Position numbers and translations under genes: made by a program. Source: Candidatus Dormiibacterota bacterium (lineage in GTDB: Bacteria; Chloroflexota; Dormibacteria; CF-121). From it: a stretch of 64,000 bases of DNA. Of this stretch, positions 1 through 64,000 are shown piece by piece; the first letter of the stretch is position 1, and the number at the start of each line of letters is the position of its first letter. The DNA is taken from assembly GCA_036732165.1 (NCBI GenBank), contig DAINCX010000003.1, forward strand, positions 16,685-80,684. Direction: 5' to 3'. Under the pieces are notes generated by a model. That model was not told the origin of the DNA. It ran no database searches and saw only the letters and a program-made list of their open reading frames with translations.

Positions 1-1023
1 GTGATCCCCGGACTGGTCGATGCGCACACCCATCCGGTGTTCGCCGGCTCCCGGGCCGACGAGTTCGCCGAACGGGTCAGCGGCGTCGCCTACCGGGCGC
101 AGCAGTCGGGCGAGCGTGGCATCGCGAGGACCATTCGTGCGACTCGGGAAGCCGATGTCTCGACGCTGCTGGAGCTGGCACACGACCGGACCAACCGCTT
201 CCTCGCCAACGGGACGACCACGATCGAGGCCAAGACCGGCTATGGGCTAGACCTGGACAACGAGGCGAAGTCGCTCGAAGTCCTGCGCAAGGTCGCGGAA
301 CGGACCCGGCTACGCGTGATCCCCACCTTCCTCGGCGCCCATGTGGTCCCACCCGGTGTCGAACGGCGCGCCTACCTGCGCTCGGTGATCGATGAAATGC
401 TTCCTGCCTTCCGGCCCTGGGCGGTCTTCTGCGACGCCTGGTGCGAGGCGCCCGCCTTCACGGCCGATGAAACCCGTACGCTGCTCAGCCGCGCAAAGGC
501 ACTCGGTTATCAAATCCGGGTCCACGCCGCTCAACTGGCGCCGGGCGAGGGCCCGGATATCGCCGCCGAGCTCGGGGCGCGCAGTGCCGACCACCTCGAG
601 TTCGCCACGCCGGCGCAGATCAAAGCGCTGGCCGCTGCCGGCACCGTCGCGGTGCTCTGTCCGGCCGCCAACTTCACGACGCACGGGCCACGCCCACCCA
701 TCGAGGCGATGCGTGATGCCAAGCTGCCGATGGCGATCGCCTCCGATCTGAATCCCGGCACGAGCAATTCGGAGAGCCTGCCCATGTCGATGAGCCTTGC
801 CTGCGTGCAATGGGGGATGACGCCGATCGAGGTGCTGGCCGGGGCTACCGTGCATGCGGCGCGCTCGCTGCAGCTCGAGGGCCTGGCCGGGTGCCTGGCG
901 CCGGGAAGCTTCGCGGATTGCGCCGTCCTGGATACCGAAACTCCGGAAGCCATTTCCTACTATGTCGGCGTGAATCGTGTCATCAAGACGGTGGCGGGAG
1001 GTGTGGTCTGGCGGCCCTCGTAG
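1..1023 (+). CDS. hutI: imidazolonepropionase (5' end outside window)
   Basis: DAHTHPVFAG metal motif, TTTIEAKTGYG, HAAQL, ASDLNPGTS; lies upstream of a formiminotransferase gene. Confidence 0.92.
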   Translation: MIPGLVDAHTHPVFAGSRADEFAERVSGVAYRAQQSGERGIARTIRATREADVSTLLELAHDRTNRFLANGTTTIEAKTGYGLDLDNEAKSLEVLRKVAERTRLRVIPTFLGAHVVPPGVERRAYLRSVIDEMLPAFRPWAVFCDAWCEAPAFTADETRTLLSRAKALGYQIRVHAAQLAPGEGPDIAAELGARSADHLEFATPAQIKALAAAGTVAVLCPAANFTTHGPRPPIEAMRDAKLPMAIASDLNPGTSNSESLPMSMSLACVQWGMTPIEVLAGATVHAARSLQLEGLAGCLAPGSFADCAVLDTETPEAISYYVGVNRVIKTVAGGVVWRPS

Positions 1024-1907
1024 AGTGCGTCCCCAACTTCTCCGAAGGGCGCCGGCTGGACGTCATCACGGCGATCGCGGATGCCATCAAGGGCGCGGGC
1101 GCCCAGGTGATTGATGTCCAGGCCGATGCGGCGCATAACCGGATGGTCGTCACGTTCGTTGCCGAGCCTGCGGTCGCGGTCGATGCAGCGCTGGCCGGCG
1201 CCGCGGTCGCCACGGCACGGATCGACTTGCGTCAACACCGCGGTGAGCACCCCCGCATGGGCGCCACCGACGTGGTGCCGTTCGTCCCGTTTGCCGACCT
1301 GCCGATGAGCGTCTGTGTTGACCTGGCGCACGATTTCGGGGTCCGGCTGTGGAAAGAGCTCCATGTCCCCGTGTACTACTACGGCGACGCCGCGCGACGC
1401 CCAGAGCGGCGCGAGCTGGAGAAGGTTCGGCGGGGCGGGTTCGAGGACCTGGTCGAGCGCGTGCGAGACGCTGATCGTGCGCCCGACGAGGGGCGCCCCG
1501 AGGTCCACTCCAGCGCCGGAGCGACGGCGGTAGGCGCCCGGATCCCCCTGATCGCCTACAACGTGAATCTCAAGACGACGGATCTGCAGGTCGCCAGGGA
1601 CATCGCGAAAACCATTCGGACTTCATCGGGTGGACTGCCGAACGTCAAGGCACTCGGCTTCGCGCTCGGCGACCGCGGTCTCGTCCAGGTCTCGATGAAC
1701 TTGACGGACTACCGGGTGACGAACATCTGGAAGGTCTTCACCGTCATCCGTGACGAGGCAACGCGTCGCGGGGTCGAGATCGAGGAATCGGAGATCGTCG
1801 GCACCATCCCGCTGGACGCCGCCACCAGGACGATCCAGGACGCCGTGCTCGAGCCAGCCTTCAAGATGGATCAGATCCTGGAGAAACGGGTGTGGGCGGG
1901 TCAATGA
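1008..1907 (+). CDS. ftcD: glutamate formimidoyltransferase (N-terminal half of FTCD); probable CTG start
   Basis: VECVPNFSEGR, HNRMVVT, HPRMGATDVVPFVP motifs; SD GGAGGT at 997-1002 precedes in-frame CTG 1008; no nearby ATG/GTG/TTG. Confidence 0.88.
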   Translation: MAALVECVPNFSEGRRLDVITAIADAIKGAGAQVIDVQADAAHNRMVVTFVAEPAVAVDAALAGAAVATARIDLRQHRGEHPRMGATDVVPFVPFADLPMSVCVDLAHDFGVRLWKELHVPVYYYGDAARRPERRELEKVRRGGFEDLVERVRDADRAPDEGRPEVHSSAGATAVGARIPLIAYNVNLKTTDLQVARDIAKTIRTSSGGLPNVKALGFALGDRGLVQVSMNLTDYRVTNIWKVFTVIRDEATRRGVEIEESEIVGTIPLDAATRTIQDAVLEPAFKMDQILEKRVWAGQ

Positions 1908-2464
1908 CGGACGTGCTGAGCGGAACGGTCCACGAGTATCTCGAAAGCCTGGGCGCCAGCTCGGCTGTCCCAGGAGGGGGAAGCGCCGCCGCGCTCGCCG
2001 CTGCCATGGGTGTGGCGCTGGTCAGCATGGTGGCAAGAATCAGCGCCAGAAAGGCGGCCGACGAAAAGGACAGGGCCCATCTCCTCGGGCTGGTGCCGGA
2101 ACTCGACGATCTTCGTGGCCGCCTGGGGCGACTCAGCCAGGACGACATCGACGCCTACCAGGCGGTGATCGATGCGCGCAAACGCAAGGCGGCGCCGGAC
2201 GTGCTTGCGCGGGCCTATGCGCGAGCTGCGGAGGTGCCGCTGGAAACCGCGATGGCCGGGGACCGTGCCCTCGACCTGTTCTCCGAGACCAGCCGGCTGG
2301 CGTGGGAGATGACCCGTTCTGACCTCGAGGCGGGAAAGGCGTTGCTCGAGGTCGGTGTTCGGGCCGCCCTGGCGAATGTCGCGGTGAACCTGCCTGATCT
2401 GCAGGGCGAGGCCCGGCTCCGTATCGAGCGCAGCTACGCTGACCTGGCTGCCCGCCGGGGATGA
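1904..2464 (+). CDS. formiminotetrahydrofolate cyclodeaminase / cyclohydrolase family protein
   Basis: SAVPGGGSAAALAAAMG, AAEVPLETA, SDLEAG, AALANVAVNL; ATGA overlap with ftcD. Confidence 0.88.
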   Translation: MTDVLSGTVHEYLESLGASSAVPGGGSAAALAAAMGVALVSMVARISARKAADEKDRAHLLGLVPELDDLRGRLGRLSQDDIDAYQAVIDARKRKAAPDVLARAYARAAEVPLETAMAGDRALDLFSETSRLAWEMTRSDLEAGKALLEVGVRAALANVAVNLPDLQGEARLRIERSYADLAARRG

Positions 2465-2488
2465 TCTCTCCGGCTCGGCGCGACGTAT
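2462..2488 (+). promoter_or_regulatory. putative ECF-sigma promoter (TGATC...CGTAT) upstream of the sigma gene
   Basis: TGATCT-N16-CGTAT; same motif recurs at 3843-3868. Confidence 0.55.
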
Positions 2489-2502
2489 AAGGAGGCAGGG
2501 AG

Positions 2503-3072
2503 ATGAGCGGGGGAGACGCTCCTGACCAGGATGGTGAGATGGTGGCTCAACTCCAGCGCGGTGAGGCCGTCGGGGTCGAGGCCCTATACGACAAGTACGG
2601 CCGCCTGGCGTACAGCCTGGCCTACCGCATCTTGATGGAGCGAACGGCGGCCGAAGACGTCGTTCAGGAGGCGTTCCTCGCCATGTGGCGGAACGCCAGG
2701 ACGTTCAATGCGGCCCGGGGCAATCTCCGCAACTGGCTGCTGTCGATCGTTCACAACCGAGCGATCGATCGAGTTCGAGGATCAACCAGGATACGCAAGG
2801 AGTCCCAAATCGAAACGATGGAGCGACTGATCGAAGTTCCCGACGCCTGGGAGACCGTGTCCGCGCATCTGGAGCGCAAGCAGATCCTCGAGGGCTTCGC
2901 CCTGCTCCCCGACGCCCAGCGGCGGACGCTCGAGCTGTCCTACTTCGGTGGCTACACCCACATGGAGATCGCCGGGGAAATGGGCGTGCCGCTGGGAACG
3001 GTCAAAGGTCGGATGCGCATGGGGCTGGAAAAGATGCGAACGTTCCTCCAGGCGCGGGGGGTGACCGTGTGA
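2503..3072 (+). CDS. ECF RNA polymerase sigma factor (SigK-like)
   Basis: AEDVVQEAFL, WLLSIVHNRAID region 2; region 4 HTH (EIAGEMGVPLGTVKGRMR); SD AAGGAGG. Confidence 0.92.
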   Translation: MSGGDAPDQDGEMVAQLQRGEAVGVEALYDKYGRLAYSLAYRILMERTAAEDVVQEAFLAMWRNARTFNAARGNLRNWLLSIVHNRAIDRVRGSTRIRKESQIETMERLIEVPDAWETVSAHLERKQILEGFALLPDAQRRTLELSYFGGYTHMEIAGEMGVPLGTVKGRMRMGLEKMRTFLQARGVTV

Positions 3073-3806
3073 CCACCTTGAGCTGCGCGCAGGCGGAGGA
3101 TCTGCTGGGAGCCAATGCCCTTGATGCCCTGACCCCCCAGGAAGCGAGGGACGTCCAGGAGCACCTGCGTGGCTGCGTCGAGCACCGCCAGGTCGCGCAG
3201 GAACTGGCCCAAACGGTATCGCTCCTGGCCCTCGCCGTCGATGAACGGGAACCCGCTCCCGATCTCCGCGATCGAATCTTGGCCTCGATTCAATCGGCAT
3301 CCTCGGAGCCGGTCCACAAACCGGTGCTCGGGCCCGTGGTGGTGCCCATCCGGCGAGCCCCCCGCCTGCCGCGGTGGGCACCACGACCGGCGGTCGCGGC
3401 CCTGGCCGCGGGCGTGCTGCTGGCTCTCGGGATCGGCACCTATGCCGGCTACCGGCTCGGCCAGGAGAGCAGCCGCGCCGTCGCCTACCAATTCGCGGGC
3501 AGCTCCCTGGCACCCGGCGCGCGGGCCAATCTCGTCTATCTGCGGGACAAGCACCAGGCCGTGGTAGCAGTGAGCGGTCTCCAACCGCTGGCTTCCGGCC
3601 AGGTCTACGAGATGTGGCTGGTCAAGAAGAGCGGCCAGGCGGTCGACCAGGGCGTCACCGCCGCTTCCGATGGGCGGATCACCGCCCAGATGACGGCCGA
3701 CCTGTCGCAGTTCAAGCAATTCGCCATCACGATCGAGTCCGGGGAGCGTCCCGCACCGACCACGCCGCCCGTCCTGGCAGGGAGCCTGACCGGCGCCGGG
3801 GCCTAA
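3069..3806 (+). CDS. anti-sigma factor, RskA-like (ZAS-like N-terminus, one TM, extracytoplasmic domain)
   Basis: GTGA overlap with sigma; HLRGCVEH; TM segment; VYEMWL and FAITIE.G...PT RskA motifs. Confidence 0.85.
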   Translation: MTTLSCAQAEDLLGANALDALTPQEARDVQEHLRGCVEHRQVAQELAQTVSLLALAVDEREPAPDLRDRILASIQSASSEPVHKPVLGPVVVPIRRAPRLPRWAPRPAVAALAAGVLLALGIGTYAGYRLGQESSRAVAYQFAGSSLAPGARANLVYLRDKHQAVVAVSGLQPLASGQVYEMWLVKKSGQAVDQGVTAASDGRITAQMTADLSQFKQFAITIESGERPAPTTPPVLAGSLTGAGA

Positions 3807-3842
3807 GTTCCCGCTTCGGGGTGGTGCCGTCCGAGGTGAAAG

Positions 3843-3868
3843 TGATCCGTTTTCCGGCGGAGCCGTAT
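3843..3868 (+). promoter_or_regulatory. putative ECF-sigma promoter upstream of DUF4383-like gene
   Basis: TGATCC-N15-CGTAT, matching 2462-2488. Confidence 0.55.
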
Positions 3869-3921
3869 CACTTCATAGCCCTCGTCGTGGAGGGGAAAGA
3901 ACTTTTTCGGAGGTAGTTGTT

Positions 3922-4323
3922 ATGGGTAATCGTTCGATGGTACAAACCGTTGCGCTCATCTTCGGCGTCGTCTACCTGGCGGTCGGCATCGTGGGCTTCC
4001 TGCCCTTCCTGGGTGGGTCCTACACGCAGACCAGCAGCAGCCTGCTTGGGATCTTCCCCATTAACCTGCTGCACAACCTCGTCCACGCGGTGATCGGCAT
4101 CGCCGGCATCGCCGCGGCGGCGAGCCTGGCCAGCTCCAGGATGTTCAACCAGATCGTCGGCGTTGTGCTGCTGTTGCTCGGCGTCGTCGGGATCTTCGTT
4201 GCCCAGCCGCTTGGCCTGCTGAACATCGGCGGGCCCGACATCGCACTGCACCTGCTGACCGGCGGCATCCTCGCCTACTTCGGCTTCGCCGCTGCGACGA
4301 CCCCGCGCCGCGCGACCGCGTAA
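3922..4323 (+). CDS. DUF4383-like 4-TM membrane protein
   Basis: FGVVYLAVGIVGF, LLGIFPINLLHNLVH, DIALHL pattern; SD GGAGG. Confidence 0.75.
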   Translation: MGNRSMVQTVALIFGVVYLAVGIVGFLPFLGGSYTQTSSSLLGIFPINLLHNLVHAVIGIAGIAAAASLASSRMFNQIVGVVLLLLGVVGIFVAQPLGLLNIGGPDIALHLLTGGILAYFGFAAATTPRRATA

Positions 4324-4346
4324 GCACGTAACCGCCGACCCCCCGT

Positions 4347-4381
4347 CAAGCCCCCGGTCCGCGCCGGGGGCTTGTCTTGTT
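4347..4381 (+). terminator. intrinsic terminator
   Basis: CAAGCCCCCGG-tccgcg-CCGGGGGCTTG 11-bp stem followed by TCTTGTT. Confidence 0.8.
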
Positions 4382-4399
4382 GGCCCTAGACTGCACTCC

Positions 4400-5287
4400 G
4401 TGGCAGACACCTTTCCGTCCTTTCAGAGCCGGACGGCGACGCTGGACGGCGTCAAGATCCACTACCTGTGCGGCGGCTTGGGGCCCCCACTGCTCCTGGT
4501 GCACGGCCTCGGGAGTTCCGCCGCGGTGGAGTTCTACTACAACCTGGAGGCGCTGGCGGCCCACCACCAGGTCCTGGCCGTGGATCTGCCCGGCTTCGGT
4601 CAATCGGACAAGCCTCCCCTCGAGTACACGATCGACCTCTTTGTCAAGGTGCTGCGACACTTCCTGGCATCGCTGGGGGTGGAACGCACCGCCGTCATGG
4701 GCGTGTCGATGGGGGGCCGCGTCGCCCTCGGGCTGGCTCTCGATGCCCCCGACTGCGTTGAGCGGCTGGTCCTGGTCGATGCCCTCGGGGTGGGGCAACC
4801 GCGGGCCGTGCTCGCCTACCGGCTGCTGCTGACCCGGGGACTTGGCGAGTTCACCCTCAGCGGGACGGCACGGGCGCTGCGCGGGATGCAGCCCCGCACG
4901 ATTCGCCGGTTCTGGGGCTGGTATCTGCGCCGGCCTGGTTCGGTCGACACCATCCTGAGCGATGATCGGATCAGCAATCACCGCCGGCTGCTCTCGACGC
5001 CGGCCTACCGGGCCGCCTACCTGTCGGCGCTCCGCTCGATCGCCGGCACCCGCCGGCTCCGAGATGGGGTCGTGGTCGAGCACCGGCTTTCGGAACTCCG
5101 CATGCCGACGTTGCTGGTCTGGGGCCGCCACGACCACATCTTCCCGGCCGCCCACGCCGAGGCCGCGAGGAGCAGGATCTCGGGCTCGCGGGTCGAGATT
5201 TTCGAGGGGAGCGGGCATACCCCGCAGATGGAGGAGCCCGACCGGTTCAACCGGCTGGTGCTCGACTTTCTTACGAACCCGGGGTGA
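4400..5287 (+). CDS. alpha/beta fold hydrolase
   Basis: LLLVHGLG, DLPGFGQSD, GVSMGG nucleophile elbow, WGRHDHIF, GSGHTPQMEEP. Confidence 0.9.
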   Translation: MADTFPSFQSRTATLDGVKIHYLCGGLGPPLLLVHGLGSSAAVEFYYNLEALAAHHQVLAVDLPGFGQSDKPPLEYTIDLFVKVLRHFLASLGVERTAVMGVSMGGRVALGLALDAPDCVERLVLVDALGVGQPRAVLAYRLLLTRGLGEFTLSGTARALRGMQPRTIRRFWGWYLRRPGSVDTILSDDRISNHRRLLSTPAYRAAYLSALRSIAGTRRLRDGVVVEHRLSELRMPTLLVWGRHDHIFPAAHAEAARSRISGSRVEIFEGSGHTPQMEEPDRFNRLVLDFLTNPG

Positions 5288-5528
5288 GCGGATGGCCCAG
5301 CCGGGCGGCGTAGTAGGAAAGCACCCACTGGAACAACGAAACGGCGCCATACATTAGTAGGATGAGCCCGGCAAACCCGACCGGGGCCGGCCAGATCCGG
5401 CGTACGCGATAGCGGGGGTACCGGGGGAAGGTGACCCAGAAGCTGCGGCTCAGCAGGCCCTGCCGCCGGGCCGCCCGCAGGCCGAGCCGGAGGGTGAAGG
5501 CGCCGGCGGAGAGGAGCAGGAGGGCCAC
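5271..5528 (-). CDS. small hypothetical membrane protein
   Basis: 85 aa with two hydrophobic stretches; fills the gap between hydrolase and nrdJ promoter; start uncertain (in-frame CTG at 5534/5537). Confidence 0.45.
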   Translation of the reverse strand: MALLLLSAGAFTLRLGLRAARRQGLLSRSFWVTFPRYPRYRVRRIWPAPVGFAGLILLMYGAVSLFQWVLSYYAARLGHPLTPGS

Positions 5529-5547
5529 GATCAGCAGGGGCCGTTAC

Positions 5548-5595
5548 ACTCCATATGTTGGGGTCGGGGCCGGCTGGACACCATACATTTTGTTG
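5548..5595. promoter_or_regulatory. tandem NrdR-like boxes
   Basis: ACTCCATATGTTGGGG (5548-5563) and ACCATACATTTTGTTG (5580-5595), 32 bp apart, resembling acaCwAtATaTwGtgt, upstream of nrdJ. Confidence 0.65.
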
Positions 5596-5603
5596 TAAAC
5601 TAG

Positions 5604-5632
5604 TTGACAGGCCTAATCCTAAGTCATACGAT
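5604..5632 (+). promoter_or_regulatory. sigma70-type promoter of nrdJ
   Basis: TTGACA-N17-TACGAT. Confidence 0.75.
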
Positions 5633-5668
5633 GTGGGGCGCTTCACCCCACCCACGGAGGTCTTATTC

Positions 5669-8469
<2,801 letters not shown>

Positions 8470-8479
<10 letters not shown>

Positions 8480-8673
8480 ACACAGCAAGAAAGGAAGAGG
8501 CCAACGCGGTCTCTTCCTCATCGGTCGGCCAGGCCGTCGTCGCGCATCGGCGGTGGGCGGAAGCGCCTCAGTGTCCTTGCGGTGGTCTGACGCATTGGGA
8601 CGGAAGAAAATTCCGGTGCCGCGGTTGCGGCCTCTACCACGAGACCTGTTGTGATGGTGGCCGCTGCGGCTGA
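8470..8673 (+). CDS. putative small Cys-rich zinc-ribbon protein (start uncertain)
   Basis: CPCGG...CRGCG...CCDGGRCG; nearest canonical start is GTG 8470 overlapping the nrdJ stop. Confidence 0.5.
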
Positions 8674-8887
8674 CCGCGCGAAAATTTTCCAGAACCAACC
8701 CCTGACGACCTCTATCGAAACGTTGGCGGTCGAAAAACATTCGGGCACTCCATGCACAAAACGCTCATTCATGCTATGGTCGGGATTAATGAGCGCCGAG
8801 CCGCGCTCTGATCATCGCGTTGGTCAGGGCGGGGAAAACGAGAAGGGCAACACTCACAAGGGGTCCAGGTCCACGTCGATCAGCTCG

Positions 8888-9220
8888 ATGAGGGACGGAC
8901 AACACATCGCGGTTGGTTCTTTCCCGAGTCGCGCCGATGACGTCAACGGTGGCGGCCAACCGCGGCGGACCTTCATGAGTGTCGACACACAGCCAACGCG
9001 GTCCGCGCGGTTGCGGTCCATCGGCGCTCGGGCTCATCACGGCGGAGGGTTGATCGCGGACGATCGCCGATCCCCTCGACGCGTGTCCCTCCTTTTGCTT
9101 CCGGTATCCGGCCGCGCCGGCGCCCGCGCGTCCACGGCTCACGTGGCGCTCACGCGCGTTCGGCGGCGGCGCATTGCGTCAAGCGGCCGACCGGGAGAGT
9201 CTTGCTAAGAAGGAGGTGAC
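8888..9220. ncRNA. candidate structured ncRNA or long structured 5' leader
   Basis: Three consecutive co-linear stem systems (8888-9038, 9047-9078, 9085-9220) identified by eye; no recognised Rfam family. Confidence 0.4.
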
Positions 9221-9225
9221 CTGGA

Positions 9226-9297
9226 ATGGCCGCAAAAAAGAAGTCCGCAGGCGGAAAGAAGAAGTCGTCCGCGAAGAAGTCGTCGAAGAAGAAGTAG
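9226..9297 (+). CDS. 23-aa Lys-rich micro-protein MAAKKKSAGGKKKSSAKKSSKKK
   Basis: Full SD AAGGAGGTGA at 9210-9219, ATG 9226, biased codons (mostly AAG, TCG), 12-bp hairpin downstream. Confidence 0.75.
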   Translation: MAAKKKSAGGKKKSSAKKSSKKK

Positions 9298-9321
9298 TCA
9301 GGTTCTAATCCTGACTTCTCG

Positions 9322-9349
9322 ACAGCCGGCGTCATCGGACGCCGGCTGT
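9322..9349 (+). terminator. terminator-like hairpin
   Basis: ACAGCCGGCGTC-atcg-GACGCCGGCTGT perfect 12-bp stem; weak U-tract. Confidence 0.65.
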
Positions 9350-9363
9350 GCCATTCTTACGGG

Positions 9364-9777
9364 ATGGTCGAGCTCGAGCGAGCCCGGGCGTTTCTCATTC
9401 AGCGCCACAACGGCATCCTGGCCAGCATCAAGCGCAATGGCCGGCCGCAGCTTTCCAATGTGCTGTACCTGCTCGACGACGATGGCCGGATCAAGGTGTC
9501 GGTGACCCAGACTCGGGCCAAGACCCATAACCTCCGCCGGGACCCTCGGGCCACCCTTCACGTTCAGGGCCGTGATTGGTACGAGTTCCTGGTCGTCGAC
9601 GGGGTCACGGCGTTGATTGAGGGGCCCGAGGTCGGGCAGGCGCTACGGGACGTCTATCGAAAAATCCGCGGTGAACACCCGAACTGGGCCGAATACGATG
9701 CCGCCATGGTCAACGACCAGCGGTTGCTGCTTTCGATCTCGATTGACTACGCCTACGGCATGATTCGGTCGGACTGA
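9364..9777 (+). CDS. PPOX-class (FMN/F420 split-barrel) oxidoreductase
   Basis: LASIKRNGRPQLSNV, RAKTHNLRRDPRATLHV. Confidence 0.85.
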   Translation: MVELERARAFLIQRHNGILASIKRNGRPQLSNVLYLLDDDGRIKVSVTQTRAKTHNLRRDPRATLHVQGRDWYEFLVVDGVTALIEGPEVGQALRDVYRKIRGEHPNWAEYDAAMVNDQRLLLSISIDYAYGMIRSD

Positions 9778-9789
9778 GCCGGGCCCTGA

Positions 9790-10026
9790 TCAGCGGACCG
9801 CCAGGCAGGTCACGGTTTTGAACACGCCGTCGATTTTCTGAATGTTTTCCACGATCACCGAGCCGATCCCCGCCACGTCGGGCGCCTCCACCTGGGCGAT
9901 GACGTCGTACTCCCCGGTAATGGCATCGGCCAGCTGGATTCCCTTGACGCCCTGGAGGGATTTCGCCACGTCGATCGCCTTCCCCGCCGACGCATTGATC
10001 AAGACATAGGCTCGCATTTCGGGCAC
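9790..10026 (-). CDS. Lrp/AsnC ligand-binding-domain-only protein
   Basis: RAYVLIN, ITGEYDVIAQVE, IQKIDGVFKTVTC; SD AGGAGG. Confidence 0.85.
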   Translation of the reverse strand: MPEMRAYVLINASAGKAIDVAKSLQGVKGIQLADAITGEYDVIAQVEAPDVAGIGSVIVENIQKIDGVFKTVTCLAVR

Positions 10027-10082
10027 CTCCTCAAGACTGTGTCGTTCAGAATACGGCTTTGCCCCATGGGTAAGATGGACCC

Positions 10083-11123
10083 ATGGCGTCCATGACGGCG
10101 GTGGTCAAGGCCACAGCCTCACCGGGCGCCGGCCTTGAGCAGGTTCCCATCCCGGAGCCGACCGACAACGATGTGCTGATCGAGGTCGACGCATCCTCCA
10201 TCTGCGGCACCGACGTCCATATCTACGATTGGAACGACTGGGCGAAGCGGCATATCCATCCGCCCCGCGTCTTCGGGCACGAGATGTCGGGTCGCATCGT
10301 GGCGATCGGAGACGGCGTCACGTCCATCCAGCCAGGTGTCTTCGTCGCCGCGGAAACCCACATCGTGGATCACACGTGCCGCCAATGCCAGCGCGGCCTC
10401 TTCCACCTGTGTGAGAACGTTCGGGTCCTCGGCGTCGATCGCAACGGCTCCTTCGCGCGCTATGTCGTGCTCCCGGCGGAGAACTGCTGGCGCAACGCGC
10501 CCGGGCTCACACCCGAGATCGCCGCGCTCCAGGAGCCCTTCGGCAACGCCGTGCACGCGGCGACGGCTGGTCCGCTGAAAGACAATGTCGTGGCCGTGTT
10601 CGGGTGCGGGCCAATCGGCCTCTGCGCCATTGGTATCGCGCGGGCCGAGGGGGCGGCGGCCGTGTACGGCATCGAGCCCAACCCATTCCGGCGCGAACTC
10701 GCCGAGCGGATGGGTGCCACGGCTACGTTCGCCCCCTCGACGCAGACCGTCGAGGACATCAAGCGCCGCAACGGGGGCGCTGGCGTGGACGTCGTCCTGG
10801 AGATTTCCGGAAACCCGATGGCGGTCGAGCAAGGCCTGCAGGCCCTGCATAGCGGCGGCTGGATCAGCCTGCTTGGGATCGGCGACCGGCCGGTCACCCT
10901 GGATCTGAACGACCTCGTGGTTACCAAGGGCATCACGATCCATGGCATCTTTGGTCGCCGGATCTGGGACACGTGGGAACGCACCTCGGCATACCTCAGC
11001 TCGGGGCGGGTGGATGTGACGCCGTTGATCACGCATCGCTTTCCGCTCGATGACTTCCAGGAGGCGATGGCGCAGATGAAGAGTGGGCGTTCGGGCAAGG
11101 TCGTCCTCCTGCCCACGGGATAA
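10083..11123 (+). CDS. tdh: L-threonine 3-dehydrogenase
   Basis: [45 protein letters not shown]; adjacent to kbl. Confidence 0.93.
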
Positions 11124-11131
11124 GACCAGGG

Positions 11132-12316
11132 ATGATGACCGACCGAACGCGCTTCGTCGCCGACGAGATGGCGGACCTCCGCCGGCAGGGGTTGTTCCGG
11201 CCGCTGCGGGTCCTGAGCACGGCTCAGGATACCGAGGTGACGGTCGATGGCAAACCGGTGCTGAACCTTTCATCCAACAACTACCTGGGCTTGACCACGC
11301 ATCCACGCTTGAAGGAAGCCATGATCGCGGCGACCGAGCGTTGGGGGGTGGGTGCAGGCGCCGTTCGCACCATCGCGGGAACGATGGCGATCCACGAGGA
11401 GTTGGAAGCCAAGCTGGCCGAGTTCAAGCACACGGAGGCCGCCCTCGTCTTCCAGTCCGGGTTCACGGCGAACCTGGGGGTGCTGCAGGTCCTGGTCAAA
11501 GAGGGCGACGTGATCATCAGCGATGAGTTCAACCACGCGTCGATCATCGATGGGATCCGGCTTTCCAAGGCGGAGCGGTCGATCTTCAAACATCGCGACA
11601 TGGACGACCTCGAGCGCCACCTGGTCAAGCACCAGGACAAGCGGGTCAAGCTGGTCGTCACGGACGGCGTCTTCAGTATGGACGGCGACATCGCCCCGCT
11701 TCCGGCCATCGTGGAACGGGCGGAGCGATTCGGGGCGCTGATCATGGTCGACGATGCCCACGCCAGCGGCGTCCTGGGACGAAATGGTCGCGGGACCGTC
11801 AATCACTTCGGGCTGGACGGCCGGGTCGACCTCCAGATGGGCACCCTGTCCAAGGCGATCGGGGTGCTGGGCGGGTACGTGGCGTCCGCCCAATCCGTCC
11901 GCGAATTCCTGATCTACCGGGCCCGGCCCTTCCTGTTCAGTACCTCACATCCACCGGGTGTGGCCGCTGCCTGCATGGCCGCCCTTGATGTCCTGCTCGA
12001 GGAGCCGCAACGCATCGAGCGCCTCTGGAAGAACACCGGTCGGTTCAAGCAGGGGCTCAAGCGCCTCGGCTTCGAGACCGGACCCAGCGAGACGCCGATC
12101 ACGCCGGTGATCGTTGGCAAGGGGGCGGTTGCCATGGATCTCTCGGATCGTCTCTTCAAGCGGGGCGTCTTTGCCCAGGGGATCGGCTATCCCACCGTGC
12201 CCGAGGGCCGGGCCCGAATCCGCACGATCGTCACCAGTGCCCACACCGATGCGCAACTCGACCGGGCGCTGGAGGCCTTCGAGGCCGTGGGGCGCGAGCT
12301 TGGCGTCATCTCGTAA
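11132..12316 (+). CDS. kbl: glycine C-acetyltransferase (2-amino-3-ketobutyrate CoA ligase)
   Basis: [39 protein letters not shown] (PLP lysine). Confidence 0.9.
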
Positions 12317-12356
12317 CTTTCGAGGCAACCGGCACATATATGGATAGGTCAGCGGC

Positions 12357-12917
12357 GTGACCCAGCGTTCGGCGGCGGAGCTGCAGGACGAGGCGCGGTT
12401 GATCGAGGCGGCCAAGCGGGATCGGAAAGCCTTCACGGCGCTCTACGACCGCTACTTCGATCAGATTTTCTCGTACTGCTATTACCACTCCGGCCGGCGC
12501 GAGGAGGCGGAGGACCTGGCGAGCGAGACGTTCCAGCGAGCGCTGGAAGGGCTCGATGACTTTCAATGGCGAGGGATTCCATACTCAGCATGGCTTTACA
12601 AAGTCGCATCCAACCTGATGTCCAAGCAGCGGCGCCGGCCGGCCTGGATCGAGCTGCCGGATCCGCTCGCGGGGCCCAGCGAGGACAATCCCGAACGGCT
12701 CTGGTTGCGCCGGGAGCAGGGCGATGAGTTGCACAAGGCGGTGCGCGGCCTCCCCCTCGATCAGCGAGAAGCCGTGCTGCTCAAGTTCGAGGGACGGCTC
12801 AAGAACAAGGAGATTGGCGTGATCATGAGCCGGAGTGAAGGGGCGGTCAAGCTCTTGCTGTTCCGCGCGGTCCACGGTCTGCGCCGCCGCCTGGCGGAGC
12901 AGGAGAAGAAAGGATGA
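12357..12917 (+). CDS. ECF RNA polymerase sigma factor
   Basis: AEDLASETF, AWLYKVASN, EIGVIMSRSEGAVKLLLFRA. Confidence 0.9.
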   Translation: MTQRSAAELQDEARLIEAAKRDRKAFTALYDRYFDQIFSYCYYHSGRREEAEDLASETFQRALEGLDDFQWRGIPYSAWLYKVASNLMSKQRRRPAWIELPDPLAGPSEDNPERLWLRREQGDELHKAVRGLPLDQREAVLLKFEGRLKNKEIGVIMSRSEGAVKLLLFRAVHGLRRRLAEQEKKG

Positions 12918-13303
12918 ACCCGAAGTCCGACGACGTCGAGGCGCTGGCGCGCGCGATCGACCGCGTCGTCTTCGCGGACACGCGTGCGTCCGCGGCACCG
13001 GAGGCGCAGACGGCAGCCCTCGCCCTTGTCTCCTACCTCAATGACAGTTTTCCGCAGGTAGCGATCGCCACAGCTCGTCGCGATCGCCTGCAGCGACGGA
13101 TTGCACGCGCGCTCGCGATCCCGCGGGCGCCCTCGACGGCCAGCCTGGTCCGGCTGGAGGCTGAGATGAATCGCCGGCTCGGCAGCCTCGACCCGCGATG
13201 GGGTCCGGTCGTCGGGGGAACGGCCCTCGTCATCCTCGGGGTTCTGGGATTTGCCGTCTGGCGGCGTGGCACGGTCAGGCCGGCGGTGGCGACCCCCCGG
13301 TAA
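12914..13303 (+). CDS. hypothetical single-TM protein, candidate anti-sigma factor
   Basis: ATGA overlap with sigma; C-terminal TM (VVGGTALVILGVLGFAVW). Confidence 0.65.
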   Translation: MNPKSDDVEALARAIDRVVFADTRASAAPEAQTAALALVSYLNDSFPQVAIATARRDRLQRRIARALAIPRAPSTASLVRLEAEMNRRLGSLDPRWGPVVGGTALVILGVLGFAVWRRGTVRPAVATPR

Positions 13304-13313
13304 GCCGAAGTCC

Positions 13314-13469
13314 GTGGAAGAGGATCTGTCACCCAAGGAGCGGGCGCGCATCCGGGCCCGCGACCGGAAGCTGCGGCCGCCGAAGATGGTGGTGGACAAC
13401 GCCGGGGTCAAGCGGATCCAGATCGCCTTGCGCGATCGAAAGGGCAAGAAGAAAGCCGGCCCAGCCTGA
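13314..13469 (+). CDS. small basic hypothetical protein (51 aa)
   Basis: MEEDLSPKERARIRARDRKLRPPKMVVDNAGVKRIQIALRDRKGKKKAGPA; GC3-rich; fills the gap before galU. Confidence 0.55.
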   Translation: MEEDLSPKERARIRARDRKLRPPKMVVDNAGVKRIQIALRDRKGKKKAGPA

Positions 13470-13507
13470 CGCATGGCGTCCGGGGCAGGCGCTAAAGTGA
13501 TGTCCCA

Positions 13508-14386
13508 ATGAATCCGATCCGAAAAGCGGTCTTTCCTGCGGCCGGCCTGGGGACCCGATTCCTCCCGGCCACCAAGGCCCAGCCCAAGGAGATGCTGCCC
13601 GTCGTCGACAAACCGATCATCCAGTACGGCATCGAGGAGGCGGTCGCCTCCGGGATCGACCAGATCATCGTGGTCACCGGGCGCGACAAGCGGGCGATCG
13701 TCGATCACTTCGACATCTCCTTCGAGCTCGAGCACTACCTCAAGGACCGTGGGAAGACCAAGGAGCTGCAGGTGGTCCGGAAGATCTCCGACATGGTGGA
13801 CATCACCTACATCCATCAAAAGGAGCCACTCGGGCTCGGCCATGCGGTGCTGATGGCCAAGGACGTCGTCGGCAATGAACCGTTCGCCGTCTTCCTGGCC
13901 GATGACATCATTAAGTCGCACACCCCCGCGATGCGCCAGATGATGGATGTCTACGAGAAGCACGAGAGCTCCGTCCTCGCCCTCCAGCGAGTCGAACCCG
14001 ACCAGGTTTCCCGCTACGGCATCGTCAAGGTCTCAAGTACGGATGGCAAGGTCCACGACGTGGTCGACATGATTGAAAAACCCGAACCGGGCAAGGCACC
14101 CTCGAACCTGGCCATCCTGGGCCGGTATGTCCTCAAGCCCAGCATCTTCAGCATCCTGGAAACAACTCACGAGGGCGTCGGTGGCGAGATCCAGCTTACG
14201 GATGCCCTGCGCGCGATGGCCCAGCAGGAGCGGCTGCTCGGCCTCGAGTTCGAGGGAACCTACTTCGACGTCGGCACCGTCAGTGGCTTCCTCAAAACCT
14301 CGATCGCCTACGCGCTGGACCGCCCCGGCCTCCGGGACGAGCTCCTGGCCTACCTCCGAACCCTGGACGGCCTGGGCCAGCCCTAG
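13508..14386 (+). CDS. galU: UTP--glucose-1-phosphate uridylyltransferase
   Basis: KAVFPAAGLGTRFLPATKAQPKEMLP, QKEPLGLGHAV, EIQLTDA. Confidence 0.95.
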   Translation: MNPIRKAVFPAAGLGTRFLPATKAQPKEMLPVVDKPIIQYGIEEAVASGIDQIIVVTGRDKRAIVDHFDISFELEHYLKDRGKTKELQVVRKISDMVDITYIHQKEPLGLGHAVLMAKDVVGNEPFAVFLADDIIKSHTPAMRQMMDVYEKHESSVLALQRVEPDQVSRYGIVKVSSTDGKVHDVVDMIEKPEPGKAPSNLAILGRYVLKPSIFSILETTHEGVGGEIQLTDALRAMAQQERLLGLEFEGTYFDVGTVSGFLKTSIAYALDRPGLRDELLAYLRTLDGLGQP

Positions 14387-14451
14387 CCCGGCGCGCCTCC
14401 GGCGGCTTGGTGGAAGCCCCAAACCGGAGCTATAATGAGTCATCCGAATTT

Positions 14452-14739
14452 ATGTCTGTCGCAACACCAGTATTGGGCCCAAACATGGCAGTTTCAGGAA
14501 GGCGCAGATCCGACGAGGACCGGGTCGTTCGGTATTTGAATACCGAGGGCGACTTCGAGGTCGAGGTGTCGCACACCCTCAACAAGTGGTGCGTCACCGT
14601 CTTTCAGCTGCCCGCCAAACAGGTGGTAGCCCAGGACTTCTTTCCGGAGCGCTGGAAGGCGCTGGCACGGGCACAGGATTTCGTTCGAATCCTGAATACG
14701 CGGAATAAGCCGCAGCCGGAGACGGACGAAGAGCCCTGA
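14452..14739 (+). CDS. hypothetical protein
   Basis: Globular-looking ORF with strong codon bias; TATAAT at 14431-14436 upstream; alternative ATG at 14485. Confidence 0.7.
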   Translation: MSVATPVLGPNMAVSGRRRSDEDRVVRYLNTEGDFEVEVSHTLNKWCVTVFQLPAKQVVAQDFFPERWKALARAQDFVRILNTRNKPQPETDEEP

Positions 14740-15113
14740 TCCGTAACTCGTCGGGTGGGTTCTGGCGTCATGAATGGGGGGCGTTTGCCTTTGTGGCCAC
14801 CGTGATCCTGGGCATGCTCGTGGTCCCGGCCGCCCTGCTCCTGAACGGCGGCGGAAGCGCGAGCGGCAATGTGAACCAGACCATCCTCGGGCCGGCGCCG
14901 TCCTATTGCGCCAGCCCCGCGGCTTCGGTTTCTGGATCGCCATTGGCGACCGTCTCGCCGGCCCGCAGCCCCTCGGCGGCCGCGTCCACCACCGCCAGCC
15001 CGAGCGCGACCGCCATCGCCAGCAGCTCCGCCACGCCCTGCCCGTCACCGACGGCAAGCCCGAGCGTCTCCGCTAGCTCGAGTTCGACTCCCTCGACGTC
15101 GCCGAGCCATTAG
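14736..15113 (+). CDS. membrane-anchored Ser/Pro/Ala/Thr-rich protein; probable CTG start
   Basis: In-frame CTG overlaps upstream TGA (CTGA); TM then low-complexity S/P/A/T tail with two Cys; alternative GTG at 14793. Confidence 0.6.
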   Translation: MIRNSSGGFWRHEWGAFAFVATVILGMLVVPAALLLNGGGSASGNVNQTILGPAPSYCASPAASVSGSPLATVSPARSPSAAASTTASPSATAIASSSATPCPSPTASPSVSASSSSTPSTSPSH

Positions 15114-17175
15114 CGGGGCGTTCCGAGTTGGTCGGAGCCAGGGGAAGGTCCAGGACGAACGTGCTGCCGCGGTTGGGCACGCTCTGAACCAGCCGAAGAC
15201 TGCCATTCATCTGCTCGGCCAGGGTGCGGCTGATGAAGAGGCCGAGACCCGTCCCGGGAGGAAACCCAAGGCTGGGCCGGTCGAGGCGGACCAGCCGCTC
15301 GAAGACGCGTTCGTGCATCTCCTTCGGGATGCCAATGCCGCGGTCTTCGACGCTGAGCACGGCGCGACCGTCTCGGGCGGAAATTCGGACACACATCCAG
15401 GGCGCATCCTGCGAGTAGATCAAGGCGTTGTTGAGCAGGTTGTCCAGGATCCGGCCCAGCGATTCCGTATCACCCACCACGGTAACGGCCTCGGGGGGCA
15501 GGTCAAGCTCGACCGTCGCTTGCGCCAGATGGGCCGAGGGTTGAAGGCGCTCGACGGCCGCCCGCACGACACCCCGCAGGTCGAGCCGCTCGGCGCGAAT
15601 GCCAAGCTTGCCGGCCTCCAGGCGGGCGGCGACCAGGATTCCGCTGACCAGGTTGCCCAGCTCGGTCGTTTTGGCCTGCAGCATCGTCATCGTTTTCAAC
15701 CACGAGTCCGACGGTGGTCCCAGGCTGCCGTCCATGAGCATGGAGATGTACCCGGAGAGGACGGTCAGGGGCGTGCGCAGTTCGTGCGCTGCCATGTTGA
15801 GGAATAGGCTCTTGGCTCGGCTGGCCTCTTCAGCGCTGGCGTAGAGGCGGGCGTTGCGGACGGCCAGGACCGCGAGGCTGCCGATCTGCTGGACCATGGA
15901 GAGTTCTTCCTCCGTGAAGGCGACATCCCGCCGCCGGCTCATCGCCAGCACCCCAACGACCTCCCCGGCGAGCACCAGGGGAACCGAGACCACACGGCGC
16001 AGGTCGGAAAGGTTTCGGCGAAGCGTAGGGGGAAAGCCCGTGAGGTCGATGGTCGTGCCCTGGACCGGCTGCTTGGTCCTCACCGCCTGCTCCAGGATCG
16101 GCTGGCTGTCGATTGGCCAGCGACTGCCTCGGGCCACGTCGTCGCCACCGCCGGCCTCGTACGAATCCTCGATCACGATCTCGTCGCCGATCACCTGGCA
16201 GAGACTGCCGCGGTCGGCCCCGGCCGCGGCGACCGCATGGAGAATCACACGGCGGATGACCTCCTTCGGGTCCAGCGAGGAGGCCAGGTCACTCGCGACG
16301 TCGACGCCCACCCGGAGGCGCCGAGCCGTCGACCGGGCTCGGCTTTCGGACTCGTGCTCGGCCCGTACCGACTGCTCGTAGAGCGAGAGCTGGCCAAACA
16401 GCAACGCGGGAAACGGCAGAAAGGCGAGCAGGTGGAGCGCGTACCAGATGGGCGTGTAGCGGGCGCGATTGAAGATGAGCGCCACCGAGGCAAAGGCACA
16501 GAGCACGAGGGCGCCCAGGATGCCGGCGATCACCCGCTCGTCGCCGCGGTTGCCCTGGAGGTAGAGCAGCATCCCCGCCGCGGTTGGAACCAGGGCCACG
16601 GCGCCAAGGACCGAGGTGAGCGCCGGGAAGGAGTTGCCGACGACGCTCTGGACTGGGAGCACGGCGAGGAAGTAGGCCAGCACGAGGCCGACCGCACCCA
16701 GGGCAATGCCGACGAACCAGGCGCGTCGAATCGCCCGCATCGGGTTCCCGATGCGCCGGCCGCGGCGCGTCAGGGCGATCGCCAGCAACAGGGGCGTAGC
16801 GAGAGAGATGATCAAGAAGAGCCACGACGTCATGTCGTTGAAACCCGGCCACACGATCGATGGGAAGACGCCGGGGAAGGTGACGAGGTGCCCGAGCCAG
16901 AGGACGCTGGCCGTCGTGGCGATGACCACGATCGGCAACGAGCGCGTATCCTCGCGCAGCTGCGTGTCCAGGCTGCCCAGCACGACCGTGGTGGCCATTG
17001 AGAGGACCGCCGCGACGTCGCAGACTGGGACGAACCAGGGAAGGAGGACGCTGCCCCGTGACAGGATGCCGGGGATGAGCAGCGCGGCGCCGACCACCGC
17101 CGTCAGGATGACGCTATACGCCGCTTGCCGCCGGGACGCTTCCGCGGTCAGCCGCGGGGAAGGGTTAGCCGGCAA
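15073..17175 (-). CDS. sensor histidine kinase (MASE4-like TM domain, GAF, HisKA, HATPase_c)
   Basis: HLVTFPGVF, AAHELRTPL, NLLNNALIYS, EDRGIGI, GTGLGL; start TTG 17175 uncertain. Confidence 0.88.
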   Translation of the reverse strand: MPANPSPRLTAEASRRQAAYSVILTAVVGAALLIPGILSRGSVLLPWFVPVCDVAAVLSMATTVVLGSLDTQLREDTRSLPIVVIATTASVLWLGHLVTFPGVFPSIVWPGFNDMTSWLFLIISLATPLLLAIALTRRGRRIGNPMRAIRRAWFVGIALGAVGLVLAYFLAVLPVQSVVGNSFPALTSVLGAVALVPTAAGMLLYLQGNRGDERVIAGILGALVLCAFASVALIFNRARYTPIWYALHLLAFLPFPALLFGQLSLYEQSVRAEHESESRARSTARRLRVGVDVASDLASSLDPKEVIRRVILHAVAAAGADRGSLCQVIGDEIVIEDSYEAGGGDDVARGSRWPIDSQPILEQAVRTKQPVQGTTIDLTGFPPTLRRNLSDLRRVVSVPLVLAGEVVGVLAMSRRRDVAFTEEELSMVQQIGSLAVLAVRNARLYASAEEASRAKSLFLNMAAHELRTPLTVLSGYISMLMDGSLGPPSDSWLKTMTMLQAKTTELGNLVSGILVAARLEAGKLGIRAERLDLRGVVRAAVERLQPSAHLAQATVELDLPPEAVTVVGDTESLGRILDNLLNNALIYSQDAPWMCVRISARDGRAVLSVEDRGIGIPKEMHERVFERLVRLDRPSLGFPPGTGLGLFISRTLAEQMNGSLRLVQSVPNRGSTFVLDLPLAPTNSERPANGSATSRESNSS

Positions 17176-17200
17176 CCTGAGGCCCGAACTCCCGACGGCG

Positions 17201-17722
17201 TCAGCCGGCCTGGACGTCGTCGAGCAGGACGATCGAGCCGTTGCCCGCGATGATCTGGCTTCGGCGGAGTTCGAGTTCCGCGAGCACCGTGGAATCATGG
17301 AAGACGGCCAGCTCGATGTGATCTCGTAAGGCGAGCTCCCCGATCCGGACGCAATCTTTGAGGAACGGGAAGACCAGCGGCCGGACCAGGTTGACGATGT
17401 ACCGGTACTCCGCCTGCGGGTCGTCAACGACATCGGCCTGGCTCTCGTCGCGGAACGCCAGGATGAAGAGTTCGTCGTTCAGCTGGATCAGGTCCGTCCA
17501 GCTGTAGGCCTCACCTGGGGCGTCCGGAATCAGGGATCGCTTTTGCCGGAAGAGCTGGAGCCTCGACAGGAGCTGCCGCATCGGACGAGAGGGACCCTCG
17601 ATGATGAAGGGCACGTCCTTCAGGGGGGCCTGGGAGGGCTGAGCCGGATAGCGGGTGGAAAAGCCGACCTCGGCGCTTCCCGCGAACGGCGCCGGAACCT
17701 TGATCACGAGCTCTTGAAGCAC
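17201..17722 (-). CDS. hypothetical protein (173 aa)
   Basis: GTG 17722 with AGGAG SD; TATAAT at 17748-17753 on minus strand. Confidence 0.75.
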   Translation of the reverse strand: MLQELVIKVPAPFAGSAEVGFSTRYPAQPSQAPLKDVPFIIEGPSRPMRQLLSRLQLFRQKRSLIPDAPGEAYSWTDLIQLNDELFILAFRDESQADVVDDPQAEYRYIVNLVRPLVFPFLKDCVRIGELALRDHIELAVFHDSTVLAELELRRSQIIAGNGSIVLLDDVQAG

Positions 17723-17768
17723 TTCCCCAAATCTCCTTCTGCTCTTGATTATATCGCCGGTATAAGCA

Positions 17769-19514
17769 TTAACGGAAATGGGCGGCGGCTCTTGCTCGTT
17801 TTGCCTCGCAATGGGCCAACACGCCGTCGACGTCACGCGTATTCAAGACGAGATCAGCGGTGAGTCCGGCGCGGCGGGCGATGGCGCAGCCAAACCTGGC
17901 GGAATCGTACTCCACCGGGTAGTGCGCATCCGTATCGATCGCCAGGAGCGCGCCGGCCTCCCGGGCCCGGCGAGCCCAGGTATCGTTCAGGTCCAGGCGC
18001 ATCGGGCTGCTGTTGATCTCGAGCGCGGTCCCGGTTCGGACCGCTTCGGCGATCACAGCGTCGATGTCGAGGCTCGTCTCGCCGCGGCGGTCGAGGCGCC
18101 GGCTGGTGGGGTGGGCAAGGACGTCGACATGGGGGGATCGCATGGCGTTCAGGACGCGTTGCGTGATCACGTCTTTCGGTTGATCCAGGGCCGTGTGCAC
18201 GGAGGCCACCACCACCTCCAGGGATGCCAGGCAATCGTCTGGCAGGTCGAGGGTGCCGTCCGGCAGGATGTCCACCTCGGCCCCGTTGAGGACGCGGAAC
18301 CCCTGGAGCGCGCCATTGACACGCTCGATCTCGACCGCCCTCGCCTTGAAGCGCTCGGGCGTCAGGCCGCCCGCGATCGTCAGCGACTGCGTGTGGTCGG
18401 TCAGGGCGATATAGGTCCGACCCCGTTCCAGGGCGGCCCTGGCCATGACCACGATCTCGTTCCGGCCGTCACTCCAGTTGGAGTGGGTGTGGAGGTCCCC
18501 TCGCAGCGCCGCCTCGGTCACGAGCGCCGGCAGGGGACCGTGGGCGGCCGCCTCGATCTCGCCCCACCCTTCCCGAAGCTCGGGGGGAATCCACGCGCAG
18601 CCAACCGCCGCGTAGACGGATTCTTCGGTTTCTCCGGCGATCCGCCGGCCGTCCTCCGTGAACACGCCATATTCGTTGATCTTGAGCTTGCCCATCCGCT
18701 CCGACCGACCCCGGAGCTGGACGTTGTGCGCCTGGGCGCCGGTGAAGTACTGCCAGGCGGCGCCAAAGCTTTCCGGCTTGACGGCTCGAAGGTCGACCTG
18801 CATGCCCGACCGGACCCGGATGCTGGTCTTCGTGGCACCCTGCGCGATGACGTCCGCGACCTGGGGCAGCCGGGCAAAGGTCTGGCACATCGCCTCGGGG
18901 TCCGGCGTCGCCACCAGGATATCGAGGTCGCCAATCGTCTCGCGGGCGCGCCGCAAACTCCCGGCAATCTCGGCTCGGACGACGCCCGCGCCACCCCGCA
19001 AGGTGGTCAGGAAGGACTCAGCCAGTATCAGGGCCTCGGGGAAGTAGGTCCGTCCTTCCGTCCGCTTCAGCATGCCGATGCCCTTGAGGATGTTCTCCTC
19101 GGTTTTGGCCTTGATCCGCGGTAGCGTTTGCAGGCGGTGATCTCGGGCGGCCTCCTCGAGGGCGTCAAGGCTGACGATGCCCAGCGCGTCGTAGATGTCC
19201 TTGGCGGTCCGCGGACCGAGTCCCGGGACCCGCGTCAACTCGAGGAGCGCCGGCGGGACCTCGGTCTCCAGCCGGGACAGAAACTCCAGCTGGCCGGTGG
19301 TCACGAATTCGACGATCTTCTTCTCGATGGCTTCGCCGATCCCGGGGACGTCCGTGAGGCGGCCGTCGCGAATCAGTTCCTCGACCTCGGTGGTCAGGTT
19401 GTCCATCTGCCGCACCGCCTCGCGGTAGGCCCGGATCTTGAAGAAGTTCTCACCCTTGATCTCGAGAAGGTCAGCGACGCGGTTCAGCATGGCGGCGACC
19501 TCAGCGTTCGGCAT
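17769..19514 (-). CDS. polX: DNA polymerase X / PHP 3'-5' exonuclease
   Basis: NPFK-like NFFKIRAY, GSLRRARETIGDLD, YFTGAQAHN, GDLHTHSNWSDG, TDH, DTDAH. Confidence 0.93.
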   Translation of the reverse strand: MPNAEVAAMLNRVADLLEIKGENFFKIRAYREAVRQMDNLTTEVEELIRDGRLTDVPGIGEAIEKKIVEFVTTGQLEFLSRLETEVPPALLELTRVPGLGPRTAKDIYDALGIVSLDALEEAARDHRLQTLPRIKAKTEENILKGIGMLKRTEGRTYFPEALILAESFLTTLRGGAGVVRAEIAGSLRRARETIGDLDILVATPDPEAMCQTFARLPQVADVIAQGATKTSIRVRSGMQVDLRAVKPESFGAAWQYFTGAQAHNVQLRGRSERMGKLKINEYGVFTEDGRRIAGETEESVYAAVGCAWIPPELREGWGEIEAAAHGPLPALVTEAALRGDLHTHSNWSDGRNEIVVMARAALERGRTYIALTDHTQSLTIAGGLTPERFKARAVEIERVNGALQGFRVLNGAEVDILPDGTLDLPDDCLASLEVVVASVHTALDQPKDVITQRVLNAMRSPHVDVLAHPTSRRLDRRGETSLDIDAVIAEAVRTGTALEINSSPMRLDLNDTWARRAREAGALLAIDTDAHYPVEYDSARFGCAIARRAGLTADLVLNTRDVDGVLAHCEAKRARAAAHFR

Positions 19515-19535
19515 CAACTCGCAAAATAGCAGGCG

Positions 19536-20447
19536 ATGCTCCTTACTGGCGTGCGGGTGCTCGATTTGTCACGGCTGCTTCCGGGGGGCTTCTGCACCCG
19601 GGTGCTGGCCGACGCGGGGGCGGAGGTCCTGAAGGTCGAGCCCCCTGGCGGAGACCCGCTCCGGCAAATGCCGGGAGGCGAGGCCTTTTTCGAGGCGCTC
19701 CATCACGGCAAGCGGCTCATCACCCTTGACTGGATGTCCCAGGCTGGTCGGGAGCGCCTCTGGGAGGAGGTCAGGAAGGCCGAGGTGCTCGTCGAAGGCT
19801 TTCGCCCCGGCGTCATGGAACGGGCCGGGCTCGGGTACTCGGCGCTGGCCGCCGGCAACCCTCTGCTGATCTATTGCGCCATCACGGGATATGGGTCGAC
19901 CGGACCGCTCGCGGCGCGCGCCGGTCACGACCTGAACTATCTGGCGAGGAGCGGCGGCCTCTCCGTGATGCCCCGGTCGGCCGATGGAACGCCCATGATT
20001 CCCGGCATCCAGGTGGCGGACCATGCCGGCGGGCTTCATGCAGCCTTTTTGATCGCCGCGGCCCTTCACGCGCGCGGGCAAACGGGGCAAGGGAGTCGCC
20101 TGGAGGTCTCGATGACGGACGTGGTCCGGGGCTGGACCGATCTACCCCGAGCGGCCGCTCGGGCCCGGATTGCCGGTCCACCGCTGACTGGGACCGCGCC
20201 GTGCTACCACGTGTATCCGGTTAGCGACGGCTTTCTGAGCGTGGCTGCCATCGAGCCAAAATTCTGGCGCAGCTTTTGTCACGCGATCGGACGGGACGAC
20301 CTCGCAGCGCGGCAGTTTGACCCGTTGGCGATCCCGGAGGTCGAGGGCTTGCTGGCCGGTCGCACGCGGGCGGCCTGGATGGCCGCCTTCGAGGGGCGCG
20401 ATGTCTGCGTCGAGCCCTGCATCGAATTGGGGGAGGATCTGACCTAG
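19536..20447 (+). CDS. CaiB/BaiF family III CoA-transferase (short)
   Basis: VLDLSRLLPG, LVEGFRPGVMERAGLG, GHDLNYLA, QVADHAGG. Confidence 0.85.
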   Translation: MLLTGVRVLDLSRLLPGGFCTRVLADAGAEVLKVEPPGGDPLRQMPGGEAFFEALHHGKRLITLDWMSQAGRERLWEEVRKAEVLVEGFRPGVMERAGLGYSALAAGNPLLIYCAITGYGSTGPLAARAGHDLNYLARSGGLSVMPRSADGTPMIPGIQVADHAGGLHAAFLIAAALHARGQTGQGSRLEVSMTDVVRGWTDLPRAAARARIAGPPLTGTAPCYHVYPVSDGFLSVAAIEPKFWRSFCHAIGRDDLAARQFDPLAIPEVEGLLAGRTRAAWMAAFEGRDVCVEPCIELGEDLT

Positions 20448-20605
20448 CCGTTTCAAGCCGCCTGACGCGGATCAAGGCAGATGGGTCGCGCACCATGCCG
20501 GCGACATCTCCGGGGCTGACGGGGTCCAGGCTGCCTCTCCACCGGATCTCCCCGTCGCAAGCTAACACCGCCCCCACCCGTTAGACCCTTGAGTCCGGCC
20601 CCACC

Positions 20606-23245
20606 ATGCAGCCCCCATCCGTGCCACCGCGCACCGGACCGCTCCGGGGGAACGAACCGGCCGGGCGGCCGGCCGTCGGAACGCAGGCATTGGCCGCTCT
20701 GCACGAGCTGGCGGTAGCGGCCAGCGGGGTCCTCGAGCCGACGGCGCTCGCCAAATTCGCGGTCGACCTTGCCTGCGATCTCCTGGGCGCGGATGGGGCC
20801 GCACTCTACTGGTGGACGGCCAGCACAGGTCGATTGCATGCGTTGGCCGACAACCGCTCGTACCAGGAGCCGGTTGCGCGGTCGCTGGGACCGGGGAAAG
20901 GCGTGGCAGGCCTCGCCTTCCAGCGCGTCGAGCCCGTGATTATCGACGACTATCCCAGCTGGGAGGGCGCGGTGCCCTGGGCGTTGGCCAACGGGGTCCG
21001 CGCCGCCGTCGGGATTCCGCTGTTCGCGCGTGGCCGAACGGTTGGAGCGATGGCCGTGCTGACGCATGCCGTCCGCCCGTTCGACGCGGAGGACTTACGG
21101 CTCCTGTCCTTGCTCGCGGCGCAGGTCGCGCCGTCTCTAGAGGCAGGTCGACTCGATGTCGACCTGGCCGCTTCCGAGCAGCGATTTCGCTCGCTCTACG
21201 GGACCGTCGCCTGCGGTGTCATCGTCTTGAGCGCGAATGGAGTGATTCTCCAGGTAAACCCGGCAGGCGAGCGCATCATCGGGCTCAGCCTCGCTGAGAT
21301 GCGAGGAAAGAGTCCGGACGAAATCTGGCGTGCCTATCGGGAAGATGGGTCCGAATTGGCGAGCACCGATCGAGTGGGACCCGTTGTGATTCGGAGCCGG
21401 CAACCGTTGCACGGATTCACCATGAAGATGATGCTCGCCGATGGCCGGCAGCGCTGGCTGCTCATCGACAGTATCCCGGTGTTCGACGCAGACGGCCAGG
21501 CCGTCCAGGTGGTGGCGAGTTTCCTCGACATCACCGAACGCAAGCAGGGGGAGGAAGCGCTCCGCCAGAGCGAGGAACGGTTCCGAGCGGTCTTCGACCG
21601 GTCGGCTGTCGGCATCGCTCGGATCGATCTGAAGGGCTGCATGATCGAGGCGAATCCAGCGCTCCAGCGAATGCTGGGCTACAGCTCCGAGGAGTTGACG
21701 CACAACCCCCTCGCCAACTTCGTCCATCCGGACCATCTCCACAATGGACGCCTGCTCGAACTGACAGAACTGGTCGAGGGAGCGCGTCAGGAACTCCAGC
21801 AGGAACTGCGCTACGTGCACAAGAAGGGCGGGCTGGTGTGGTGCAATTCAATCGGGTCCCTTGTGCGAGGCCCCTCGAACGAGCCACTCTTCTTGATCGT
21901 TATGACGGAGGATATCACCGCCCGCAAGGCCCAGGAGACGGCGCTCGAACACCAGGCCTTGCACGACGGGTTGACCGATCTCCCCAACCGCACCCTTCTC
22001 TACGACCGCCTGCGACAGGCCATCCTTTCCGGCAAACGCAATCAACAGCCCCTGGCGCTGTTGGTGATGGATCTGGACCGCTTCAAGGAGATCAACGACA
22101 CCTTTGGGCATCACGGCGGCGACGAGGTTTTGCGCCAGGTGGCTGTGCGGCTCAGGTCCGAACTGCGGGAATCGGACACGATCGCCCGGCTTGGGGGTGA
22201 CGAGTTCGCCATCATCCTCCCCGACGTGCCTGATGAGGCGGCGGCCGGAATTACCGCGGGAAGACTCCTGCAAGCGCTGCTACAACCGCTGGTGATCGAC
22301 GGTGAACAGCTGGAAGTCCGAGCGAGCGTCGGCATCGTCCTGTTTCCCAAACATGCGGAGGATCCCGACACATTGCTTCGGCGCGCGGACGCCGCCATGT
22401 ACGTGGCGAAACGCGCCAACAGCGGGTCCGCCTTCTACACCGCGGAGCATGACAGTGAGAACCGGAGCGGCCTCACGCTGACGTTCGAACTCCGTAACGC
22501 CATCGATCAGCGTGACCTGCTACTTCACTATCAGCCGATGCTCCGCTGCCGGACCGGGGAGCTGATCGGCGTCGAAGCGCTGGTCCGCTGGCAGCATCCG
22601 CGCCACGGGTTGATGGGGCCAGACCGCTTCATCCCGCTGGCTGAAGAGACCAGACTCATCCGCCCCCTCGGTCGCCGAGTCCTGGAGGATGCGGCGCAAC
22701 AGCAAGACAGGTGGCGAAAGCAGGGGATGAATCTACGCATGGCCGTCAACCTGTCGATCCGTAACCTGCAGGACCCCGAACTCCTGCCCTGGGTGGTGCG
22801 CATCTTCGAGACCTACCTCATTCTCCCGGGGGGCCTCACCATCGAGATCACGGAGAGCACCCTGATGGCGGACTCCGAGGAGGCGCTAAGAGCCCTGCGT
22901 CCCTTGAAGGCGATGGGGGTGCGCGTTGCAATTGACGATTTCGGAACTGGGTTCTCGTCCCTCGCCCACCTGAAACGGCTTCCGGTTGACGAGCTAAAGA
23001 TCGATAAGGCCTTCGTGATCGAGATGGCGTCGGAAAAAAAGAACAGTTTGATCGTCCAGTCAACGATCGACCTGGCCCATGCTCTCGGCCTGGTCGTCGT
23101 GGCAGAGGGCGTGGAGGACCGGGTAGTCTGGGAAATGCTCGCCGACCAGGGCTGCGACTTCGCGCAGGGCTTCTACCTCAGCCGGCCGATGCCCGCCGAC
23201 GAACTGGAGGGCTGGGTCCATAACAGGTCGCCCCGGGCAGCGTAG
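20606..23245 (+). CDS. GAF-PAS-PAS-GGDEF-EAL diguanylate cyclase/phosphodiesterase
   Basis: HDGLTDLPNR, RESD I-site, LGGDEF, VEALVRW, IDDFGTGFSSL, ELKIDK, VVAEGVE. Confidence 0.93.
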   Translation: MQPPSVPPRTGPLRGNEPAGRPAVGTQALAALHELAVAASGVLEPTALAKFAVDLACDLLGADGAALYWWTASTGRLHALADNRSYQEPVARSLGPGKGVAGLAFQRVEPVIIDDYPSWEGAVPWALANGVRAAVGIPLFARGRTVGAMAVLTHAVRPFDAEDLRLLSLLAAQVAPSLEAGRLDVDLAASEQRFRSLYGTVACGVIVLSANGVILQVNPAGERIIGLSLAEMRGKSPDEIWRAYREDGSELASTDRVGPVVIRSRQPLHGFTMKMMLADGRQRWLLIDSIPVFDADGQAVQVVASFLDITERKQGEEALRQSEERFRAVFDRSAVGIARIDLKGCMIEANPALQRMLGYSSEELTHNPLANFVHPDHLHNGRLLELTELVEGARQELQQELRYVHKKGGLVWCNSIGSLVRGPSNEPLFLIVMTEDITARKAQETALEHQALHDGLTDLPNRTLLYDRLRQAILSGKRNQQPLALLVMDLDRFKEINDTFGHHGGDEVLRQVAVRLRSELRESDTIARLGGDEFAIILPDVPDEAAAGITAGRLLQALLQPLVIDGEQLEVRASVGIVLFPKHAEDPDTLLRRADAAMYVAKRANSGSAFYTAEHDSENRSGLTLTFELRNAIDQRDLLLHYQPMLRCRTGELIGVEALVRWQHPRHGLMGPDRFIPLAEETRLIRPLGRRVLEDAAQQQDRWRKQGMNLRMAVNLSIRNLQDPELLPWVVRIFETYLILPGGLTIEITESTLMADSEEALRALRPLKAMGVRVAIDDFGTGFSSLAHLKRLPVDELKIDKAFVIEMASEKKNSLIVQSTIDLAHALGLVVVAEGVEDRVVWEMLADQGCDFAQGFYLSRPMPADELEGWVHNRSPRAA

Positions 23246-23264
23246 CCAAACCTGGCGGCGGCCA

Positions 23265-24452
23265 TCATTCTCGGCCCGCCGCACCCGCCCGGTAACGCGA
23301 GCGGCCGACGGTCGCGACGACCGTAACAACGGTCGCCATGCCGGCGGCGAGCAGGAAGAGCAATCCGTAATCGGCGCGTCCGGCAAGCCCGGCCACACCG
23401 GCGGTGCTGAGGGCACCGCCGACGAACGCCGCGCCGGCGAAGAGTGCGACGGCGGTCCCTCGCGCCGCCGGTGCCACATCTGTCGCCCAGGTCTGGATGC
23501 TGGAATGGAGGAAGGCAAAGCCGAAGCCGACCAGGGCGCTCGCGGCAAGGATTCCGACCAGGGTCTGGTCAAGAGTGGCGACGCCGTAGCCGGCAACGGT
23601 TCCCAGCCCGCCCAGCGTCATCAGCGGCACCGCGTTCGTCTTCCCGATGAGCGGCTTCATGGCCTGGGTCATGACGATCACCGTCAGTCCGTAGGTCGCG
23701 ACCACCAACCCGGCCAGGCCGGCCTTGATCCCGCGCGACTCGAGGGAGGGCGCGAAATACGTCAGGAAGCCGAACATGATCGCACCCTCCCCGAAGCCAA
23801 GCACGATCACGTAAAGCGCCCACCCGTTACGGAGGACGGCGCCGAGGCGGTCGAGAGGTCCCATCGCCAAGTCCTCTCGTGAGGGTTCCTTAAGCCGTCT
23901 CAGCACAACGGCGAGAATCGCGGCGAGTACCGCCGTCCCGCCGAAGGCCAGCCGCCAACTAAAGAACTGGGCGAGCAAGCCGGCTCCGAGGCTGCCGACC
24001 GCGGTGCCAACGGCGGTCGCGGCCAGCAAGTCGGCGATTACCGGCTGGCGCCGCGAAAATGGGAAGACATCGCCGACATACACGAGCGAGGCCGGGAAGA
24101 CCGCGGCAAAGAATGCCCCCGCCAGCCCTCGCGTGACGATGATCACGGCCAGGTTGGGCGCCAGCGCCGAGGCGAACCCGGCCGTAGCCGCGCCAGCCAG
24201 CCCGATCCGCATCACCGTCAGACGGCCAAATCGGTCTGAGAGCAGGCCCCAGACGGGCTGCATCAGACCGTAGACGAGGTAGTAGACGGAGGCGGTCGCG
24301 ACGATGGCGCCGACCGGCGTCTGCAGGTCGCGCGCGATCGGGATCAGGAGCGGGGCGATCGAGAAGCGGTCAACCGTGGCGGTGCAGGCGGCGGCGTAGA
24401 TCAGGAGCGCACTGCCCCGCAGCCGGGTGGCCGCCGGGCTGGCGACTACCAG
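23265..24452 (-). CDS. MFS transporter; probable CTG start overlapping the gabD stop
   Basis: GLLSDRFGR motif A, ~12 hydrophobic segments; frame open 63 codons upstream of ATG 24263 with TM-like residues. Confidence 0.82.
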   Translation of the reverse strand: MVVASPAATRLRGSALLIYAAACTATVDRFSIAPLLIPIARDLQTPVGAIVATASVYYLVYGLMQPVWGLLSDRFGRLTVMRIGLAGAATAGFASALAPNLAVIIVTRGLAGAFFAAVFPASLVYVGDVFPFSRRQPVIADLLAATAVGTAVGSLGAGLLAQFFSWRLAFGGTAVLAAILAVVLRRLKEPSREDLAMGPLDRLGAVLRNGWALYVIVLGFGEGAIMFGFLTYFAPSLESRGIKAGLAGLVVATYGLTVIVMTQAMKPLIGKTNAVPLMTLGGLGTVAGYGVATLDQTLVGILAASALVGFGFAFLHSSIQTWATDVAPAARGTAVALFAGAAFVGGALSTAGVAGLAGRADYGLLFLLAAGMATVVTVVATVGRSRYRAGAAGRE

Positions 24453-25903
24453 GCGGTTGCGATGTACTTGGTCTCGAGGAACTCCAGCAATCCCTCGTGC
24501 GAGCCTTCGCGGCCAACGCCGCTCTGCTTGACGCCGCCGAACGGCGCCGCAGGGTCGGAGATGAAGCCCCGGTTGAGGCCCACCATGCCCGATTCAATCG
24601 CTTCCGCGACCCTGAGGCCGGTGGCCAGCTCGCGCGTATAGACATACGAGGCGAGCCCGCGGTCGGTCTTGTTGGCGAAGTCGATCGCTTGATCAACCGT
24701 TTCGAAGGTCACGATCGGCGCGATCGGGCCAAAGATCTCTTCCTTGAGGATGTGTTCGTCCGGCCGCACCTGGCTCAGCACAGTCGGCGGGACGAAATAG
24801 CCGGGGCGGTCGGTGACCTTGCCACCGGTCAGCACGCGGGCGCCGTGGCCGACCGCCTCCTCGACGAGGCCCAGCATCGTCTTCCGCGCGGGCTCGTTGA
24901 TGACGGGGCCGACCTTGACATTGGCGTCCAGGCCAGAACCGACCGGGAGGGCGCCCATGGCCCGCGCCAGCATGTCGGCGAACTTCTCGCCGACCTTCGC
25001 GTCCACGTAGAAGCGGTTCGCGGCGATACAGGACTGGCCGGTGTTGCGCATCTTGGCCACGAGGGCGCCCTCCAGCGCAGCATCGAGATCGGCGTCGGCC
25101 AGCACGATGAACGGGGCGTTGCCGCCCAGCTCCATCGAGCAGCTGATCACGTTCTCCGCCGCCTGCGCGAGCAGGATGCGACCGACCTCGGTCGATCCTG
25201 TGAAGGACAGCTTGCGCACCCGCGGGTCCTTGAGCATGGCCTTGACCACCTCCGACGAACGCTTCGACGGGATGACGTTGACCACGCCTTTCGGCACCCC
25301 CGCCTGCTCGAGCAGGTCGGCCACCGCCAGCGCCGACAGCGGCGTCTCCGAGGCCGGCTTCAACACCACGGTGCAGCCGGCCGCCAGCGCCGGCCCGATC
25401 TTGCGAGTGGCCATCGCGGCCGGGAAGTTCCAGGGCGTGATCAGCACCGAAACCCCGATCGGCTGGTGCTCGACGAGAATCCGGTTGGCGCCGCTGGGCG
25501 CGATCGAGACCGAGCCGATGTTGCGCACCGCCTCTTCCGAGAACCAGCGGAAGAATTCCGCCGCGTAGGCGACCTCCCCCAGGGCTTCGGCCAGCGGCTT
25601 GCCGTTCTCCCGGACCATCAGCTCGGCGAGCTTCTCGCGGTCCCGGAGCATCAGCTCGAAGGCCTTGCGCAGGATCTCAGCCCGTTCCCGTGGCGGTCGC
25701 GCGGCCCAGGGCCGGAAGGCGTCGGAGGCCGCTTGCACGGCGGCCAACGCATCCTGCACCGAGGCACTCGCCACCGTCGAGATCGCCTCGCCGGTCGCGG
25801 GGTCTGCCACCTCGATCCGCTGGCCGTCCGACGCGGGGCGCCATGACCCGCCGACATAGAGGTCGGTGTGCCGGACGGAGATCAACTCACTGACCGGGGT
25901 CAT
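24446..25903 (-). CDS. gabD: NAD(P)-dependent succinate-semialdehyde dehydrogenase
   Basis: ITPWNFP, FTGSTEVG, MELGGNAP, NTGQSCIAANR, EEIFGP, PFGGVKQSG. Confidence 0.88.
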   Translation of the reverse strand: MTPVSELISVRHTDLYVGGSWRPASDGQRIEVADPATGEAISTVASASVQDALAAVQAASDAFRPWAARPPRERAEILRKAFELMLRDREKLAELMVRENGKPLAEALGEVAYAAEFFRWFSEEAVRNIGSVSIAPSGANRILVEHQPIGVSVLITPWNFPAAMATRKIGPALAAGCTVVLKPASETPLSALAVADLLEQAGVPKGVVNVIPSKRSSEVVKAMLKDPRVRKLSFTGSTEVGRILLAQAAENVISCSMELGGNAPFIVLADADLDAALEGALVAKMRNTGQSCIAANRFYVDAKVGEKFADMLARAMGALPVGSGLDANVKVGPVINEPARKTMLGLVEEAVGHGARVLTGGKVTDRPGYFVPPTVLSQVRPDEHILKEEIFGPIAPIVTFETVDQAIDFANKTDRGLASYVYTRELATGLRVAEAIESGMVGLNRGFISDPAAPFGGVKQSGVGREGSHEGLLEFLETKYIATAW

Positions 25904-26874
25904 CGCATTGATTTTCGCACGGTCTGGACGATTCGTTCGGCCGAGGGCATCGCTGCATCCTCCAGCACGTCGGCCGCCGGCAGCGGCACGTGCGGCGTCG
26001 TGATCCGGACGATCGGGCCGTCCAGGTCGTCGAAGGCCTCGTCGGCCACGATCGAGGCAATCTCGGCACCCCAGCCACAGAGCCGCGGATTCTCCTCGAC
26101 GGTGAAGAGCCGGCCGGTCTTCCGCACCTCCGTGAGGATCGTCCGGGTATCGAGGGGGACCAGGCTGCGAACGTCGACCACGGTTGCCATGATGCCCTCG
26201 CCCTCGAGCCGGTCGGCCGCCTCGAGCGCCTTTTGGACCATCGCGGCGAGCGCGAGGATGGTGCAGTCCTTCCCGTTACGCAAGACTTTCGCCGTTCCAA
26301 GCCGATCGACGTGCTCGCCGTCGGGCACCTCGCCCTTGATCCCGTAGAGCGATTTCTGCTCGAAGAACAAGACCGGGTCCGGGTCGCGGATCGCGGCCGC
26401 CAGCAGCCCCTTGGCGTCGGCGGGGTTCGACGGGGCGACCACCTTCAGGCCTGGCACCGCCATCGCCCAATTCTCGAGGCTCTGCGAGTGCTGCGCCCCG
26501 AAGCGCGTGCCCCCGCCGTTGGCGGTCCGAATGACCAGCGGGAGCGAGACCTGCCCGTCGGTCATATAGCGGGTCTTCGCCACCTGGTTCGCGATCATGT
26601 CCCAGCAGGTGGCCAGAAAGTCGGAGAACATGATTTCGGCCACCGGCCGAAGGCCGGTCATCGCCGCGCCCATGGCCGCCCCGATGATCGCCTGCTCCGA
26701 GATGGGCGTGTCGCGGACGCGCTCCGGGCCAAAGCGCTCGAAGAGCCCCACGGTCGCCTTGAACACGCCGCCGGCGGCCCCGATGTCCTCGCCGATGAAA
26801 TAGACCATCTCATCGCGGGCCATCTCTTGGGCGATCCCCGCCGCCACGGCCTCGCGGAAGCTCAGTTCCGCCAT
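25900..26874 (-). CDS. TPP-dependent dehydrogenase E1 beta subunit (AcoB/PdhB-like)
   Basis: DTPISEQAIIG, EIMFSDF, GAQHSQS, VDVRSLVPLD. Confidence 0.92.
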   Translation of the reverse strand: MAELSFREAVAAGIAQEMARDEMVYFIGEDIGAAGGVFKATVGLFERFGPERVRDTPISEQAIIGAAMGAAMTGLRPVAEIMFSDFLATCWDMIANQVAKTRYMTDGQVSLPLVIRTANGGGTRFGAQHSQSLENWAMAVPGLKVVAPSNPADAKGLLAAAIRDPDPVLFFEQKSLYGIKGEVPDGEHVDRLGTAKVLRNGKDCTILALAAMVQKALEAADRLEGEGIMATVVDVRSLVPLDTRTILTEVRKTGRLFTVEENPRLCGWGAEIASIVADEAFDDLDGPIVRITTPHVPLPAADVLEDAAMPSAERIVQTVRKSMR

Positions 26875-27875
26875 GCCGCACCCCCATCGCTCCAGACCTG
26901 GCGCTCGATCTCATCGACCCGCGCCGGTGCGCCGTTGCGTGCTTCCTCCGTCGCTAGATCCACCTTCTGCTGGGCCCGGGTTTCGATCTCGCTCGCCTCC
27001 GCCTCGGTGACCCCCGCGCCGAGCAGCCGCTCCCGGTAGCGCTTCACCGGGTCACGACTCAGCCATTCCCGCACCTCGGCGTCGGGCCGGTACTTGCCAG
27101 GATCCGCGCGAGAGTGCCCGCCGTGGCGATAGGTGAGGGCCTCGACCAGCGATGGGCCGCCCCCGTTGCGGGCCTTCTCGATCGTCGTGCGAGCCGTGTC
27201 GTACATGACGTCCGCGTCGTTGCCGTCCACCAGGATCGACTCCAGCCCATACGCCGATGCGCGGTCGGCGGCGGGATGCTCCACGGCCGTGACCGAGCGG
27301 ATCGGCGTGTACTCCATGTAGCCGTTGTTCTCGCAGACGAACACGACCGGCAGCGCCCAGATCACCGCGAGGTTGAGGGCCTCGTGGAAGGCGCCGATGT
27401 TGGTGGTACCGTCGCCGAAGAAGCAGGCGGCGACCTGCCCCGATTTTCGGACCTGCGCCGACCAGGCGGCGCCGGCCGCGATCGGTAGGTGGGCGCCCAC
27501 GATCGCGTAGGAACCCATCGCGCCGTGGGCGACGTCGGTCAGGTGCATCGATCCACCCTTTCCGTGCAGCATGCCGTTGCCACGTCCGAGCAGCTCGGCC
27601 ATGGCCGCGGCCATCGACGCGCCGCGCGCCAGCGTGTGCCCGTGACCGCGATAGGTGCAGAAGGTGTAATCGTCCGGCCGCATCGCCACGCCATACCCGG
27701 CGGCGATGGCCTCCTGGCCAAGGGCGAGGTGGCTCGTCCCGCGCACGAGATTCTCGAGGAAGAGCTCGTAGGCGCGTTGCTCGAAGTCACGGAGCTCGAC
27801 CATCAGCTCATACAGGCGCAGCCGGGTCGGGCGGTCGACGTCCGCGGTCCGCCGCTTCTCGATCTTGGTGCTCAC
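26862..27875 (-). CDS. TPP-dependent dehydrogenase E1 alpha subunit (AcoA/PdhA-like)
   Basis: HLALGQEA, TYRGHGH, GKGGSMH, FGDG...CENN TPP motif, TYRHGGHS. Confidence 0.92.
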   Translation of the reverse strand: MSTKIEKRRTADVDRPTRLRLYELMVELRDFEQRAYELFLENLVRGTSHLALGQEAIAAGYGVAMRPDDYTFCTYRGHGHTLARGASMAAAMAELLGRGNGMLHGKGGSMHLTDVAHGAMGSYAIVGAHLPIAAGAAWSAQVRKSGQVAACFFGDGTTNIGAFHEALNLAVIWALPVVFVCENNGYMEYTPIRSVTAVEHPAADRASAYGLESILVDGNDADVMYDTARTTIEKARNGGGPSLVEALTYRHGGHSRADPGKYRPDAEVREWLSRDPVKRYRERLLGAGVTEAEASEIETRAQQKVDLATEEARNGAPARVDEIERQVWSDGGAAWRN

Positions 27876-27894
27876 GGGCCCTCCTTTTACGGAT

Positions 27895-29157
27895 TCAGTA
27901 GGGGTTCGCGATGACGAGCTCTTCCGCCGGAAAGAGGGTGATCACCTCGTGCCCGGTCGCGGTTACCACGATCTCTTCCTCGATGCGCGCCGCCGAATGC
28001 CCGTCGCTGGCGGGGCAGTAGGTCTCCAGCGCGAAGACCATGCCTTCTTTCAGCTCCACCGGGTGGTCGAGGGAATTGAGCCGGCTGATGATGGGCCGCT
28101 CGTGCAGCGCCAGACCGAGGCCATGGCCGAACTGCAGCCCGAAGGCCTCCATCTCGCTGTCGAAGCCGAAATCCTGCGCTTTCGGCCAGGCCTTCGCGAT
28201 GGCATCGGTCGCCACGCCCGGCTTCACCATGTCGATGCCGGCGTCGATCCACTCGCGGGCCTTCTTGTAGGCGTCGCGCTGGCTCTGCGTGGCGCGGCCC
28301 ACGTTGAAGGTCCGGTAATAGCAGGTCCGGTAGCCGTTGTACGACTGGATGATGTCGAAGAAGGCCTGGTCCCCGGGACGGATCAACCGATCCGAAAACA
28401 CGTGGGGGTGCGGGCTGCAGCGCTCGCCCGAGACGGCGTTGATGGCCTCGACGTCGTCCGAGCCCATGTCGTATAGCTGTTTGTTCGCGATGGCGACGAT
28501 CTCGTTTTCCCGGATGCCCGGCTTGAGCACTTCATAGATCGTCTGGTAGACACCGTCGACCAGCGCCGCCGACATGCTGAGCAAGGTGATCTCGTCGCCC
28601 GATTTGATCTGTCGGGCATCGAGCATCGCCTGTTGTCCGTCGACCACCTTTATGCCGCACTTCTGCAGGGCGAAGACCATCGGAATCTCGGCGATGTCGA
28701 CCCCGAGGGGCTCACCCGCCACACCGTGCTCGCGCATGGTGTCTTTCACCGTGCGGGCCACGTCGTCGGAGAGACCGGCCTCTGGCGCGACCGAGCCGCG
28801 CAGGCCGGTCATGCCGGCTCGCGAGTTCTCGGGCTTGAGCCATGGGGCATGCAGCCGATGCGCCTTCGCCGCCGAGCCGAAGTCCCACAAGATCGGTTCG
28901 CCGGTTCGAGTGAGGAGGGCAAAACGCGCCACCTTGTCGCGGGCCCACTCGCCGATGGTGGTACTCGTGATGTAGCGGATGTTGTTCATGTCGAAGACCA
29001 GAACCGCCCCGAGCCCCGCGTTTAAGACCGCCTGCCGGGCGCGGCCCAGCCGGTAGTCATGAAGGCGGCGGAAATCGACCCGCTCCTCCCAGTCCACATG
29101 CATCCGGCCGGGTGCCGGCACCGAGGTCACCGTGAACTCGGACTTAGCCCTCGCCAT
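27895..29157 (-). CDS. M24 family (creatinase/prolidase-like) hydrolase, atypical metal site
   Basis: Creatinase-like N domain; GHGLGLALHE, FALETY, ARIEEEIVVT; RTCYYRTF in place of SD.TRTF. Confidence 0.85.
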   Translation of the reverse strand: MARAKSEFTVTSVPAPGRMHVDWEERVDFRRLHDYRLGRARQAVLNAGLGAVLVFDMNNIRYITSTTIGEWARDKVARFALLTRTGEPILWDFGSAAKAHRLHAPWLKPENSRAGMTGLRGSVAPEAGLSDDVARTVKDTMREHGVAGEPLGVDIAEIPMVFALQKCGIKVVDGQQAMLDARQIKSGDEITLLSMSAALVDGVYQTIYEVLKPGIRENEIVAIANKQLYDMGSDDVEAINAVSGERCSPHPHVFSDRLIRPGDQAFFDIIQSYNGYRTCYYRTFNVGRATQSQRDAYKKAREWIDAGIDMVKPGVATDAIAKAWPKAQDFGFDSEMEAFGLQFGHGLGLALHERPIISRLNSLDHPVELKEGMVFALETYCPASDGHSAARIEEEIVVTATGHEVITLFPAEELVIANPY

Positions 29158-30097
29158 CCGCCGCCTCCAGCCCGTCGGACACGGTGCGCCGCTCCGGTTC
29201 GAGCGTCAGGTTCGCCCCCCGGGCCTCGAGCTCAAGGAGCGCGGCGAAGTCGAGGTCGCCCAGACCGTCGCCGATCAGGTTCACCACGATCTGGTGGGTG
29301 AGTGCCGACACCGGCAGCGGTACATTCAGCTGCCGGGCCGCATCCAGTCCGAGCTCGAAATCCTTGCGCAGCAGATGACCGGTGAAGGTGGGCGTGAAGT
29401 CGAGGTTGACGAGGGCTGGCGTCTTGTAGCGACTGAAAGTAGAGCCCATGACGCTGCCGTTGATGAACTCCAGGTAATCAGCTCGCTTGATCCCGCCGCG
29501 CTCCGCCAGCACCGTCGTCTCGGCCAGAATCTGCGTCACAACCCCGAGGATCAGGTTGTGGCAGATTTTGACCAGCCGTGCCGCCTCGCCCTCGCCGACG
29601 TAGGTCACGCGTCGACCCATCATCTCGAGGTAGGGGAGGGCTTGCTCGAAGGCCTCGCGCGGCCCCGACACGGCCAGGCTGAGCTTCCCGGCGCGGGCCA
29701 CCTTCGGGTTGCCGCTGACCGGGGCAGCGAGCAGCGCGCAGCCGAGTTGCTGAGCACGCTCGCGGATCTCGCGGGACACATCCATCGAGACCGTCGAGGT
29801 GTCGATGACCATCCCGGGAACCCGGCCGCGGTCGGCGAGGAGCCCATGGGCGCCCGTCATCACCTCGGCGAAATCCCGGGAGGAGGCCAGGGAGGTCAGC
29901 ACGATATCGCGGTCGGCCAGGTCGGCCGGCTGATCGGCGATCCGTGCCCCAAGCCGGGCAAGGGGCTCGGCCTTGGCACGGGTGCGGTTCTGGACCGTGA
30001 CGTCGCACCCGGCCTCGAGCAGTCGCGCCGCGAGTACGGAACCCATCCGGCCGGTGCCGATCCAGCCGAGCGTGTGATGGTTGGCTGCCGCGCTCAT
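29144..30097 (-). CDS. NAD(P)-dependent beta-hydroxyacid dehydrogenase (HIBADH/6PGD family)
   Basis: GWIGTGRMG, IDTSTVS, APVSGNP, VKICHN. Confidence 0.9.
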   Translation of the reverse strand: MSAAANHHTLGWIGTGRMGSVLAARLLEAGCDVTVQNRTRAKAEPLARLGARIADQPADLADRDIVLTSLASSRDFAEVMTGAHGLLADRGRVPGMVIDTSTVSMDVSREIRERAQQLGCALLAAPVSGNPKVARAGKLSLAVSGPREAFEQALPYLEMMGRRVTYVGEGEAARLVKICHNLILGVVTQILAETTVLAERGGIKRADYLEFINGSVMGSTFSRYKTPALVNLDFTPTFTGHLLRKDFELGLDAARQLNVPLPVSALTHQIVVNLIGDGLGDLDFAALLELEARGANLTLEPERRTVSDGLEAADGEG

Positions 30098-30130
30098 ATG
30101 GCTCCCCTCCTGCTGACGGTCGAGCGTCGC

Positions 30131-30174
30131 GCAAACGTTTGTCTACGATAGCAGCCGCGCTTTTGAGACGTCAA
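30131..30174 (-). promoter_or_regulatory. promoter plus LacI-type operator of the leftward catabolic operon
   Basis: Minus strand TTGACG-N18-TATCGT followed by the palindrome GCAAACGTTTGTC (30131-30143). Confidence 0.8.
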
Positions 30175-30185
30175 TTTCGCGCGCT

Positions 30186-31241
30186 CTACTCGGTGGCGAA
30201 TGGCCAGACGGCGCGTCCGGCGGCCGTCGCGTCGATGCCGGCGACCGTCGACCCGCGCACGACCAGCTTCGGGTTGAAGACCACCCGGCGCTGCCTGGGC
30301 TCGCCACTATCGATTTGCTCCAGCAGCAAGCCGGCCGCGACGGTTCCAAGCTCGTGGATTGGCACGTGCACCGTCGTCAGCCCGGGCACCAACCGGCTGG
30401 CCAGGGGAATATCGTTGTAGCCGACGATGGCGACATCCTCCGGGATGCGGAGCCCCATCCGGCGCACGGCCCCGAAGGCGCCGACCGCCGTCATGTCGGT
30501 GACGGCAAAGATGGCGGACGGCGGCGACGCGAGCGAGAGCAGTCGCTCGGTGGCGCTGGCACCCCCCGCTTCGGAATAGCCGGCCTCGACGACCAAGCGG
30601 GGATCGGGTTCCAGCCCCCGGGTGCCCAGCTCCTCGAGGTAGCCACGCCGCCGAAGGATCCCGGTGCTGACCGTCGGCTTGCCCGCCAGGTGGCCGATCC
30701 GATGGTGCCCGAGCTCGACCAGGTGGCCGGTCGCGGCCCGCGCGCCGCGCAGGTCGTCGGATCCGACGAAGGCGTCCTGACCCTCATCGCTGAATCGGTT
30801 GACGAGCACGAAGGGGATCCGCTCCTCGCGCAGCCAGCGGACGGTCGGATCCTCGAGATAGGTGCTGGCAAGGATGACGCCGTCAACCCGGCGTGCGTGC
30901 AGGCTCTGCAGGTGGGAGTGCTGGCGCTCCGGGCTGCCGTCGGTGTTGCAGAGGAGGACGTTGTAGCCGCGCGGTGCCGCCCCATCCTCGACCCCCCGGA
31001 AGAGCGCCGCAAAGAAGGGGTTGGTCACATCCGGGATGACCACGGCAAGCACCAGGCTCTGGCGCAGCTTCAGGCCGCGGGCCACGCCGTTGGGACGGTA
31101 ATCGGTTTCCCGCAACAGCGCCTCGATCCGGCTGCGGGTCTCCGCCGCGATTCGCAGTCGCGGGTCACGATTGGCAACGCGCGAGACGGTGGAGGGATGG
31201 ACGCGGGCCCGGGCCGCCAGTTGTTTCAGCGTGACCGGCAT
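30186..31241 (-). CDS. LacI family transcriptional regulator
   Basis: TLKQLAARARVHPSTVSRV HTH, YRPNGVARGL, VVIPDVTNPFF, IVGYND. Confidence 0.93.
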   Translation of the reverse strand: MPVTLKQLAARARVHPSTVSRVANRDPRLRIAAETRSRIEALLRETDYRPNGVARGLKLRQSLVLAVVIPDVTNPFFAALFRGVEDGAAPRGYNVLLCNTDGSPERQHSHLQSLHARRVDGVILASTYLEDPTVRWLREERIPFVLVNRFSDEGQDAFVGSDDLRGARAATGHLVELGHHRIGHLAGKPTVSTGILRRRGYLEELGTRGLEPDPRLVVEAGYSEAGGASATERLLSLASPPSAIFAVTDMTAVGAFGAVRRMGLRIPEDVAIVGYNDIPLASRLVPGLTTVHVPIHELGTVAAGLLLEQIDSGEPRQRRVVFNPKLVVRGSTVAGIDATAAGRAVWPFATE

Positions 31242-31254
31242 GCGGCACCCGTCA

Positions 31255-31299
31255 TTGACATTCGTTTTCCCCGTGCCTAACATAGGGCAATCGTTTGTC
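31255..31299 (+). promoter_or_regulatory. promoter plus LacI-type operator of the rightward operon
   Basis: TTGACA-N17-TAACAT followed by GCAATCGTTTGTC (31287-31299), a 12/13 match to the 30131 site. Confidence 0.8.
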
Positions 31300-31345
31300 C
31301 AACGCAAGGGACTTTCGCGTTGAATCGAGCAGGAAGGGAGGGAGC

Positions 31346-32572
31346 ATGCGTAAGTCCGTTTTGATGAGCCTGGCGGGGTTCGCCCTGATTCTCTGCGCCT
31401 GTGGCAATGGCACGGGCTCGACCGGCGGCTCGCCGCAGGCCGCGGCGCCGATCACCATCGGGGTTTCGCTCTCGCTCAGCGGCGACTTCTCGGGCGATGG
31501 AAAAGCGTTGAAGCAGGGCTACGACCTGTGGGCCCAGGACATCAATGCAAAAGGCGGGTTGCTCGGACACAAGGTCACCATGAAATACGTGGATGATGCC
31601 AGCAACACGCAGCAGGTCGTGACCAATTACCAGAGCCTGATCACCCAGGACAAGGTCGCGCTCGTCTTCGGACCCTTCAGTTCCCTGTTGACGATCCCGG
31701 CTTCCACGGTGACCGACCGCTATAACTATGCCTTCCCGGAGCCGGCCGGCGGTGGCCCGCAGGTCTTCGCGCGCGGCCTGCACAGCATCTTCTTTGTGCA
31801 ACCCGCCGCTGTCGAGGACAACCTGGTCAGCTATACGAAATGGCTGCTCGCGCTCCCCACCGGACAGCGGCCGAAAACTGCCGCCTACGCCACGCAGGAC
31901 GATCCGTTCACCCAACCGCAGGTCGACAAGGCGAAAAAATTGCTCGAGGCCGGCGGCGTCAGCACCGCCTCCTACAAGGTGTACCCGGCGGAGACCACGG
32001 ACTTCACGGCGCTGGCCTTGCAGGTCGTCCATTCCAACGCCGACGTCGTCATCCTGGGCACCCAGGAACCTGATGCCGTGGCCTTCGTCAAGACCTTCCA
32101 GCAACAGCATTACAACCCGAAGTCCCTGATCGAGACCACCGGTCCGGACCAGGGCAAGGACTTTGCCGACAAGGTCGGCGCCGCCAATACGGAGGGCATC
32201 ATGGTGCCCGCGGGCTGGACGCCGCAGGCGAAAGCGTATGGCAACTCCACCTTCGTCAACGAGTTCGTCGCGAAGTATGGCGGGCAGCCAGGCGACATCA
32301 GTGCCGACGCGGCCGAGGCCTACAGCGTCGGCCAGGTCGTGGACCAGGGGTCCAAGAAAGCCAACAGCATCGACAACAAGGCCTTGATCACCGCCCTGCA
32401 TTCCGGCACGTACGAGACCGTCCAGGGGCCGATGTCCTTCGACAGCAGCGGCAAGCCGCAGGGTGGGGTCGGGGTCTACATCGAGCAGTGGCAGGGAGGT
32501 CAGGCGGTCTTCGTCTATCCGCCGACCGTCGCCAGCGGCAAGCCCCAGTATCCGAAGCCCAACTGGCCGTAA
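31346..32572 (+). CDS. Liv-type ABC transporter substrate-binding lipoprotein
   Basis: Signal peptide with lipobox-like ILCAC; IGVSLSLSG, INAKGGLLG, DDAS, FGPFSS. Confidence 0.9.
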   Translation: MRKSVLMSLAGFALILCACGNGTGSTGGSPQAAAPITIGVSLSLSGDFSGDGKALKQGYDLWAQDINAKGGLLGHKVTMKYVDDASNTQQVVTNYQSLITQDKVALVFGPFSSLLTIPASTVTDRYNYAFPEPAGGGPQVFARGLHSIFFVQPAAVEDNLVSYTKWLLALPTGQRPKTAAYATQDDPFTQPQVDKAKKLLEAGGVSTASYKVYPAETTDFTALALQVVHSNADVVILGTQEPDAVAFVKTFQQQHYNPKSLIETTGPDQGKDFADKVGAANTEGIMVPAGWTPQAKAYGNSTFVNEFVAKYGGQPGDISADAAEAYSVGQVVDQGSKKANSIDNKALITALHSGTYETVQGPMSFDSSGKPQGGVGVYIEQWQGGQAVFVYPPTVASGKPQYPKPNWP

Positions 32573-32632
32573 CCAGAGTCAGGGGACGGTGACCAGCCGG
32601 CGCCGTCCCCACCGGGTGCGCCCGGCCGCGCG

Positions 32633-33508
32633 ATGAGTCTCGTCATCGAGGCCGCCGTCCTCGGCGTCCTCACCGGCGGTGTCTACGCGTTGATGGCCTC
32701 CGGCCTGACGCTCATCTTCGGCGTGATGCGCATCATCAATGTCGGGCACGGTGCGCTGGTCGTCCTGGGCGCCTACCTCAGCTTCGCGCTCTTCCGGTCG
32801 ATCCATATGGATCCGTTTCTCAGTCTTGTCATCACCATGCCGGTGATGTTCGCGATCGGCGTGGCGCTGCAACTCGTCTTCGTGCGACCACTCAAGACGG
32901 ATCGCGAAGCGCTCTCCGTCCTGGTCACCTACGCGCTTGCCCTGGGGATCGAGGGCACCCTCGGCTACGTCTTCACTACCAACTATGTCGAGCTGCGCGG
33001 CTGGTATGAAACGGCCAGCTTTGCCGTCTTTGGCTTCCATATCACCTACGTGTACGTTTTTGGCTTTCTCCTGTGCGTCGCGATCCTCCTGGCGTTGTTT
33101 CTCATGCTGTACCGCACCAGCTTCGGCGGCGCGATCCGCGCGACGATGCTGAACCGGACCGCGGCCCAGTTGATCGGCGTCGATGTCGACCGGGTTTCGG
33201 CGCTCGCCTTCGGCGTCGGGGTTGCCACGGCAGCGGCCGGCGGCGTGGTCTTCGGGGTCACCAACGCCTTCAATCCGGGCAGCCATTACGATCTGATCTC
33301 GCGACTGCTCACGATCATCGTGCTGGGCGGTCTCGGCAGCCTGCGCGGAGCGATCCTGGCCGCCCTGATCATGCTGGTGACCGAGGACGTGACCTCGGTC
33401 GTCATCTCGCCGGTCTGGGCGAGCTTCGCGTTCTTCGTGATTCTCGTCGCGGTATTGATCGTACGGCCGCAGGGCCTCTATGGCGTCCGCGCCCGGGACC
33501 GCATATGA
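32633..33508 (+). CDS. Liv-type ABC permease (LivH-like)
   Basis: YALMASGLTLIFGVMRIINVGHG, IVLGGLGS. Confidence 0.92.
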   Translation: MSLVIEAAVLGVLTGGVYALMASGLTLIFGVMRIINVGHGALVVLGAYLSFALFRSIHMDPFLSLVITMPVMFAIGVALQLVFVRPLKTDREALSVLVTYALALGIEGTLGYVFTTNYVELRGWYETASFAVFGFHITYVYVFGFLLCVAILLALFLMLYRTSFGGAIRATMLNRTAAQLIGVDVDRVSALAFGVGVATAAAGGVVFGVTNAFNPGSHYDLISRLLTIIVLGGLGSLRGAILAALIMLVTEDVTSVVISPVWASFAFFVILVAVLIVRPQGLYGVRARDRI

Positions 33509-34503
33509 CGGTTGGCCCGATGCACGTTGGGCTCCCCCGCATGGCGCTGATCAAGGCGCTGGGGTTGGTCGTGCTCGCGGTCGCGGCGCTGATGCTGCCG
33601 CTGATCGCACCCGACCCGGGGACGACCAACATCGCGGTCTTCACGATGATGTACGTGGGACTGGCGACCGCCTGGAACATCATGGGAGGCTACACCGGCT
33701 ACATTTCCCTCGGGCACGCCGCCTTTTTTGGCTTCGGGGCGTACGCGCTGGGCCTCCTCCTCGTTCACCTCAATATCACGCCGGGCTATGCGCCCTTCCT
33801 CCTGGTTCCCGTGGCTGGGCTGCTGACGGCCGTGCTCGCCGTGGGCATCGGCTGGATCGCCTTGAGGACACGGGCGGCGACCTTCGTCATCGTGACCATC
33901 GCCTTCATGTTCATGCTCCAGCTCCTGGCGGAGAACCTTGTCACGCTGACGGGCGGCGGAGCCGGGCTGGGGTTGCCATACCCGCACGATTGGGGTGGCG
34001 ACTTCTTCAACACCCCGTACTACTACGCGATGCTCGCGCTGGCCGTCCTCGCGCTGGCGGTCTCCTGGTGGATTCGCCGGTCGAAGTTCGGGCTCGGCTT
34101 GCTGGCGATCCGCGACGATGAGGACAAGGCGCTGGCCGTTGGCGTCCGAACTCGTGCCTTCAAGCTCACCGCTTACGTAGCCAGCGCGGCGATCGTCGGC
34201 ATGATCGGCGGCGTGTACGGCTACTACGTGACCTATATCTACCCGCAGTTCGTCATCGACCCACTGATCGGCCTATCGATGGTGCTGATGGCGTTTCTTG
34301 GCGGCCTGGGCACGCTGAGCGGTCCCGTAATCGGTGCCGTCCTGCTCGAGCCGACGCAGCTCGAGTTCGCCTATCGGTTCGGCGCCAGCCGGTTGTACCT
34401 CGTCTTCTATGCGGCGGTCTTTCTCACCGTCATCCTCCTGCTGCCTCGTGGCATCGTGCCGTCGGTCGCCGACCTGGTCCGGCGTCGGCGACTGTCGCCA
34501 TGA
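33505..34503 (+). CDS. Liv-type ABC permease (LivM-like)
   Basis: WNIMGGYTGYISLGHAAFFG, AIRDDE, FLGGLGTLSGP; ATGA overlap. Confidence 0.92.
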   Translation: MTVGPMHVGLPRMALIKALGLVVLAVAALMLPLIAPDPGTTNIAVFTMMYVGLATAWNIMGGYTGYISLGHAAFFGFGAYALGLLLVHLNITPGYAPFLLVPVAGLLTAVLAVGIGWIALRTRAATFVIVTIAFMFMLQLLAENLVTLTGGGAGLGLPYPHDWGGDFFNTPYYYAMLALAVLALAVSWWIRRSKFGLGLLAIRDDEDKALAVGVRTRAFKLTAYVASAAIVGMIGGVYGYYVTYIYPQFVIDPLIGLSMVLMAFLGGLGTLSGPVIGAVLLEPTQLEFAYRFGASRLYLVFYAAVFLTVILLLPRGIVPSVADLVRRRRLSP

Positions 34504-35231
34504 GCCTGCTCGAAGTCGACAACCTTTCCCGGCGATTCGGCGGCGTGCTGGCGGTCGACGGATGCACCCTCGCGGTGGAGGCCGGCAGCATCACCGGGTT
34601 GATCGGCCCGAACGGCTCCGGGAAGACGACGGTCTTCAACCTCGTCACGGGCTTTATTCCCCGGGACAGTGGCGACATCCGGTTCAAGGCCCGATCCATC
34701 GCCGGCCTTGGGCCCGACCGAATCTACGGCCTCGGCATCGCCCGCACCTTTCAGCTGGCGAGGATCTTTCCTCGGCTGACCGCCCTCGAGAACATGCTCG
34801 TCCCGGTGCGGCGAGCCGGCCTGGGCGGGCTGTTCGCCCGCGCCCAACGGGGGCATGAGAAGGCTCGCGCGATGGAGATGCTCGAGTTCATGGAGATCAG
34901 TCATGTCGCCGGAACCCTCGGCGGCGCGCTCTCCTACGGGCAGCGCAAGCTGCTGGAGCTGGGTGCGGTGATGATGGCGGCCCCCGAGCTGGTCCTGCTC
35001 GACGAGCCTGCCGGTGGCGTCAACCCGGCGCTGCTGGAGCGGATCGCCGACCACCTCAGGCGGCTGAACCGGCAGGGGGTCACCTTCCTGCTGGTGGAAC
35101 ACAACATGAGCTTCGTGATGCAGCTGTGCCACGATGTGGTGGTCCTCAATGCGGGGCGTCCGATCGCGAAGGGCACGCCGCAAGCGGTGCGGGCGGATCC
35201 CGCCGTCCTCGATGCCTACCTGGGCGCCTGA
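34500..35231 (+). CDS. Liv-type ABC ATPase (LivG-like)
   Basis: GPNGSGKT, LSYGQRK, LLDEPAGG, EHNM. Confidence 0.93.
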   Translation: MSLLEVDNLSRRFGGVLAVDGCTLAVEAGSITGLIGPNGSGKTTVFNLVTGFIPRDSGDIRFKARSIAGLGPDRIYGLGIARTFQLARIFPRLTALENMLVPVRRAGLGGLFARAQRGHEKARAMEMLEFMEISHVAGTLGGALSYGQRKLLELGAVMMAAPELVLLDEPAGGVNPALLERIADHLRRLNRQGVTFLLVEHNMSFVMQLCHDVVVLNAGRPIAKGTPQAVRADPAVLDAYLGA

Positions 35232-35951
35232 ATGACCGAGCTTCTGCACCTCCAGGGCGTGACCGCCGGCTACGGAGGCGGCGATATCTTGCAGGAGCTG
35301 GATCTCTCCGTCGAACGTGGCGCCATCACCTGCATCGTCGGTCCCAATGGCGCCGGCAAGTCGACCGTGTTGCGCGTCGTCAGCGGCTTGCTTCGCCCGC
35401 GGCTCGGCGGGGTTCGTTTCCGTGGAGTGTCGATCGTCGGCATGAGCCCGCGCGCCATCCTTGGCCTGGGGATCGTGCACGTGCCGCAAGAACGGAGCCT
35501 GTTTCCGACCATGTCGGTCTGGGAGAACGTGCGCATGGGGGCCTATACCGTGCGTGACCAGGCCCTCGTGGAGCGCCGGTTGGAGGCCGTGTGTGACAGT
35601 TTTCCGATCGTCCGCGAACGCCGCCGGGACCTGGCGGCGTCGCTCTCCGGCGGACAGCAGAAGATCGTGGAGTTCGCTCGGGCCTTGATGCTGGATCCGG
35701 TGCTGGTCCTCCTCGATGAGCCGTCCATGGGCCTCGATCCCAAGACGCGATCGTTGGTGTTCGAGACCATCCGCACCATGAACCAGGCGGGGAGGACCCT
35801 CCTGCTGGTCGAGCAGAATGCGCGATCCGGGCTCGGGCTGGCCAGCCACGGCGTGGTGCTGGAGAGTGGCCGGGTGCGGCTGGAGGGGGAGGGGGCAGCC
35901 GTCCTCGCCAATCCGGAGATCGGCCGGCTCTACCTTGGGGCGACGGCATGA
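35232..35951 (+). CDS. Liv-type ABC ATPase (LivF-like)
   Basis: GPNGAGKS, LSGGQQ, LLDEPSMGL, VEQN. Confidence 0.93.
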   Translation: MTELLHLQGVTAGYGGGDILQELDLSVERGAITCIVGPNGAGKSTVLRVVSGLLRPRLGGVRFRGVSIVGMSPRAILGLGIVHVPQERSLFPTMSVWENVRMGAYTVRDQALVERRLEAVCDSFPIVRERRRDLAASLSGGQQKIVEFARALMLDPVLVLLDEPSMGLDPKTRSLVFETIRTMNQAGRTLLLVEQNARSGLGLASHGVVLESGRVRLEGEGAAVLANPEIGRLYLGATA

Positions 35952-37573
35952 GCGCGTGGGACGTCATCGTCGCCGGCGCTGGCCACAACAGCTTGCTGAC
36001 GGCGGCCTACGCCGCGCGAGCCGGCTTCAAGGTCCTGGTCCTCGAAGGCGCTGACCGGATCGGGGGGGATACCGCGTGCGAGGAACTCACGCTGCCCGGC
36101 TTCATCCACGACCCGTGCTCAACGGCGCACAACCTGATCCAGAGCAACCCGCTGATGCGGGACAACGAGTTGCAGCTCGATCGCTACGGCCTGCGCTACC
36201 TCTACCCGGACCCGGTCTTCACGATGCCATTCCGCGACGGGCGCAGCATCACCATGTGGCGGGATCTCGATCGCACCTGCGCTGAGCTGGCGCGCTTCTC
36301 CAGCCGAGATGCGGACGCCTACCGGCGGTTGCTGCAGGACTGGCAGTCGATGGCCCCGGTCGTCAACGACGAGCGCGAGAACGCTCCGCGGCCCCCGGAC
36401 GAGGTGATCGCGCGAACCCGGGCGAGCGCCGTGGGTGAGGCGATGCTCGCGATCCGGCAGTCGAGCGCGCTCGAGGTGATCGAGGAACGCTTCGAAGAGG
36501 AGCACGTCCGGGCGTTCTTCGCCTGGATCGCCTTCATGACGCTGCATCCACTCGACGAGCCCGACAGCGGGCTGATGGCGTTCTCACTGGTCGCCGGGCG
36601 GCAGCGCTTCTCCTGGATTCTGCCTGAGGGGGGCTCGGATCGCCTTCCAAAGGCCCTGGCGCGAATCGTCGAGGAGCACGGCGGCACGATCCTGACCTCG
36701 GCGCCGGTGAGCAGGATCGTGGTCGAGGGTGGCCGGGCGACCGGCGTCGTCACGGCCGATGGCGCCAGCTACTCGGCTCGCAAGGCGGTCGTGTCCACCA
36801 TCCACCTGACCCAGCTCCCTGGCATCGTTGGCGAGGAGAATCTGGCGCCCGCCTACCGCGCCGGGATTGCGCGGTGGAAACCGAGCGTCAGCATGTTTGC
36901 CAGTCACTATGCGCTCAGTGAGGCGCCGCGCTTCAACGCGGAAGGCGGCGCGATGGAAAGCGTGACCATGGGCGGGCTCGACTCGCTGAGCTCGCTTCGT
37001 CGCATGCTCGCGGCCTATCGCCTCGGGCGAGTCGACCTCGAGCAACCGGTCCTCCTCGCCATCACCCCGACCGTGATCGATCCCTCCCGGGCGCCGGCGG
37101 GCAAGCACACCTTCAAGCTGATCAGCTTCCTGCCGTACGAGCTCATGGAGGGGCCAGCGCACTGGGACGCGATCAAGGAGCAGGTCGCGGATCGCCTCTT
37201 CGAGGCCCTGGCTCCGATGACGGCCAACCTGTCGACGCGCATCGTGCTCGGTCGCCACGTCGCCAGCCCCCTCGACATGGAGCGGCGGAATCCCGCCAAC
37301 TGGCGCGGGTCCTGTCACGGCGGCGCCAGCACAGCGGACCAGAGCGGATACCTCCGTCCCGTCGAGGGCTGGTCATCCTACCGGACACCGGTTGAGGCCC
37401 TGTACCAGACGGGGGCCTGCACCCACCCCGGTGGTTCCGTGTCTGGCCTGCCCGGGCGGAATTGCGCGACCGTGCTACTCAACGATCTCGGCTCGAGCTT
37501 GCAAGCGGCCATCCATCCTCGAGCGGCCAGTACCCTGATGGCCCAGGGCTCATGCCGGGAGAAGGTGGAATGA
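35948..37573 (+). CDS. FAD-dependent oxidoreductase, phytoene-desaturase-like family
   Basis: DVIVAGAGHNSL, IGG...EELTLPGF.HD, SPLDMER, LYQTGACTHPGGSVSGLPG. Confidence 0.88.
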   Translation: MSAWDVIVAGAGHNSLLTAAYAARAGFKVLVLEGADRIGGDTACEELTLPGFIHDPCSTAHNLIQSNPLMRDNELQLDRYGLRYLYPDPVFTMPFRDGRSITMWRDLDRTCAELARFSSRDADAYRRLLQDWQSMAPVVNDERENAPRPPDEVIARTRASAVGEAMLAIRQSSALEVIEERFEEEHVRAFFAWIAFMTLHPLDEPDSGLMAFSLVAGRQRFSWILPEGGSDRLPKALARIVEEHGGTILTSAPVSRIVVEGGRATGVVTADGASYSARKAVVSTIHLTQLPGIVGEENLAPAYRAGIARWKPSVSMFASHYALSEAPRFNAEGGAMESVTMGGLDSLSSLRRMLAAYRLGRVDLEQPVLLAITPTVIDPSRAPAGKHTFKLISFLPYELMEGPAHWDAIKEQVADRLFEALAPMTANLSTRIVLGRHVASPLDMERRNPANWRGSCHGGASTADQSGYLRPVEGWSSYRTPVEALYQTGACTHPGGSVSGLPGRNCATVLLNDLGSSLQAAIHPRAASTLMAQGSCREKVE

Positions 37574-38640
37574 ACGTCGAAACGACCAATCGCGTGCAGG
37601 TGGCCGCCCATCACTGGCGTCCTCGCTTCGTTGCCAACGGGATCGACGTCAACGACTTCGACGACACGGTGGCGAAGACGACCGAGTGGAAAGACTGGGG
37701 CCCCAACTGGCTGGCGGTCGGCGAGATGCACGAGGCCCTCGGCCGCGAGGCCGAGCAGCACGGCCGCACCCTCTCCGCAACCCAGGCATACCAGCGGGCG
37801 GCCTGGTGCTACCACCTGGGGAAGTTCCTGTGGTTTGAAGACCTCGCGGTGCATGGCGACCTGCGGGACCGGTCGGTCGCGATCTATCGCAGGACGCTCC
37901 CGAACCTGGACCCGCCGGCCGAGCGGCTAGAGATTCCCTTCGAGGGCCAGGTCATTCCCGGGCACCTGCGGCGCCCTGCAGGGAATAGCCGGCCAGGCCT
38001 CGTCCTCCTTGTTCCCGGGCTCGACTCCTCGAAGGAGGAGCTTTTCGTGATGGAAGAGGACTTCCTGCGTCGGGGGATGGCGACCCTCACCATCGATGGC
38101 CCGGGTCAATCCGAGAACTCGGTCCACTTCCCGATCCGGGTCAACTGGGAATCGGTGATCACCCCGGTCCTGGACGATCTCGAGCGCCGCGACCTGGGCC
38201 TGGACCTCCGGCGGATCGGTCTGATGGGCATCAGCATGGGCGCGATCTACGGGCCGCGGGCGGCGGCCCACGAGAAACGTCTTACGGCGGTGGTCGGGCT
38301 TTCCGGACCGTACAACCTCGGCGACTGCTGGGACGCCTTGAATCCGCTCACGCGGGGCGGGTATGTCTTCTACACGAAGTCCGCGAACGAGGCCGAGGCG
38401 AAGCGCAAGGCCTACACCCTCAATCTCGAAGGCGTCCTCGACAAGGTGACGCAACCCCTGCTCGTCATTCACGGCGCCCGCGACCGCCTCTTCCCCCCGG
38501 CGCAGGCCGAGCGGATTGCGCGGGAGGCCCGCAACGCGACCCTAGTGATGTACCCGGATGGGAACCACGTCTGCAACAACATTTCCTACAAATACCGGCC
38601 GCTGATGGCGGACTGGATGCGCGAGCAGCTCCACCGGTAG
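37570..38640 (+). CDS. alpha/beta hydrolase, 2,6-dihydroxypseudooxynicotine hydrolase-like
   Basis: PGLDSSKEE, IDGPGQ.E, GISMG nucleophile, GNHVCNN; ATGA overlap. Confidence 0.85.
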   Translation: MNVETTNRVQVAAHHWRPRFVANGIDVNDFDDTVAKTTEWKDWGPNWLAVGEMHEALGREAEQHGRTLSATQAYQRAAWCYHLGKFLWFEDLAVHGDLRDRSVAIYRRTLPNLDPPAERLEIPFEGQVIPGHLRRPAGNSRPGLVLLVPGLDSSKEELFVMEEDFLRRGMATLTIDGPGQSENSVHFPIRVNWESVITPVLDDLERRDLGLDLRRIGLMGISMGAIYGPRAAAHEKRLTAVVGLSGPYNLGDCWDALNPLTRGGYVFYTKSANEAEAKRKAYTLNLEGVLDKVTQPLLVIHGARDRLFPPAQAERIAREARNATLVMYPDGNHVCNNISYKYRPLMADWMREQLHR

Positions 38641-38666
38641 CCGGCGGGAGGGGCCGGTTCACGAGA

Positions 38667-38694
38667 TTCTTGCCGCGTTCTCATGACCTTCTCA
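38667..38694 (+). promoter_or_regulatory. 11-bp-phased direct repeats, putative OmpR-family response-regulator site
   Basis: TTCTTG / TTCTCA / TTCTCA at 38667, 38678, 38689. Confidence 0.55.
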
Positions 38695-38749
38695 TCCATC
38701 CCGATCATGATGGGCTTGAGGCAATCTTGAACCAAGGAGAGTCATCCGT

Positions 38750-39415
38750 ATGAAGCTCAATCGCTGGGTCGCCGTCCCGGTTGCGGGAGCGGCGGCGCTC
38801 GTCATCGGCGTGGCGGCGGTTTCGGCCGCGCCATCACCGTCCCCCTCGGGGACGGGATCGACCAACTACGCGCAGGTGTTCGTCGACAAGCTCGCCGGCA
38901 TCCTCCATCTGAACCGGGCACAAACCCAGGACGCGCTCAAGCAGGCGCAGCTCCAGACGGTGGACCAGATGCTCAAGGACGGCCGCATCACGCAAGCGCA
39001 GGCCGACGCGATGAAGGCTCGAATCAATGCCGGGAATGGCCTCGGCGCGGTTCGTGGATTCGGTCGCGGCTTCGGCGGCGTTGGCGCCGATCGGACGCTG
39101 CTCCGCGATGTCACGACCGCCGAACTCAACGCGGCGGCCGGCGCCCTTCACCTGAGTGCCGCCGATCTGCAGGCACAGCTGAAGTCCGGGAAGTCGCTGG
39201 CCGACCTCGAAAAGGCCGCCAACGTGCCCGACGCGACCGTGAAGGCGGCGATGAAGGCGGCGGCGAAGGGTGTCCTCGACAAGGCGGTCAAGGCCGGGAC
39301 GATCACCCAGGACCAGGAGAACGCGGTCCTCGCGCGCGCGGGCCAAGGGTTCGGCTTTCGGCGTGTGAAGCCCATCCCGCAACAGACCCCGGCCAGCTTC
39401 TTCCAGCCCGCGTAA
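38750..39415 (+). CDS. exported Ala/Gly-rich helical protein (Spy/DUF2680-like architecture)
   Basis: Signal peptide; repeated DQMLKDGRITQAQAD / DKAVKAGTITQDQEN segments; SD AAGGAG. Confidence 0.75.
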   Translation: MKLNRWVAVPVAGAAALVIGVAAVSAAPSPSPSGTGSTNYAQVFVDKLAGILHLNRAQTQDALKQAQLQTVDQMLKDGRITQAQADAMKARINAGNGLGAVRGFGRGFGGVGADRTLLRDVTTAELNAAAGALHLSAADLQAQLKSGKSLADLEKAANVPDATVKAAMKAAAKGVLDKAVKAGTITQDQENAVLARAGQGFGFRRVKPIPQQTPASFFQPA

Positions 39416-39551
39416 CACGACGGCGCCCGAGGGATGGCCTGGCGTTCCAGGCCGCCTTCAGGGTGGTGGGTGACAAAGCGGCGACGGCTCGCCAACGGGT
39501 CGACGTCTCCTATAGCGCTGTAGCGTTGGGCGCCTACCGTGGGAGTGCGAG

Positions 39552-39902
39552 GTGCGGCATGTGAACCTGCTTCATGTCGTCGTCGGTGCGCTCGAGTTGC
39601 CACCCAACCCGGGGGAGCCCAACTTCTGGGGGCGACTGGTCGTCCTCCAGCTGATCTACTCCCTGGCCGGCCTCACGCTGGGCCTGGCCTGCGTCATCGG
39701 CGGGATCCTGCTCTTTTTCCATGGCGTGGTGGGATCGAGCAGTTGGGTTGGGCAGTTCATCGGTGTCCAGAGCAAGCTCTCAGATGCCGCGCCTGGCACG
39801 GTCCTGTTCGTGGTGGGACTTCTCGTCGTCTGGCTGACCCGGTTTGACGTCCGCGTCCGAAACCGTGGGCGGCTGCCGGAACGGCGGCGCCAGGCCAGCT
39901 AG
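39552..39902 (+). CDS. hypothetical membrane protein
   Basis: Two to three hydrophobic helices; GAGG-like SD. Confidence 0.6.
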   Translation: MRHVNLLHVVVGALELPPNPGEPNFWGRLVVLQLIYSLAGLTLGLACVIGGILLFFHGVVGSSSWVGQFIGVQSKLSDAAPGTVLFVVGLLVVWLTRFDVRVRNRGRLPERRRQAS

Positions 39903-40492
39903 ACGTCCTCGTACTGCCGGTAGAGCGTGTCGACCTGGCTCCGCGTCCGCGCCAGGGAGCCGCTGTTGTCAATCACGTGGTCGGCCAACGCCTTCTTGTC
40001 GTCGAGTGGAAGCTGGGCTGCCATCCGACCCCGGGCGGCCTCGGCCGTCATCCCCTCTCGTTCGGCCAGGCGCCGGAGTTGCGTCTGCGGATCGACCCAG
40101 ACCACGATCACCTTCTCGGCCGCGTCCATCCGCGCGTTCTCGTAGAGCAGGGGGATGTCGAGGATCAGCAGCCCGCGGCGTCCTTGCCGCCGTTCGACCT
40201 CGGCCTGCATCCGTGCCCGGACGCGGGGATGGGTGATGGCATTGAGGCGTGCGCGGGCGGCCGAGTCGGCGAACACGAGGGCGCCCAACCTCGCCCGATC
40301 CAGGCTCCCGTCCGGACGGCGCATCTCCGTGCCGAAGGCCTGGATGATCTCTGCGAGCGCGGGTTGCCCGGGCTCGACCACCGCACGGGCCAGCTCGTCG
40401 GCGTCGATCACCTCGGCACCAAGCTCCGAGAACATCGAGGCCACGGTAGACTTGCCCGACCCGATGCCGCCGGTCAGGCCCAGGACTCTCAT
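39899..40492 (-). CDS. coaE: dephospho-CoA kinase
   Basis: MRVLGLTGGIGSGKSTV, IDADELAR, LNAITHP, DIPLLYE. Confidence 0.95.
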   Translation of the reverse strand: MRVLGLTGGIGSGKSTVASMFSELGAEVIDADELARAVVEPGQPALAEIIQAFGTEMRRPDGSLDRARLGALVFADSAARARLNAITHPRVRARMQAEVERRQGRRGLLILDIPLLYENARMDAAEKVIVVWVDPQTQLRRLAEREGMTAEAARGRMAAQLPLDDKKALADHVIDNSGSLARTRSQVDTLYRQYEDV

Positions 40493-40514
40493 CAGCACGT
40501 ACGATATCTTGACG

Positions 40515-42536
40515 ATGGCTGGGATCAAGTCGGTCGCGGTGCTTGTCGTGCTGCTCGCGGCCATCGCCTATTTCGTCGTCAGGGCCCGACGCCTCTATCG
40601 AATCCTTCGACTCGGCCCGAACGAGAACCGCTTCGATCACCTCGGCGAGCGCCTGCGCGGCGTCGCGGTCTACGTGGGCGCCCACACCAGGATGTTCCGC
40701 AACCTCTATTCGGGCATCCTGCACTTCTTCATCTTCTACGGGTTCATCGTCCTGCTGACCGCGATCGTGCAGGCGTTCGGGGAGGGCATCGCTCCCGGGT
40801 TCAGCCTTGCCGTCATTGGTGGGACCACCTGGCTTGCCTTCCTGCAGGACCTCTTCGGGGTCCTGGTGCTGGTCGGTGTCGTGATGGCGGCGATCAATCG
40901 GGTCGTGATCCGGCCCCGCCAGTTCCACGAAAGCAACGAGCTCGATGCCGCCATCATCCTGGGGTTGATCACGGTGATCATGGTCGGGATGCTCGGCCAG
41001 AACGGCGCCCGCGTGGCTGAAGGCGGCGACCCCTCAGCCCCCTGGCGCCCGGTTTCCTCGGCGATCGCGACGATCTTCACGGGGCTCGGGTGGCGGGGCA
41101 CGGCGGCCATCCCCGCGCATGAGGCCTTTTACTGGATCCACATCCTCGGCGTCCTGGCGTTCCTGATCTATATCCCGAGCTCCAAGCACCTGCATATCGC
41201 GGTGGCGATTCCGAACGTGTTTTTCCGCAAACTCGGAGCCAGGCCCGGGGCGGCGCTTGTGCCAATCGACCTCGAGCATGCGGACCACTACGGCGTGAGT
41301 AAGGTGACCCAGCACTCGTGGAAGAATCTCCTCGACCTGTACACCTGCACCGAATGTGGCCGCTGCCAGGAGCAGTGCCCGGCCTTTCTGACCGGCAAGC
41401 CGCTCAACCCGAAGATGATCATCGTCGACAGCCGGGAGAACCTCTTCAAGACAGTGCGTGATGCGTCCGCCGACCAGCATCGCGCCCCGCAGCTACCCCA
41501 GGCCTTGATTGGTGACGCGATCAAGGAGGATGAGATCTGGTCCTGCGTGGCGTGTGGCGCTTGCCAGCAGGAGTGCCCGGTGCTGATCGAGCACGTCCCG
41601 AAGATCCTCGATATGCGCCGCAGCCTCGTCCTCGAGGAAAGCCGCCTTCCGAAGGAGGCGCAGGGCGCGCTTCGGAGCATCGAGGGTCAGGGCAATCCCT
41701 ATGGGCTTCCGAAGGCGCAGCGCGCCGATTGGGCGCAGGGGCTCGGCGTCAAGACCGTGGCCGAGCACCCGGATGCGGAGTACCTCTACTTCGTCGGCTG
41801 CGCTGCCTCTTACGACGAGGCCAACAAGGCGGTCGCCCGTGCCTTCGTCCAGCTGCTCCAGAAGGCGGGGGTGGATTTCGCGATCCTGGGTGGCCGGGAG
41901 ACCTGCAACGGCGATCCAGCCCGGCGGATCGGGAACGAGTACCTCTATCAGATGCAGGCCCAGCAGAACATCGAGGCCATGAACGGGGCCGGCGTCAAGA
42001 AGGTGATCGCGACCTGTCCCCACTGTTTCAACACCATCAAGAATGAGTTCCCGCAGTTTGGGGGGACGTACGAGGTGATCCATCACACGGAGCTGCTGGC
42101 GCGGCTGATCACCGAGGGGCGGCTCACCCCCTCCCGGGCCGTCGAGGGGAAATTCACCTACCACGACTCCTGTTACCTGGGTCGCTGGAATGGGATCTAT
42201 GACCCGCCCCGGGCGGTGCTCGAGGCGATCCCGGGCGCGGAGCTGGTCGAGATCGAGCGCCATCACAAGCGCGGCTTCTGTTGCGGAGCCGGCGGGGGCC
42301 GCATGTGGATGGAGGAGACGATCGGCAAGCGCATCAACCACGAACGGGTGGATCAGACCCTTCGCACGGAGGCTCCCAGGGTGGCCACGGCGTGCCCCTT
42401 CTGCCTCACCATGTTCCGCGATGGGATCGCGGCCAAGGGCGCGGAGGGGCGGCTGCAGGTCCAGGACCTGGCGCAATACCTGGCCGATTCCGTCGACCCG
42501 GCCGCGCCGCCAGATCCCTCCCCGCCCCCCGGTTGA
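40515..42536 (+). CDS. membrane-bound Fe-S oxidoreductase (FadF/HdrD-like; TM domain, 2x[4Fe-4S], 2xCCG)
   Basis: CTECGRCQEQCP, CVACGACQQECP, YFVGC, ETCNGD, HDSCYLGR, FCCGAGGG, TACPFC. Confidence 0.9.
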   Translation: MAGIKSVAVLVVLLAAIAYFVVRARRLYRILRLGPNENRFDHLGERLRGVAVYVGAHTRMFRNLYSGILHFFIFYGFIVLLTAIVQAFGEGIAPGFSLAVIGGTTWLAFLQDLFGVLVLVGVVMAAINRVVIRPRQFHESNELDAAIILGLITVIMVGMLGQNGARVAEGGDPSAPWRPVSSAIATIFTGLGWRGTAAIPAHEAFYWIHILGVLAFLIYIPSSKHLHIAVAIPNVFFRKLGARPGAALVPIDLEHADHYGVSKVTQHSWKNLLDLYTCTECGRCQEQCPAFLTGKPLNPKMIIVDSRENLFKTVRDASADQHRAPQLPQALIGDAIKEDEIWSCVACGACQQECPVLIEHVPKILDMRRSLVLEESRLPKEAQGALRSIEGQGNPYGLPKAQRADWAQGLGVKTVAEHPDAEYLYFVGCAASYDEANKAVARAFVQLLQKAGVDFAILGGRETCNGDPARRIGNEYLYQMQAQQNIEAMNGAGVKKVIATCPHCFNTIKNEFPQFGGTYEVIHHTELLARLITEGRLTPSRAVEGKFTYHDSCYLGRWNGIYDPPRAVLEAIPGAELVEIERHHKRGFCCGAGGGRMWMEETIGKRINHERVDQTLRTEAPRVATACPFCLTMFRDGIAAKGAEGRLQVQDLAQYLADSVDPAAPPDPSPPPG

Positions 42537-42571
42537 CTTTGAGGCCACGGGCACGCTAGTGTACGGAGGCT

Positions 42572-42649
42572 ATGTGGCGGCGCATTTCGGCGGGCGGCAT
42601 CGTCTTCACCAGGGGCGAAGCCTGCCTCCGCTGGGCCGCACACTATTGA
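42572..42649 (+). CDS. putative leader peptide MWRRISAGGIVFTRGEACLRWAAHY
   Basis: GGAGG directly upstream; promoter TTGACT-N18-TAGTGT at 42533-42562; precedes a terminator and the ABC exporter. Confidence 0.5.
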   Translation: MWRRISAGGIVFTRGEACLRWAAHY

Positions 42650-42686
42650 AAGCGACATAGTCTAGACCCCGTTTCAGACGCTTTCG

Positions 42687-42720
42687 ACCGTGAGGCCCCG
42701 GGGCCCACGGTTTTTTGTTT
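42687..42720 (+). terminator. intrinsic terminator in the 5' leader of the ABC exporter (attenuator)
   Basis: ACCGTG-a-GGCCC-cg-GGGCC-CACGGT followed by TTTTTGTTT. Confidence 0.8.
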
Positions 42721-42749
42721 TCCCGGCATTTCCGCAAGGAGTCAAGATC

Positions 42750-43589
42750 ATGGCGATTCAGGCACGCGACGTGAATTCGGCGGCGGTCGAGATCGTCGAC
42801 ATCTCGAAGCGCTTTGGCCAATCGGGCCGCCGGCTGCTTCCGTGGCGCAAGGCCAACAAGGAGAAGCTGGCGCTCGACCGGGTGTCGCTGCGCGTCGACC
42901 GCGCCCGGATCACGGGCATCCTCGGCGCGAACGGGAGTGGCAAGTCGACGTTGATTCGTATCCTGGCCACCCTGCTGACTCCGGATGCCGGCTCCGCGGC
43001 GGTGTTCGGCTACGACGTGGTGACGGAGGCCGCGGCGGTGCGGCGCCATATCAACCGCGTCTCCGTGGAGGCATCGTTCTTCAAGGAGATGAGCCCATGG
43101 GAAAACATGCTCTACGCGGCCCGACTGTACGGCAGCGGTGGAGAGGGGACGCGCGCGCGGGTCGAGGCGACCCTCGAGCGGCTGGGCTTGCCGCTCGACA
43201 CGCTCGATCGCCCGATGAAGCAACTGTCGCGGGGGCAGCAGCAGAAAGTCGCCATCGCCCGTAGCTTCCTGACCTCGCCCTCGCTGTTACTGATGGACGA
43301 GCCGACCACGGGGCTCGACCCGAGGTCCAAGCGCGAAGTCCAGGACCTGGTGACGTCGATCCGCCGGGATCGGGGCGCGACAATCCTCCTCTGCACGCAT
43401 GACCTGCAGGAGGCGGAGGTTCTCTGTGACCGCGTGGTCGTAATCGACGGCGGCCGGATGCTGGCCGAGGGCACCCCGGCGGAGTTGATCCGCCGCCATG
43501 CCGGAGCGGAGAGCGGCACGCTCGAGGACGCGTTCATGCAGCTGACCGGGAAGCGGCTGGTCGAAGACGAGGAGGAGAAAGAGGAATGA
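42750..43589 (+). CDS. ABC exporter ATP-binding subunit (DrrA/NodI-like)
   Basis: GANGSGKS, LSRGQQQ, LMDEPTTGLDP, THDL; SD AAGGAG. Confidence 0.92.
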   Translation: MAIQARDVNSAAVEIVDISKRFGQSGRRLLPWRKANKEKLALDRVSLRVDRARITGILGANGSGKSTLIRILATLLTPDAGSAAVFGYDVVTEAAAVRRHINRVSVEASFFKEMSPWENMLYAARLYGSGGEGTRARVEATLERLGLPLDTLDRPMKQLSRGQQQKVAIARSFLTSPSLLLMDEPTTGLDPRSKREVQDLVTSIRRDRGATILLCTHDLQEAEVLCDRVVVIDGGRMLAEGTPAELIRRHAGAESGTLEDAFMQLTGKRLVEDEEEKEE

Positions 43590-44422
43590 TCGCGAGTTCC
43601 GTTCGTTTCGAGCTCAACGCCTTCTGGGGCTTCGTGGAGCGGCAGAAGAACCTCTATCGCCGCTACTGGGCCTGGGAGGCCGTCTGGCTCCTCTACAACC
43701 TGGTCAGCGTGCTCAGCATCGGCTACCTCGCGTCCGGCCTGGCTTCGCTGGGGGTGGAGCAATCGGCAGCCAGCCTGCACCAGACGCAGCTCTACCTGCT
43801 GGTCGGGGCGCTGCTGTGGACCTACCTGTCGATGGTCTTCTTCGAGATCGCCTTTGCCATCACCTGGGAGCGCTGGGAGGGAACCATTGAGTACACGTTC
43901 ATGGCCCCCATTCGCCGGCTGACGCACCTGCTGGGGGTGTGCGCCGCCTCCCTGATCTACGGCGTGGCCCGGGCGGCGGTCATCGGTCTGAGCCTGGTGG
44001 TCCTGTTCAGGCTCGACCTGTCGCACGCGAACTACCTGGCCGCCGTGGCGATCTTCGCCGCGGCCACCGTTCCCCTCCTTGGTCTCGGCATCTTCACCTC
44101 GGTGCTGCCGCTGCTCTCACCGGAAAAGGGGGACCAGATGGCCTTCGCGGTCCAGGGGGTGCTGCTGCTGATCTCGGGGGTCTACTACCCGATCACCGTC
44201 CTGCCCCTGCCGCTGCACCTCGCCGGCATCCTGTCGCCCCTCACCTACACCCTGGCCGGGGTGCGCGATGCCCTCTTGCACGGGCAGTCCCTGGCCGGTT
44301 CCCTTCCCGATATCGGCGTCTTGCTGCTGATGGGTGCCATCCTGGTCCCGTCCGCCGTCTGGTGTTTTGGCCGCGCCGAAGTGCGGGCCAAACGCCTTGG
44401 ACTGCTGAAGCGGAGCGGCTAG
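43586..44422 (+). CDS. ABC-2 type permease
   Basis: ERWEGTIEYTFMAP, LISGVYYPITVLP, SPLTY; ATGA overlap. Confidence 0.9.
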   Translation: MIASSVRFELNAFWGFVERQKNLYRRYWAWEAVWLLYNLVSVLSIGYLASGLASLGVEQSAASLHQTQLYLLVGALLWTYLSMVFFEIAFAITWERWEGTIEYTFMAPIRRLTHLLGVCAASLIYGVARAAVIGLSLVVLFRLDLSHANYLAAVAIFAAATVPLLGLGIFTSVLPLLSPEKGDQMAFAVQGVLLLISGVYYPITVLPLPLHLAGILSPLTYTLAGVRDALLHGQSLAGSLPDIGVLLLMGAILVPSAVWCFGRAEVRAKRLGLLKRSG

Positions 44423-44424
44423 TC

Positions 44425-45105
44425 TTAGTAGATGAAGCCGAGGATGCCGGTCATCGAGGTCACCGTGCGGTAATCGACCTTGCCCCAGCCGCCGCCCGGG
44501 ACGCCCCACCAGTTCATCTCGGAGATCACGAACGACCCGGCCGGGTTCACTGACTCCACGTAGGCGACGTGGCCGCTGGAGGCGGATGCGCCGCCGACCC
44601 CGTATCCCATCACCATGACGGCGCCGACCCTGGGCGTCGATCCCTCGGCAAACCCGTAGGCACGGGCGCTCCACCACCACTGCGCGGCATTGCTGCGCCA
44701 GGGGATGGTGCGCTTGTGGGAAACCCACCAGGTGCAGTACCCGAAGGCGTAGCCGGTGCTGTTGCCCGCGGCAGGCGCGCTGGTGCGGGGCGGAGCCGCG
44801 GCTGCCCGGGTGACGGCGGGCACCCGCCCGAGCTTTGCCGCCAGCGGTGCCCGGACTGCCACGCGCGGCGGCGGGATGACCGCCTCGGCCGCCGACTGGG
44901 TGCTCGCCCGGATCGCGATGATCGAGGCCCGCTCATCGAGGGGGGCGCTGCGTTCGGTTTGCAGGGAGCGCTGGATCGGCAGCGCCGATGCGGCCGAGGT
45001 CGCCACGACGATCGGCGGCTGGGAGCTGACGGCCCCCACACCCATCGCCAGAATCACGCCGCTGCCCGCCGTGCGCCGCAAGGCACGGCCAACTGTCTGG
45101 ATCAT
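44425..45105 (-). CDS. secreted CHAP-domain peptidoglycan hydrolase
   Basis: N-terminal signal/anchor; GYCTWWV (Cys), NAAQW, GHVAYVESV (His), ISEMNW. Confidence 0.9.
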   Translation of the reverse strand: MIQTVGRALRRTAGSGVILAMGVGAVSSQPPIVVATSAASALPIQRSLQTERSAPLDERASIIAIRASTQSAAEAVIPPPRVAVRAPLAAKLGRVPAVTRAAAAPPRTSAPAAGNSTGYAFGYCTWWVSHKRTIPWRSNAAQWWWSARAYGFAEGSTPRVGAVMVMGYGVGGASASSGHVAYVESVNPAGSFVISEMNWWGVPGGGWGKVDYRTVTSMTGILGFIY

Positions 45106-45135
45106 GGTCCAACCTCCTTCCCCTTGTTGGATCAG

Positions 45136-45181
45136 CCTGCTGGCTTTCGACGGTCATTCCTGCTGGCTTTCGACGGTCATT
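45136..45181. repeat. perfect 23-bp tandem duplication in the CHAP gene leader
   Basis: CCTGCTGGCTTTCGACGGTCATT x2 (45136-45158, 45159-45181). Confidence 0.95.
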
Positions 45182-45234
45182 GAGGACGGTGAGTGCCGCG
45201 ATAGCTCGAACCGTGATGTAACTGACCGTGGCTC

Positions 45235-45264
45235 ACCCTACACAAATTGCGCAGGCTGTGTCAA
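45235..45264 (-). promoter_or_regulatory. sigma70-type promoter of the CHAP gene
   Basis: Minus strand TTGACA-N18-TAGGGT with a TG extension. Confidence 0.7.
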
Positions 45265-45319
45265 GTCGGCCCCGTGGGCAGGGCGGGGCCGCACGGCACA
45301 GCCGCCGTAGAATCAAGCC

Positions 45320-45736
45320 ATGCTGAGCCGGATCGACCACGTCGGGATCGCCGTCCGGGATCTCGACCAGGCGATCCAACTCTACGAGCGGCGGCTGGGC
45401 CTTCGGGCCACCGGCCGGGAGCGGCTGGAACAGGAGGGCATCGAGATCGCCATGATCCCGATCGGGGAGAGCCGGATCGAGCTCATCACCCCGATCAGGC
45501 CCGACTCGACGGTGGAAAAGTTTCTCCAGGATCGCGGCGAGGCGGTGCACCACGTGGCCTACGGCACGGAAAGCGTTGACGCCTCCCTGCAGCAGGCGGG
45601 CTCGGCCGGGGCGCAATTGCTTGACGCCGCAGCTCGCCAGGGGGCCCACGGGACCCGCGTGGGCTTCGTCCATCCAAAGAGTGTCTGCGGGGTCCTGACG
45701 GAATTCGTACAGGTTGATGGCACGCCCGGCACCTGA
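45320..45736 (+). CDS. mce: methylmalonyl-CoA epimerase
   Basis: IDHVGIAV, IELITP, HHVAYG, FVHPKS..GVLTEFVQ. Confidence 0.9.
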   Translation: MLSRIDHVGIAVRDLDQAIQLYERRLGLRATGRERLEQEGIEIAMIPIGESRIELITPIRPDSTVEKFLQDRGEAVHHVAYGTESVDASLQQAGSAGAQLLDAAARQGAHGTRVGFVHPKSVCGVLTEFVQVDGTPGT

Positions 45737-47354
45737 GCCGGCGCCCGAGCCGCGAGCCGCCCCAGCGTCGCAAGCCCCGCCAGCGGCGCCAGCGCCGCCG
45801 ACGACCCATAGCGGCATCCCGCTGAAGCCGGTCTACCGCGGTGCCGACGCCGGTCCCGAGGCCCCCGCGCCGGGGCAATACCCTTTCACGCGAGGCATCT
45901 ACCCCGACATGTATCGCTCACGGCTGTGGACCATTCGCCAGTACGCCGGGTTCGGCTCCGCGGCCGAAACCAACCGGCGTTTCCGCTACCTCCTGGAGCG
46001 CGGCCAGACCGGCCTGTCGGTCGCCTTCGACCTGCCCACGCAGATCGGGCACGACGCCGACGCCCCGATCGCCCGGGGTGAGGTTGGCAAGGTCGGGGTC
46101 TCGATCTCCTCCCTCAAGGACATGCAGGTGCTCTTCGATCAGATCCCCCTCGATCGCGTCAGTACCTCGATGACGATCAATGCCCCGGCTGCTCTCCTGC
46201 TGCTCCTCTACGAGCTGGTCGCCGAAGGCCAGGGCCTGACCGGCCGGCAGCTCAACGGGACGGTCCAGAACGACATCCTCAAGGAGTACGCGGCCCGGGG
46301 AACCTATATCTTCCCGCCGCGCCCCTCGATGCGGCTCACGACCGACCTCTTCGCCTACTGTCGGGACCGGCTCCCCAATTGGAACACGATCTCGATCTCC
46401 GGCTATCACCTCCGTGAGGCCGGGTCGACCGCCGTCCAGGAGCTCGGGTTCACGATGGCCCACGCCATTGCCTACGTGGAGGCGGCCCAGGAGGCCTCCC
46501 TGGACGCGGCCCAATTCGCGCCGCGCCTCTCATTCTTTTTCGCGGTCTTCTCCGATTTCTTCGAGGAGGTGGCCAAGTTCCGGGCGGCGAGGCGGCTGTG
46601 GGCATCGCTGGTGAGAGACCGCTTCCACGTCCCGGATGAGCGCGCGCAGGCGCTGCGCTTTCACACGCAGACCGGGGGGAGCACGCTGACCGCCCAGCAA
46701 CCGCACAACAACATCGTTCGGGTGGCCCTCCAGGCCATGAGCGCCGTCCTCGGGGGCACCCAGAGCCTCCACGCGAACTCCTTCGACGAGGCCCTCGGCC
46801 TCCCGTCCGAGGCTGCCGCCACCCTGTCGGTCCGGACGCAGCAGATCATCGCGCACGAGAGCAACGTGGCCAGCGTCGCCGATCCGCTCGGGGGAAGCTA
46901 CCTGGTCGAGGCGTTGACCACCGAGCTGGAGGCGGGGGCGCGTGCCCTGATCGACGAGGTCGAGCGGCAGGGCGGCGCCATTGCTGCCATCGAATCGGGC
47001 TTCACCCAGGGGGCGATCCAGGAGAGCGCCTACCGCCAGCAACAGGCGGTCGAGGACGGCCGCCGCGTGATCGTCGGCGTGAACCGGTTCCAGGGGGATG
47101 ATCCGCGGGTTCCGGTGGTCAAGGTCAGCCCTCAACACGAGCGGGAGCAGCAGGTCGCGCTCGCCGAGCTGCGGGCGACGCGGGACCAGGGCCAGGTGGA
47201 CCGCCTGCTGGCCGCGGTCAAGGCGACGGCGCGCGGTCGCGACAATCTGCTGGGGCCGATTCGAGAAGCGCTTCGAGCATATGCCACCATAGGTGAGGTG
47301 TGCACGGTCCTGCGTGAGGTCTTTGGCGAGTACCGGCCGGTGTCCACGCCCTGA
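45717..47354 (+). CDS. methylmalonyl-CoA mutase large (substrate-binding) subunit
   Basis: PFTRG, TIRQYAGFG (Tyr), [14 protein letters not shown] (Arg), ISISGYH; no B12-binding domain. Confidence 0.92.
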   Translation: MARPAPEPAPEPRAAPASQAPPAAPAPPTTHSGIPLKPVYRGADAGPEAPAPGQYPFTRGIYPDMYRSRLWTIRQYAGFGSAAETNRRFRYLLERGQTGLSVAFDLPTQIGHDADAPIARGEVGKVGVSISSLKDMQVLFDQIPLDRVSTSMTINAPAALLLLLYELVAEGQGLTGRQLNGTVQNDILKEYAARGTYIFPPRPSMRLTTDLFAYCRDRLPNWNTISISGYHLREAGSTAVQELGFTMAHAIAYVEAAQEASLDAAQFAPRLSFFFAVFSDFFEEVAKFRAARRLWASLVRDRFHVPDERAQALRFHTQTGGSTLTAQQPHNNIVRVALQAMSAVLGGTQSLHANSFDEALGLPSEAAATLSVRTQQIIAHESNVASVADPLGGSYLVEALTTELEAGARALIDEVERQGGAIAAIESGFTQGAIQESAYRQQQAVEDGRRVIVGVNRFQGDDPRVPVVKVSPQHEREQQVALAELRATRDQGQVDRLLAAVKATARGRDNLLGPIREALRAYATIGEVCTVLREVFGEYRPVSTP

Positions 47355-48934
47355 TGGCGACCCGCGCGCGCGAACCCGGGACGCCCTCGTCCTCGGAGCG
47401 CCAGATCAACGAGCTCCGCAAGCGGAAGTACGACGCCATGCATCGCGGCGGCGACCCGGCCGACAAGCAGCACCTAAAAGGCAAGCTCACCGCCCGAGAG
47501 CGCATCGAGCTCCTCTGCGACCCCGGCTCCTTTACCGAGATCGACGCCTTGGCGGTCCACCGGACGGAGGCCTTCGGCATGGGAGAGAAGAAAGTCGCTG
47601 GCGACGGCGTGGTCACCGGATACGGTCAGGTGGAGGGTCGCGATGTCTTCCTCTTCGCCCACGATGCCAGCGTGTTTGGCGGATCCCTCGGTGAGGTGTT
47701 CGCGGAAAAGGTCTGCAAGGTGATGGACCTCGCGGTCAAGGCCGGCCGCCCCTGCATTGGGATCAACGACTCCGGCGGCGCCCGGATCCAGGAAGGGGTA
47801 GTCAGCCTTGCCGGGTATGCCGACATCTTTTACCGGAACGTGCGGTCCTCGGGGGTCGTTCCCCAGGTCTCGGTGATCGTGGGACCCTGTACGGGCGGCG
47901 CCGTCTACTCGCCCGCCATCACGGACTTCATCTTCATGGTCGAGCACCTCGGCTACATGTTCATCACCGGGCCGGAGGTGATCCGCGTGACGACCGGCGA
48001 GCAAGTTGGCTTCGACGAGCTCGGCGGCGCGGAGGTTCATAACGTCAGGAGCGGGGTGGCGCATTTCCTCTCAGGCGACGAGCCGGAGGCCTTTGCCTCG
48101 GTGCGCCGCCTCCTGGGATACCTGCCGGGCAGCAACCGCGAGCGACCGCCGGCCGTGCCACCCCTGGACGACCCGGATCGCCGTGACCCCGCTCTGCAAA
48201 CGCTGATCCCCGAAAACCCGCAGCAGCCCTACGATATGAAGGCGGTAATCGCGGCCGTCGTCGACCGCGAGACCTTCATGGAGGTGCAGGAGCATTTTGC
48301 CCAGAACCTCGTGATCGGACTGGCCCGCCTCGACGGTGAGGTGGTCGGGATCGTCGGGAACCAGCCGCGCATCCTGGCAGGGGCCCTGGACATCAACGCC
48401 GCCACCAAGGGCGCCCGCTTCGTTCGGTTCTGCGATGCCTTTAACATCCCGCTCGTCACCTTTGTGGACGTACCAGGCTTTCTGCCTGGAACGGCCCAGG
48501 AATTCAACGGCATCATCCGGCATGGGGCCAAGTTGCTTTATGCGTTCGCCGAAGCGACCGTGCCGAAGGTGACCGTGATCACGCGAAAAGCATATGGGGG
48601 GGCGTACGACGTAATGTCGTCCAAGCACATCGGGGCCGACTTCAATTACGCCTGGCCGACGGGAGAGATCGCGGTGATGGGAGCGCAGGCCGCCGTCAAC
48701 ATCATCTTCAAGCGTGAGATCAGTGGGGCCGAGAATCCGGCCGTCAAGACGGAGCAGCTGGTCGAGGATTACAAGGACCGCTTTGCCAACCCATACGTCG
48801 CTGCCGAACGGGGCTACCTGGATGACGTGATTGAGCCCCAGGACACCCGGCCCATCCTGATCCGGTCCTTGCGGCTGCTCAGGGACAAGCGCGTTGAACG
48901 GCCGGATCGCCGGCATGGAAATATCCCGCTGTGA
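47354..48934 (+). CDS. pccB: acyl-CoA (propionyl/methylmalonyl-CoA) carboxyltransferase beta subunit
   Basis: KLTARERI, DSGGARIQEG, GPCTGGAVYSPA, DVPGFLPG, RKAYGGAY, RHGNIPL. Confidence 0.9.
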   Translation: MATRAREPGTPSSSERQINELRKRKYDAMHRGGDPADKQHLKGKLTARERIELLCDPGSFTEIDALAVHRTEAFGMGEKKVAGDGVVTGYGQVEGRDVFLFAHDASVFGGSLGEVFAEKVCKVMDLAVKAGRPCIGINDSGGARIQEGVVSLAGYADIFYRNVRSSGVVPQVSVIVGPCTGGAVYSPAITDFIFMVEHLGYMFITGPEVIRVTTGEQVGFDELGGAEVHNVRSGVAHFLSGDEPEAFASVRRLLGYLPGSNRERPPAVPPLDDPDRRDPALQTLIPENPQQPYDMKAVIAAVVDRETFMEVQEHFAQNLVIGLARLDGEVVGIVGNQPRILAGALDINAATKGARFVRFCDAFNIPLVTFVDVPGFLPGTAQEFNGIIRHGAKLLYAFAEATVPKVTVITRKAYGGAYDVMSSKHIGADFNYAWPTGEIAVMGAQAAVNIIFKREISGAENPAVKTEQLVEDYKDRFANPYVAAERGYLDDVIEPQDTRPILIRSLRLLRDKRVERPDRRHGNIPL

Positions 48935-50055
48935 AGTTCCTCGAGTACCAGGTCAAGGACCGATTTCGCGCGGCCGGGATCCCGGTGCCGGATGGCCGGC
49001 TGGCGCGCACGCCCGACGAGGCGGCCCTGGCCGCCGGTTCGCTCGGCTCGATTGCCGTCAAGGCCCAGGTCCCGGTGGGCGGGCGTGGGAAGGCCGGGGG
49101 GATCAAGCTGGCCCGGAGCCCGGTCGATGCCAAACGGGTCGCGGGCGAGATCCTGGGCATGACGATCAAGGGCTTTCGGGTCAAGGAGGTCCTCTGTGAA
49201 ACGGCGCAGGAGATCACCCGTGAGCTCTACCTGGGGCTCACCCTCGACCGCGACGCGCGGAAGCCCGTTGTGATCCTCAGCGCGCAGGGCGGAATGGAGA
49301 TCGAAGAGGTCGCCGAGACCCACCCTGAGGCGATCGCCCGCCTGTACCCGGATCCGTGGCGAGGACCGCTGGCGTTCGAGGTGCGCGATCTCGTCTTCCG
49401 GGCCGGGCTCGGTCCGCTGCAGGCGCAGCTCACCCCGGTCGTCAGCAAGCTCTACGCCCTAGCCCGCAGTTTCGATGCCATCACGATCGAGATCAACCCG
49501 CTGGCGATGACCCGGGACGGTGGGCTGGTCGCCGCGGACGGCAAGCTCGAGATCGACGACAACGCCGTCTACCGGCACAAGGATCTTCACGGGGCCGAAG
49601 AATTTGACGAGGATCCGCTGGAGGCGGAGGCGAAGCGCCGCCGGCTCACCTACGTGCGACTCGATGGGTCGATCGGCGTGATCGGGAACGGCGCCGGCCT
49701 GGTGATGAACACGCTCGACCTGGTGCAGCGGGAAGGCGGCCGGGCCGCGAATTTCCTCGACATTGGCGGGGGCGCCAAGGCCGAGGTCGTCCACAGTGCC
49801 CTGGAGCTGCTGGCCTCGGACCCGCACGTCAAGGGAATCTTGATCAACATCTTCGGGGGGATCACCCGGGGCGATGAGGTGGCGCGCGGCATCATCGACG
49901 CAACCCGCGACCTCAACCTCACGCTTCCGCTGGTGGTGCGCATGACGGGCACTCGCGAGGAGGAAGGTCGGCAGATGCTGGCCGAGGCCGGCATCGCCCC
50001 GGAAGCGACGGCCACCGGGGCCGCGAGGAAGATCGTGGAGCTGGCGCGGGGATGA
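48931..50055 (+). CDS. sucC: succinyl-CoA synthetase beta subunit
   Basis: [39 protein letters not shown]. Confidence 0.95.
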
Positions 50056-50948
50056 GCATCCTGATCTCCAGGCAGAGCCGGGTGCTGGTGCAGGGCCTGA
50101 CCGGCCGCGAGGGCAGCTTCCACGCCGAGGCGATGAAGGCGTTCGGCACCAACGTGGTCGCGGGGGTCAGCCCGGGAAAGGGCGGCTCGTCGCACCTGGA
50201 GATTCCGGTCTATGACACGGTCCGTGAGGCGAAGGCGGAGACCGGGGCGGATGTCAGTGGCATCTTCGTGCCGGCGCCGTTTGCCGCCGATGCGATCATG
50301 GAGGCGGCCGCCGCCGGCATCGGCCTGATCGTCTGTATCACGGAAGGGATCCCGCTCTACGACATGGTGCGCGCCCGCGTGTTCGTTGAAGATGCCGGTG
50401 CCCGGTTGATCGGACCAAACTGCCCGGGGCTGGTCACCGCCGGCCAGGCGAAGGTCGGGATCATCCCGAACCACATCAATCGGGAGGGGTCGGTCGGGAT
50501 CGTCTCGCGCAGCGGGACGCTAACCTACGAGGTCATCCAGGGCCTCAGCCAGGCAGGAGTCGGTCAGACGACCTCGGTCGGGATCGGCGGGGATCCGATT
50601 CTCGGACTCTCCTTTCTCGAGATCCTCCGGCTCTTCAAGGCGGACGACCAAACCCGGGCGGTCGTGATGATCGGCGAGATCGGGGGCAGTGACGAAGAGC
50701 TGGCGGCGGAGCAGGTGATCGGAACCGGTTTTGGCAAGCCGGTGATCGGCTTCATCAGCGGGCGGACGGCGCCGCCCGGGAAGCGGATGGGCCACGCCGG
50801 CGCCATCATCTCGGGCAATACCGGAACCGCCGCCTCGAAGGTCGAGGCCCTGAGCCGGGCGGGGGCCCAGGTCTGCGACACGATCGAGGACGTGGTCGCC
50901 GCGGCCTCGGCCGCCGTCGGACAGGCAACCACCACCAGCCGCCGCTAG
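50052..50948 (+). CDS. sucD: succinyl-CoA synthetase alpha subunit
   Basis: [35 protein letters not shown]. Confidence 0.95.
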
Positions 50949-50961
50949 CCTCGCCAGGGCG

Positions 50962-52404
50962 ATGCCACGGCCCGGCACGCCACGGCGTCGACCCTGGCTT
51001 CGTCGGACCGGGATCGTCCTCCTGATTCTGGTCCTGGGCTTGACCGTCGACGCCTACCTCCCTGCCGGCCAGCTCTCGGCCTCCGTGCCGGCCCCGCACC
51101 GGGGTGCGGCGTCGCCGGCGTTGCCCTGGCTGCGGGTGGCCGGCGGGCAGATCCTCGACGACGCTGGTCGAACGGTCCTACTTCGCGGTTTCAATGCGGA
51201 CACCCTTGTGTCTTATCCGAAGGATCCGCCGGCGCCCCTGGACGACCGGGATGGCGGGTTGATGCAGCGCGCGGGCTTCGACGTGGTTCGCCTGGGCATC
51301 GACTGGGCGCAGCTCGAGCCCAGCCGGGGCCGCATCAACGCCACGTACCTGGACCGGGTCGCGGCCACGGTCGCCATGCTGAACCAGCACGGCCTGTACG
51401 TGGTGCTGGATATGCACTTCCGCCTGGGATGGAGTCCGCGATTCGGGTACTCGGGGGCACCGGCCTGGGCGACCGTCGGCGTCCCGAACTGGAACCCGCT
51501 TCCCCAATTCTCCTGGAGCCCGGCGCTGTCGCCCGCCGCCGTCGCCTCGGACACCTACTTCTGGCTATCGGATGACTGGAAGCACGACTTCTACCAGGCG
51601 TGGCAGGCGGTCGCCTCGCGGTTTACGAACAACTCCGGCATCGCCGGCTATGACATCTTCAACGAGGCTCATCCGTTGCCGATTCCTCCCAGGATCTTCG
51701 AGAAGTCCTACCTCTGGCCGATGTTCCAGCATGCCATCGAGGCCATCGGCCAGGTCGACGCGAACCACCTGTTTTTCGTCGAAGGGATCCTCCTGCTCTC
51801 GCTGAACACCGACGTGGTCCGGCTGCGGGCGCCGGACGTCGTCTATGGCACGCACCTGTACGAGGGGTCGCTGGTCCCGCCGTTCTGGAACGGGGATCCG
51901 GCCTTTCTCAACTCGCGGTTCCAACAGCGCCTTCGAGAGGCCTCCGAGGTGCCGGCGCCCCTGTGGATTGGCGAGCTGGGCTACGACCTGACGCAGAAGG
52001 GGGCCCTGTCCTATGCGGATGCCGCCCTGGATGAGGCCGATACCCTCGGCATCGGCTGGGCCTGGTGGCAATGGCGCGAGAACCGCTACTGGGGCGTCGT
52101 CGATGCCGCGGGCCGAGTTGTCAACATGGAGGCGCTTCGTCACCTGGCCCGGCCCTACGTCATCGCGGCTCCGCCTGGCGTCCATCCCGGGCGGGGCGAC
52201 GGGGTTCGTGGCCGGCTCGACCTTCAGATTGACGGCGCACACGCGGACCTGCCGGTGGTGGTCGGGTGGTCCGCCGTCACTCTGGCCGCCCCGCACCCAA
52301 CCGGGACGTGCCTGAAGAGCTCAGCCTGGGACGCCAGCAGCGGACGGTTGACGCTTCAACTCGACACCGGGGTGAGATGCCAGGTCGTAATCGATGCTGG
52401 CTGA
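50962..52404 (+). CDS. secreted glycoside hydrolase family 5 (endoglycoceramidase-like)
   Basis: N-terminal TM; GRTVLLRGFN, VVLDMH, YDIFNE, WIGELG, WAWWQW. Confidence 0.82.
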   Translation: MPRPGTPRRRPWLRRTGIVLLILVLGLTVDAYLPAGQLSASVPAPHRGAASPALPWLRVAGGQILDDAGRTVLLRGFNADTLVSYPKDPPAPLDDRDGGLMQRAGFDVVRLGIDWAQLEPSRGRINATYLDRVAATVAMLNQHGLYVVLDMHFRLGWSPRFGYSGAPAWATVGVPNWNPLPQFSWSPALSPAAVASDTYFWLSDDWKHDFYQAWQAVASRFTNNSGIAGYDIFNEAHPLPIPPRIFEKSYLWPMFQHAIEAIGQVDANHLFFVEGILLLSLNTDVVRLRAPDVVYGTHLYEGSLVPPFWNGDPAFLNSRFQQRLREASEVPAPLWIGELGYDLTQKGALSYADAALDEADTLGIGWAWWQWRENRYWGVVDAAGRVVNMEALRHLARPYVIAAPPGVHPGRGDGVRGRLDLQIDGAHADLPVVVGWSAVTLAAPHPTGTCLKSSAWDASSGRLTLQLDTGVRCQVVIDAG

Positions 52405-52500
52405 CCGGAGCGCCCGCAGCCTGTAACCGGTCGCGGTATCGTTCAGCAGGGGCAGAGTCGTGCCCAACCGGGTCGACGGTTCGGTTATAGAGGAGGTTTC

Positions 52501-52968
52501 ATGAAACGCCTGATTTCGGTGGGACTGCTTGTCCTTGCCACGTTCGCCCTTCCAGCGACGGCGAGTGCGGCTCCGGCGCGGACGAACTTGTTCATCGCCC
52601 ACCTCGTCGGCATCCAGGAGACGCCCCCGAACGCCAGCCCAGCGCAGGGTGAGGTCATCATGCACCTCAATGCCGACGGCACGGTCGGTTACAAATTGAT
52701 CGTCGCCAACATCCAAAACGTGTTCATGGCACACATCCATGTGGCGCCACGCGGTGTTCCTGGCCCAATCAAGCAGTGGCTGTACCCCGTGTCGGGACCG
52801 CCGCCGCAACTTCTTCCCGGTCGGACTGATGGCATCCTTGCGCAGGGAACCTTCACCCCGACGCCCGAATTGCTGGCGGCCATCGAGAACGGCGATGCGT
52901 ACGTCAACGTCCACACGCTCCAGCATCCCGGCGGCGAGATCCGGGGACAACTGAGAGCCGCCCACTAA
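52501..52968 (+). CDS. secreted CHRD-domain protein
   Basis: Signal peptide; QETPP, AHIH, YVNVHT..HPGGEIRGQL; SD GGAGG. Confidence 0.9.
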   Translation: MKRLISVGLLVLATFALPATASAAPARTNLFIAHLVGIQETPPNASPAQGEVIMHLNADGTVGYKLIVANIQNVFMAHIHVAPRGVPGPIKQWLYPVSGPPPQLLPGRTDGILAQGTFTPTPELLAAIENGDAYVNVHTLQHPGGEIRGQLRAAH

Positions 52969-52975
52969 GTCCACT

Positions 52976-53013
52976 CGGCAGGCGGGGCTCCGCTTGGTGA
53001 GCCCTCCCTGCCG
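52976..53013. terminator. hairpin between convergent genes
   Basis: CGGCAGG..GGGCTC-loop-GAGCCC..CCTGCCG. Confidence 0.6.
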
Positions 53014-53019
53014 TCTACG

Positions 53020-53322
53020 TTACGGATCGACCCGGCGGGTCCAGAAGGCAAGCCGGCGATCGAACCGGCGCAGTTCGGCGCGAAGCGCGACCAGGTCCGT
53101 CGTGGCGATCTCCCGGCTGGCAGGCGTCTCGAAGGCCTCCGCGATCGCCGATTCGGCGGTTTCGATCATGCGCTGCTTGAAGGTCATGAGCTCACGGTAG
53201 ACGGTGGCCCAGTGGCGGGCGTCATCGGGGTCAGCCGTATCTGGATCCTCGCCCTCGAGGAGGCGGTCCGGATCGACCTCCGCTTCGGCGGCCCTGGTAT
53301 CTCGCGAATCCTGGCTGGTGAT
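53020..53322 (-). CDS. small helical hypothetical protein missing from the ORF track; start uncertain
   Basis: Frame open 53020-53331: ...DRLLEGEDPDTADPDDARHWATVYRELMTFKQ...LRRFDRRLAFWTRRVDP*; first ATG only at 53187; ATC at 53322. Confidence 0.65.
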   Translation of the reverse strand: MTSQDSRDTRAAEAEVDPDRLLEGEDPDTADPDDARHWATVYRELMTFKQRMIETAESAIAEAFETPASREIATTDLVALRAELRRFDRRLAFWTRRVDP

Positions 53323-53346
53323 GGCTGAAGTCTAGGTCGCCCGGGG

Positions 53347-54894
53347 CTAGACGGGGAAGACGCCGTGCTTGCGATTGACCCTCGGCCGCTGGGAGGTCGC
53401 ATACCGGGCGAACCGCGCTGCCAGCTCGGTCCGGAGGTCCTGCGGGGCCACCACGGCGTCGACGATGAGATCGGACGCCAGGCGGTAGAGATCGATGTCC
53501 TCCCGGTACTCCTCCTGCAACTTCTTCACATACGCGGCACGCTCGGCTTCGGGGACTTCCTGGATCTTGTTGTAAAAGACCGCGTTGACGGCCGCGCTTG
53601 GTCCCATGACGCCGATCATGGCGGTGGGCAGCGCCAGCGTGGCGTTCGTGTCAAAGGCGGGCCCTGACATCGCATAGAGGCCGGCGCCATACGCCTTCCG
53701 CACGATCACCGAGACCTTCGGGACCGTGGCCTCGGACACCGCGGCGATCATCTTTGCCCCGTGACGGATGATGCCCTGGCGTTCGACCTTGGTGCCGATC
53801 ATGAACCCGGGCACGTCCGCGAGGAAGAGTAGGGGGATGTTGAAGGCATCGCAGAGCCAGATGAAGCGGGCCGCCTTGTCGGCCGAATCGACGAAGAGGA
53901 TGCCGCCCTTGTGCAGCGGCTGGTTGGCGAGGATCCCGACCGCACGCCCGTCGATCCGGGCGAGCCCACAGATGATCTCCCGGGCGAAGAGCTTCTTGAT
54001 CTCGAGGAAGCTCCCTTCGTCCGCGAGGCCGTCGATCAGGTGCTGCATGTTGAAGGCGCGTCCCTCTTCGGCGGGGACCAGGGTCTCCAGCGCGACCGGC
54101 GGGCGCGGCGCTGTCGAAGGGCTGGGCAGGGTGACCTCGAGGCTGTTCTGCGGGAAGTAGCGGAGGTAGCGCCGGCCGAACGCGATCGCCTCCTCGTCCG
54201 AGGTCACCAGGACGTCGCCACAGCCGCTCTGCTCGCAGTGCATCCGTGCGCCACCCATCTCCTCGAGGCTCACCTTTTCGCCGATCACCATTTCGGCCAT
54301 TCGCGGTGAGCCCAGGTACATGCTGGCGTGCCCCTCCACCATGACGGTGATGTCGCAGAACGCCGGGATATAGGCCCCGCCCGCGGCGGAGGGGCCGAAC
54401 AACAGGCAGACCTGGGGGACCACGCCGGAGAGCTGGACTTCCTGGTAGAAGATGCGACCGGCATGGCGGCGGCCGGGGAACATCTGCACCTGGTCGGTGA
54501 TCCGCGCGCCGGCGGAGTCGACCAGGTAGAAGATCGGCACCCGCAACCGCTCCGCCGTCTCCTGGATCCGAATGATCTTCTCCACCGTCCGCGGTCCCCA
54601 CGAGCCGGCTTTCACGGTCGGATCGTTAGCCATCACGCACACCGTGCGACCCTCGATCTGCCCGATGACGGTGACCACGCCGTCCGCCCCGTAGCCGGGC
54701 TCCTCGCTGTGGGCCAGCAGGCCATCCTCGACCTGGAAGTCAGGATCGAGCAGCAACTCGAGGCGCCGGCGGACCGGGAGCTTTCCCTCGCTGAGGAGCT
54801 TCTCGGCGTAGCGGGCCGAACCACCCGCGCGGGCCGCCTCCAACCGCGACCCGAGGTCAGTCGTCAGCGGCTTCGGCTCATCCGGTAGCGCCAC
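53347..54894 (-). CDS. acyl-CoA carboxylase beta subunit (methylcrotonyl-CoA carboxylase/YngE-like)
   Basis: DSAGARITDQ, GPSAAGGAYIPA, DVPGFMIG, RKAYGAG, RKHGVFPV. Confidence 0.9.
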   Translation of the reverse strand: MALPDEPKPLTTDLGSRLEAARAGGSARYAEKLLSEGKLPVRRRLELLLDPDFQVEDGLLAHSEEPGYGADGVVTVIGQIEGRTVCVMANDPTVKAGSWGPRTVEKIIRIQETAERLRVPIFYLVDSAGARITDQVQMFPGRRHAGRIFYQEVQLSGVVPQVCLLFGPSAAGGAYIPAFCDITVMVEGHASMYLGSPRMAEMVIGEKVSLEEMGGARMHCEQSGCGDVLVTSDEEAIAFGRRYLRYFPQNSLEVTLPSPSTAPRPPVALETLVPAEEGRAFNMQHLIDGLADEGSFLEIKKLFAREIICGLARIDGRAVGILANQPLHKGGILFVDSADKAARFIWLCDAFNIPLLFLADVPGFMIGTKVERQGIIRHGAKMIAAVSEATVPKVSVIVRKAYGAGLYAMSGPAFDTNATLALPTAMIGVMGPSAAVNAVFYNKIQEVPEAERAAYVKKLQEEYREDIDLYRLASDLIVDAVVAPQDLRTELAARFARYATSQRPRVNRKHGVFPV

Positions 54895-54901
54895 GTCGAG
54901 C

Positions 54902-54946
54902 AGTATATGGCTGCCTCCAGGCGGTCGCCGGCGGGCTGCCTAGAAT
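54902..54946. promoter_or_regulatory. back-to-back leaderless -10 elements
   Basis: Minus TATACT-N7-GTG(54894); plus TAGAAT-N6-GTG(54953); no SD on either side. Confidence 0.65.
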
Positions 54947-54952
54947 GATTTC

Positions 54953-56137
54953 GTGGAGGACGTCGTGCTGGTCGCGGCGGCCCGGACCCCATTTGGAAAG
55001 CTCGGGGGTGGGCTCGCGTCGCTGCCGGCGCCTGAGCTGGGGGCCATCGTCATCCGCGAGGTCCTGCGTCGCGCCGGCGTGGCGGGCGGCGAGGTCAGCC
55101 AGGTGATCATGGGCACCGTCATCAGCGCCGGCATGGGCCAGATCCCGGCGCGGCAGGCGGCGATCAAGGCCGGGCTTCCCACCAGCGTCCCCGCCCTCAG
55201 CGTCAACAAGGTCTGTGCGTCCTCGCTGAAAGCGGTCAACCTCGGCGCGCTCTTGATTCGGAACGGCGACGCCGAGATCGTCGTGGCCGGCGGTATGGAG
55301 AGCATGAGCCGGGCCCCCTATCTCCTGGACAAGGCGCGCTTCGGTTATCGCCTGGGGGACGCGACCCTGGTCGACAGCATGGTGCGCGACGGCCTGATCG
55401 ACCCGGCCAATGGGTGTCACATGGCGGTCGAAGGCTCCAGTGTCGCCCGAGAGTTCGAGGTCTCCCGGGAACGCCAGGATCAGTACGCCTACAACAGCCA
55501 GCGCCGCTATGCCGACGCCCTGAAGGCCGGCCGCTTCAAGGACGAGCTCGTTCCCGTCACGGTTCCAAACGGGAAGACCAGTGCGGTGATCGACGGGGAC
55601 GAGCAGCCGCGTCCTGATACCACGCTGGAAGGCCTCGCCAGGCTCAAGCCGGTCTTTCAGGAGGACGGCACGATCACGGCGGGGAACGCCCCTGGGGTGA
55701 ACGATGGCGCCGCGGCGCTGCTCTTGATGAGTGCCGCCGAGGCGAAGCGTCGGGATCTCCCGGTGCTTGCCGAGTGGGTGGCCTACGGCGAGTCCGCCGC
55801 CGACACCCCGTACCTGGCCGTGGTCCCGGCGACGTCGATCCAGGCCGCGCTCAGGAAGCGCGGTCTACGGGTCAGCGACATCGACCTCTTCGAAATCAAC
55901 GAGGCGTTTGCCGCGGTGGCCTGTACGGCCGTGGACCTGCTTGGCGTCGATGAGGATCGGGTGAACGTCGACGGCGGGGCGGTCGCGGTCGGGCACCCGA
56001 TCGGTGCCTCCGGGGCGCGCATCCTCATGCATCTGGTCTACGAGCTCCGCCGCCGCGGCGCGACCTACGGCGCCGCCGGGATCTGCTCGGGCATGGCGCA
56101 GGGTGAAGCGACCGTCGTGCGTGCCGTCGCGCCATGA
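54953..56137 (+). CDS. acetyl-CoA C-acetyltransferase (thiolase)
   Basis: ARTPFG, NKVCASS, EINEAF, GHPIGASG, GICSG. Confidence 0.95.
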   Translation: MEDVVLVAAARTPFGKLGGGLASLPAPELGAIVIREVLRRAGVAGGEVSQVIMGTVISAGMGQIPARQAAIKAGLPTSVPALSVNKVCASSLKAVNLGALLIRNGDAEIVVAGGMESMSRAPYLLDKARFGYRLGDATLVDSMVRDGLIDPANGCHMAVEGSSVAREFEVSRERQDQYAYNSQRRYADALKAGRFKDELVPVTVPNGKTSAVIDGDEQPRPDTTLEGLARLKPVFQEDGTITAGNAPGVNDGAAALLLMSAAEAKRRDLPVLAEWVAYGESAADTPYLAVVPATSIQAALRKRGLRVSDIDLFEINEAFAAVACTAVDLLGVDEDRVNVDGGAVAVGHPIGASGARILMHLVYELRRRGATYGAAGICSGMAQGEATVVRAVAP

Positions 56138-57273
56138 ACCTGGCCCTGTCCAGCGAGCAAGAAGAGATCCGTCGGCTTGCCCGCGACTTCGCCGAACGCG
56201 AGGTCAGGCCTCGGGCCGCGGCGATCGATCAGGAGGTGACGTTTCCGCGCGACCTCGTCGAGAAGGCCGCCGCGCTCGGCCTCCTCGGCATCCTGGTGCC
56301 CGAGGCGTACGGCGGCGCAGGGCTCGACCACGTGTCATTCGCGATCTTCATCGAGGAGGTCGCGCGGTTCTCCGCGAGCACCGCGGTGATCGTCGATGTG
56401 CACACCTCGGTCGGCACCGAGCCGATCGTGCTCTTCGGGTCGGAGGACCAGAAGCGACGCTGGCTGCCTGAGCTGGCCGAGGGGAAGCAGCTGGCCGCCT
56501 TCGCCCTGACGGAGCCGGACGCCGGGTCCGATGCGGCGCACCTGCAGACGACTGCGACGCGTGGCGGTGCCGGCTACGTCCTCAACGGCAGCAAGATCTT
56601 CATCACGAACGCGGGTGAGGCGGGACGCTACATCGTCATGGCCACCACCCGCCCGGGTTCTGGCGCGGCCGGGGTGACGGCCTTCGTCGTGGGGGCTGAG
56701 AACCCCGGGATGAAGATTGGGCCGCCGTTCAAGAAGATGGGGCTGAACGGCTCGGCGATCGCCGAGGTCTTCTTTGAGGGGTGCGAGGTTCCCGAGGCGG
56801 ACCGCCTGGGTGAGGAGGGGCAGGGCTTTCGGATCGCGATGCGCGCGTTGGACAGCGGGCGGATCGGCATCAGCGCCCAGGCGGTCGGGCTGGCCCAGGG
56901 CGCGCTCGACGACGCCGTCGCCTATGCGAAGGAGCGCAAGCAGTTCGGCAAGCCGATTGCCGCGCTGCAGACGATCCAGAACAAGCTCGCGGACATGTCG
57001 GTCAAGGTCCGGGCCGCGCGCTGGATGACGTGGAAGGCGGCCGCGCGGTGCGACGCCGGGCAGCCCTTCACGAAAGAGGCCTCGATGGCGAAGCTCTACG
57101 CGACCGACATGGCTATGGAGGTAACCCTTGACGCGCTCCAGGTGTTTGGCGGCTACGGGTACCTGGAGGAATATCCGATGGCACGGCGGGTCCGTGATGC
57201 GAAGGCCTGCCAGATCTATGAAGGCACCAACCAGATCCAGCGGATCGTGATCGCCCGCGAGGTTTTGGCCTGA
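56134..57273 (+). CDS. acyl-CoA dehydrogenase
   Basis: FALTEPDAGSD, NGSKIFITN, LDSGRIG, GGYGY, IYEGTNQIQR. Confidence 0.95.
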   Translation: MNLALSSEQEEIRRLARDFAEREVRPRAAAIDQEVTFPRDLVEKAAALGLLGILVPEAYGGAGLDHVSFAIFIEEVARFSASTAVIVDVHTSVGTEPIVLFGSEDQKRRWLPELAEGKQLAAFALTEPDAGSDAAHLQTTATRGGAGYVLNGSKIFITNAGEAGRYIVMATTRPGSGAAGVTAFVVGAENPGMKIGPPFKKMGLNGSAIAEVFFEGCEVPEADRLGEEGQGFRIAMRALDSGRIGISAQAVGLAQGALDDAVAYAKERKQFGKPIAALQTIQNKLADMSVKVRAARWMTWKAAARCDAGQPFTKEASMAKLYATDMAMEVTLDALQVFGGYGYLEEYPMARRVRDAKACQIYEGTNQIQRIVIAREVLA

Positions 57274-58424
57274 TGGAGTTTCGCCTGAACGAGGAGCAAC
57301 AGCAGATTCGCCAGATGGTCCACGACCTGTGTCTGGAGCAGGTGGCGCCTCGGGCCGCCGAGATCGACGAATCGGGCGAGTTTCCGTGGGACGTCAAGGA
57401 GCTCTTTGCCAAGCACGACATCCTCGGCATCCCGTTCACCCCGGAATACGGAGGCGTGAGCGGCAGTGCGCTCACGCTGATCGTGGCGGTGGAAGAGATC
57501 GCCAGGTTCTGCGCGACCTCCTCGCTGATCCTGAGCGTCCAGTCGCTCGGCAGCCTGCCGATCTGGCTCGCCGGAACCGAAGCGCAGAAACGTCAGTACC
57601 TCCCGCCGCTTGCCAGCGGTCAGCAGATGGCGGCCTACGCGCTGACCGAGTCGGGGTCGGGATCCGATGCTGGGGGTATGCGGACTCGGGCCCTTCGGCG
57701 TGGCGATACCTACGTGATGAACGGCTCGAAGACGTTCATCACCGGGGGGAGCGTGGCGGACACGATCGTCGTCTTCGCCCGAACCGACCAGGACGGGGAC
57801 ACCCCGGCGCGGAACATCTCCGCCTTTATCGTCGAGAAATCGATGCCTGGCTTCCGCGTCGGCAAGCTGGAGAAGAAACTCGGCATTCGCGGGTCGCCGA
57901 CGGCGCAGCTGTTTTTCGAGGACCTGGCGATCCCCGCCCAGAATCGACTCGGCAGTGAGGGCGACGGGTTCAAGCTGGCCATGCGGGTGCTGGACCACTC
58001 GCGACCGGGGATCGCCGCACAAGCGCTCGGGATCGCGCAGGGCGCCTTCGACCTCGCCCGGCGGTATGCCGGCGAACGCCACCAGTTTGGCAAGGCGATC
58101 GCGGAATTTCAGGGAATCCAGTTCATGCTGGCTGACATGGCAACCCAGATCGAGGCCGCCCGCTGCCTCACCTACGCGGCCGGCGACGCGATCGACCGGC
58201 ATCTCCCGCAGATCAATGTCAGCTCGGCCATGGCCAAGGTGTTCGCCTCCGATTCGGCCATGCGGGTCACGACGGACGCGGTGCAGATCCTGGGCGGTTA
58301 CGGCTACTTGCGTGACTTCCCGGCAGAACGGATGATGCGGGATGCGAAGATCACCCAGATCTATGAAGGCACCAACGAAATCCAGCGGCTCGTCATCGCA
58401 CGCGGCTTACTAAAGGAGAACTAG
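57273..58424 (+). CDS. acyl-CoA dehydrogenase
   Basis: YALTESGSGSD, NGSKTFIT, GIRGSPT, GGYGY, IYEGTNEIQR. Confidence 0.95.
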   Translation: MEFRLNEEQQQIRQMVHDLCLEQVAPRAAEIDESGEFPWDVKELFAKHDILGIPFTPEYGGVSGSALTLIVAVEEIARFCATSSLILSVQSLGSLPIWLAGTEAQKRQYLPPLASGQQMAAYALTESGSGSDAGGMRTRALRRGDTYVMNGSKTFITGGSVADTIVVFARTDQDGDTPARNISAFIVEKSMPGFRVGKLEKKLGIRGSPTAQLFFEDLAIPAQNRLGSEGDGFKLAMRVLDHSRPGIAAQALGIAQGAFDLARRYAGERHQFGKAIAEFQGIQFMLADMATQIEAARCLTYAAGDAIDRHLPQINVSSAMAKVFASDSAMRVTTDAVQILGGYGYLRDFPAERMMRDAKITQIYEGTNEIQRLVIARGLLKEN

Positions 58425-58428
58425 ATTC

Positions 58429-59298
58429 GTGAAGCAGCTCTACATTGCCGGCGCGGGGCTCATGGGGGCGGGGATCGCGCAAACGGCGATCACCTGCGGG
58501 TTCGATGTCCTCCTGCGAGACGTCGACGAGGTCGTCGTCAGCCGGGGCCTGGACAACATCACCAAGCGGCTGGAGCGGCAGGTCAACAATGGAAGGCTCG
58601 AGGCCGGGAAACGAGAGAGCTCCCTCGCCCGCCTGCATACCACGACATCGCTCGAGGCCGCGGGTCGGGCCGACTTCGTGATCGAGGCCATCACGGAGAA
58701 TTTCGATGCCAAGCGGGACCTGTTCAAACGGCTTGACGGCATCTGTAAGGAGGAAGCCATCCTCGCCAGCAACACCTCGTCGATCCCGATCACGAGGATG
58801 GCGGCCGTGACTCGGCGCGCCGACCGCTTCATCGGGATGCACTTCTTTAACCCGGTCCCCGTCATGCCGCTGGTCGAGATCACCCGAGGACGTGACACCG
58901 CAGAAGCCACCCTGAGCGCCACCCTCGACCTCGCCAAAACGCTGGGGAAGACGCCGATCACGTCGCTGGACTATCCGGGCTTCATCGTCAACCGCATGCT
59001 GGTGCCATTCATCAACGAGGCGATCCGGGCCTTGATGGAAGGCATCGGTACGCGCGAAGACATCGACCAGGGCGCCAAACTCGGCCTGCACCATCCGATG
59101 GGCCCTCTCGAGCTGGCCGACTTTGTCGGCCTCGACACGCACCTCTATATCTGTGGCGTGCTCTACGACGGCCTCCATGATCCTCGGTTTGCGGCGCCGG
59201 CCCTGCTTCAGCAGCTGGTCGACGCCGGTCACTACGGGCGCAAGACCGGGCGGGGCTTCTATCGCTACAGCCCCGAGGGAGCCCGCCTCCCCGACTAA
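58429..59298 (+). CDS. hbd: 3-hydroxybutyryl-CoA dehydrogenase
   Basis: GAGLMGAGIA, IEAITEN, LASNTSS, GMHFFNP, HPMGPL, GRKTGRGFY. Confidence 0.93.
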   Translation: MKQLYIAGAGLMGAGIAQTAITCGFDVLLRDVDEVVVSRGLDNITKRLERQVNNGRLEAGKRESSLARLHTTTSLEAAGRADFVIEAITENFDAKRDLFKRLDGICKEEAILASNTSSIPITRMAAVTRRADRFIGMHFFNPVPVMPLVEITRGRDTAEATLSATLDLAKTLGKTPITSLDYPGFIVNRMLVPFINEAIRALMEGIGTREDIDQGAKLGLHHPMGPLELADFVGLDTHLYICGVLYDGLHDPRFAAPALLQQLVDAGHYGRKTGRGFYRYSPEGARLPD

Positions 59299-59314
59299 AA
59301 CGGGCTCGACGGGG

Positions 59315-60187
59315 CTAGGGCCTGGCCCGTTGTGCCGCGGGAATGGCAGCGCGCGCCGATCGACGAGGCCCGACCAGAGCCAGTCCGAGGATTCCCAGCG
59401 CGGTCAGGAGGGCGGTCAGGGCGAGGGCGGCGGAAAGCACGGCAATGACGGCCCACCCCGGGCCGCTCTTTGAGGCGATGTCGCTGATCGGCGTCCCTCC
59501 TTTGGCCAGGTGAAGGGTGACGAAGGAGTAGCCGATGTTGAAGGTGGCCAGGATGATCACGATCGCGCCGGTCCGGCGCACCCGGGCGATCCAGAATGCG
59601 CCCACGAGCCAGGCCGTTGCGGTGACCGCCGCCGCGAACGTGGCATCTTCGGGGTTGGCGGTGCCGAAATCCGCGCGATACAGGCTGTCGGTGGTCGCGA
59701 GAATGACGACGATGGTTCCCACGACCGCGAGGATCAGGACCGGCAGCGTGTCGTAGCGGCGGCGATGACCGGTGGGATGGCTCCAGGAAACGATTGCGGC
59801 CATGAAACAGAGCGCGCAGGCCGGCAGCAGCCCCATCAGGACCGGTGCCGCCGGAAGCCCCTCCTTCTTGATGAACGCGCTCAACGCGGCCGGACCCGAG
59901 ACGAAGTGGGCGGAGGCGATCACCCCGAACTCCACGAAGGCAATGATGCCGGCGACGACGGCGGCCAGCCCGGCCCTGCGCCAGGCCAGCCCCAGGCTGA
60001 CGAGGAAGACCACCATGGCCACGCCGGCCACGATGACGTACACTAGGTCGACCTGGGCCGCGTGCAGCTCGTGGCCAAGGTTGTAGGCGCCGAGAATAAA
60101 CACGACCAGGCCGCTGAGAACCAGCAGCAACCGAGCCGGGATAAGAAAGGGGCCGGCCGGCCGGCGAAGCATCGGAGCCGCGGGCAT
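59315..60187 (-). CDS. hypothetical polytopic membrane protein (~8 TM)
   Basis: Alternating hydrophobic helices; TAATAT 8 nt before ATG 60187; start uncertain. Confidence 0.75.
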   Translation of the reverse strand: MPAAPMLRRPAGPFLIPARLLLVLSGLVVFILGAYNLGHELHAAQVDLVYVIVAGVAMVVFLVSLGLAWRRAGLAAVVAGIIAFVEFGVIASAHFVSGPAALSAFIKKEGLPAAPVLMGLLPACALCFMAAIVSWSHPTGHRRRYDTLPVLILAVVGTIVVILATTDSLYRADFGTANPEDATFAAAVTATAWLVGAFWIARVRRTGAIVIILATFNIGYSFVTLHLAKGGTPISDIASKSGPGWAVIAVLSAALALTALLTALGILGLALVGPRRSARAAIPAAQRARP

Positions 60188-60267
60188 TGTCGACCATATT
60201 AAGGGCCGTGGTTGCGCGTGCCGACGCGCGATCCACGTGCGCACCTTCGTTACACTGACTGCTGCAC

Positions 60268-61698
60268 TTGGGAAGCGAACCGCGTCGGCGACGTGCCTCG
60301 GCCGCCGCCAGGCAGTTGCCCGTCCCTCGGCTACTCGGCACCGGCATCCTGGTTGCGATCGCGATCGTCCTGCTGGGCGCCGTGCTCCTTACGCTCCGGC
60401 TGTGGTCCGTGCTGCACGCGATCTCGCCCAGGGCGCAGCCACAGGACCTGATCACGTTGGTGCACGCGCAGTCCGATGAACCGGGGTCCCTGGGCTGGAA
60501 GATCAAGCACGACCAGCGCCTCAACATCCTCCTCGTGGGCTTCGGAGGTCCCGGCCACGACGGCCCCTACCTCACGGACTCGATCATGCTGCTCTCCATC
60601 CGGCCCGGGTCACGCGAGGCCGTGATGATCTCGTTGCCCCGGGACCTCTGGGTCACGATCCCGGCGCTCCCGCGCAGCGGATACCTCTTCGGGAAGCTGA
60701 ACAGCGCCTACGCGATCGGAACCGATCACGCCGGCTACCCGAACGTGCGCGCCGATTGGAAGACGGACACGGGCGGGGGCGACCTTGCCGCCGCGACCGT
60801 CTCCCAGATCACCGGCCAGCATGTCGACTACTGGGTGGGGGTCGATTTCAAGGCGTTTCGCGATGTCGTGAACGCGCTCGGTGGGGTTCGCGTCAACGTT
60901 CCCACCGCGCTCGATGATCCCTATTTCCCGCAAGGGGAGACGACGGGCATGATGCCTATCCACATCAATCCCGGGTGGCAACAGTTCGACGGGGAACGCG
61001 CTCTCGAGTACACGCGCTCCCGCGAAACCACCTCGGACTTCGACCGGTCCAAGCGCCAGCAGCTGGTCATGCTGGCGGTTCGGCAGCGGGCCATGTCCCT
61101 GAACGCGGTGCCGCGGGTGTTCAGCCTGCTGGGTGCGCTGCAGCGCAACGTGCGAACGAACCTCCGGCCCGCCGAGATGCGGCAGCTTGCCGACCTCGCC
61201 GGTCAGCTCAAGGACAAAGACATCCGCCATATCGGGGTCGATACGACCAACCTGTTGCGCAACACGGTCGGCGCGGGCGGCGAGTACATCCTGGTTCCGC
61301 TCGATCCGAGCTACGTGACGCTGCAGCAGTACCTGGCGGCGGCCCTCCCCGACCGGGCGGCGCTGGCCGAGCAGGTCCCGCTCACGGTGCAGGACGGAAG
61401 CGGGCGCTACTGGCTTCCGTACGGAACCGGGACTCCCGCCAGCATCGTGGCGGCGCTCTTCCACGATGCGGGATGGAACGCCACGGCACTCCCCCTGACC
61501 GGTCCCCGATTGGTCAGGACCGAGATCCGCGACGGCTCCGGGGGCAAGGGCGCCGCCACCATCGCCTGGTTGGAGGCGTACTTCCGCGTCCCCGTGGTCG
61601 TGGTCACGCCGCCACCGAGTGGTGCCGCGATCACGGTCGTCCTCGGATCGGACTTTACCCAGCGCGCCTTTCCCGCACCCGGCGCCCGCGCCGGCTGA
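60268..61698 (+). CDS. LCP (LytR-CpsA-Psr) family wall-polymer ligase with C-terminal LytR_C-like domain
   Basis: TM; LTDSIML, SLPRDLWV, ALEYTRSR, DFDRSKRQQ. Confidence 0.9.
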   Translation: MGSEPRRRRASAAARQLPVPRLLGTGILVAIAIVLLGAVLLTLRLWSVLHAISPRAQPQDLITLVHAQSDEPGSLGWKIKHDQRLNILLVGFGGPGHDGPYLTDSIMLLSIRPGSREAVMISLPRDLWVTIPALPRSGYLFGKLNSAYAIGTDHAGYPNVRADWKTDTGGGDLAAATVSQITGQHVDYWVGVDFKAFRDVVNALGGVRVNVPTALDDPYFPQGETTGMMPIHINPGWQQFDGERALEYTRSRETTSDFDRSKRQQLVMLAVRQRAMSLNAVPRVFSLLGALQRNVRTNLRPAEMRQLADLAGQLKDKDIRHIGVDTTNLLRNTVGAGGEYILVPLDPSYVTLQQYLAAALPDRAALAEQVPLTVQDGSGRYWLPYGTGTPASIVAALFHDAGWNATALPLTGPRLVRTEIRDGSGGKGAATIAWLEAYFRVPVVVVTPPPSGAAITVVLGSDFTQRAFPAPGARAG

Positions 61699-61718
61699 GC
61701 CGCTACGATGGACTCACG

Positions 61719-62681
61719 ATGAGTCTCGCCGGCGCCGTGCGGTCCGGCGACGTCCGGGCCTTGGCAAGGGCGATCAGCCTGGCCGAGGATCGCGACCCGC
61801 AGGCCACCGCCCTCGTGGCCGAGTTGCAACCCAGCACTGGCAACGCCCACCTGGTCGGCGTCACCGGTTCGCCGGGAACCGGGAAGAGCACGCTGGTCGA
61901 CGGCCTGGTCAAGGTGATCCGGGATGCCGGTCAGACGGTGGGCGTCATCGCGGTCGATCCGAGCAGTCCATTCACGGGGGGCGCGGTGCTGGGCGACCGA
62001 ATCCGGATGTCGCGTCATACCCTCGACAAGGGGGTCTTCATCCGGAGCATGGGTGCCCGCGGCCACCTCGGTGGCCTGGCGGCCGCGACCCGGGAGGCCA
62101 TCCACCTGCTGGACGCCTTCGGACGAGAGGTGGTGATCGTCGAGACGGTTGGGGTCGGGCAGTCAGAGCTGGAAATCTCGACCATCTGTGACACCGTCGT
62201 GCTGGTCATGATGCCGGAGTCCGGGGATGCGGTGCAGAGCATCAAGGCGGGTATCCTCGAGATTGCGGACATCTTTGTCGTGAACAAGGCTGACCTGGCA
62301 GGGGCCGACAAAACCCGGCGCATGATCCAGGATGCGATGGCGCTCGGCCCGAAGCTCGCCTGGCAGCCACCGATCGTCCTCGCCTCGGCCGTCAAGGATG
62401 ATGGAATCGAGGGCGTCTGGGCCGCGATCATGAAGCACCGGGCCTTCCTGCGGGACAGCGGCACGTTCGAAAGCCGCCGCCTTCAGCGGGTGAAGCAGGA
62501 GGTGATCGCCCTGGTCGCGGAGCAGGCGCGCGACGAGGCCCGCCGGACCCTCGAGGGCGACACCGAGGTTGGACGCCGCCTGCGCGACAATCGGAATGGG
62601 AAACTGAACCCGTATGCCCTGGCCGCCGAGGTCATGGCGCAGCGGAGCAGCAGGGAGGGTGCCGATGGCACTTCGGAGTAA
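61719..62681 (+). CDS. meaB: methylmalonyl-CoA mutase-associated GTPase
   Basis: [45 protein letters not shown]. Confidence 0.93.
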
Positions 62682-64000
62682 GACGGCGCGCGAGGAGTGG
62701 GCGACCCGGTACCACAGCGGGAAGCGCTCCCGGGACGGGGCGGCCACGCTCTCGGGCGTGCCGATCGAACCCCTCTACACGCCGGACGACCTCGCCGGGT
62801 GGGACTATGACGAGAAACTGGGCTATCCGGGCGAATTCCCCTACACGCGCGGCGTCTACCCGTCGATGTACCGCGGGCAGCTCTGGACCATTCGCCAGTT
62901 TGCCGGGTACGGTACGGCGGAGGAAACCAACAAGCGCTACAAGTTCTTGCTCTCGCAGGGCCAGGCCGGCCTTTCCGTGGCGTTCGACATGCCCACCCTG
63001 ATGGGCTACGACTCGGACGACCCGCTGAGCCGAGGCGAGGTCGGGCATTGCGGCGTGGCGATCGACTCCCTCGCGGACATGGAGACGCTCTTCGATGGGA
63101 TCCGCCTGGACGGCATCACGACCTCGATGACGATCAACTCCCCGGCGGCCATCCTGTACGCGATGTATATCGCCGTCGGAGAGAAGGAGGGCGTGTCCCT
63201 CGGCCAGCTGGGCGGCACCTTGCAGAACGACATCCTGAAGGAGTACATCGCCCAGAAGGAGTACATCTTCCCGCCGGCGCCGTCGATGCGGCTCGTGGTG
63301 GACACGATCGTCTTTGCCGCGCAACAGATGCCTCGCTGGAACGCCGTCTCGATCTCCGGGTATCACATCCGCGAGGCCGGTTCGACGGCCGTGCAGGAAC
63401 TCGCCTTTACCCTTGCCGACGGGATGGCCTACGTGGAGGCGACCATCCGGGCGGGCCTCGACGTCGACGACTTCGCCCCCCGGCTGTCCTTCTTCTTTGA
63501 CTCCCACATCGACTTCTTTGAAGAGATCGCCAAGTTCCGCGCCGCCCGCCGCCTCTGGGCCCACCTGATGCGCGACAAGTACGGAGCCAAGGACCCGCGG
63601 TCGTGGATGCTGCGGTTCCACACCCAGACGGCCGGCGTGTCCCTCACCGGCCAGCAGGTCGAAAACAATGTCAGCCGAACCGCCTACGAGGCGATGGCCG
63701 CCGTCCTCGGGGGGACGAACTCGCTGCATACGAACTCGATGGACGAGGTGCTCGCGCTCCCCACCGAGCGGGCCGCCCAGATCGCCCTCCGGACCCAGCA
63801 GATCCTGGCGCACGAAACCGGCGTCGCCAACACGATCGACCCCCTGGCCGGTGCGTACTTTATCGAGAGCCTGACGGACGGGATGGAGCGCGGCGCCAAG
63901 CGGTACTTCGACCGGATCGACGAGCAGGGCGGCGTCCTCGCCTGCATCGACAATGGCTTCTTCCAGCGGGAGATCGCCGACGCCGCCTTCGACTTCGAGC
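62665..64000 (+). CDS. icmA: isobutyryl-CoA-mutase-type B12 mutase large subunit (3' end outside window; not in ORF track)
   Basis: ATG 62665 after GGAGGG; [14 protein letters not shown] (Phe), [14 protein letters not shown] (Gln), VSISGYH, RFHTQT; frame open to the window end. Confidence 0.82.

Follow-up and report, generated by a model that had tools for sequence, protein, structure and literature searches.

What is encoded between the genes for two enzymes in this Dormibacterota genome, and how is it expressed? The upstream flank is nrdJ (5555–8479), for a B12-dependent ribonucleotide reductase, and the downstream flank (9364–9777) is a gene for an F420-dependent PPOX-class oxidoreductase (TIGR03618), here called PPOX. 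PPOX is followed by a gene for a stand-alone AsnC-type ligand-binding domain protein on the minus strand (9790–10026), with tdh and kbl beyond. Gene callers overlook a micro-ORF in the interval and call in its stead a 61-aa ORF on the opposite strand, which is a spurious mirror image of the Lys codons. An earlier note on the window (the whole 64-kb stretch of DNA that was analysed) had pointed to a Lys-rich peptide whose SD is hidden by a long hairpin, and had likened the design of the mRNA to type I toxin or thermometer leaders. The features on which our argument depends are the following.

9044–9077, plus strand: upstream hairpin GGAGGG...CCCCTC with a variable interior, directly 5′ of the pyrimidine tract.
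9085–9096, plus strand: anti-SD pyrimidine tract GTCCCTCCTTTT, which pairs with 9208–9220 in the MFE fold.
9097–9199, plus strand: core hairpin, in which four or five GC-rich helices stack into a rod interrupted by conserved internal loops.
9200–9225, plus strand: conserved single-stranded linker TCTTGCTAAG, SD AAGGAGGTGA (9210–9219) and a 6-nt spacer.
9226–9297, plus strand: micro-ORF of 23 codons plus TAG, product MAAKKKSAGGKKKSSAKKSSKKK.
9296–9316, plus strand: hairpin 1, AGTCAGG, loop, CCTGACT, with the stop codon inside.
9322–9360, plus strand: hairpin 2, a 12-bp GC stem (9322–9333/9338–9349) with a tetraloop, then GCCATTCTTAC.

The arrangement that the earlier note had described, with AAGGAGGTGA six nucleotides ahead of an ATG and an ORF for 23 residues of which 11 are Lys, is present in the window, the ATG lying at 9226 and the TAG stop at 9295–9297. 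Apart from Lys, the product consists solely of Met, Ala, Gly and Ser; its net charge is about +11 and its mass 2.3 kDa, and it holds no hydrophobic residue except Met and Ala. The Lys residues form four clusters with Ala, Gly or Ser between them. At 0.48, the Lys fraction stands apart in the 64-kb window, where the runners-up are ORFs of 12–25 codons at 0.2–0.31. The peptide, 21–23 residues long among the homologues, is predicted to be an intrinsically disordered polycation.

Homologous loci were fetched via the adjoining PPOX gene, with one genome per species scanned, which yielded 53 loci. The comparison set comprises the closest 28 of these 53 PPOX loci (PPOX identity 59–81%), nearly all labelled Candidatus Dormiibacterota, Dormibacter or Chloroflexi CF_ bins. 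Since retrieval went through PPOX, these 28 loci carry no selection for the ORF. The micro-ORF was found in 28/28 of these Dormibacteria-type genome loci, 62–80 nt upstream of PPOX. The peptides have 23, 22 or 21 residues (MAAKKKSAGGKKKSSAKKSSKKK, VAAKKKAGGKKKSSAKKSSKKK and MAAKKKAGGKKKAAKKSSKKK, respectively), with a rare form VPAKKK...KKR. A codon-position test was made on the 14 distinct nucleotide versions of the ORF from the window and loci L001–L038: third codon positions vary at 11 of 22 sites, and first and second positions together at 3 of 44 (Fisher p = 1.3e-4). Every third-position change among these versions is synonymous; Lys codons vary between AAA and AAG only, and Ala, Gly and Ser codons show up to four alternatives. 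The three replacements (Ala2Pro, Ser/Ala14 and Lys23Arg) are conservative or peripheral, the two length differences between versions are whole codons, and homologues exchange ATG with GTG at the start and TAG with TAA at the stop. Because third positions change only synonymously, insertions and deletions come as whole codons, start and stop codons are swapped and the frame is kept, we read the micro-ORF as translated. The substitution pattern argues that it is a real gene with strong purifying selection on its peptide; the coding-type substitutions, together with the start, stop and frame kept in 28 independent genomes, bear out the translation that the earlier note had assumed.

The surroundings are just as regular. 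Across about 98 Dormibacteria-type loci the genes keep one order, namely nrdJ, a Cys-rich small ORF, another conserved block, the micro-ORF, PPOX, the AsnC-type gene (minus strand) and tdh. PPOX follows the micro-ORF on the same strand in every Dormibacteria locus, at a distance of 62–97 nt, and so constant a neighbour leaves room for a cis-regulatory role. Sequence comparison places the micro-ORF under tighter constraint than its enzyme-coding neighbours. The long ORFs that overlap the region (8651–9208, plus strand; 8786–9142, minus strand; 9150–9335, minus strand) were considered as a cause of its conservation and rejected, their frames being lost in relatives. In the Cys-rich small ORF nearby, 31/33 third positions vary, as against 11/22 in the micro-ORF.

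The SD AAGGAGGTGA is complementary to the canonical 16S 3′ end. It is perfect over 10 nt and shows no variation in 53/53 distinct leaders; the conservation of ORF and SD in relatives, which the earlier note had named as a check on its proposal, is thus found in all 28 loci and in all 53 leaders. In the MFE fold of 9085–9222, the tract at 9085–9096 (GUCCCUCCUUUU as RNA) forms the outermost helix with the SD region. Within it lie the stem CUUCCGGU/ACCGGGAG (9098–9105 with 9190–9197) and the further stems CGGCC/GGCCG, GCGCCG/CGGCGC, CGCGCGU/ACGCGCG and CCACG/CGUGG; the pairing of 9085–9096 with 9208–9220 and every stem listed in the earlier note are thereby reproduced. The same segment folds at −79.8 kcal/mol, compared with −61.9 ± 4.2 kcal/mol for 200 dinucleotide shuffles (z = −4.31, 0/200 as good), so that the long hairpin also passes the comparison with shuffled sequence that had been suggested for it. 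The opposite strand of the leader is less stable (−66.7 kcal/mol, z = −1.85). Folding the whole of 9080–9300 together gives a z of merely −1.04; hence, the extra stability sits in the leader hairpin and not in the ORF. A dispersed repeat or MITE was considered as the origin of the hairpin and rejected, since the core hairpin occurs once in the 64-kb window and once per locus and no related repeat was found.

Among the 53 distinct leaders, the core has 32 consensus pairs, 26 of them invariant. Five of the 32 vary by one-sided changes that preserve G-U pairing, and one is broken, in two sequences. The covariation in related genomes to which the earlier note had looked is absent from the core, with 0/32 pairs compensatory; therefore, what supports the core fold is its energy, the restriction of changes to wobbles and the difference between strands, and not covariation. 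The one-sided changes are compatible with a plus-strand RNA only. Drift is limited to the apical loop (9137–9141) and the 3′ internal loop (9173–9184). Leader core identity is 0.83–0.88, as against 0.45–0.52 at the four-fold sites of the adjoining PPOX; in genome pairs whose PPOX is 50–75% identical, the corresponding values are 83–85% for the core (gaps included) and 45–48% for four-fold sites. Four-fold sites near the core are close to saturation. The core lies far above the PPOX four-fold identity, and this points to a strong sequence-level constraint on it. As judged from these comparisons, the leader is a plus-strand RNA structure conserved almost base for base, and the conservation of its core goes well beyond the needs of a simple SD clamp. 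A Dormibacterota gene that callers miss yet has, in its leader, one of the most conserved non-coding elements of the locus. In one lineage (L038), the apical stem of the core is extended.

The anti-SD tract drifts in sequence among homologues (GUCCCUCCUUUU, CUCUCUCCACUUU, UUCUCUUUUUCCUCC and others), with 87% pyrimidine kept. The predicted probability of SD/tract pairing is above 0.8 in 42/50 distinct leaders, with a mean of 0.87. Pairing was retained at 0.88 when the tract was shuffled, and stood at 0.47 when the tract was swapped for other upstream sequence. Since pairing survives tract shuffling, the anti-SD signal is compositional. The folding model indicates that the leader has kept, across homologues, the capacity to bury the SD by pairing it with a pyrimidine tract further upstream. 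This conserved occlusion, and the recurrence of the topology in an unrelated K-rich family described below, support the translational gating put forward in the earlier note.

Where the transcript begins bears directly on this capacity, as the SD would be open if the mRNA began downstream of the anti-SD tract. A search for sigma-70-like promoters found none in 8400–9900 on either strand, nor a conserved −35/−10 in the homologues' upstream sequences. The upstream hairpin has conserved outer arms (GAGGG/CCCCTC) and a lineage-dependent interior, and in the 21-aa lineage ATTTTTCTCTC follows it. This hairpin either terminates the preceding small-ORF unit or forms the 5′ stem of the micro-gene's own mRNA. 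Since the tract comes directly after a conserved hairpin in the 21-aa lineage, it could also serve as the U-tract of a terminator.

Two hairpins close the gene. Hairpin 1 begins in or just past the stop codon and takes in one to three stop-codon bases. A hairpin of −4 kcal/mol or lower is present in 49/50 distinct spacers between stop codon and hairpin 2, the remaining one having −3.4 kcal/mol, and the stems diverge in sequence (UCAGG/CCUGA, UUAGCUU/AAGCUGA, UAAGAG/CUCUUA and UAGAGAG/CUCUCUA; mean z −3.4). Hairpin 2, the 12-bp downstream hairpin of the earlier note, was confirmed at 9322–9333/9338–9349, with an energy of −24.5 kcal/mol. It is kept in 57/57 distinct downstream sequences, mostly with a UUCG loop, and its changes are compensatory plus wobble (GUC/GAC versus GCC/GGC; U-A, U-G and C-G at one pair). 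The tail 3′ of hairpin 2 is conserved, of CAUU(U/C) type and U-poor. In these comparisons hairpin 2 behaves as a self-standing 3′ end, and it probably terminates the micro-gene intrinsically, its U-tract being weak. Measured from the anti-SD tract through this terminator-like hairpin, the unit spans about 275 nt.

Database searches placed neither the RNA nor the peptide in a known family. Rfam 15 gave no match at gathering thresholds over the whole 64-kb window; at E ≤ 10 in 8450–9450, the sole match was a chance miRNA to hairpin 2, with 16 bits against a gathering threshold of 63. For the peptide, a short low-complexity query that limits sensitivity, there were no Pfam-A families at E ≤ 10, no NCBIfam families at E ≤ 0.1 and no PDB chains at E ≤ 10. 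The peptide and seven related peptides were absent as exact matches from a collection of 15 billion proteins. In the literature, we found no paper containing the peptide strings, and keyword searches gave nothing relevant.

Genes of similar build occur elsewhere. A metagenome scan with a degenerate DNA pattern for KK(x)AGGKKKx(1-2)AKK matched at least 120 contigs. About 60 of the matches listed are the Dormibacteria locus, with the micro-ORF at the equivalent place; the others include long H1-like proteins and further micro-ORF families. Among the matches listed, the family MATKKK(K)AAKKKAGGKKKAAKKR accounts for 21 contigs (52–56% GC) and has a good SD, as does the family MAKKAAKKAAGGKKKAAKKR, which has a tandem second copy MAKKAAKGGKKKAA(A/T)KKR and 68% GC; other micro-ORF families with good SDs among these matches are MATKKGGKKKAAKKAGGKKKAAKKAAKKR and MPKKKAGGKKKAAKKH. 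The non-Dormibacteria families have near-consensus promoters (TTGACA-N17-TATATA or CATAAT), clear intrinsic terminators and varying neighbours; in the MATKKK family (MATKKKAAKKKAGGKKKAAKKR), unrelated to the Dormibacteria one, the promoters match the consensus TTGACA-N17-TATATA and the genes carry terminators of their own. In part, peptides of different families look alike because the search pattern demanded it, and the likeness may be convergent; the gene architecture that they have in common is not a product of that pattern.

The 21 MATKKK contigs encode an identical peptide from 9 nucleotide versions. A coding test on this family is circular for the codons covered by the pattern, so that only codons outside it count as evidence; in these nine codons (2–9 and 22), 6 third positions vary and 0 first or second positions. 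Four leaders were folded, from the MATKKK family and a 29-aa relative (MATKKG...), and three of the four, all MATKKK, show the succession of anti-SD, hairpin and SD. The MATKKK leaders have a different conserved hairpin, and a 5′ UUUUCUC tract pairs with the SD (z = −1.8 to −4.0). Since like micro-genes with the same leader topology occur in unrelated soil bacteria, the Dormibacterota gene is not a single-lineage oddity.

We hold it to be about an even chance that the locus is a self-contained, throttled micro-gene for a polyanion-binding polycation, the conserved leader of which is likely a site for a factor controlling the SD. The mRNA would be closed to translation by default, so that the peptide would be made at a low or conditional rate. 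What would open it is an event in trans, for instance 5′ processing, the binding of a factor, or a helicase or S1-type standby binding, and not heat. The near-invariant hairpin would then be more than a clamp, and most economically a factor-binding site that sets the balance between open and closed forms. The factor could be the peptide itself, giving negative feedback as in ribosomal-protein leaders. The peptide would work by binding polyanions, be it rRNA or the ribosome, other RNA, DNA or polyphosphate, and is possibly ribosome-associated. We infer this function from composition and architecture only. The micro-gene and its leader are new, and both are of kinds already known, namely small basic proteins and SD-occluding leaders.

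For the peptide, which the earlier note had proposed to be histone-H1-like or ribosome-associated, both of them analogies of composition alone, the closest compositional parallels are H1-like Lys/Ala-rich tails, known in AlgP and also in the C-terminus of mycobacterial HupB and in chlamydial Hc1/Hc2. The likeness to the KPAA repeats of AlgP and PhaF is compositional only (clusters of K, A and S/G), apart from the predicted disorder. In AlgP, PhaF, HupB and Hc1/Hc2, the tails span 100–200 residues on a folded domain, whereas here 21–23 residues are the whole protein. Unlike the AlgP/PhaF type, the peptide lacks Pro and a second domain and has a highly structured mRNA of its own. The K/A-rich disordered tails of AlgP have been shown to act in DNA binding and in the organisation of polyphosphate granules (PMC9239181). 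Should the Dormibacterota peptide be such a general polycation, it would represent an unrecognised way in which slow-growing bacteria exposed to desiccation and cold deal with the charge of nucleic acids or polyphosphate, and its leader would be a new protein- or factor-responsive translational switch.

A stronger version of the ribosome association, which we consider unlikely, would make the peptide a lineage-specific ribosomal or stably ribosome-associated micro-protein whose leader hairpin mimics an rRNA site for autogenous repression. The tiny ribosomal proteins bS22 and bL37 (mycobacterial), Thermus bTHX and eukaryotic eL41 have 24–33 residues and are Arg-rich and lineage-restricted, and many r-protein mRNAs are autoregulated via structured leaders that hide the SD. 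The Dormibacterota peptide resembles these proteins in size, strong basicity, lineage restriction and being missed by gene callers; the likeness in size, charge and annotation gap is closest to bS22 and bL37, tiny basic proteins that annotation had missed and that only structures revealed to be ribosomal (PMC6133939). The very strong purifying selection on the peptide, a leader conserved in sequence and not just in structure (as the mimic of an invariant rRNA site would be), the buried SD, as in many r-protein leaders, and the near-consensus promoters in relatives of other phyla would all fit. However, those proteins are Arg-rich and non-repetitive, whereas this peptide is made of Lys, Ala, Gly and Ser with a Gly-Gly break, has none of the Arg, aromatic or hydrophobic residues usual in tiny ribosomal proteins and shows no sequence similarity to them; the gene also lies outside any r-protein operon. 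The core hairpin scored within the shuffle null against E. coli 16S, 23S and 5S rRNA, a weak test since this is another organism's rRNA, and the peptide has no sequence match in the PDB. If the peptide were ribosomal, it would be a new ribosome component for a whole phylum-level lineage. Also quite unlikely is a leader peptide or uORF for PPOX, in which the progress of a ribosome over the 11 Lys codons, or its termination in the stop hairpin, would govern how far transcription reads through hairpin 2 or how well PPOX is translated. The short ORF rich in one residue, the hairpins after it and the same-strand gene downstream recall the his, trp, thr, leu and phe leaders. In all Dormibacteria loci, PPOX shares the strand of the micro-ORF and lies at +62 to +97; it lacks a well-spaced SD and starts about 15 nt after the end of hairpin 2, and the U-tract after that hairpin is weak. 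Furthermore, the stop codon is always inside hairpin 1, so a terminating ribosome must melt it, which also counts for such a role. Against it, hairpin 2 has no competitor for its arms and is fully paired under three ribosome-position constraints in which the covered stretches were forced open; as it is undisturbed by forced opening, no attenuator-type switch is predicted. In contrast to attenuation leaders, no terminator/antiterminator alternative is predicted, the SD of the ORF itself is occluded, and PPOX is unconnected with lysine metabolism. Homologues also keep the non-Lys residues and the distances between Lys clusters, a conservation that would be superfluous in a leader that merely counts codons. 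The K-rich micro-genes of other bacteria, with strong stand-alone terminators, tandem copies and varying neighbours, likewise speak against a tie to PPOX.

The RNA could also be the main product, as a dual-function sRNA or a cis-element downstream of nrdJ to which the peptide is secondary, and this we consider very unlikely. In its favour, the core is more conserved than the synonymous sites of the ORF or any neighbouring coding sequence, the unit of about 275 nt bounded by hairpins has the size of known dual-function sRNAs, and third positions are less free in the ORF (11/22 vary) than in the Cys-rich small ORF (31/33). RNAIII/delta-haemolysin, SgrS/SgrT and SR1/SR1P likewise join structured RNA and a micro-ORF (26–43 codons in theirs) in a short transcript. 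Yet no pairing target, seed or target complementarity was identified here, the RNA part is directly coupled to the SD that serves the ORF, each locus has a single copy of the hairpin, no Rfam family matches it, and the coding pattern is clear, start, stop and frame being conserved and the perfect SD never varying. That the locus is a type-I-toxin-like module or an RNA thermometer, to which the earlier note had compared the mRNA, appears highly improbable. The sequestering of the SD through long-range pairing is what suggests it, and an upstream anti-SD paired with the SD across a structured domain is common to SD-sequestering leaders (r-protein leaders, translational riboswitches, ROSE/fourU and type I toxin mRNAs). 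However, the leader has no Rfam match and no evident ligand-type multi-helix junction, and its clamp is too stable for a thermometer: between 4 and 50 °C, the unpaired probability of GGAG is 0.000 in the window and 0.003–0.037 in the 21-aa type. The likeness to a thermometer is thus rejected because the SD is predicted to stay closed (unpaired probability at most 0.04) to at least 50 °C. Long-range 5′-3′ pairing is typical of type I toxin mRNAs, and the window's MFE fold does contain a helix of the start region with the 3′ tail (9222–9229 with 9350–9357), but this lock is kept in only 3/57 homologues. Overproduced polycationic peptides can be toxic, as a preprint reports (bioRxiv 10.1101/2023.03.09.531820). 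The toxin likeness nevertheless fails on the peptide, which has no hydrophobic residue beyond Met and Ala and no hydrophobic or transmembrane segment of the toxin type, and on the locus, which shows no antisense promoter signals (8400–9900) and, unlike mobile TA loci, is single-copy, strictly syntenic and vertically conserved. For SD-sequestering leaders, dual-function sRNAs and attenuation leaders alike, at least one defining feature was looked for here and is lacking.

Returning to the throttled micro-gene for a polycation, a broader version of it may be entertained as a speculation that we think probably goes too far, namely that K/A/G-rich peptides of about 20 residues belong to a class of polycations encoded by genes, so far hidden and widespread among soil bacteria, with feedback on their own mRNA. 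Such a class would span Dormibacterota and at least two or three other lineages, and its members, made on ribosomes, would act as counter-ions to nucleic acids (RNA or DNA), ribosomes or polyphosphate. Either the peptide or the polyanion that it binds would stabilise the leader of anti-SD, hairpin and SD or open it, and the cell would thereby have a counterpart of polyamine homeostasis that is built on protein. Members of the Dormibacterota are abundant, with hardly any in culture, and predominate in some soils of cold deserts and permafrost. The exact PPOX protein of the present locus was seen on permafrost and soil metagenome contigs and MAGs.

In the window and in the homologues, the stop codon of the 23-codon Lys-rich micro-ORF always lies within the base of a hairpin (9296-9316 in the window), whose stem sequence depends on the lineage. 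The predicted folding energy of this stop-codon hairpin was -4 kcal/mol or lower in 49 of 50 distinct sequences and -3.4 kcal/mol in the remaining one. According to this folding model, a ribosome terminating at the micro-ORF stop must melt the hairpin.

The downstream PPOX-class gene starts 14 nt (window 9350-9366) 3′ of hairpin 2, the 12-bp stem that probably terminates the micro-gene. The PPOX-class gene has no well-spaced Shine-Dalgarno sequence (SD), just GGG or GGGC immediately 5′ of its ATG. Its mRNA may be leaderless or have a very short leader; alternatively, its translation may rely on read-through from the micro-gene.

Upstream of the micro-ORF, the lineage of the window carries a GGAGGG (9044-9049) with two possible partners, namely CCCCTC at 9072-9077, which would give an upstream hairpin, and the CCCTCC at 9087-9092 within the anti-SD, the pyrimidine tract that pairs with the SD region. 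If GGAGGG paired with the anti-SD, the SD would become free. The lineage with the 21-residue peptide does not have this option.

On public contigs, gene callers have annotated a 61-aa ORF (MTPAVEKSGLEPDYFFFDDFFADDFFF...) on the minus strand (window 9150-9335), which reads the Lys codons of the micro-ORF in mirror image. This call masks the real micro-ORF, an annotation error that recurs systematically across these MAGs.

Two further conserved stretches precede the micro-gene:
8572-8673 (start tentative), plus strand: Cys-rich small ORF just 3′ of nrdJ
about 8761-8880, plus strand: second conserved block, 3′ of the Cys-rich ORF and 5′ of the micro-gene

The frame of the Cys-rich ORF is open as far back as 8395, and its C-terminal end reads ...CPCGGxTxWDGRKFRCRGCGLYYETCCDGGRC(P/G)*. 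Comparison of related genomes shows variation at 31 of the 33 third codon positions but at just 11 of the 66 first and second positions (p = 3.5e-14). Judged by its sequence, the product, with eight Cys, looks like a zinc ribbon; a Pfam search gave no match except a sub-threshold one to Zn_ribbon_IS1595 (E = 0.098). In most relatives an ATG lies some 15 codons ahead of the first Cys; the window lineage has none there. In the second block, one frame reads (F)MLWSxLMSAEPRSDRRVDQGE(D/E)LKKGNT(Q/H)..., the downstream length of the frame and its stop varying among relatives. The block had no Pfam match; it may represent a further small ORF, a promoter region or an RNA element.

Other K-rich micro-genes were found elsewhere:
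L083, 471-539: example of the MATKKK(K)AAKKKAGGKKKAAKKR family
L099, 184-246 and 430-486: tandem K-rich micro-ORFs, with an equivalent in L123, minus strand

The MATKKK(K)AAKKKAGGKKKAAKKR micro-genes form a separate family from soil bacteria of 52-56% GC, present on at least 21 metagenome contigs (L075, L083, L089, L124, L160 and at least 16 more). Their promoters match the consensus TTGACA-N17-TATATA, their leader holds a conserved CCACAAGA/UCUUGUGG hairpin with the anti-SD and SD on its flanks, and the micro-gene has a terminator of its own. Among the matches listed, trmL-like and thiE genes are often nearby. The tandem pair, MAKKAAKKAAGGKKKAAKKR and MAKKAAKGGKKKAA(A/T)KKR, comes from an organism of 68% GC, and each of its members has a separate strong intrinsic terminator.

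Follow-up and report, generated by a model that had tools for sequence, protein, structure and literature searches.

Fourteen genes for uptake, catabolism and regulation are arranged in two arms around a lacI gene in the 64-kb stretch of Dormibacterota DNA analysed here (the window), which raises the question of whether they form one regulatory unit and which compound they serve to take up and degrade. The initial annotation read them as a two-armed LacI regulon for an N-heterocyclic or amino-acid-like compound, with a pathway ending in succinate semialdehyde. The genes are as described there (Table 1), save that no canonical start precedes the conserved first transmembrane helix in the MFS reading frame: the gene matches only positions 48-346 of the PF07690 profile, and the in-frame translation upstream, open to about 24467, encodes this helix without an ATG, GTG or TTG start, the true start probably lying upstream of 24263. 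Overlaps of 4-14 bases join HIBADH/M24, E1 alpha/E1 beta, E1 beta/ALDH, LivH/LivM (the LivM start, ATG 33505, overlapping the LivH stop), LivM/LivG, LivF/FAD oxidoreductase and FAD oxidoreductase/hydrolase.

Table 1. Features of the two-armed cluster, in window coordinates
Feature	Coordinates	Strand	Detail
MFS transporter, efflux DHA1/Bcr-like type, last left-arm gene	23265-24263	-	PF07690, E 1.6e-44
SSADH-family NAD(P)+ aldehyde dehydrogenase (ALDH)	24446-25903	-	PF00171, E 1e-163
E1 beta, TPP-dependent 2-oxoacid/acetoin dehydrogenase	25900-26874	-	PF02779, PF02780
E1 alpha, PDH-like	26862-27875	-	PF00676, E 5e-71
Cys-variant M24 (creatinase/prolidase-fold) metalloenzyme, module signature enzyme	27895-29157	-	PF00557, E 1e-37
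Beta-hydroxyacid (HIBADH-family) dehydrogenase, first left-arm gene	29144-30097	-	PF03446, PF14833
Left operator	30131-30143		GCAAACGTTTGTC; position and sequence kept in related loci
Left-arm promoter	30174-30145	-	TTGACG-18-TATCGT, extended TG; operator starts 1 base on
LacI/GalR-family repressor	30186-31241	-	PF00356, PF13377, PF00532
Right-arm promoter	31255-31283	+	TTGACA-17-TAACAT; operator starts 3 bases on
Right operator	31287-31299		GCAATCGTTTGTC
Lipoprotein-type substrate-binding protein, HAAT (Liv/Urt-type) ABC importer	31346-32572	+	PF13458, E 1e-51
LivH-like permease	32633-33508	+	PF02653 in orthologues
LivM-like permease	33505-34503	+	PF02653 in orthologues
LivG-like ABC ATPase	34500-35231	+	PF00005, PF12399 in orthologues
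LivF-like ABC ATPase	35232-35951	+	PF00005, PF12399 in orthologues
CrtI/CrtO-family FAD-dependent oxidoreductase, amine-oxidase fold	35948-37573	+	PF01593
DHPON-hydrolase-family alpha/beta hydrolase, retro-Claisen C-C hydrolase family	37570-38640	+	2jbw, E 1.2e-46

Promoters, Operators and Repressor

A consensus scan of positions 23000-39000 returned only two sigma70-like promoters, each followed at once by an operator, as had been proposed. Both 13-bp operators lie where they had been placed and nothing else in the window matches GCAAWCGTTTGTC exactly; a third operator-like match at 18231 carries two mismatches, falls within a PolX gene and does not exceed chance expectation. On the minus strand the left operator reads GACAAACGTTTGC, its half-sites GCAAAC and ACAAAC flanking a central CG. 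Because the two operators begin 1-3 bases after the -10 boxes, a bound repressor would stand in the way of RNA polymerase.

The lacI gene does stand between the arms, but it is divergent from the right arm only; it runs in the same direction as the left arm, whose own promoter and operator are situated between the lacI stop and the HIBADH gene. A block conserved among related loci can be read as a candidate lacI promoter (TTGCGT-17-TATGTT) opposite the right-arm promoter, with overlapping -10 boxes and the right operator in its spacer, a placement that would give autoregulation. In profile comparison, the models named RbsR, CytR, PurR and CcpA were the closest to this LacI, each scoring below its cut-off.

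Conservation of the Regulon

Nine related Dormibacterota loci (L001-L003, L010-L013, L034 and L093) share the layout, the promoters and the operators; the gene set is kept as a unit there, and in part in Actinomycetota. The left-arm promoter pattern TTGAC..N..TATGTT/TATGGT recurs in L001-L003; in the first three related loci, CAAWCGWTTG occurs exactly twice per locus, at the same two intergenic spots, and promoter and operator stay conserved while their flanks diverge. Three Dormibacterota relatives have a PfkB and a PsuG-like gene in place of those for ALDH and MFS, and no MFS orthologue was found in the related loci.

The operator extends beyond the phylum. Its cross-taxa consensus is the palindrome TGCAAWCGWTTGCA, with a central CG, which is found together with an orthologous LacI upstream of the same genes in other phyla. 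Within 1.48 Mb of M24 loci, CAANCGNTTG is present in 98 copies, against 9-45 for six control palindromes, and the flanks of these sites give T-G-...-C-A. Operator sites in the M24 loci of Actinomycetota, Alpha- and Gammaproteobacteria are nearly all intergenic, and the genes behind them encode HIBADH, M24, binding proteins, E1 alpha, hydrolases, TRAP components, TonB receptors and molybdenum enzymes. The helix-turn-helix stretch HPSTVSR and the hinge Leu57 are invariant between this LacI and those adjoining the same operator in other phyla.

Phylogenetic footprinting, both within Dormibacterota and across phyla, thus bears out the two-armed, single-LacI regulon. Very probably, one LacI-family repressor binds both pseudo-palindromes and controls two operons, the right arm importing the substrate and the left arm constituting an ancient catabolic module that occurs in many phyla; a small-molecule inducer would release the repressor from the operators. 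The cluster is a real two-operon, one-repressor system for the import and breakdown of a small compound.

Enzymes of this M24 family were counted in no fewer than 594 species representatives, roseobacters and SAR11-type genomes among them, and show 64-77% identity across phyla. Among 89 M24 loci (+/-10 kb), HIBADH accompanied the enzyme in 51, E1 alpha/E1 beta in 45, ALDH in 40 and LacI in 34. ALDH orthologues adjoin M24 in other phyla, and ALDH and HIBADH orthologues (54-66% identity) are present in Streptomyces and on roseobacter plasmids. Since core enzymes and operator are shared by hundreds of bacterial species from soil and sea, a common, undescribed nutrient pathway is probably encoded here; in line with the annotation, which did not recognise the gene set, the full-text literature searches made here returned no description of it or of its operator.

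Encoded Functions

The right arm would import the substrate through a five-component HAAT ABC system. Its binding protein matches the LivJ and UrtA models only weakly, and its best solved relatives (57-70 bits) bind amino acids or amides. The CrtI-family flavoenzyme and the C-C hydrolase would act as feeder enzymes. The former scores 307 bits against the CrtO model (cut-off 1000), matches the phytoene desaturase 4dgk with an E-value of 2.5e-16 and accompanies the module in 9/89 loci. The hydrolase, present in 14/89, was rightly called DHPON-type: its Ser222 (GISMG), Asp305 (HGARDRL) and His333 (DGNHVC) align with the residues that we take to be the 2jbw catalytic triad, leaving Ser-Asp-His intact. 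It also matches AntI and Ayg1-like proteins.

In the left arm, the M24 enzyme has D268, C279, H345, E378 and E393 as metal ligands, and the label "atypical" is accurate because Cys replaces the second Asp ligand; the motif GYRTCYYRT is invariant among orthologues. It scores 120 bits against the DddP model and 86 bits against that of DoeA, both far under the cut-offs, with DddP (4s01/4rzy) as nearest solved structures. The HIBADH-like protein is below the cut-offs of its best NCBIfam models, namely tartronate-semialdehyde reductase (171 bits), HIBADH (156), L-threonate dehydrogenase (133) and sulfolactaldehyde reductase (103).

The ALDH carries the catalytic motifs ELGGNAP and GQSC, with R167, R286 and S449 at presumed anion-binding positions, and matches E. 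coli GabD (3jz4) with an E-value of 8.5e-145. A pathway ending in succinate semialdehyde, as proposed, is no more than possible: the ALDH belongs to the SSADH family but falls below both curated SSADH cut-offs (583 bits against 646 for TIGR01780), and it is among the genes replaced in the three relatives. E1 beta exceeds the cut-off of NF006667, a PDH E1 beta subfamily (377 bits against 321), whereas E1 alpha, with the TPP motif GDG-x26-NN at residues 154-184, remains under that of TIGR03182 (320 against 394) and has human PDH E1 alpha as best solved relative (E 1e-53). Although frequent, the E1 pair is not an obligatory member of the pathway: at least six loci whose flanks are complete have HIBADH, M24 and ALDH but lack E1, as expected if the E1 substrate is a common 2-oxoacid. 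The core is HIBADH-type dehydrogenase, M24 and SSADH-type ALDH, with E1 alpha/beta as a frequent accessory. Among NCBIfam models, the MFS protein is best matched by Bcr/CflA efflux types.

Candidate Pathways

In the core chemistry suggested by these families, the HIBADH-type and SSADH-type enzymes would take the primary alcohol of a small anionic compound to aldehyde and acid, the M24 enzyme would make the bond-breaking step, the PDH-like E1 would accept the resulting 2-oxoacid and the MFS pump would send a product out. The preferred specific model, short-chain organosulfonate degradation with the DddP-like M24 as C-S lyase, is itself rather unlikely. Dihydroxypropanesulfonate would be converted to sulfolactaldehyde (HIBADH-type) and sulfolactate (ALDH), which M24 might cleave by beta-elimination, in analogy with DMSP cleavage by DddP, to sulfite and pyruvate, the latter passing to E1 and the former leaving through the MFS pump, as it would through TauE/SafE in other taxa. 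A C2 variant may also be envisaged, in which isethionate or taurine would be turned into sulfoacetaldehyde and E1 would take an Xsc-like role.

Several observations favour the organosulfonate model: the HIBADH family includes sulfolactaldehyde reductase, the SSADH family includes sulfolactaldehyde dehydrogenases (8c54 presumably being one) and E1 is PDH-like and dispensable in the loci noted above. With 8 of about 266 immediate neighbours, TauE/SafE is among the commonest accessories, adjoining M24 or LacI or coming straight after HIBADH behind an operator. In locus L020, genes for an SsuA-family binding protein, a permease and a rhodanese stand behind an operator and separate LacI from HIBADH, and in a Streptomyces locus (L005) the module is followed by genes for an ABC system of SsuA type, an LLM monooxygenase and a flavin reductase. 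The TRAP binding protein of orthologous regulons is of the malate/succinate DctP type, which the isostery of sulfolactate with malate would link to the model. The organosulfonate reading, backed by the TauE/SafE, SsuA-type transporter and rhodanese genes, competes with that of an N-heterocyclic substrate degraded to succinate semialdehyde, which is quite improbable and for which speak, indirectly, the molybdenum hydroxylase, Amidohydro_2, GST, cyclase-family and CN_hydrolase genes of orthologous regulons in other taxa.

The same genes are unexplained by the organosulfonate model, as are the flavoenzyme and DHPON-type hydrolase next to the module, the iolE/iolC/iolB-like genes that surround it in SAR11-type loci and the PfkB and PsuG-like genes of some Dormibacterota. 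Against it also count the lack of TauE, SsuA or any other sulfur-specific gene in the window, a HIBADH-like protein that matches the models for tartronate-semialdehyde reductase and HIBADH more closely than the one for sulfolactaldehyde reductase, an ALDH that scores 454 bits against 8c54 and 486-494 bits against true SSADHs, and so is no nearer to the former, and a TRAP binding protein that is not HpsK-like; a pyruvate-dedicated E1 seems redundant, and the literature searches found no paper linking M24 enzymes to sulfonates. Regulon, core chemistry and sulfonate route together are tentatively put forward as the best explanation overall, one more open to doubt than probable. The closest characterised relative of the M24 enzyme is DddP, a C-S lyase, and this likeness is counted for the organosulfonate model.

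Organization of the gene cluster

The cluster (window 23265-38640) consists of 14 genes distributed over two arms. The left arm, on the minus strand, begins with lacI, which is followed by an 88-base gap carrying a promoter and an operator and then, in the order of transcription, by genes for a beta-hydroxyacid dehydrogenase (HIBADH), a metalloenzyme of the creatinase/prolidase fold (M24), the alpha and beta subunits of a pyruvate dehydrogenase (PDH)-like E1, an aldehyde dehydrogenase of the succinate semialdehyde dehydrogenase (SSADH) family (ALDH) and an MFS transporter. The right arm, on the plus strand, encodes a binding protein, LivH, LivM, LivG and LivF, followed by a CrtI/CrtO-family flavoenzyme and an alpha/beta hydrolase resembling DHPON hydrolase. 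Pfam and NCBIfam bore out all the gene families named in the initial annotation, and the overlapping junctions that it described amount to overlaps of 4-14 bases at most junctions. As judged from Pfam matches of the orthologues, the transporter is a Liv-type ABC importer of the HAAT family, its binding protein, two permeases and two ATPases being encoded in a single operon. A GGDEF/EAL sensor gene upstream and a DUF2680 protein gene downstream border the cluster, and the flanks are unrelated to it. Control by a riboswitch or another RNA element was rejected, as window 22000-40000 gave no Rfam match.

The MFS gene shows no ATG, GTG or TTG ahead of its conserved first transmembrane helix. Its frame is open from about 24467, overlapping the ALDH stop, and either translation starts at a CTG at 24452 or the start is damaged. 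No MFS orthologue follows ALDH in the related loci.

Positions of features in and around the cluster (window coordinates)
Feature	Position	Strand	Remarks
PolX-PHP polymerase	17769-19517		Flanking gene, unrelated to the cluster
Family III CoA-transferase	19536-20447		Flanking gene, unrelated to the cluster
GAF/PAS/GGDEF/EAL protein	20606-23245		Flanking gene, unrelated to the cluster
MFS transporter	23265-24263	-	Last gene of the left arm; stretch ahead of it lacking a canonical start at 24264-24467
Operator GCAAACGTTTGTC	30131		Left arm
Left-arm promoter	ends 30145	-	TTGACG-18-TATCGT, extended TG
lacI	31241-30186	-	First gene of the left arm
Near-palindrome CCTATGTTAGG	31270-31290		Holds two overlapping -10 boxes
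Right-arm promoter	ends 31283	+	TTGACA-17-TAACAT
Operator GCAATCGTTTGTC	31287		Right arm
HdrD-like CCG/4Fe-4S protein	40155-42536		Flanking gene, unrelated to the cluster
ABC-2 exporter	42690-44422		Flanking gene, unrelated to the cluster
Methylmalonyl-CoA mutase and carboxyltransferase	45714-48934		Flanking genes, unrelated to the cluster

Repressor, operators and promoters

The regulator carries the domains of the LacI/GalR family (PF00356 for the helix-turn-helix, PF13377, PF00532 and PF13407), and its recognition helix (HPSTVSR) and hinge leucine (Leu57) are invariant among the LacI proteins of Dormibacterota, Actinomycetota, Alpha- and Betaproteobacteria. The earlier claim that a promoter is followed at once by a near-identical operator in both arms holds for both sites, each with its promoter adjacent. 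These operators are the only exact copies in the 64-kb window, and the two promoters are the only sigma70-like matches in 16 kb, each lying immediately upstream of an operator. The operators, which are palindromic with a central CG and kept across taxa, begin 1-3 bases past the -10 boxes and therefore cover the transcription start region, the classical position for repression. As predicted from this arrangement, the regulatory logic is that of ordinary LacI-family repression. A third candidate, at 18231, differs at two positions and falls within a coding sequence, and is thus probably a chance occurrence.

A putative second promoter facing lacI (TTGCGT-17-TATGTT) was read from a conserved alignment block between lacI and the binding-protein gene. 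The operator sits in the spacer of this presumed lacI promoter, whose -10 box overlaps that of the right arm, a placement that would give autoregulation of lacI. The two overlapping boxes (TAACAT for the right arm and TATGTT for lacI) lie within a near-palindrome kept in every Dormibacterota locus inspected.

In 1.48 Mb of sequence from loci carrying related M24 genes, CAANCGNTTG occurs 98 times, against 9-45 occurrences for six control palindromes, and the flanks of these sites extend the consensus to TGCAAWCGWTTGCA. Almost all of the sites, which come from many taxa, are intergenic, lying upstream of genes for HIBADH, M24, binding proteins, E1 alpha, the hydrolase, TRAP transporters, TonB receptors and molybdenum enzymes. 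The conserved predicted operator allows the regulon to be delimited directly in whichever genome is of interest.

Enzymes of the cluster

The M24 protein carries the catalytic domain of its family (PF00557, E 1.1e-37, profile positions 6-208 of 208), but instead of the canonical ligand set Asp, Asp, His, Glu, Glu it has D268, C279, H345, E378 and E393. Alignment with Pyrococcus furiosus prolidase (1pv9) and DddP places Cys279 at the second, bridging Asp (D220 of 1pv9, D307 of DddP), the other four of the five ligands being kept. Both Cys279 and the motif GYRTCYYRT are invariant among the orthologues. Of the characterised M24 enzymes, DddP (a DMSP lyase) and DoeA (an ectoine hydrolase) come closest to the protein, which scores far below the NCBIfam cut-offs of both (119.7 versus 600 for DddP, 86.3 versus 613 for DoeA). 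The Asp-to-Cys M24 proteins represent an uncharacterised enzyme family. Identity with dihydrophloroglucinol cyclohydrolase was discarded, that enzyme belonging to the cyclase family. Genes for Nramp-family Mn/Fe transporters adjoin two independent M24 loci (L055, 13739-14989, and L090 on Haloferax volcanii pHV4, 14077-15294), hinting at a requirement of M24 for Mn2+ or Fe2+.

The ALDH displays the fold and the catalytic Cys and Glu of its superfamily (PF00171; GQSC and ELGGNAP motifs), and its R167, R286 and S449 align with the anion-binding residues of GabD, which we take to be R164, R283 and S445. Its designation as an SSADH stood as far as the family and the catalytic and anion-binding residues are concerned; at about 50% identity to true SSADHs, it nevertheless falls under both curated SSADH cut-offs (583.4 versus 646.35 for TIGR01780 and 539.8 versus 828 for NF008415). 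The E1 subunits are PDH-like, with PF00676, PF02779 and PF02780 and the TPP motif GDG-x26-NN. Cognate E2 and E3 genes are absent from the window cluster and from the Dormibacterota and Actinomycetota loci, except for an E2 in Streptomyces sp. YIM 121038, but E2, with or without E3, is present in roseobacter and many proteobacterial loci. The hydrolase proved a genuine relative of DHPON hydrolase, as initially proposed: it matches 2jbw over 337 residues (E 1.2e-46) and its Ser-Asp-His triad is intact, the motifs GISMG, HGARD and GNH being aligned. Its identity to DHPON hydrolase and the pAO1-type genes is 32-33%, and no nicotine genes accompany it in the window or in related loci. The same family includes AntI and Ayg1, retro-Claisen enzymes that shorten polyketides.

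Conservation and distribution

M24 homologues with 86-95% identity are found in many metagenome-assembled genomes assigned to Candidatus Dormibacteraeota (Dormibacterota) and to 'Chloroflexota'. As far as the contigs extend, the two-armed layout is kept in nine related Dormibacterota loci (L001-L003, L010-L013, L034 and L093), and in the first three fetched the core operator motif occurs exactly twice, at the two matching intergenic spots. Promoter and operator are conserved while the neighbouring intergenic DNA has diverged. It is the end of the left arm that varies: ALDH occupies it in the lineage of the window, with MFS following in the window only, an OsmC gene is inserted there in L093, and in L001 (13231-14975), L002 (13385-15096) and L034 a short PfkB kinase and an Indigoidine_A protein (pseudouridine-5'-phosphate glycosidase/PsuG-like) replace ALDH and MFS. 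Pseudouridine or uracil catabolism, suggested by the latter pair, was rejected: the window has no such genes, PfkB matches ribokinase-type models weakly and no role followed for the other enzymes. The link of the PfkB/PsuG-like genes to the rest of the regulon is an unexplained observation. The regulon is among the best-conserved catabolic ones of Dormibacterota, uncultured bacteria that abound in soil and about whose carbon sources there is mostly guesswork.

Beyond this phylum, tblastn searches of plasmids retrieved M24 proteins with 62-66% identity from Phaeobacter, Tritonibacter, Marinovum and Pacificitalea plasmids and from Streptomyces, and with 56-57% identity from Paenarthrobacter and Rhodococcus. 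A pattern scan with the M24 family motifs, taking one genome per species, returned at least 594 loci; the best 80 of these (64-77% identity) belong to Actinomycetota, Alpha- and Gammaproteobacteria, Dehalococcoidia, Eremiobacterota and Myxococcales, and include a metagenome-assembled Pelagibacteraceae genome and SAR11-like single-cell genomes. The gene order in roseobacters is SDR, M24, E1 alpha, E1 beta, lipoyl protein, SSADH-like ALDH, E2 and sometimes E3, with a sugar-type ABC system adjoining. In Streptomyces sp. YIM 121038, lacI and a binding-protein gene are divergent from HIBADH, M24, ALDH, VOC, E1 and E2, and in Actinomycetota the HAAT importer lies directly upstream of HIBADH and M24 in one operon.

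Co-occurrence, for which the initial annotation had suggested a search with M24, E1, ALDH and hydrolase genes, was assessed by tblastn within 10 kb on either side of M24 in 89 loci. HIBADH (51/89), E1 alpha/beta (45/89) and ALDH (40/89) recur with M24, as does LacI (34/89); the DHPON-like hydrolase accompanies it in only 14 loci, while parts of the HAAT importer and the flavoenzyme are present in about 14 and nine, respectively. HIBADH, M24 and ALDH stand without E1 in at least six loci whose flanks are complete (L030, L043, L044, L055, L063 and L089); the invariant core therefore consists of the dehydrogenase, M24 and ALDH, with E1 as an accessory.

Some M24 genes are found in other settings. 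In six Xanthobacteraceae loci (L056, L058, L061, L070, L071 and L073) an M24 with 67-69% identity occurs without HIBADH, E1 or LacI, next to genes for MetE-like proteins (Meth_synt_2), an AMP-dependent CoA ligase, a GST, a MaoC dehydratase and another kind of ALDH, which is a distinct and likewise undescribed context. Two mobile-element-rich plasmids, that of Paenarthrobacter sp. R1 (L006) and pR1CP1 of Rhodococcus opacus 1CP (L007), carry a 56%-identical M24 with the same Cys motif; in the former (9190-16458) the order is RidA, M24, HIBADH-like protein, SDR and LpdA, beside the sulfonamide-degradation flavin reductase SulR/SadC. A reading of the module as glyoxylate carboligase plus tartronate-semialdehyde reductase, modelled on the Haloferax pHV4 locus, was rejected, the oxidoreductase of that locus being an extended SDR rather than a HIBADH and the TPP enzyme a generic ALS-like one.

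Related repressors also adjoin clusters of another composition. On the p4 plasmid of Rhizobium bangladeshense (L092), a LacI with 41-45% identity is accompanied by six copies of the same operator and by genes for an intradiol dioxygenase, SDR, ALDH, amidohydrolase, BKACE, Zn-ADH, cupin and a hydrolase homologue. A LacI of the same type adjoins similar dioxygenase clusters in Bosea vaviloviae (L095) and on pBB2 of Cupriavidus necator N-1 (L094), the operator scan having covered the Rhizobium locus of these three. A similar cluster of Shinella sp. HZN7 (L091) includes a hydrolase homologue, a HAAT importer, a GST and an IorAB-type molybdenum enzyme, with no annotated LacI gene in the stretch inspected. 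Intradiol dioxygenase, SDR, BKACE, Zn-ADH and cupin genes, together with amidohydrolase or TTT/HAAT transporter genes, characterise these four sister clusters.

Core enzymes, repressor and operator recur, in soil and ocean alike, across a set of at least 594 species representatives, so that the substrate is probably a common environmental compound. Cultured carriers, namely Phaeobacter inhibens, Streptomyces sp. YIM 121038, Kibdelosporangium philippinense, Planotetraspora thailandica and Rhodoplanes tepidamans, make the question open to experiment, and together with the defined operator render the cluster directly testable.

Possible substrates

Three lines compete as to the substrate (organosulfur compounds, N-heterocyclic or aromatic compounds, and sugars or cyclitols), and the first is tentatively preferred as a specific model because under it the three invariant enzymes make up a complete route, which also explains the optional PDH-like E1. 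The trio would convert DHPS to sulfolactaldehyde, then to sulfolactate and finally to pyruvate and sulfite. The known sulfolactaldehyde reductase and dehydrogenase are HIBADH- and SSADH-family enzymes, and DddP, the closest characterised relative of M24, is a C-S lyase. Among accessory genes, those for TauE/SafE rank with the most frequent, making up 8 of about 266 immediate neighbours; they adjoin M24 or lacI or lie directly after HIBADH behind an operator. Genes for an SsuA-family binding protein, a permease and a rhodanese lie behind an operator between lacI and HIBADH in one locus (L020), and in a Streptomyces locus (L005) an SsuA-type ABC system, an LLM monooxygenase and a flavin reductase come after the module. 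The TRAP binding protein of the regulon is of the canonical DctP type (E 1e-109 to 9dsy), which ruled it out as the DHPS receptor HpsK, so that the organosulfonate model is compatible with it only if sulfolactate, a malate analogue, is taken up. The model leaves the flavoenzyme, hydrolase and PsuG-like genes unexplained. Somewhat more doubtfully, the Cys-variant M24 could be a C-S lyase of a new kind, freeing sulfite from sulfolactate or a related short-chain sulfonate and constituting, with the HIBADH- and SSADH-type enzymes, a hitherto unnoticed LacI-controlled desulfonation pathway in hundreds of species, among them Dormibacterota, Actinomycetota, roseobacters and SAR11-type bacteria. If true, organosulfur cycling on the global scale would thereby gain a major route that has been missing so far.

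The initial annotation had instead favoured an uptake-to-succinate route for an N-heterocyclic or amino-acid-like compound; developed into a lower pathway for an N-heterocyclic or hydroxy-aromatic compound, this reading appears unlikely. The flavoenzyme and hydrolase would remove an acyl side chain from a dihydroxypyridine- or phloroglucinol-like ring, M24 would hydrolyse a ring or amide bond, E1 would decarboxylate a 2-oxoacid (e.g., 2-oxoglutarate or 2-oxoglutaramate) to succinate semialdehyde and ALDH would yield succinate. This suits a hydrolase that is 33% identical to DHPON hydrolase and has an intact triad, as well as an SSADH-family ALDH with its anion-binding residues kept, but the window has no ring-cleaving or ring-hydroxylating enzyme, and it is E1 that is dispensable while ALDH is retained. 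The orthologous regulons offer further support, with IorAB-type molybdenum hydroxylases in about seven loci (behind an operator in L042) and genes for Amidohydro_2, GST/maleyl-isomerase-like, cupin, cyclase-family and CN_hydrolase proteins. Locus L022 combines GST, CN_hydrolase and a 69%-identical hydrolase, and L084 a hydrolase, a cyclase-family enzyme and M24, genes reminiscent of omega-amidase action and ring opening in the pAO1 and 2-hydroxypyridine pathways. The sister LacI clusters of Rhizobium (the one with the operator checked), Bosea and Cupriavidus point in the same direction through their intradiol dioxygenase, SDR, BKACE and Zn-ADH genes, with hydrolase homologues in the Rhizobium and Shinella clusters, as does the 56%-identical M24 adjoining sulfonamide/aminophenol (sad) genes, another being found on the R. 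opacus 1CP plasmid. Nevertheless, the hydrolase and the flavoenzyme accompany M24 in only 14 and nine of the 89 loci, respectively, the marine versions have sugar-type ABC importers and polyol-type SDRs, and the TauE and SsuA genes are left unaccounted for.

These marine versions lend themselves to a sugar-derived, cyclitol-type route, quite improbable, in which the dehydrogenase would form a keto-cyclitol or ketose, M24 would perform a beta-elimination as IolE does, E1 alpha/beta would open or cleave a 1,2-dione or alpha-ketol (by analogy with IolD or acetoin dehydrogenase) and ALDH would oxidise the freed aldehyde-acid. LacI-family regulators usually sense sugars or nucleosides, and the closest models of this one are RbsR, CytR and PurR; in roseobacter and gammaproteobacterial loci, RbsB-type and family-1 sugar binding proteins are encoded along with ThuA, two SDRs of the acetoin-reductase/polyol type and all of E1, E2 and E3. 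In SAR11-type loci (L075, L078 and L079, about 800-19700) the SDR-M24-E1-ALDH block stands among iol genes, with iolE (393 bits, cut-off 290), iolC (303, cut-off 300), iolB-like, class II aldolase, Gfo/Idh/MocA, aldose-1-epimerase and sugar ABC importer genes. Neither iolD nor iolA is in view within the 10 kb inspected on either side, so iolD may lie elsewhere, and the iol adjacency may merely mark a catabolic island. Moreover, the window and Actinomycetota versions have no iol or sugar genes, their importer is of the amino-acid type and the ALDH retains short-chain anion-binding residues. That importer would suit an N-acyl-beta-alanine, as in a pantothenate-type hydroxy-acid amide route, where M24 would act as a pantothenase-like amidase releasing a 4-hydroxy acid, HIBADH as pantoate 4-dehydrogenase and ALDH as aldopantoate dehydrogenase giving dimethylmalate, further converted to 2-oxoisovalerate for E1 alpha/beta, while the flavoenzyme would oxidise the released beta-alanine. 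The invariant trio matches these consecutive activities (EC 3.5.1.22, 1.1.1.106 and 1.2.1.33, for which we know of no assigned genes), aldopantoate is a substituted succinate semialdehyde and an optional 2-oxoacid E1 suits 2-oxoisovalerate. This route is nonetheless very improbable: a search of about 95 loci for a gene of the isopropylmalate-dehydrogenase or malic-enzyme type for the dimethylmalate step brought up nothing but a malic enzyme in L007, the E1 is nearer to PDH than to branched-chain E1, the TauE, SsuA, sugar ABC, molybdenum-enzyme and hydrolase genes are not accounted for, and pantothenate seems too scarce for so widespread and conserved a regulon. It is also rather improbable that the arms are separate, with an importer and feeder enzymes for one compound co-regulated with an independent lower module serving several upstream routes; not being one pathway, they would then leave the window without a complete route from uptake to central metabolism. 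Accessory genes do differ strongly by taxon (HAAT, sugar, TRAP, TTT, TonB and SsuA transporters and various enzymes), the left-arm end is exchangeable within Dormibacterota and the Xanthobacteraceae M24 lies apart from HIBADH, E1 and LacI, beside MetE-like, CoA-ligase and GST genes. Yet both arms share one promoter/operator architecture and occur together in all Dormibacterota loci with enough sequence, and in Actinomycetota the importer is fused into the HIBADH-M24 operon.

Comparison with known systems

As in LacI/GalR regulons of the PurR, RbsR, CytR and CcpA type, the repressor joins a helix-turn-helix and hinge helix to an effector domain resembling periplasmic binding proteins, and its operator is a 14-bp palindrome with a central CG over the transcription start, whose half-site GCAAAC is that of the PurR box. 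The window LacI differs in scoring under every named regulator model and in controlling apparently non-sugar catabolic genes and a HAAT importer. Neither the regulog nor the operator strings were found in the full-text literature searched. The same searches returned no match to the gene set among published nicotine, pyridine, trigonelline, ectoine, sulfoglycolysis and phloroglucinol pathways (TgnC and TgnD families left out; TgnD, of the trigonelline pathway, is an alpha/beta hydrolase), in agreement with the earlier view that the pathway is not a described one, and no link of M24 to sulfonates.

The lower nicotine pathway of Paenarthrobacter nicotinovorans pAO1 comprises DHPON hydrolase, the amine oxidases MABO and MAO, succinate-semialdehyde dehydrogenase and an omega-amidase. 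The cluster shares with it a DHPON-hydrolase homologue with its triad, an amine-oxidase-fold flavoenzyme and an SSADH-family ALDH, but it lacks genes for nicotine or 6-hydroxynicotine as well as a 2,6-dihydroxypyridine hydroxylase, its hydrolase is only 32-33% identical and its flavoenzyme is CrtI/CrtO-like rather than MABO/MAO-like. To our knowledge, pAO1 has no counterpart of M24, HIBADH and E1. A non-peptidase M24 paired with an alcohol and/or SSADH-like aldehyde dehydrogenase recalls DddP with DddA/DddC (DMSP, 3-hydroxypropionate) and DoeA with DoeC (ectoine), from which the cluster is set apart by its M24 scores (120 bits against 600 for DddP and 86 against 613 for DoeA), by Cys as the second ligand and by the lack of DoeB/DoeD or DddT/DddD partners.

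Of the three steps of C3-sulfonate catabolism (HpsN/HpsOP, the sulfolactaldehyde reductase YihU, GabD-type sulfolactaldehyde dehydrogenase, the sulfolactate sulfo-lyase SuyAB, the sulfite exporter TauE), two fall to enzyme families that the cluster also has, HIBADH- and SSADH-type; further points in common are TauE/SafE and SsuA-type genes in the orthologous regulons and a pyruvate-type E1 downstream. On the other hand, homologues of SuyAB, HpsN or Xsc were not seen, the window itself holds nothing specific to sulfur, the TRAP binding protein resembles DctP rather than HpsK and an M24 as the proposed lyase would be unprecedented. With AcoABCL and pyruvate dehydrogenase the cluster has in common an E1 alpha/beta of the heterotetramer type that carries the TPP motif; in roseobacters and many Proteobacteria, E2 and in some cases also E3 come after it. 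The window has no E2/E3, however, and several otherwise complete modules are devoid of E1. The cluster resembles pieces of the pAO1, DddP/DoeA, C3-sulfonate and acetoin/pyruvate dehydrogenase systems and, while belonging as a whole to none of them, is a real, well-conserved and repressor-controlled catabolic cluster built around an uncharacterised M24 family.
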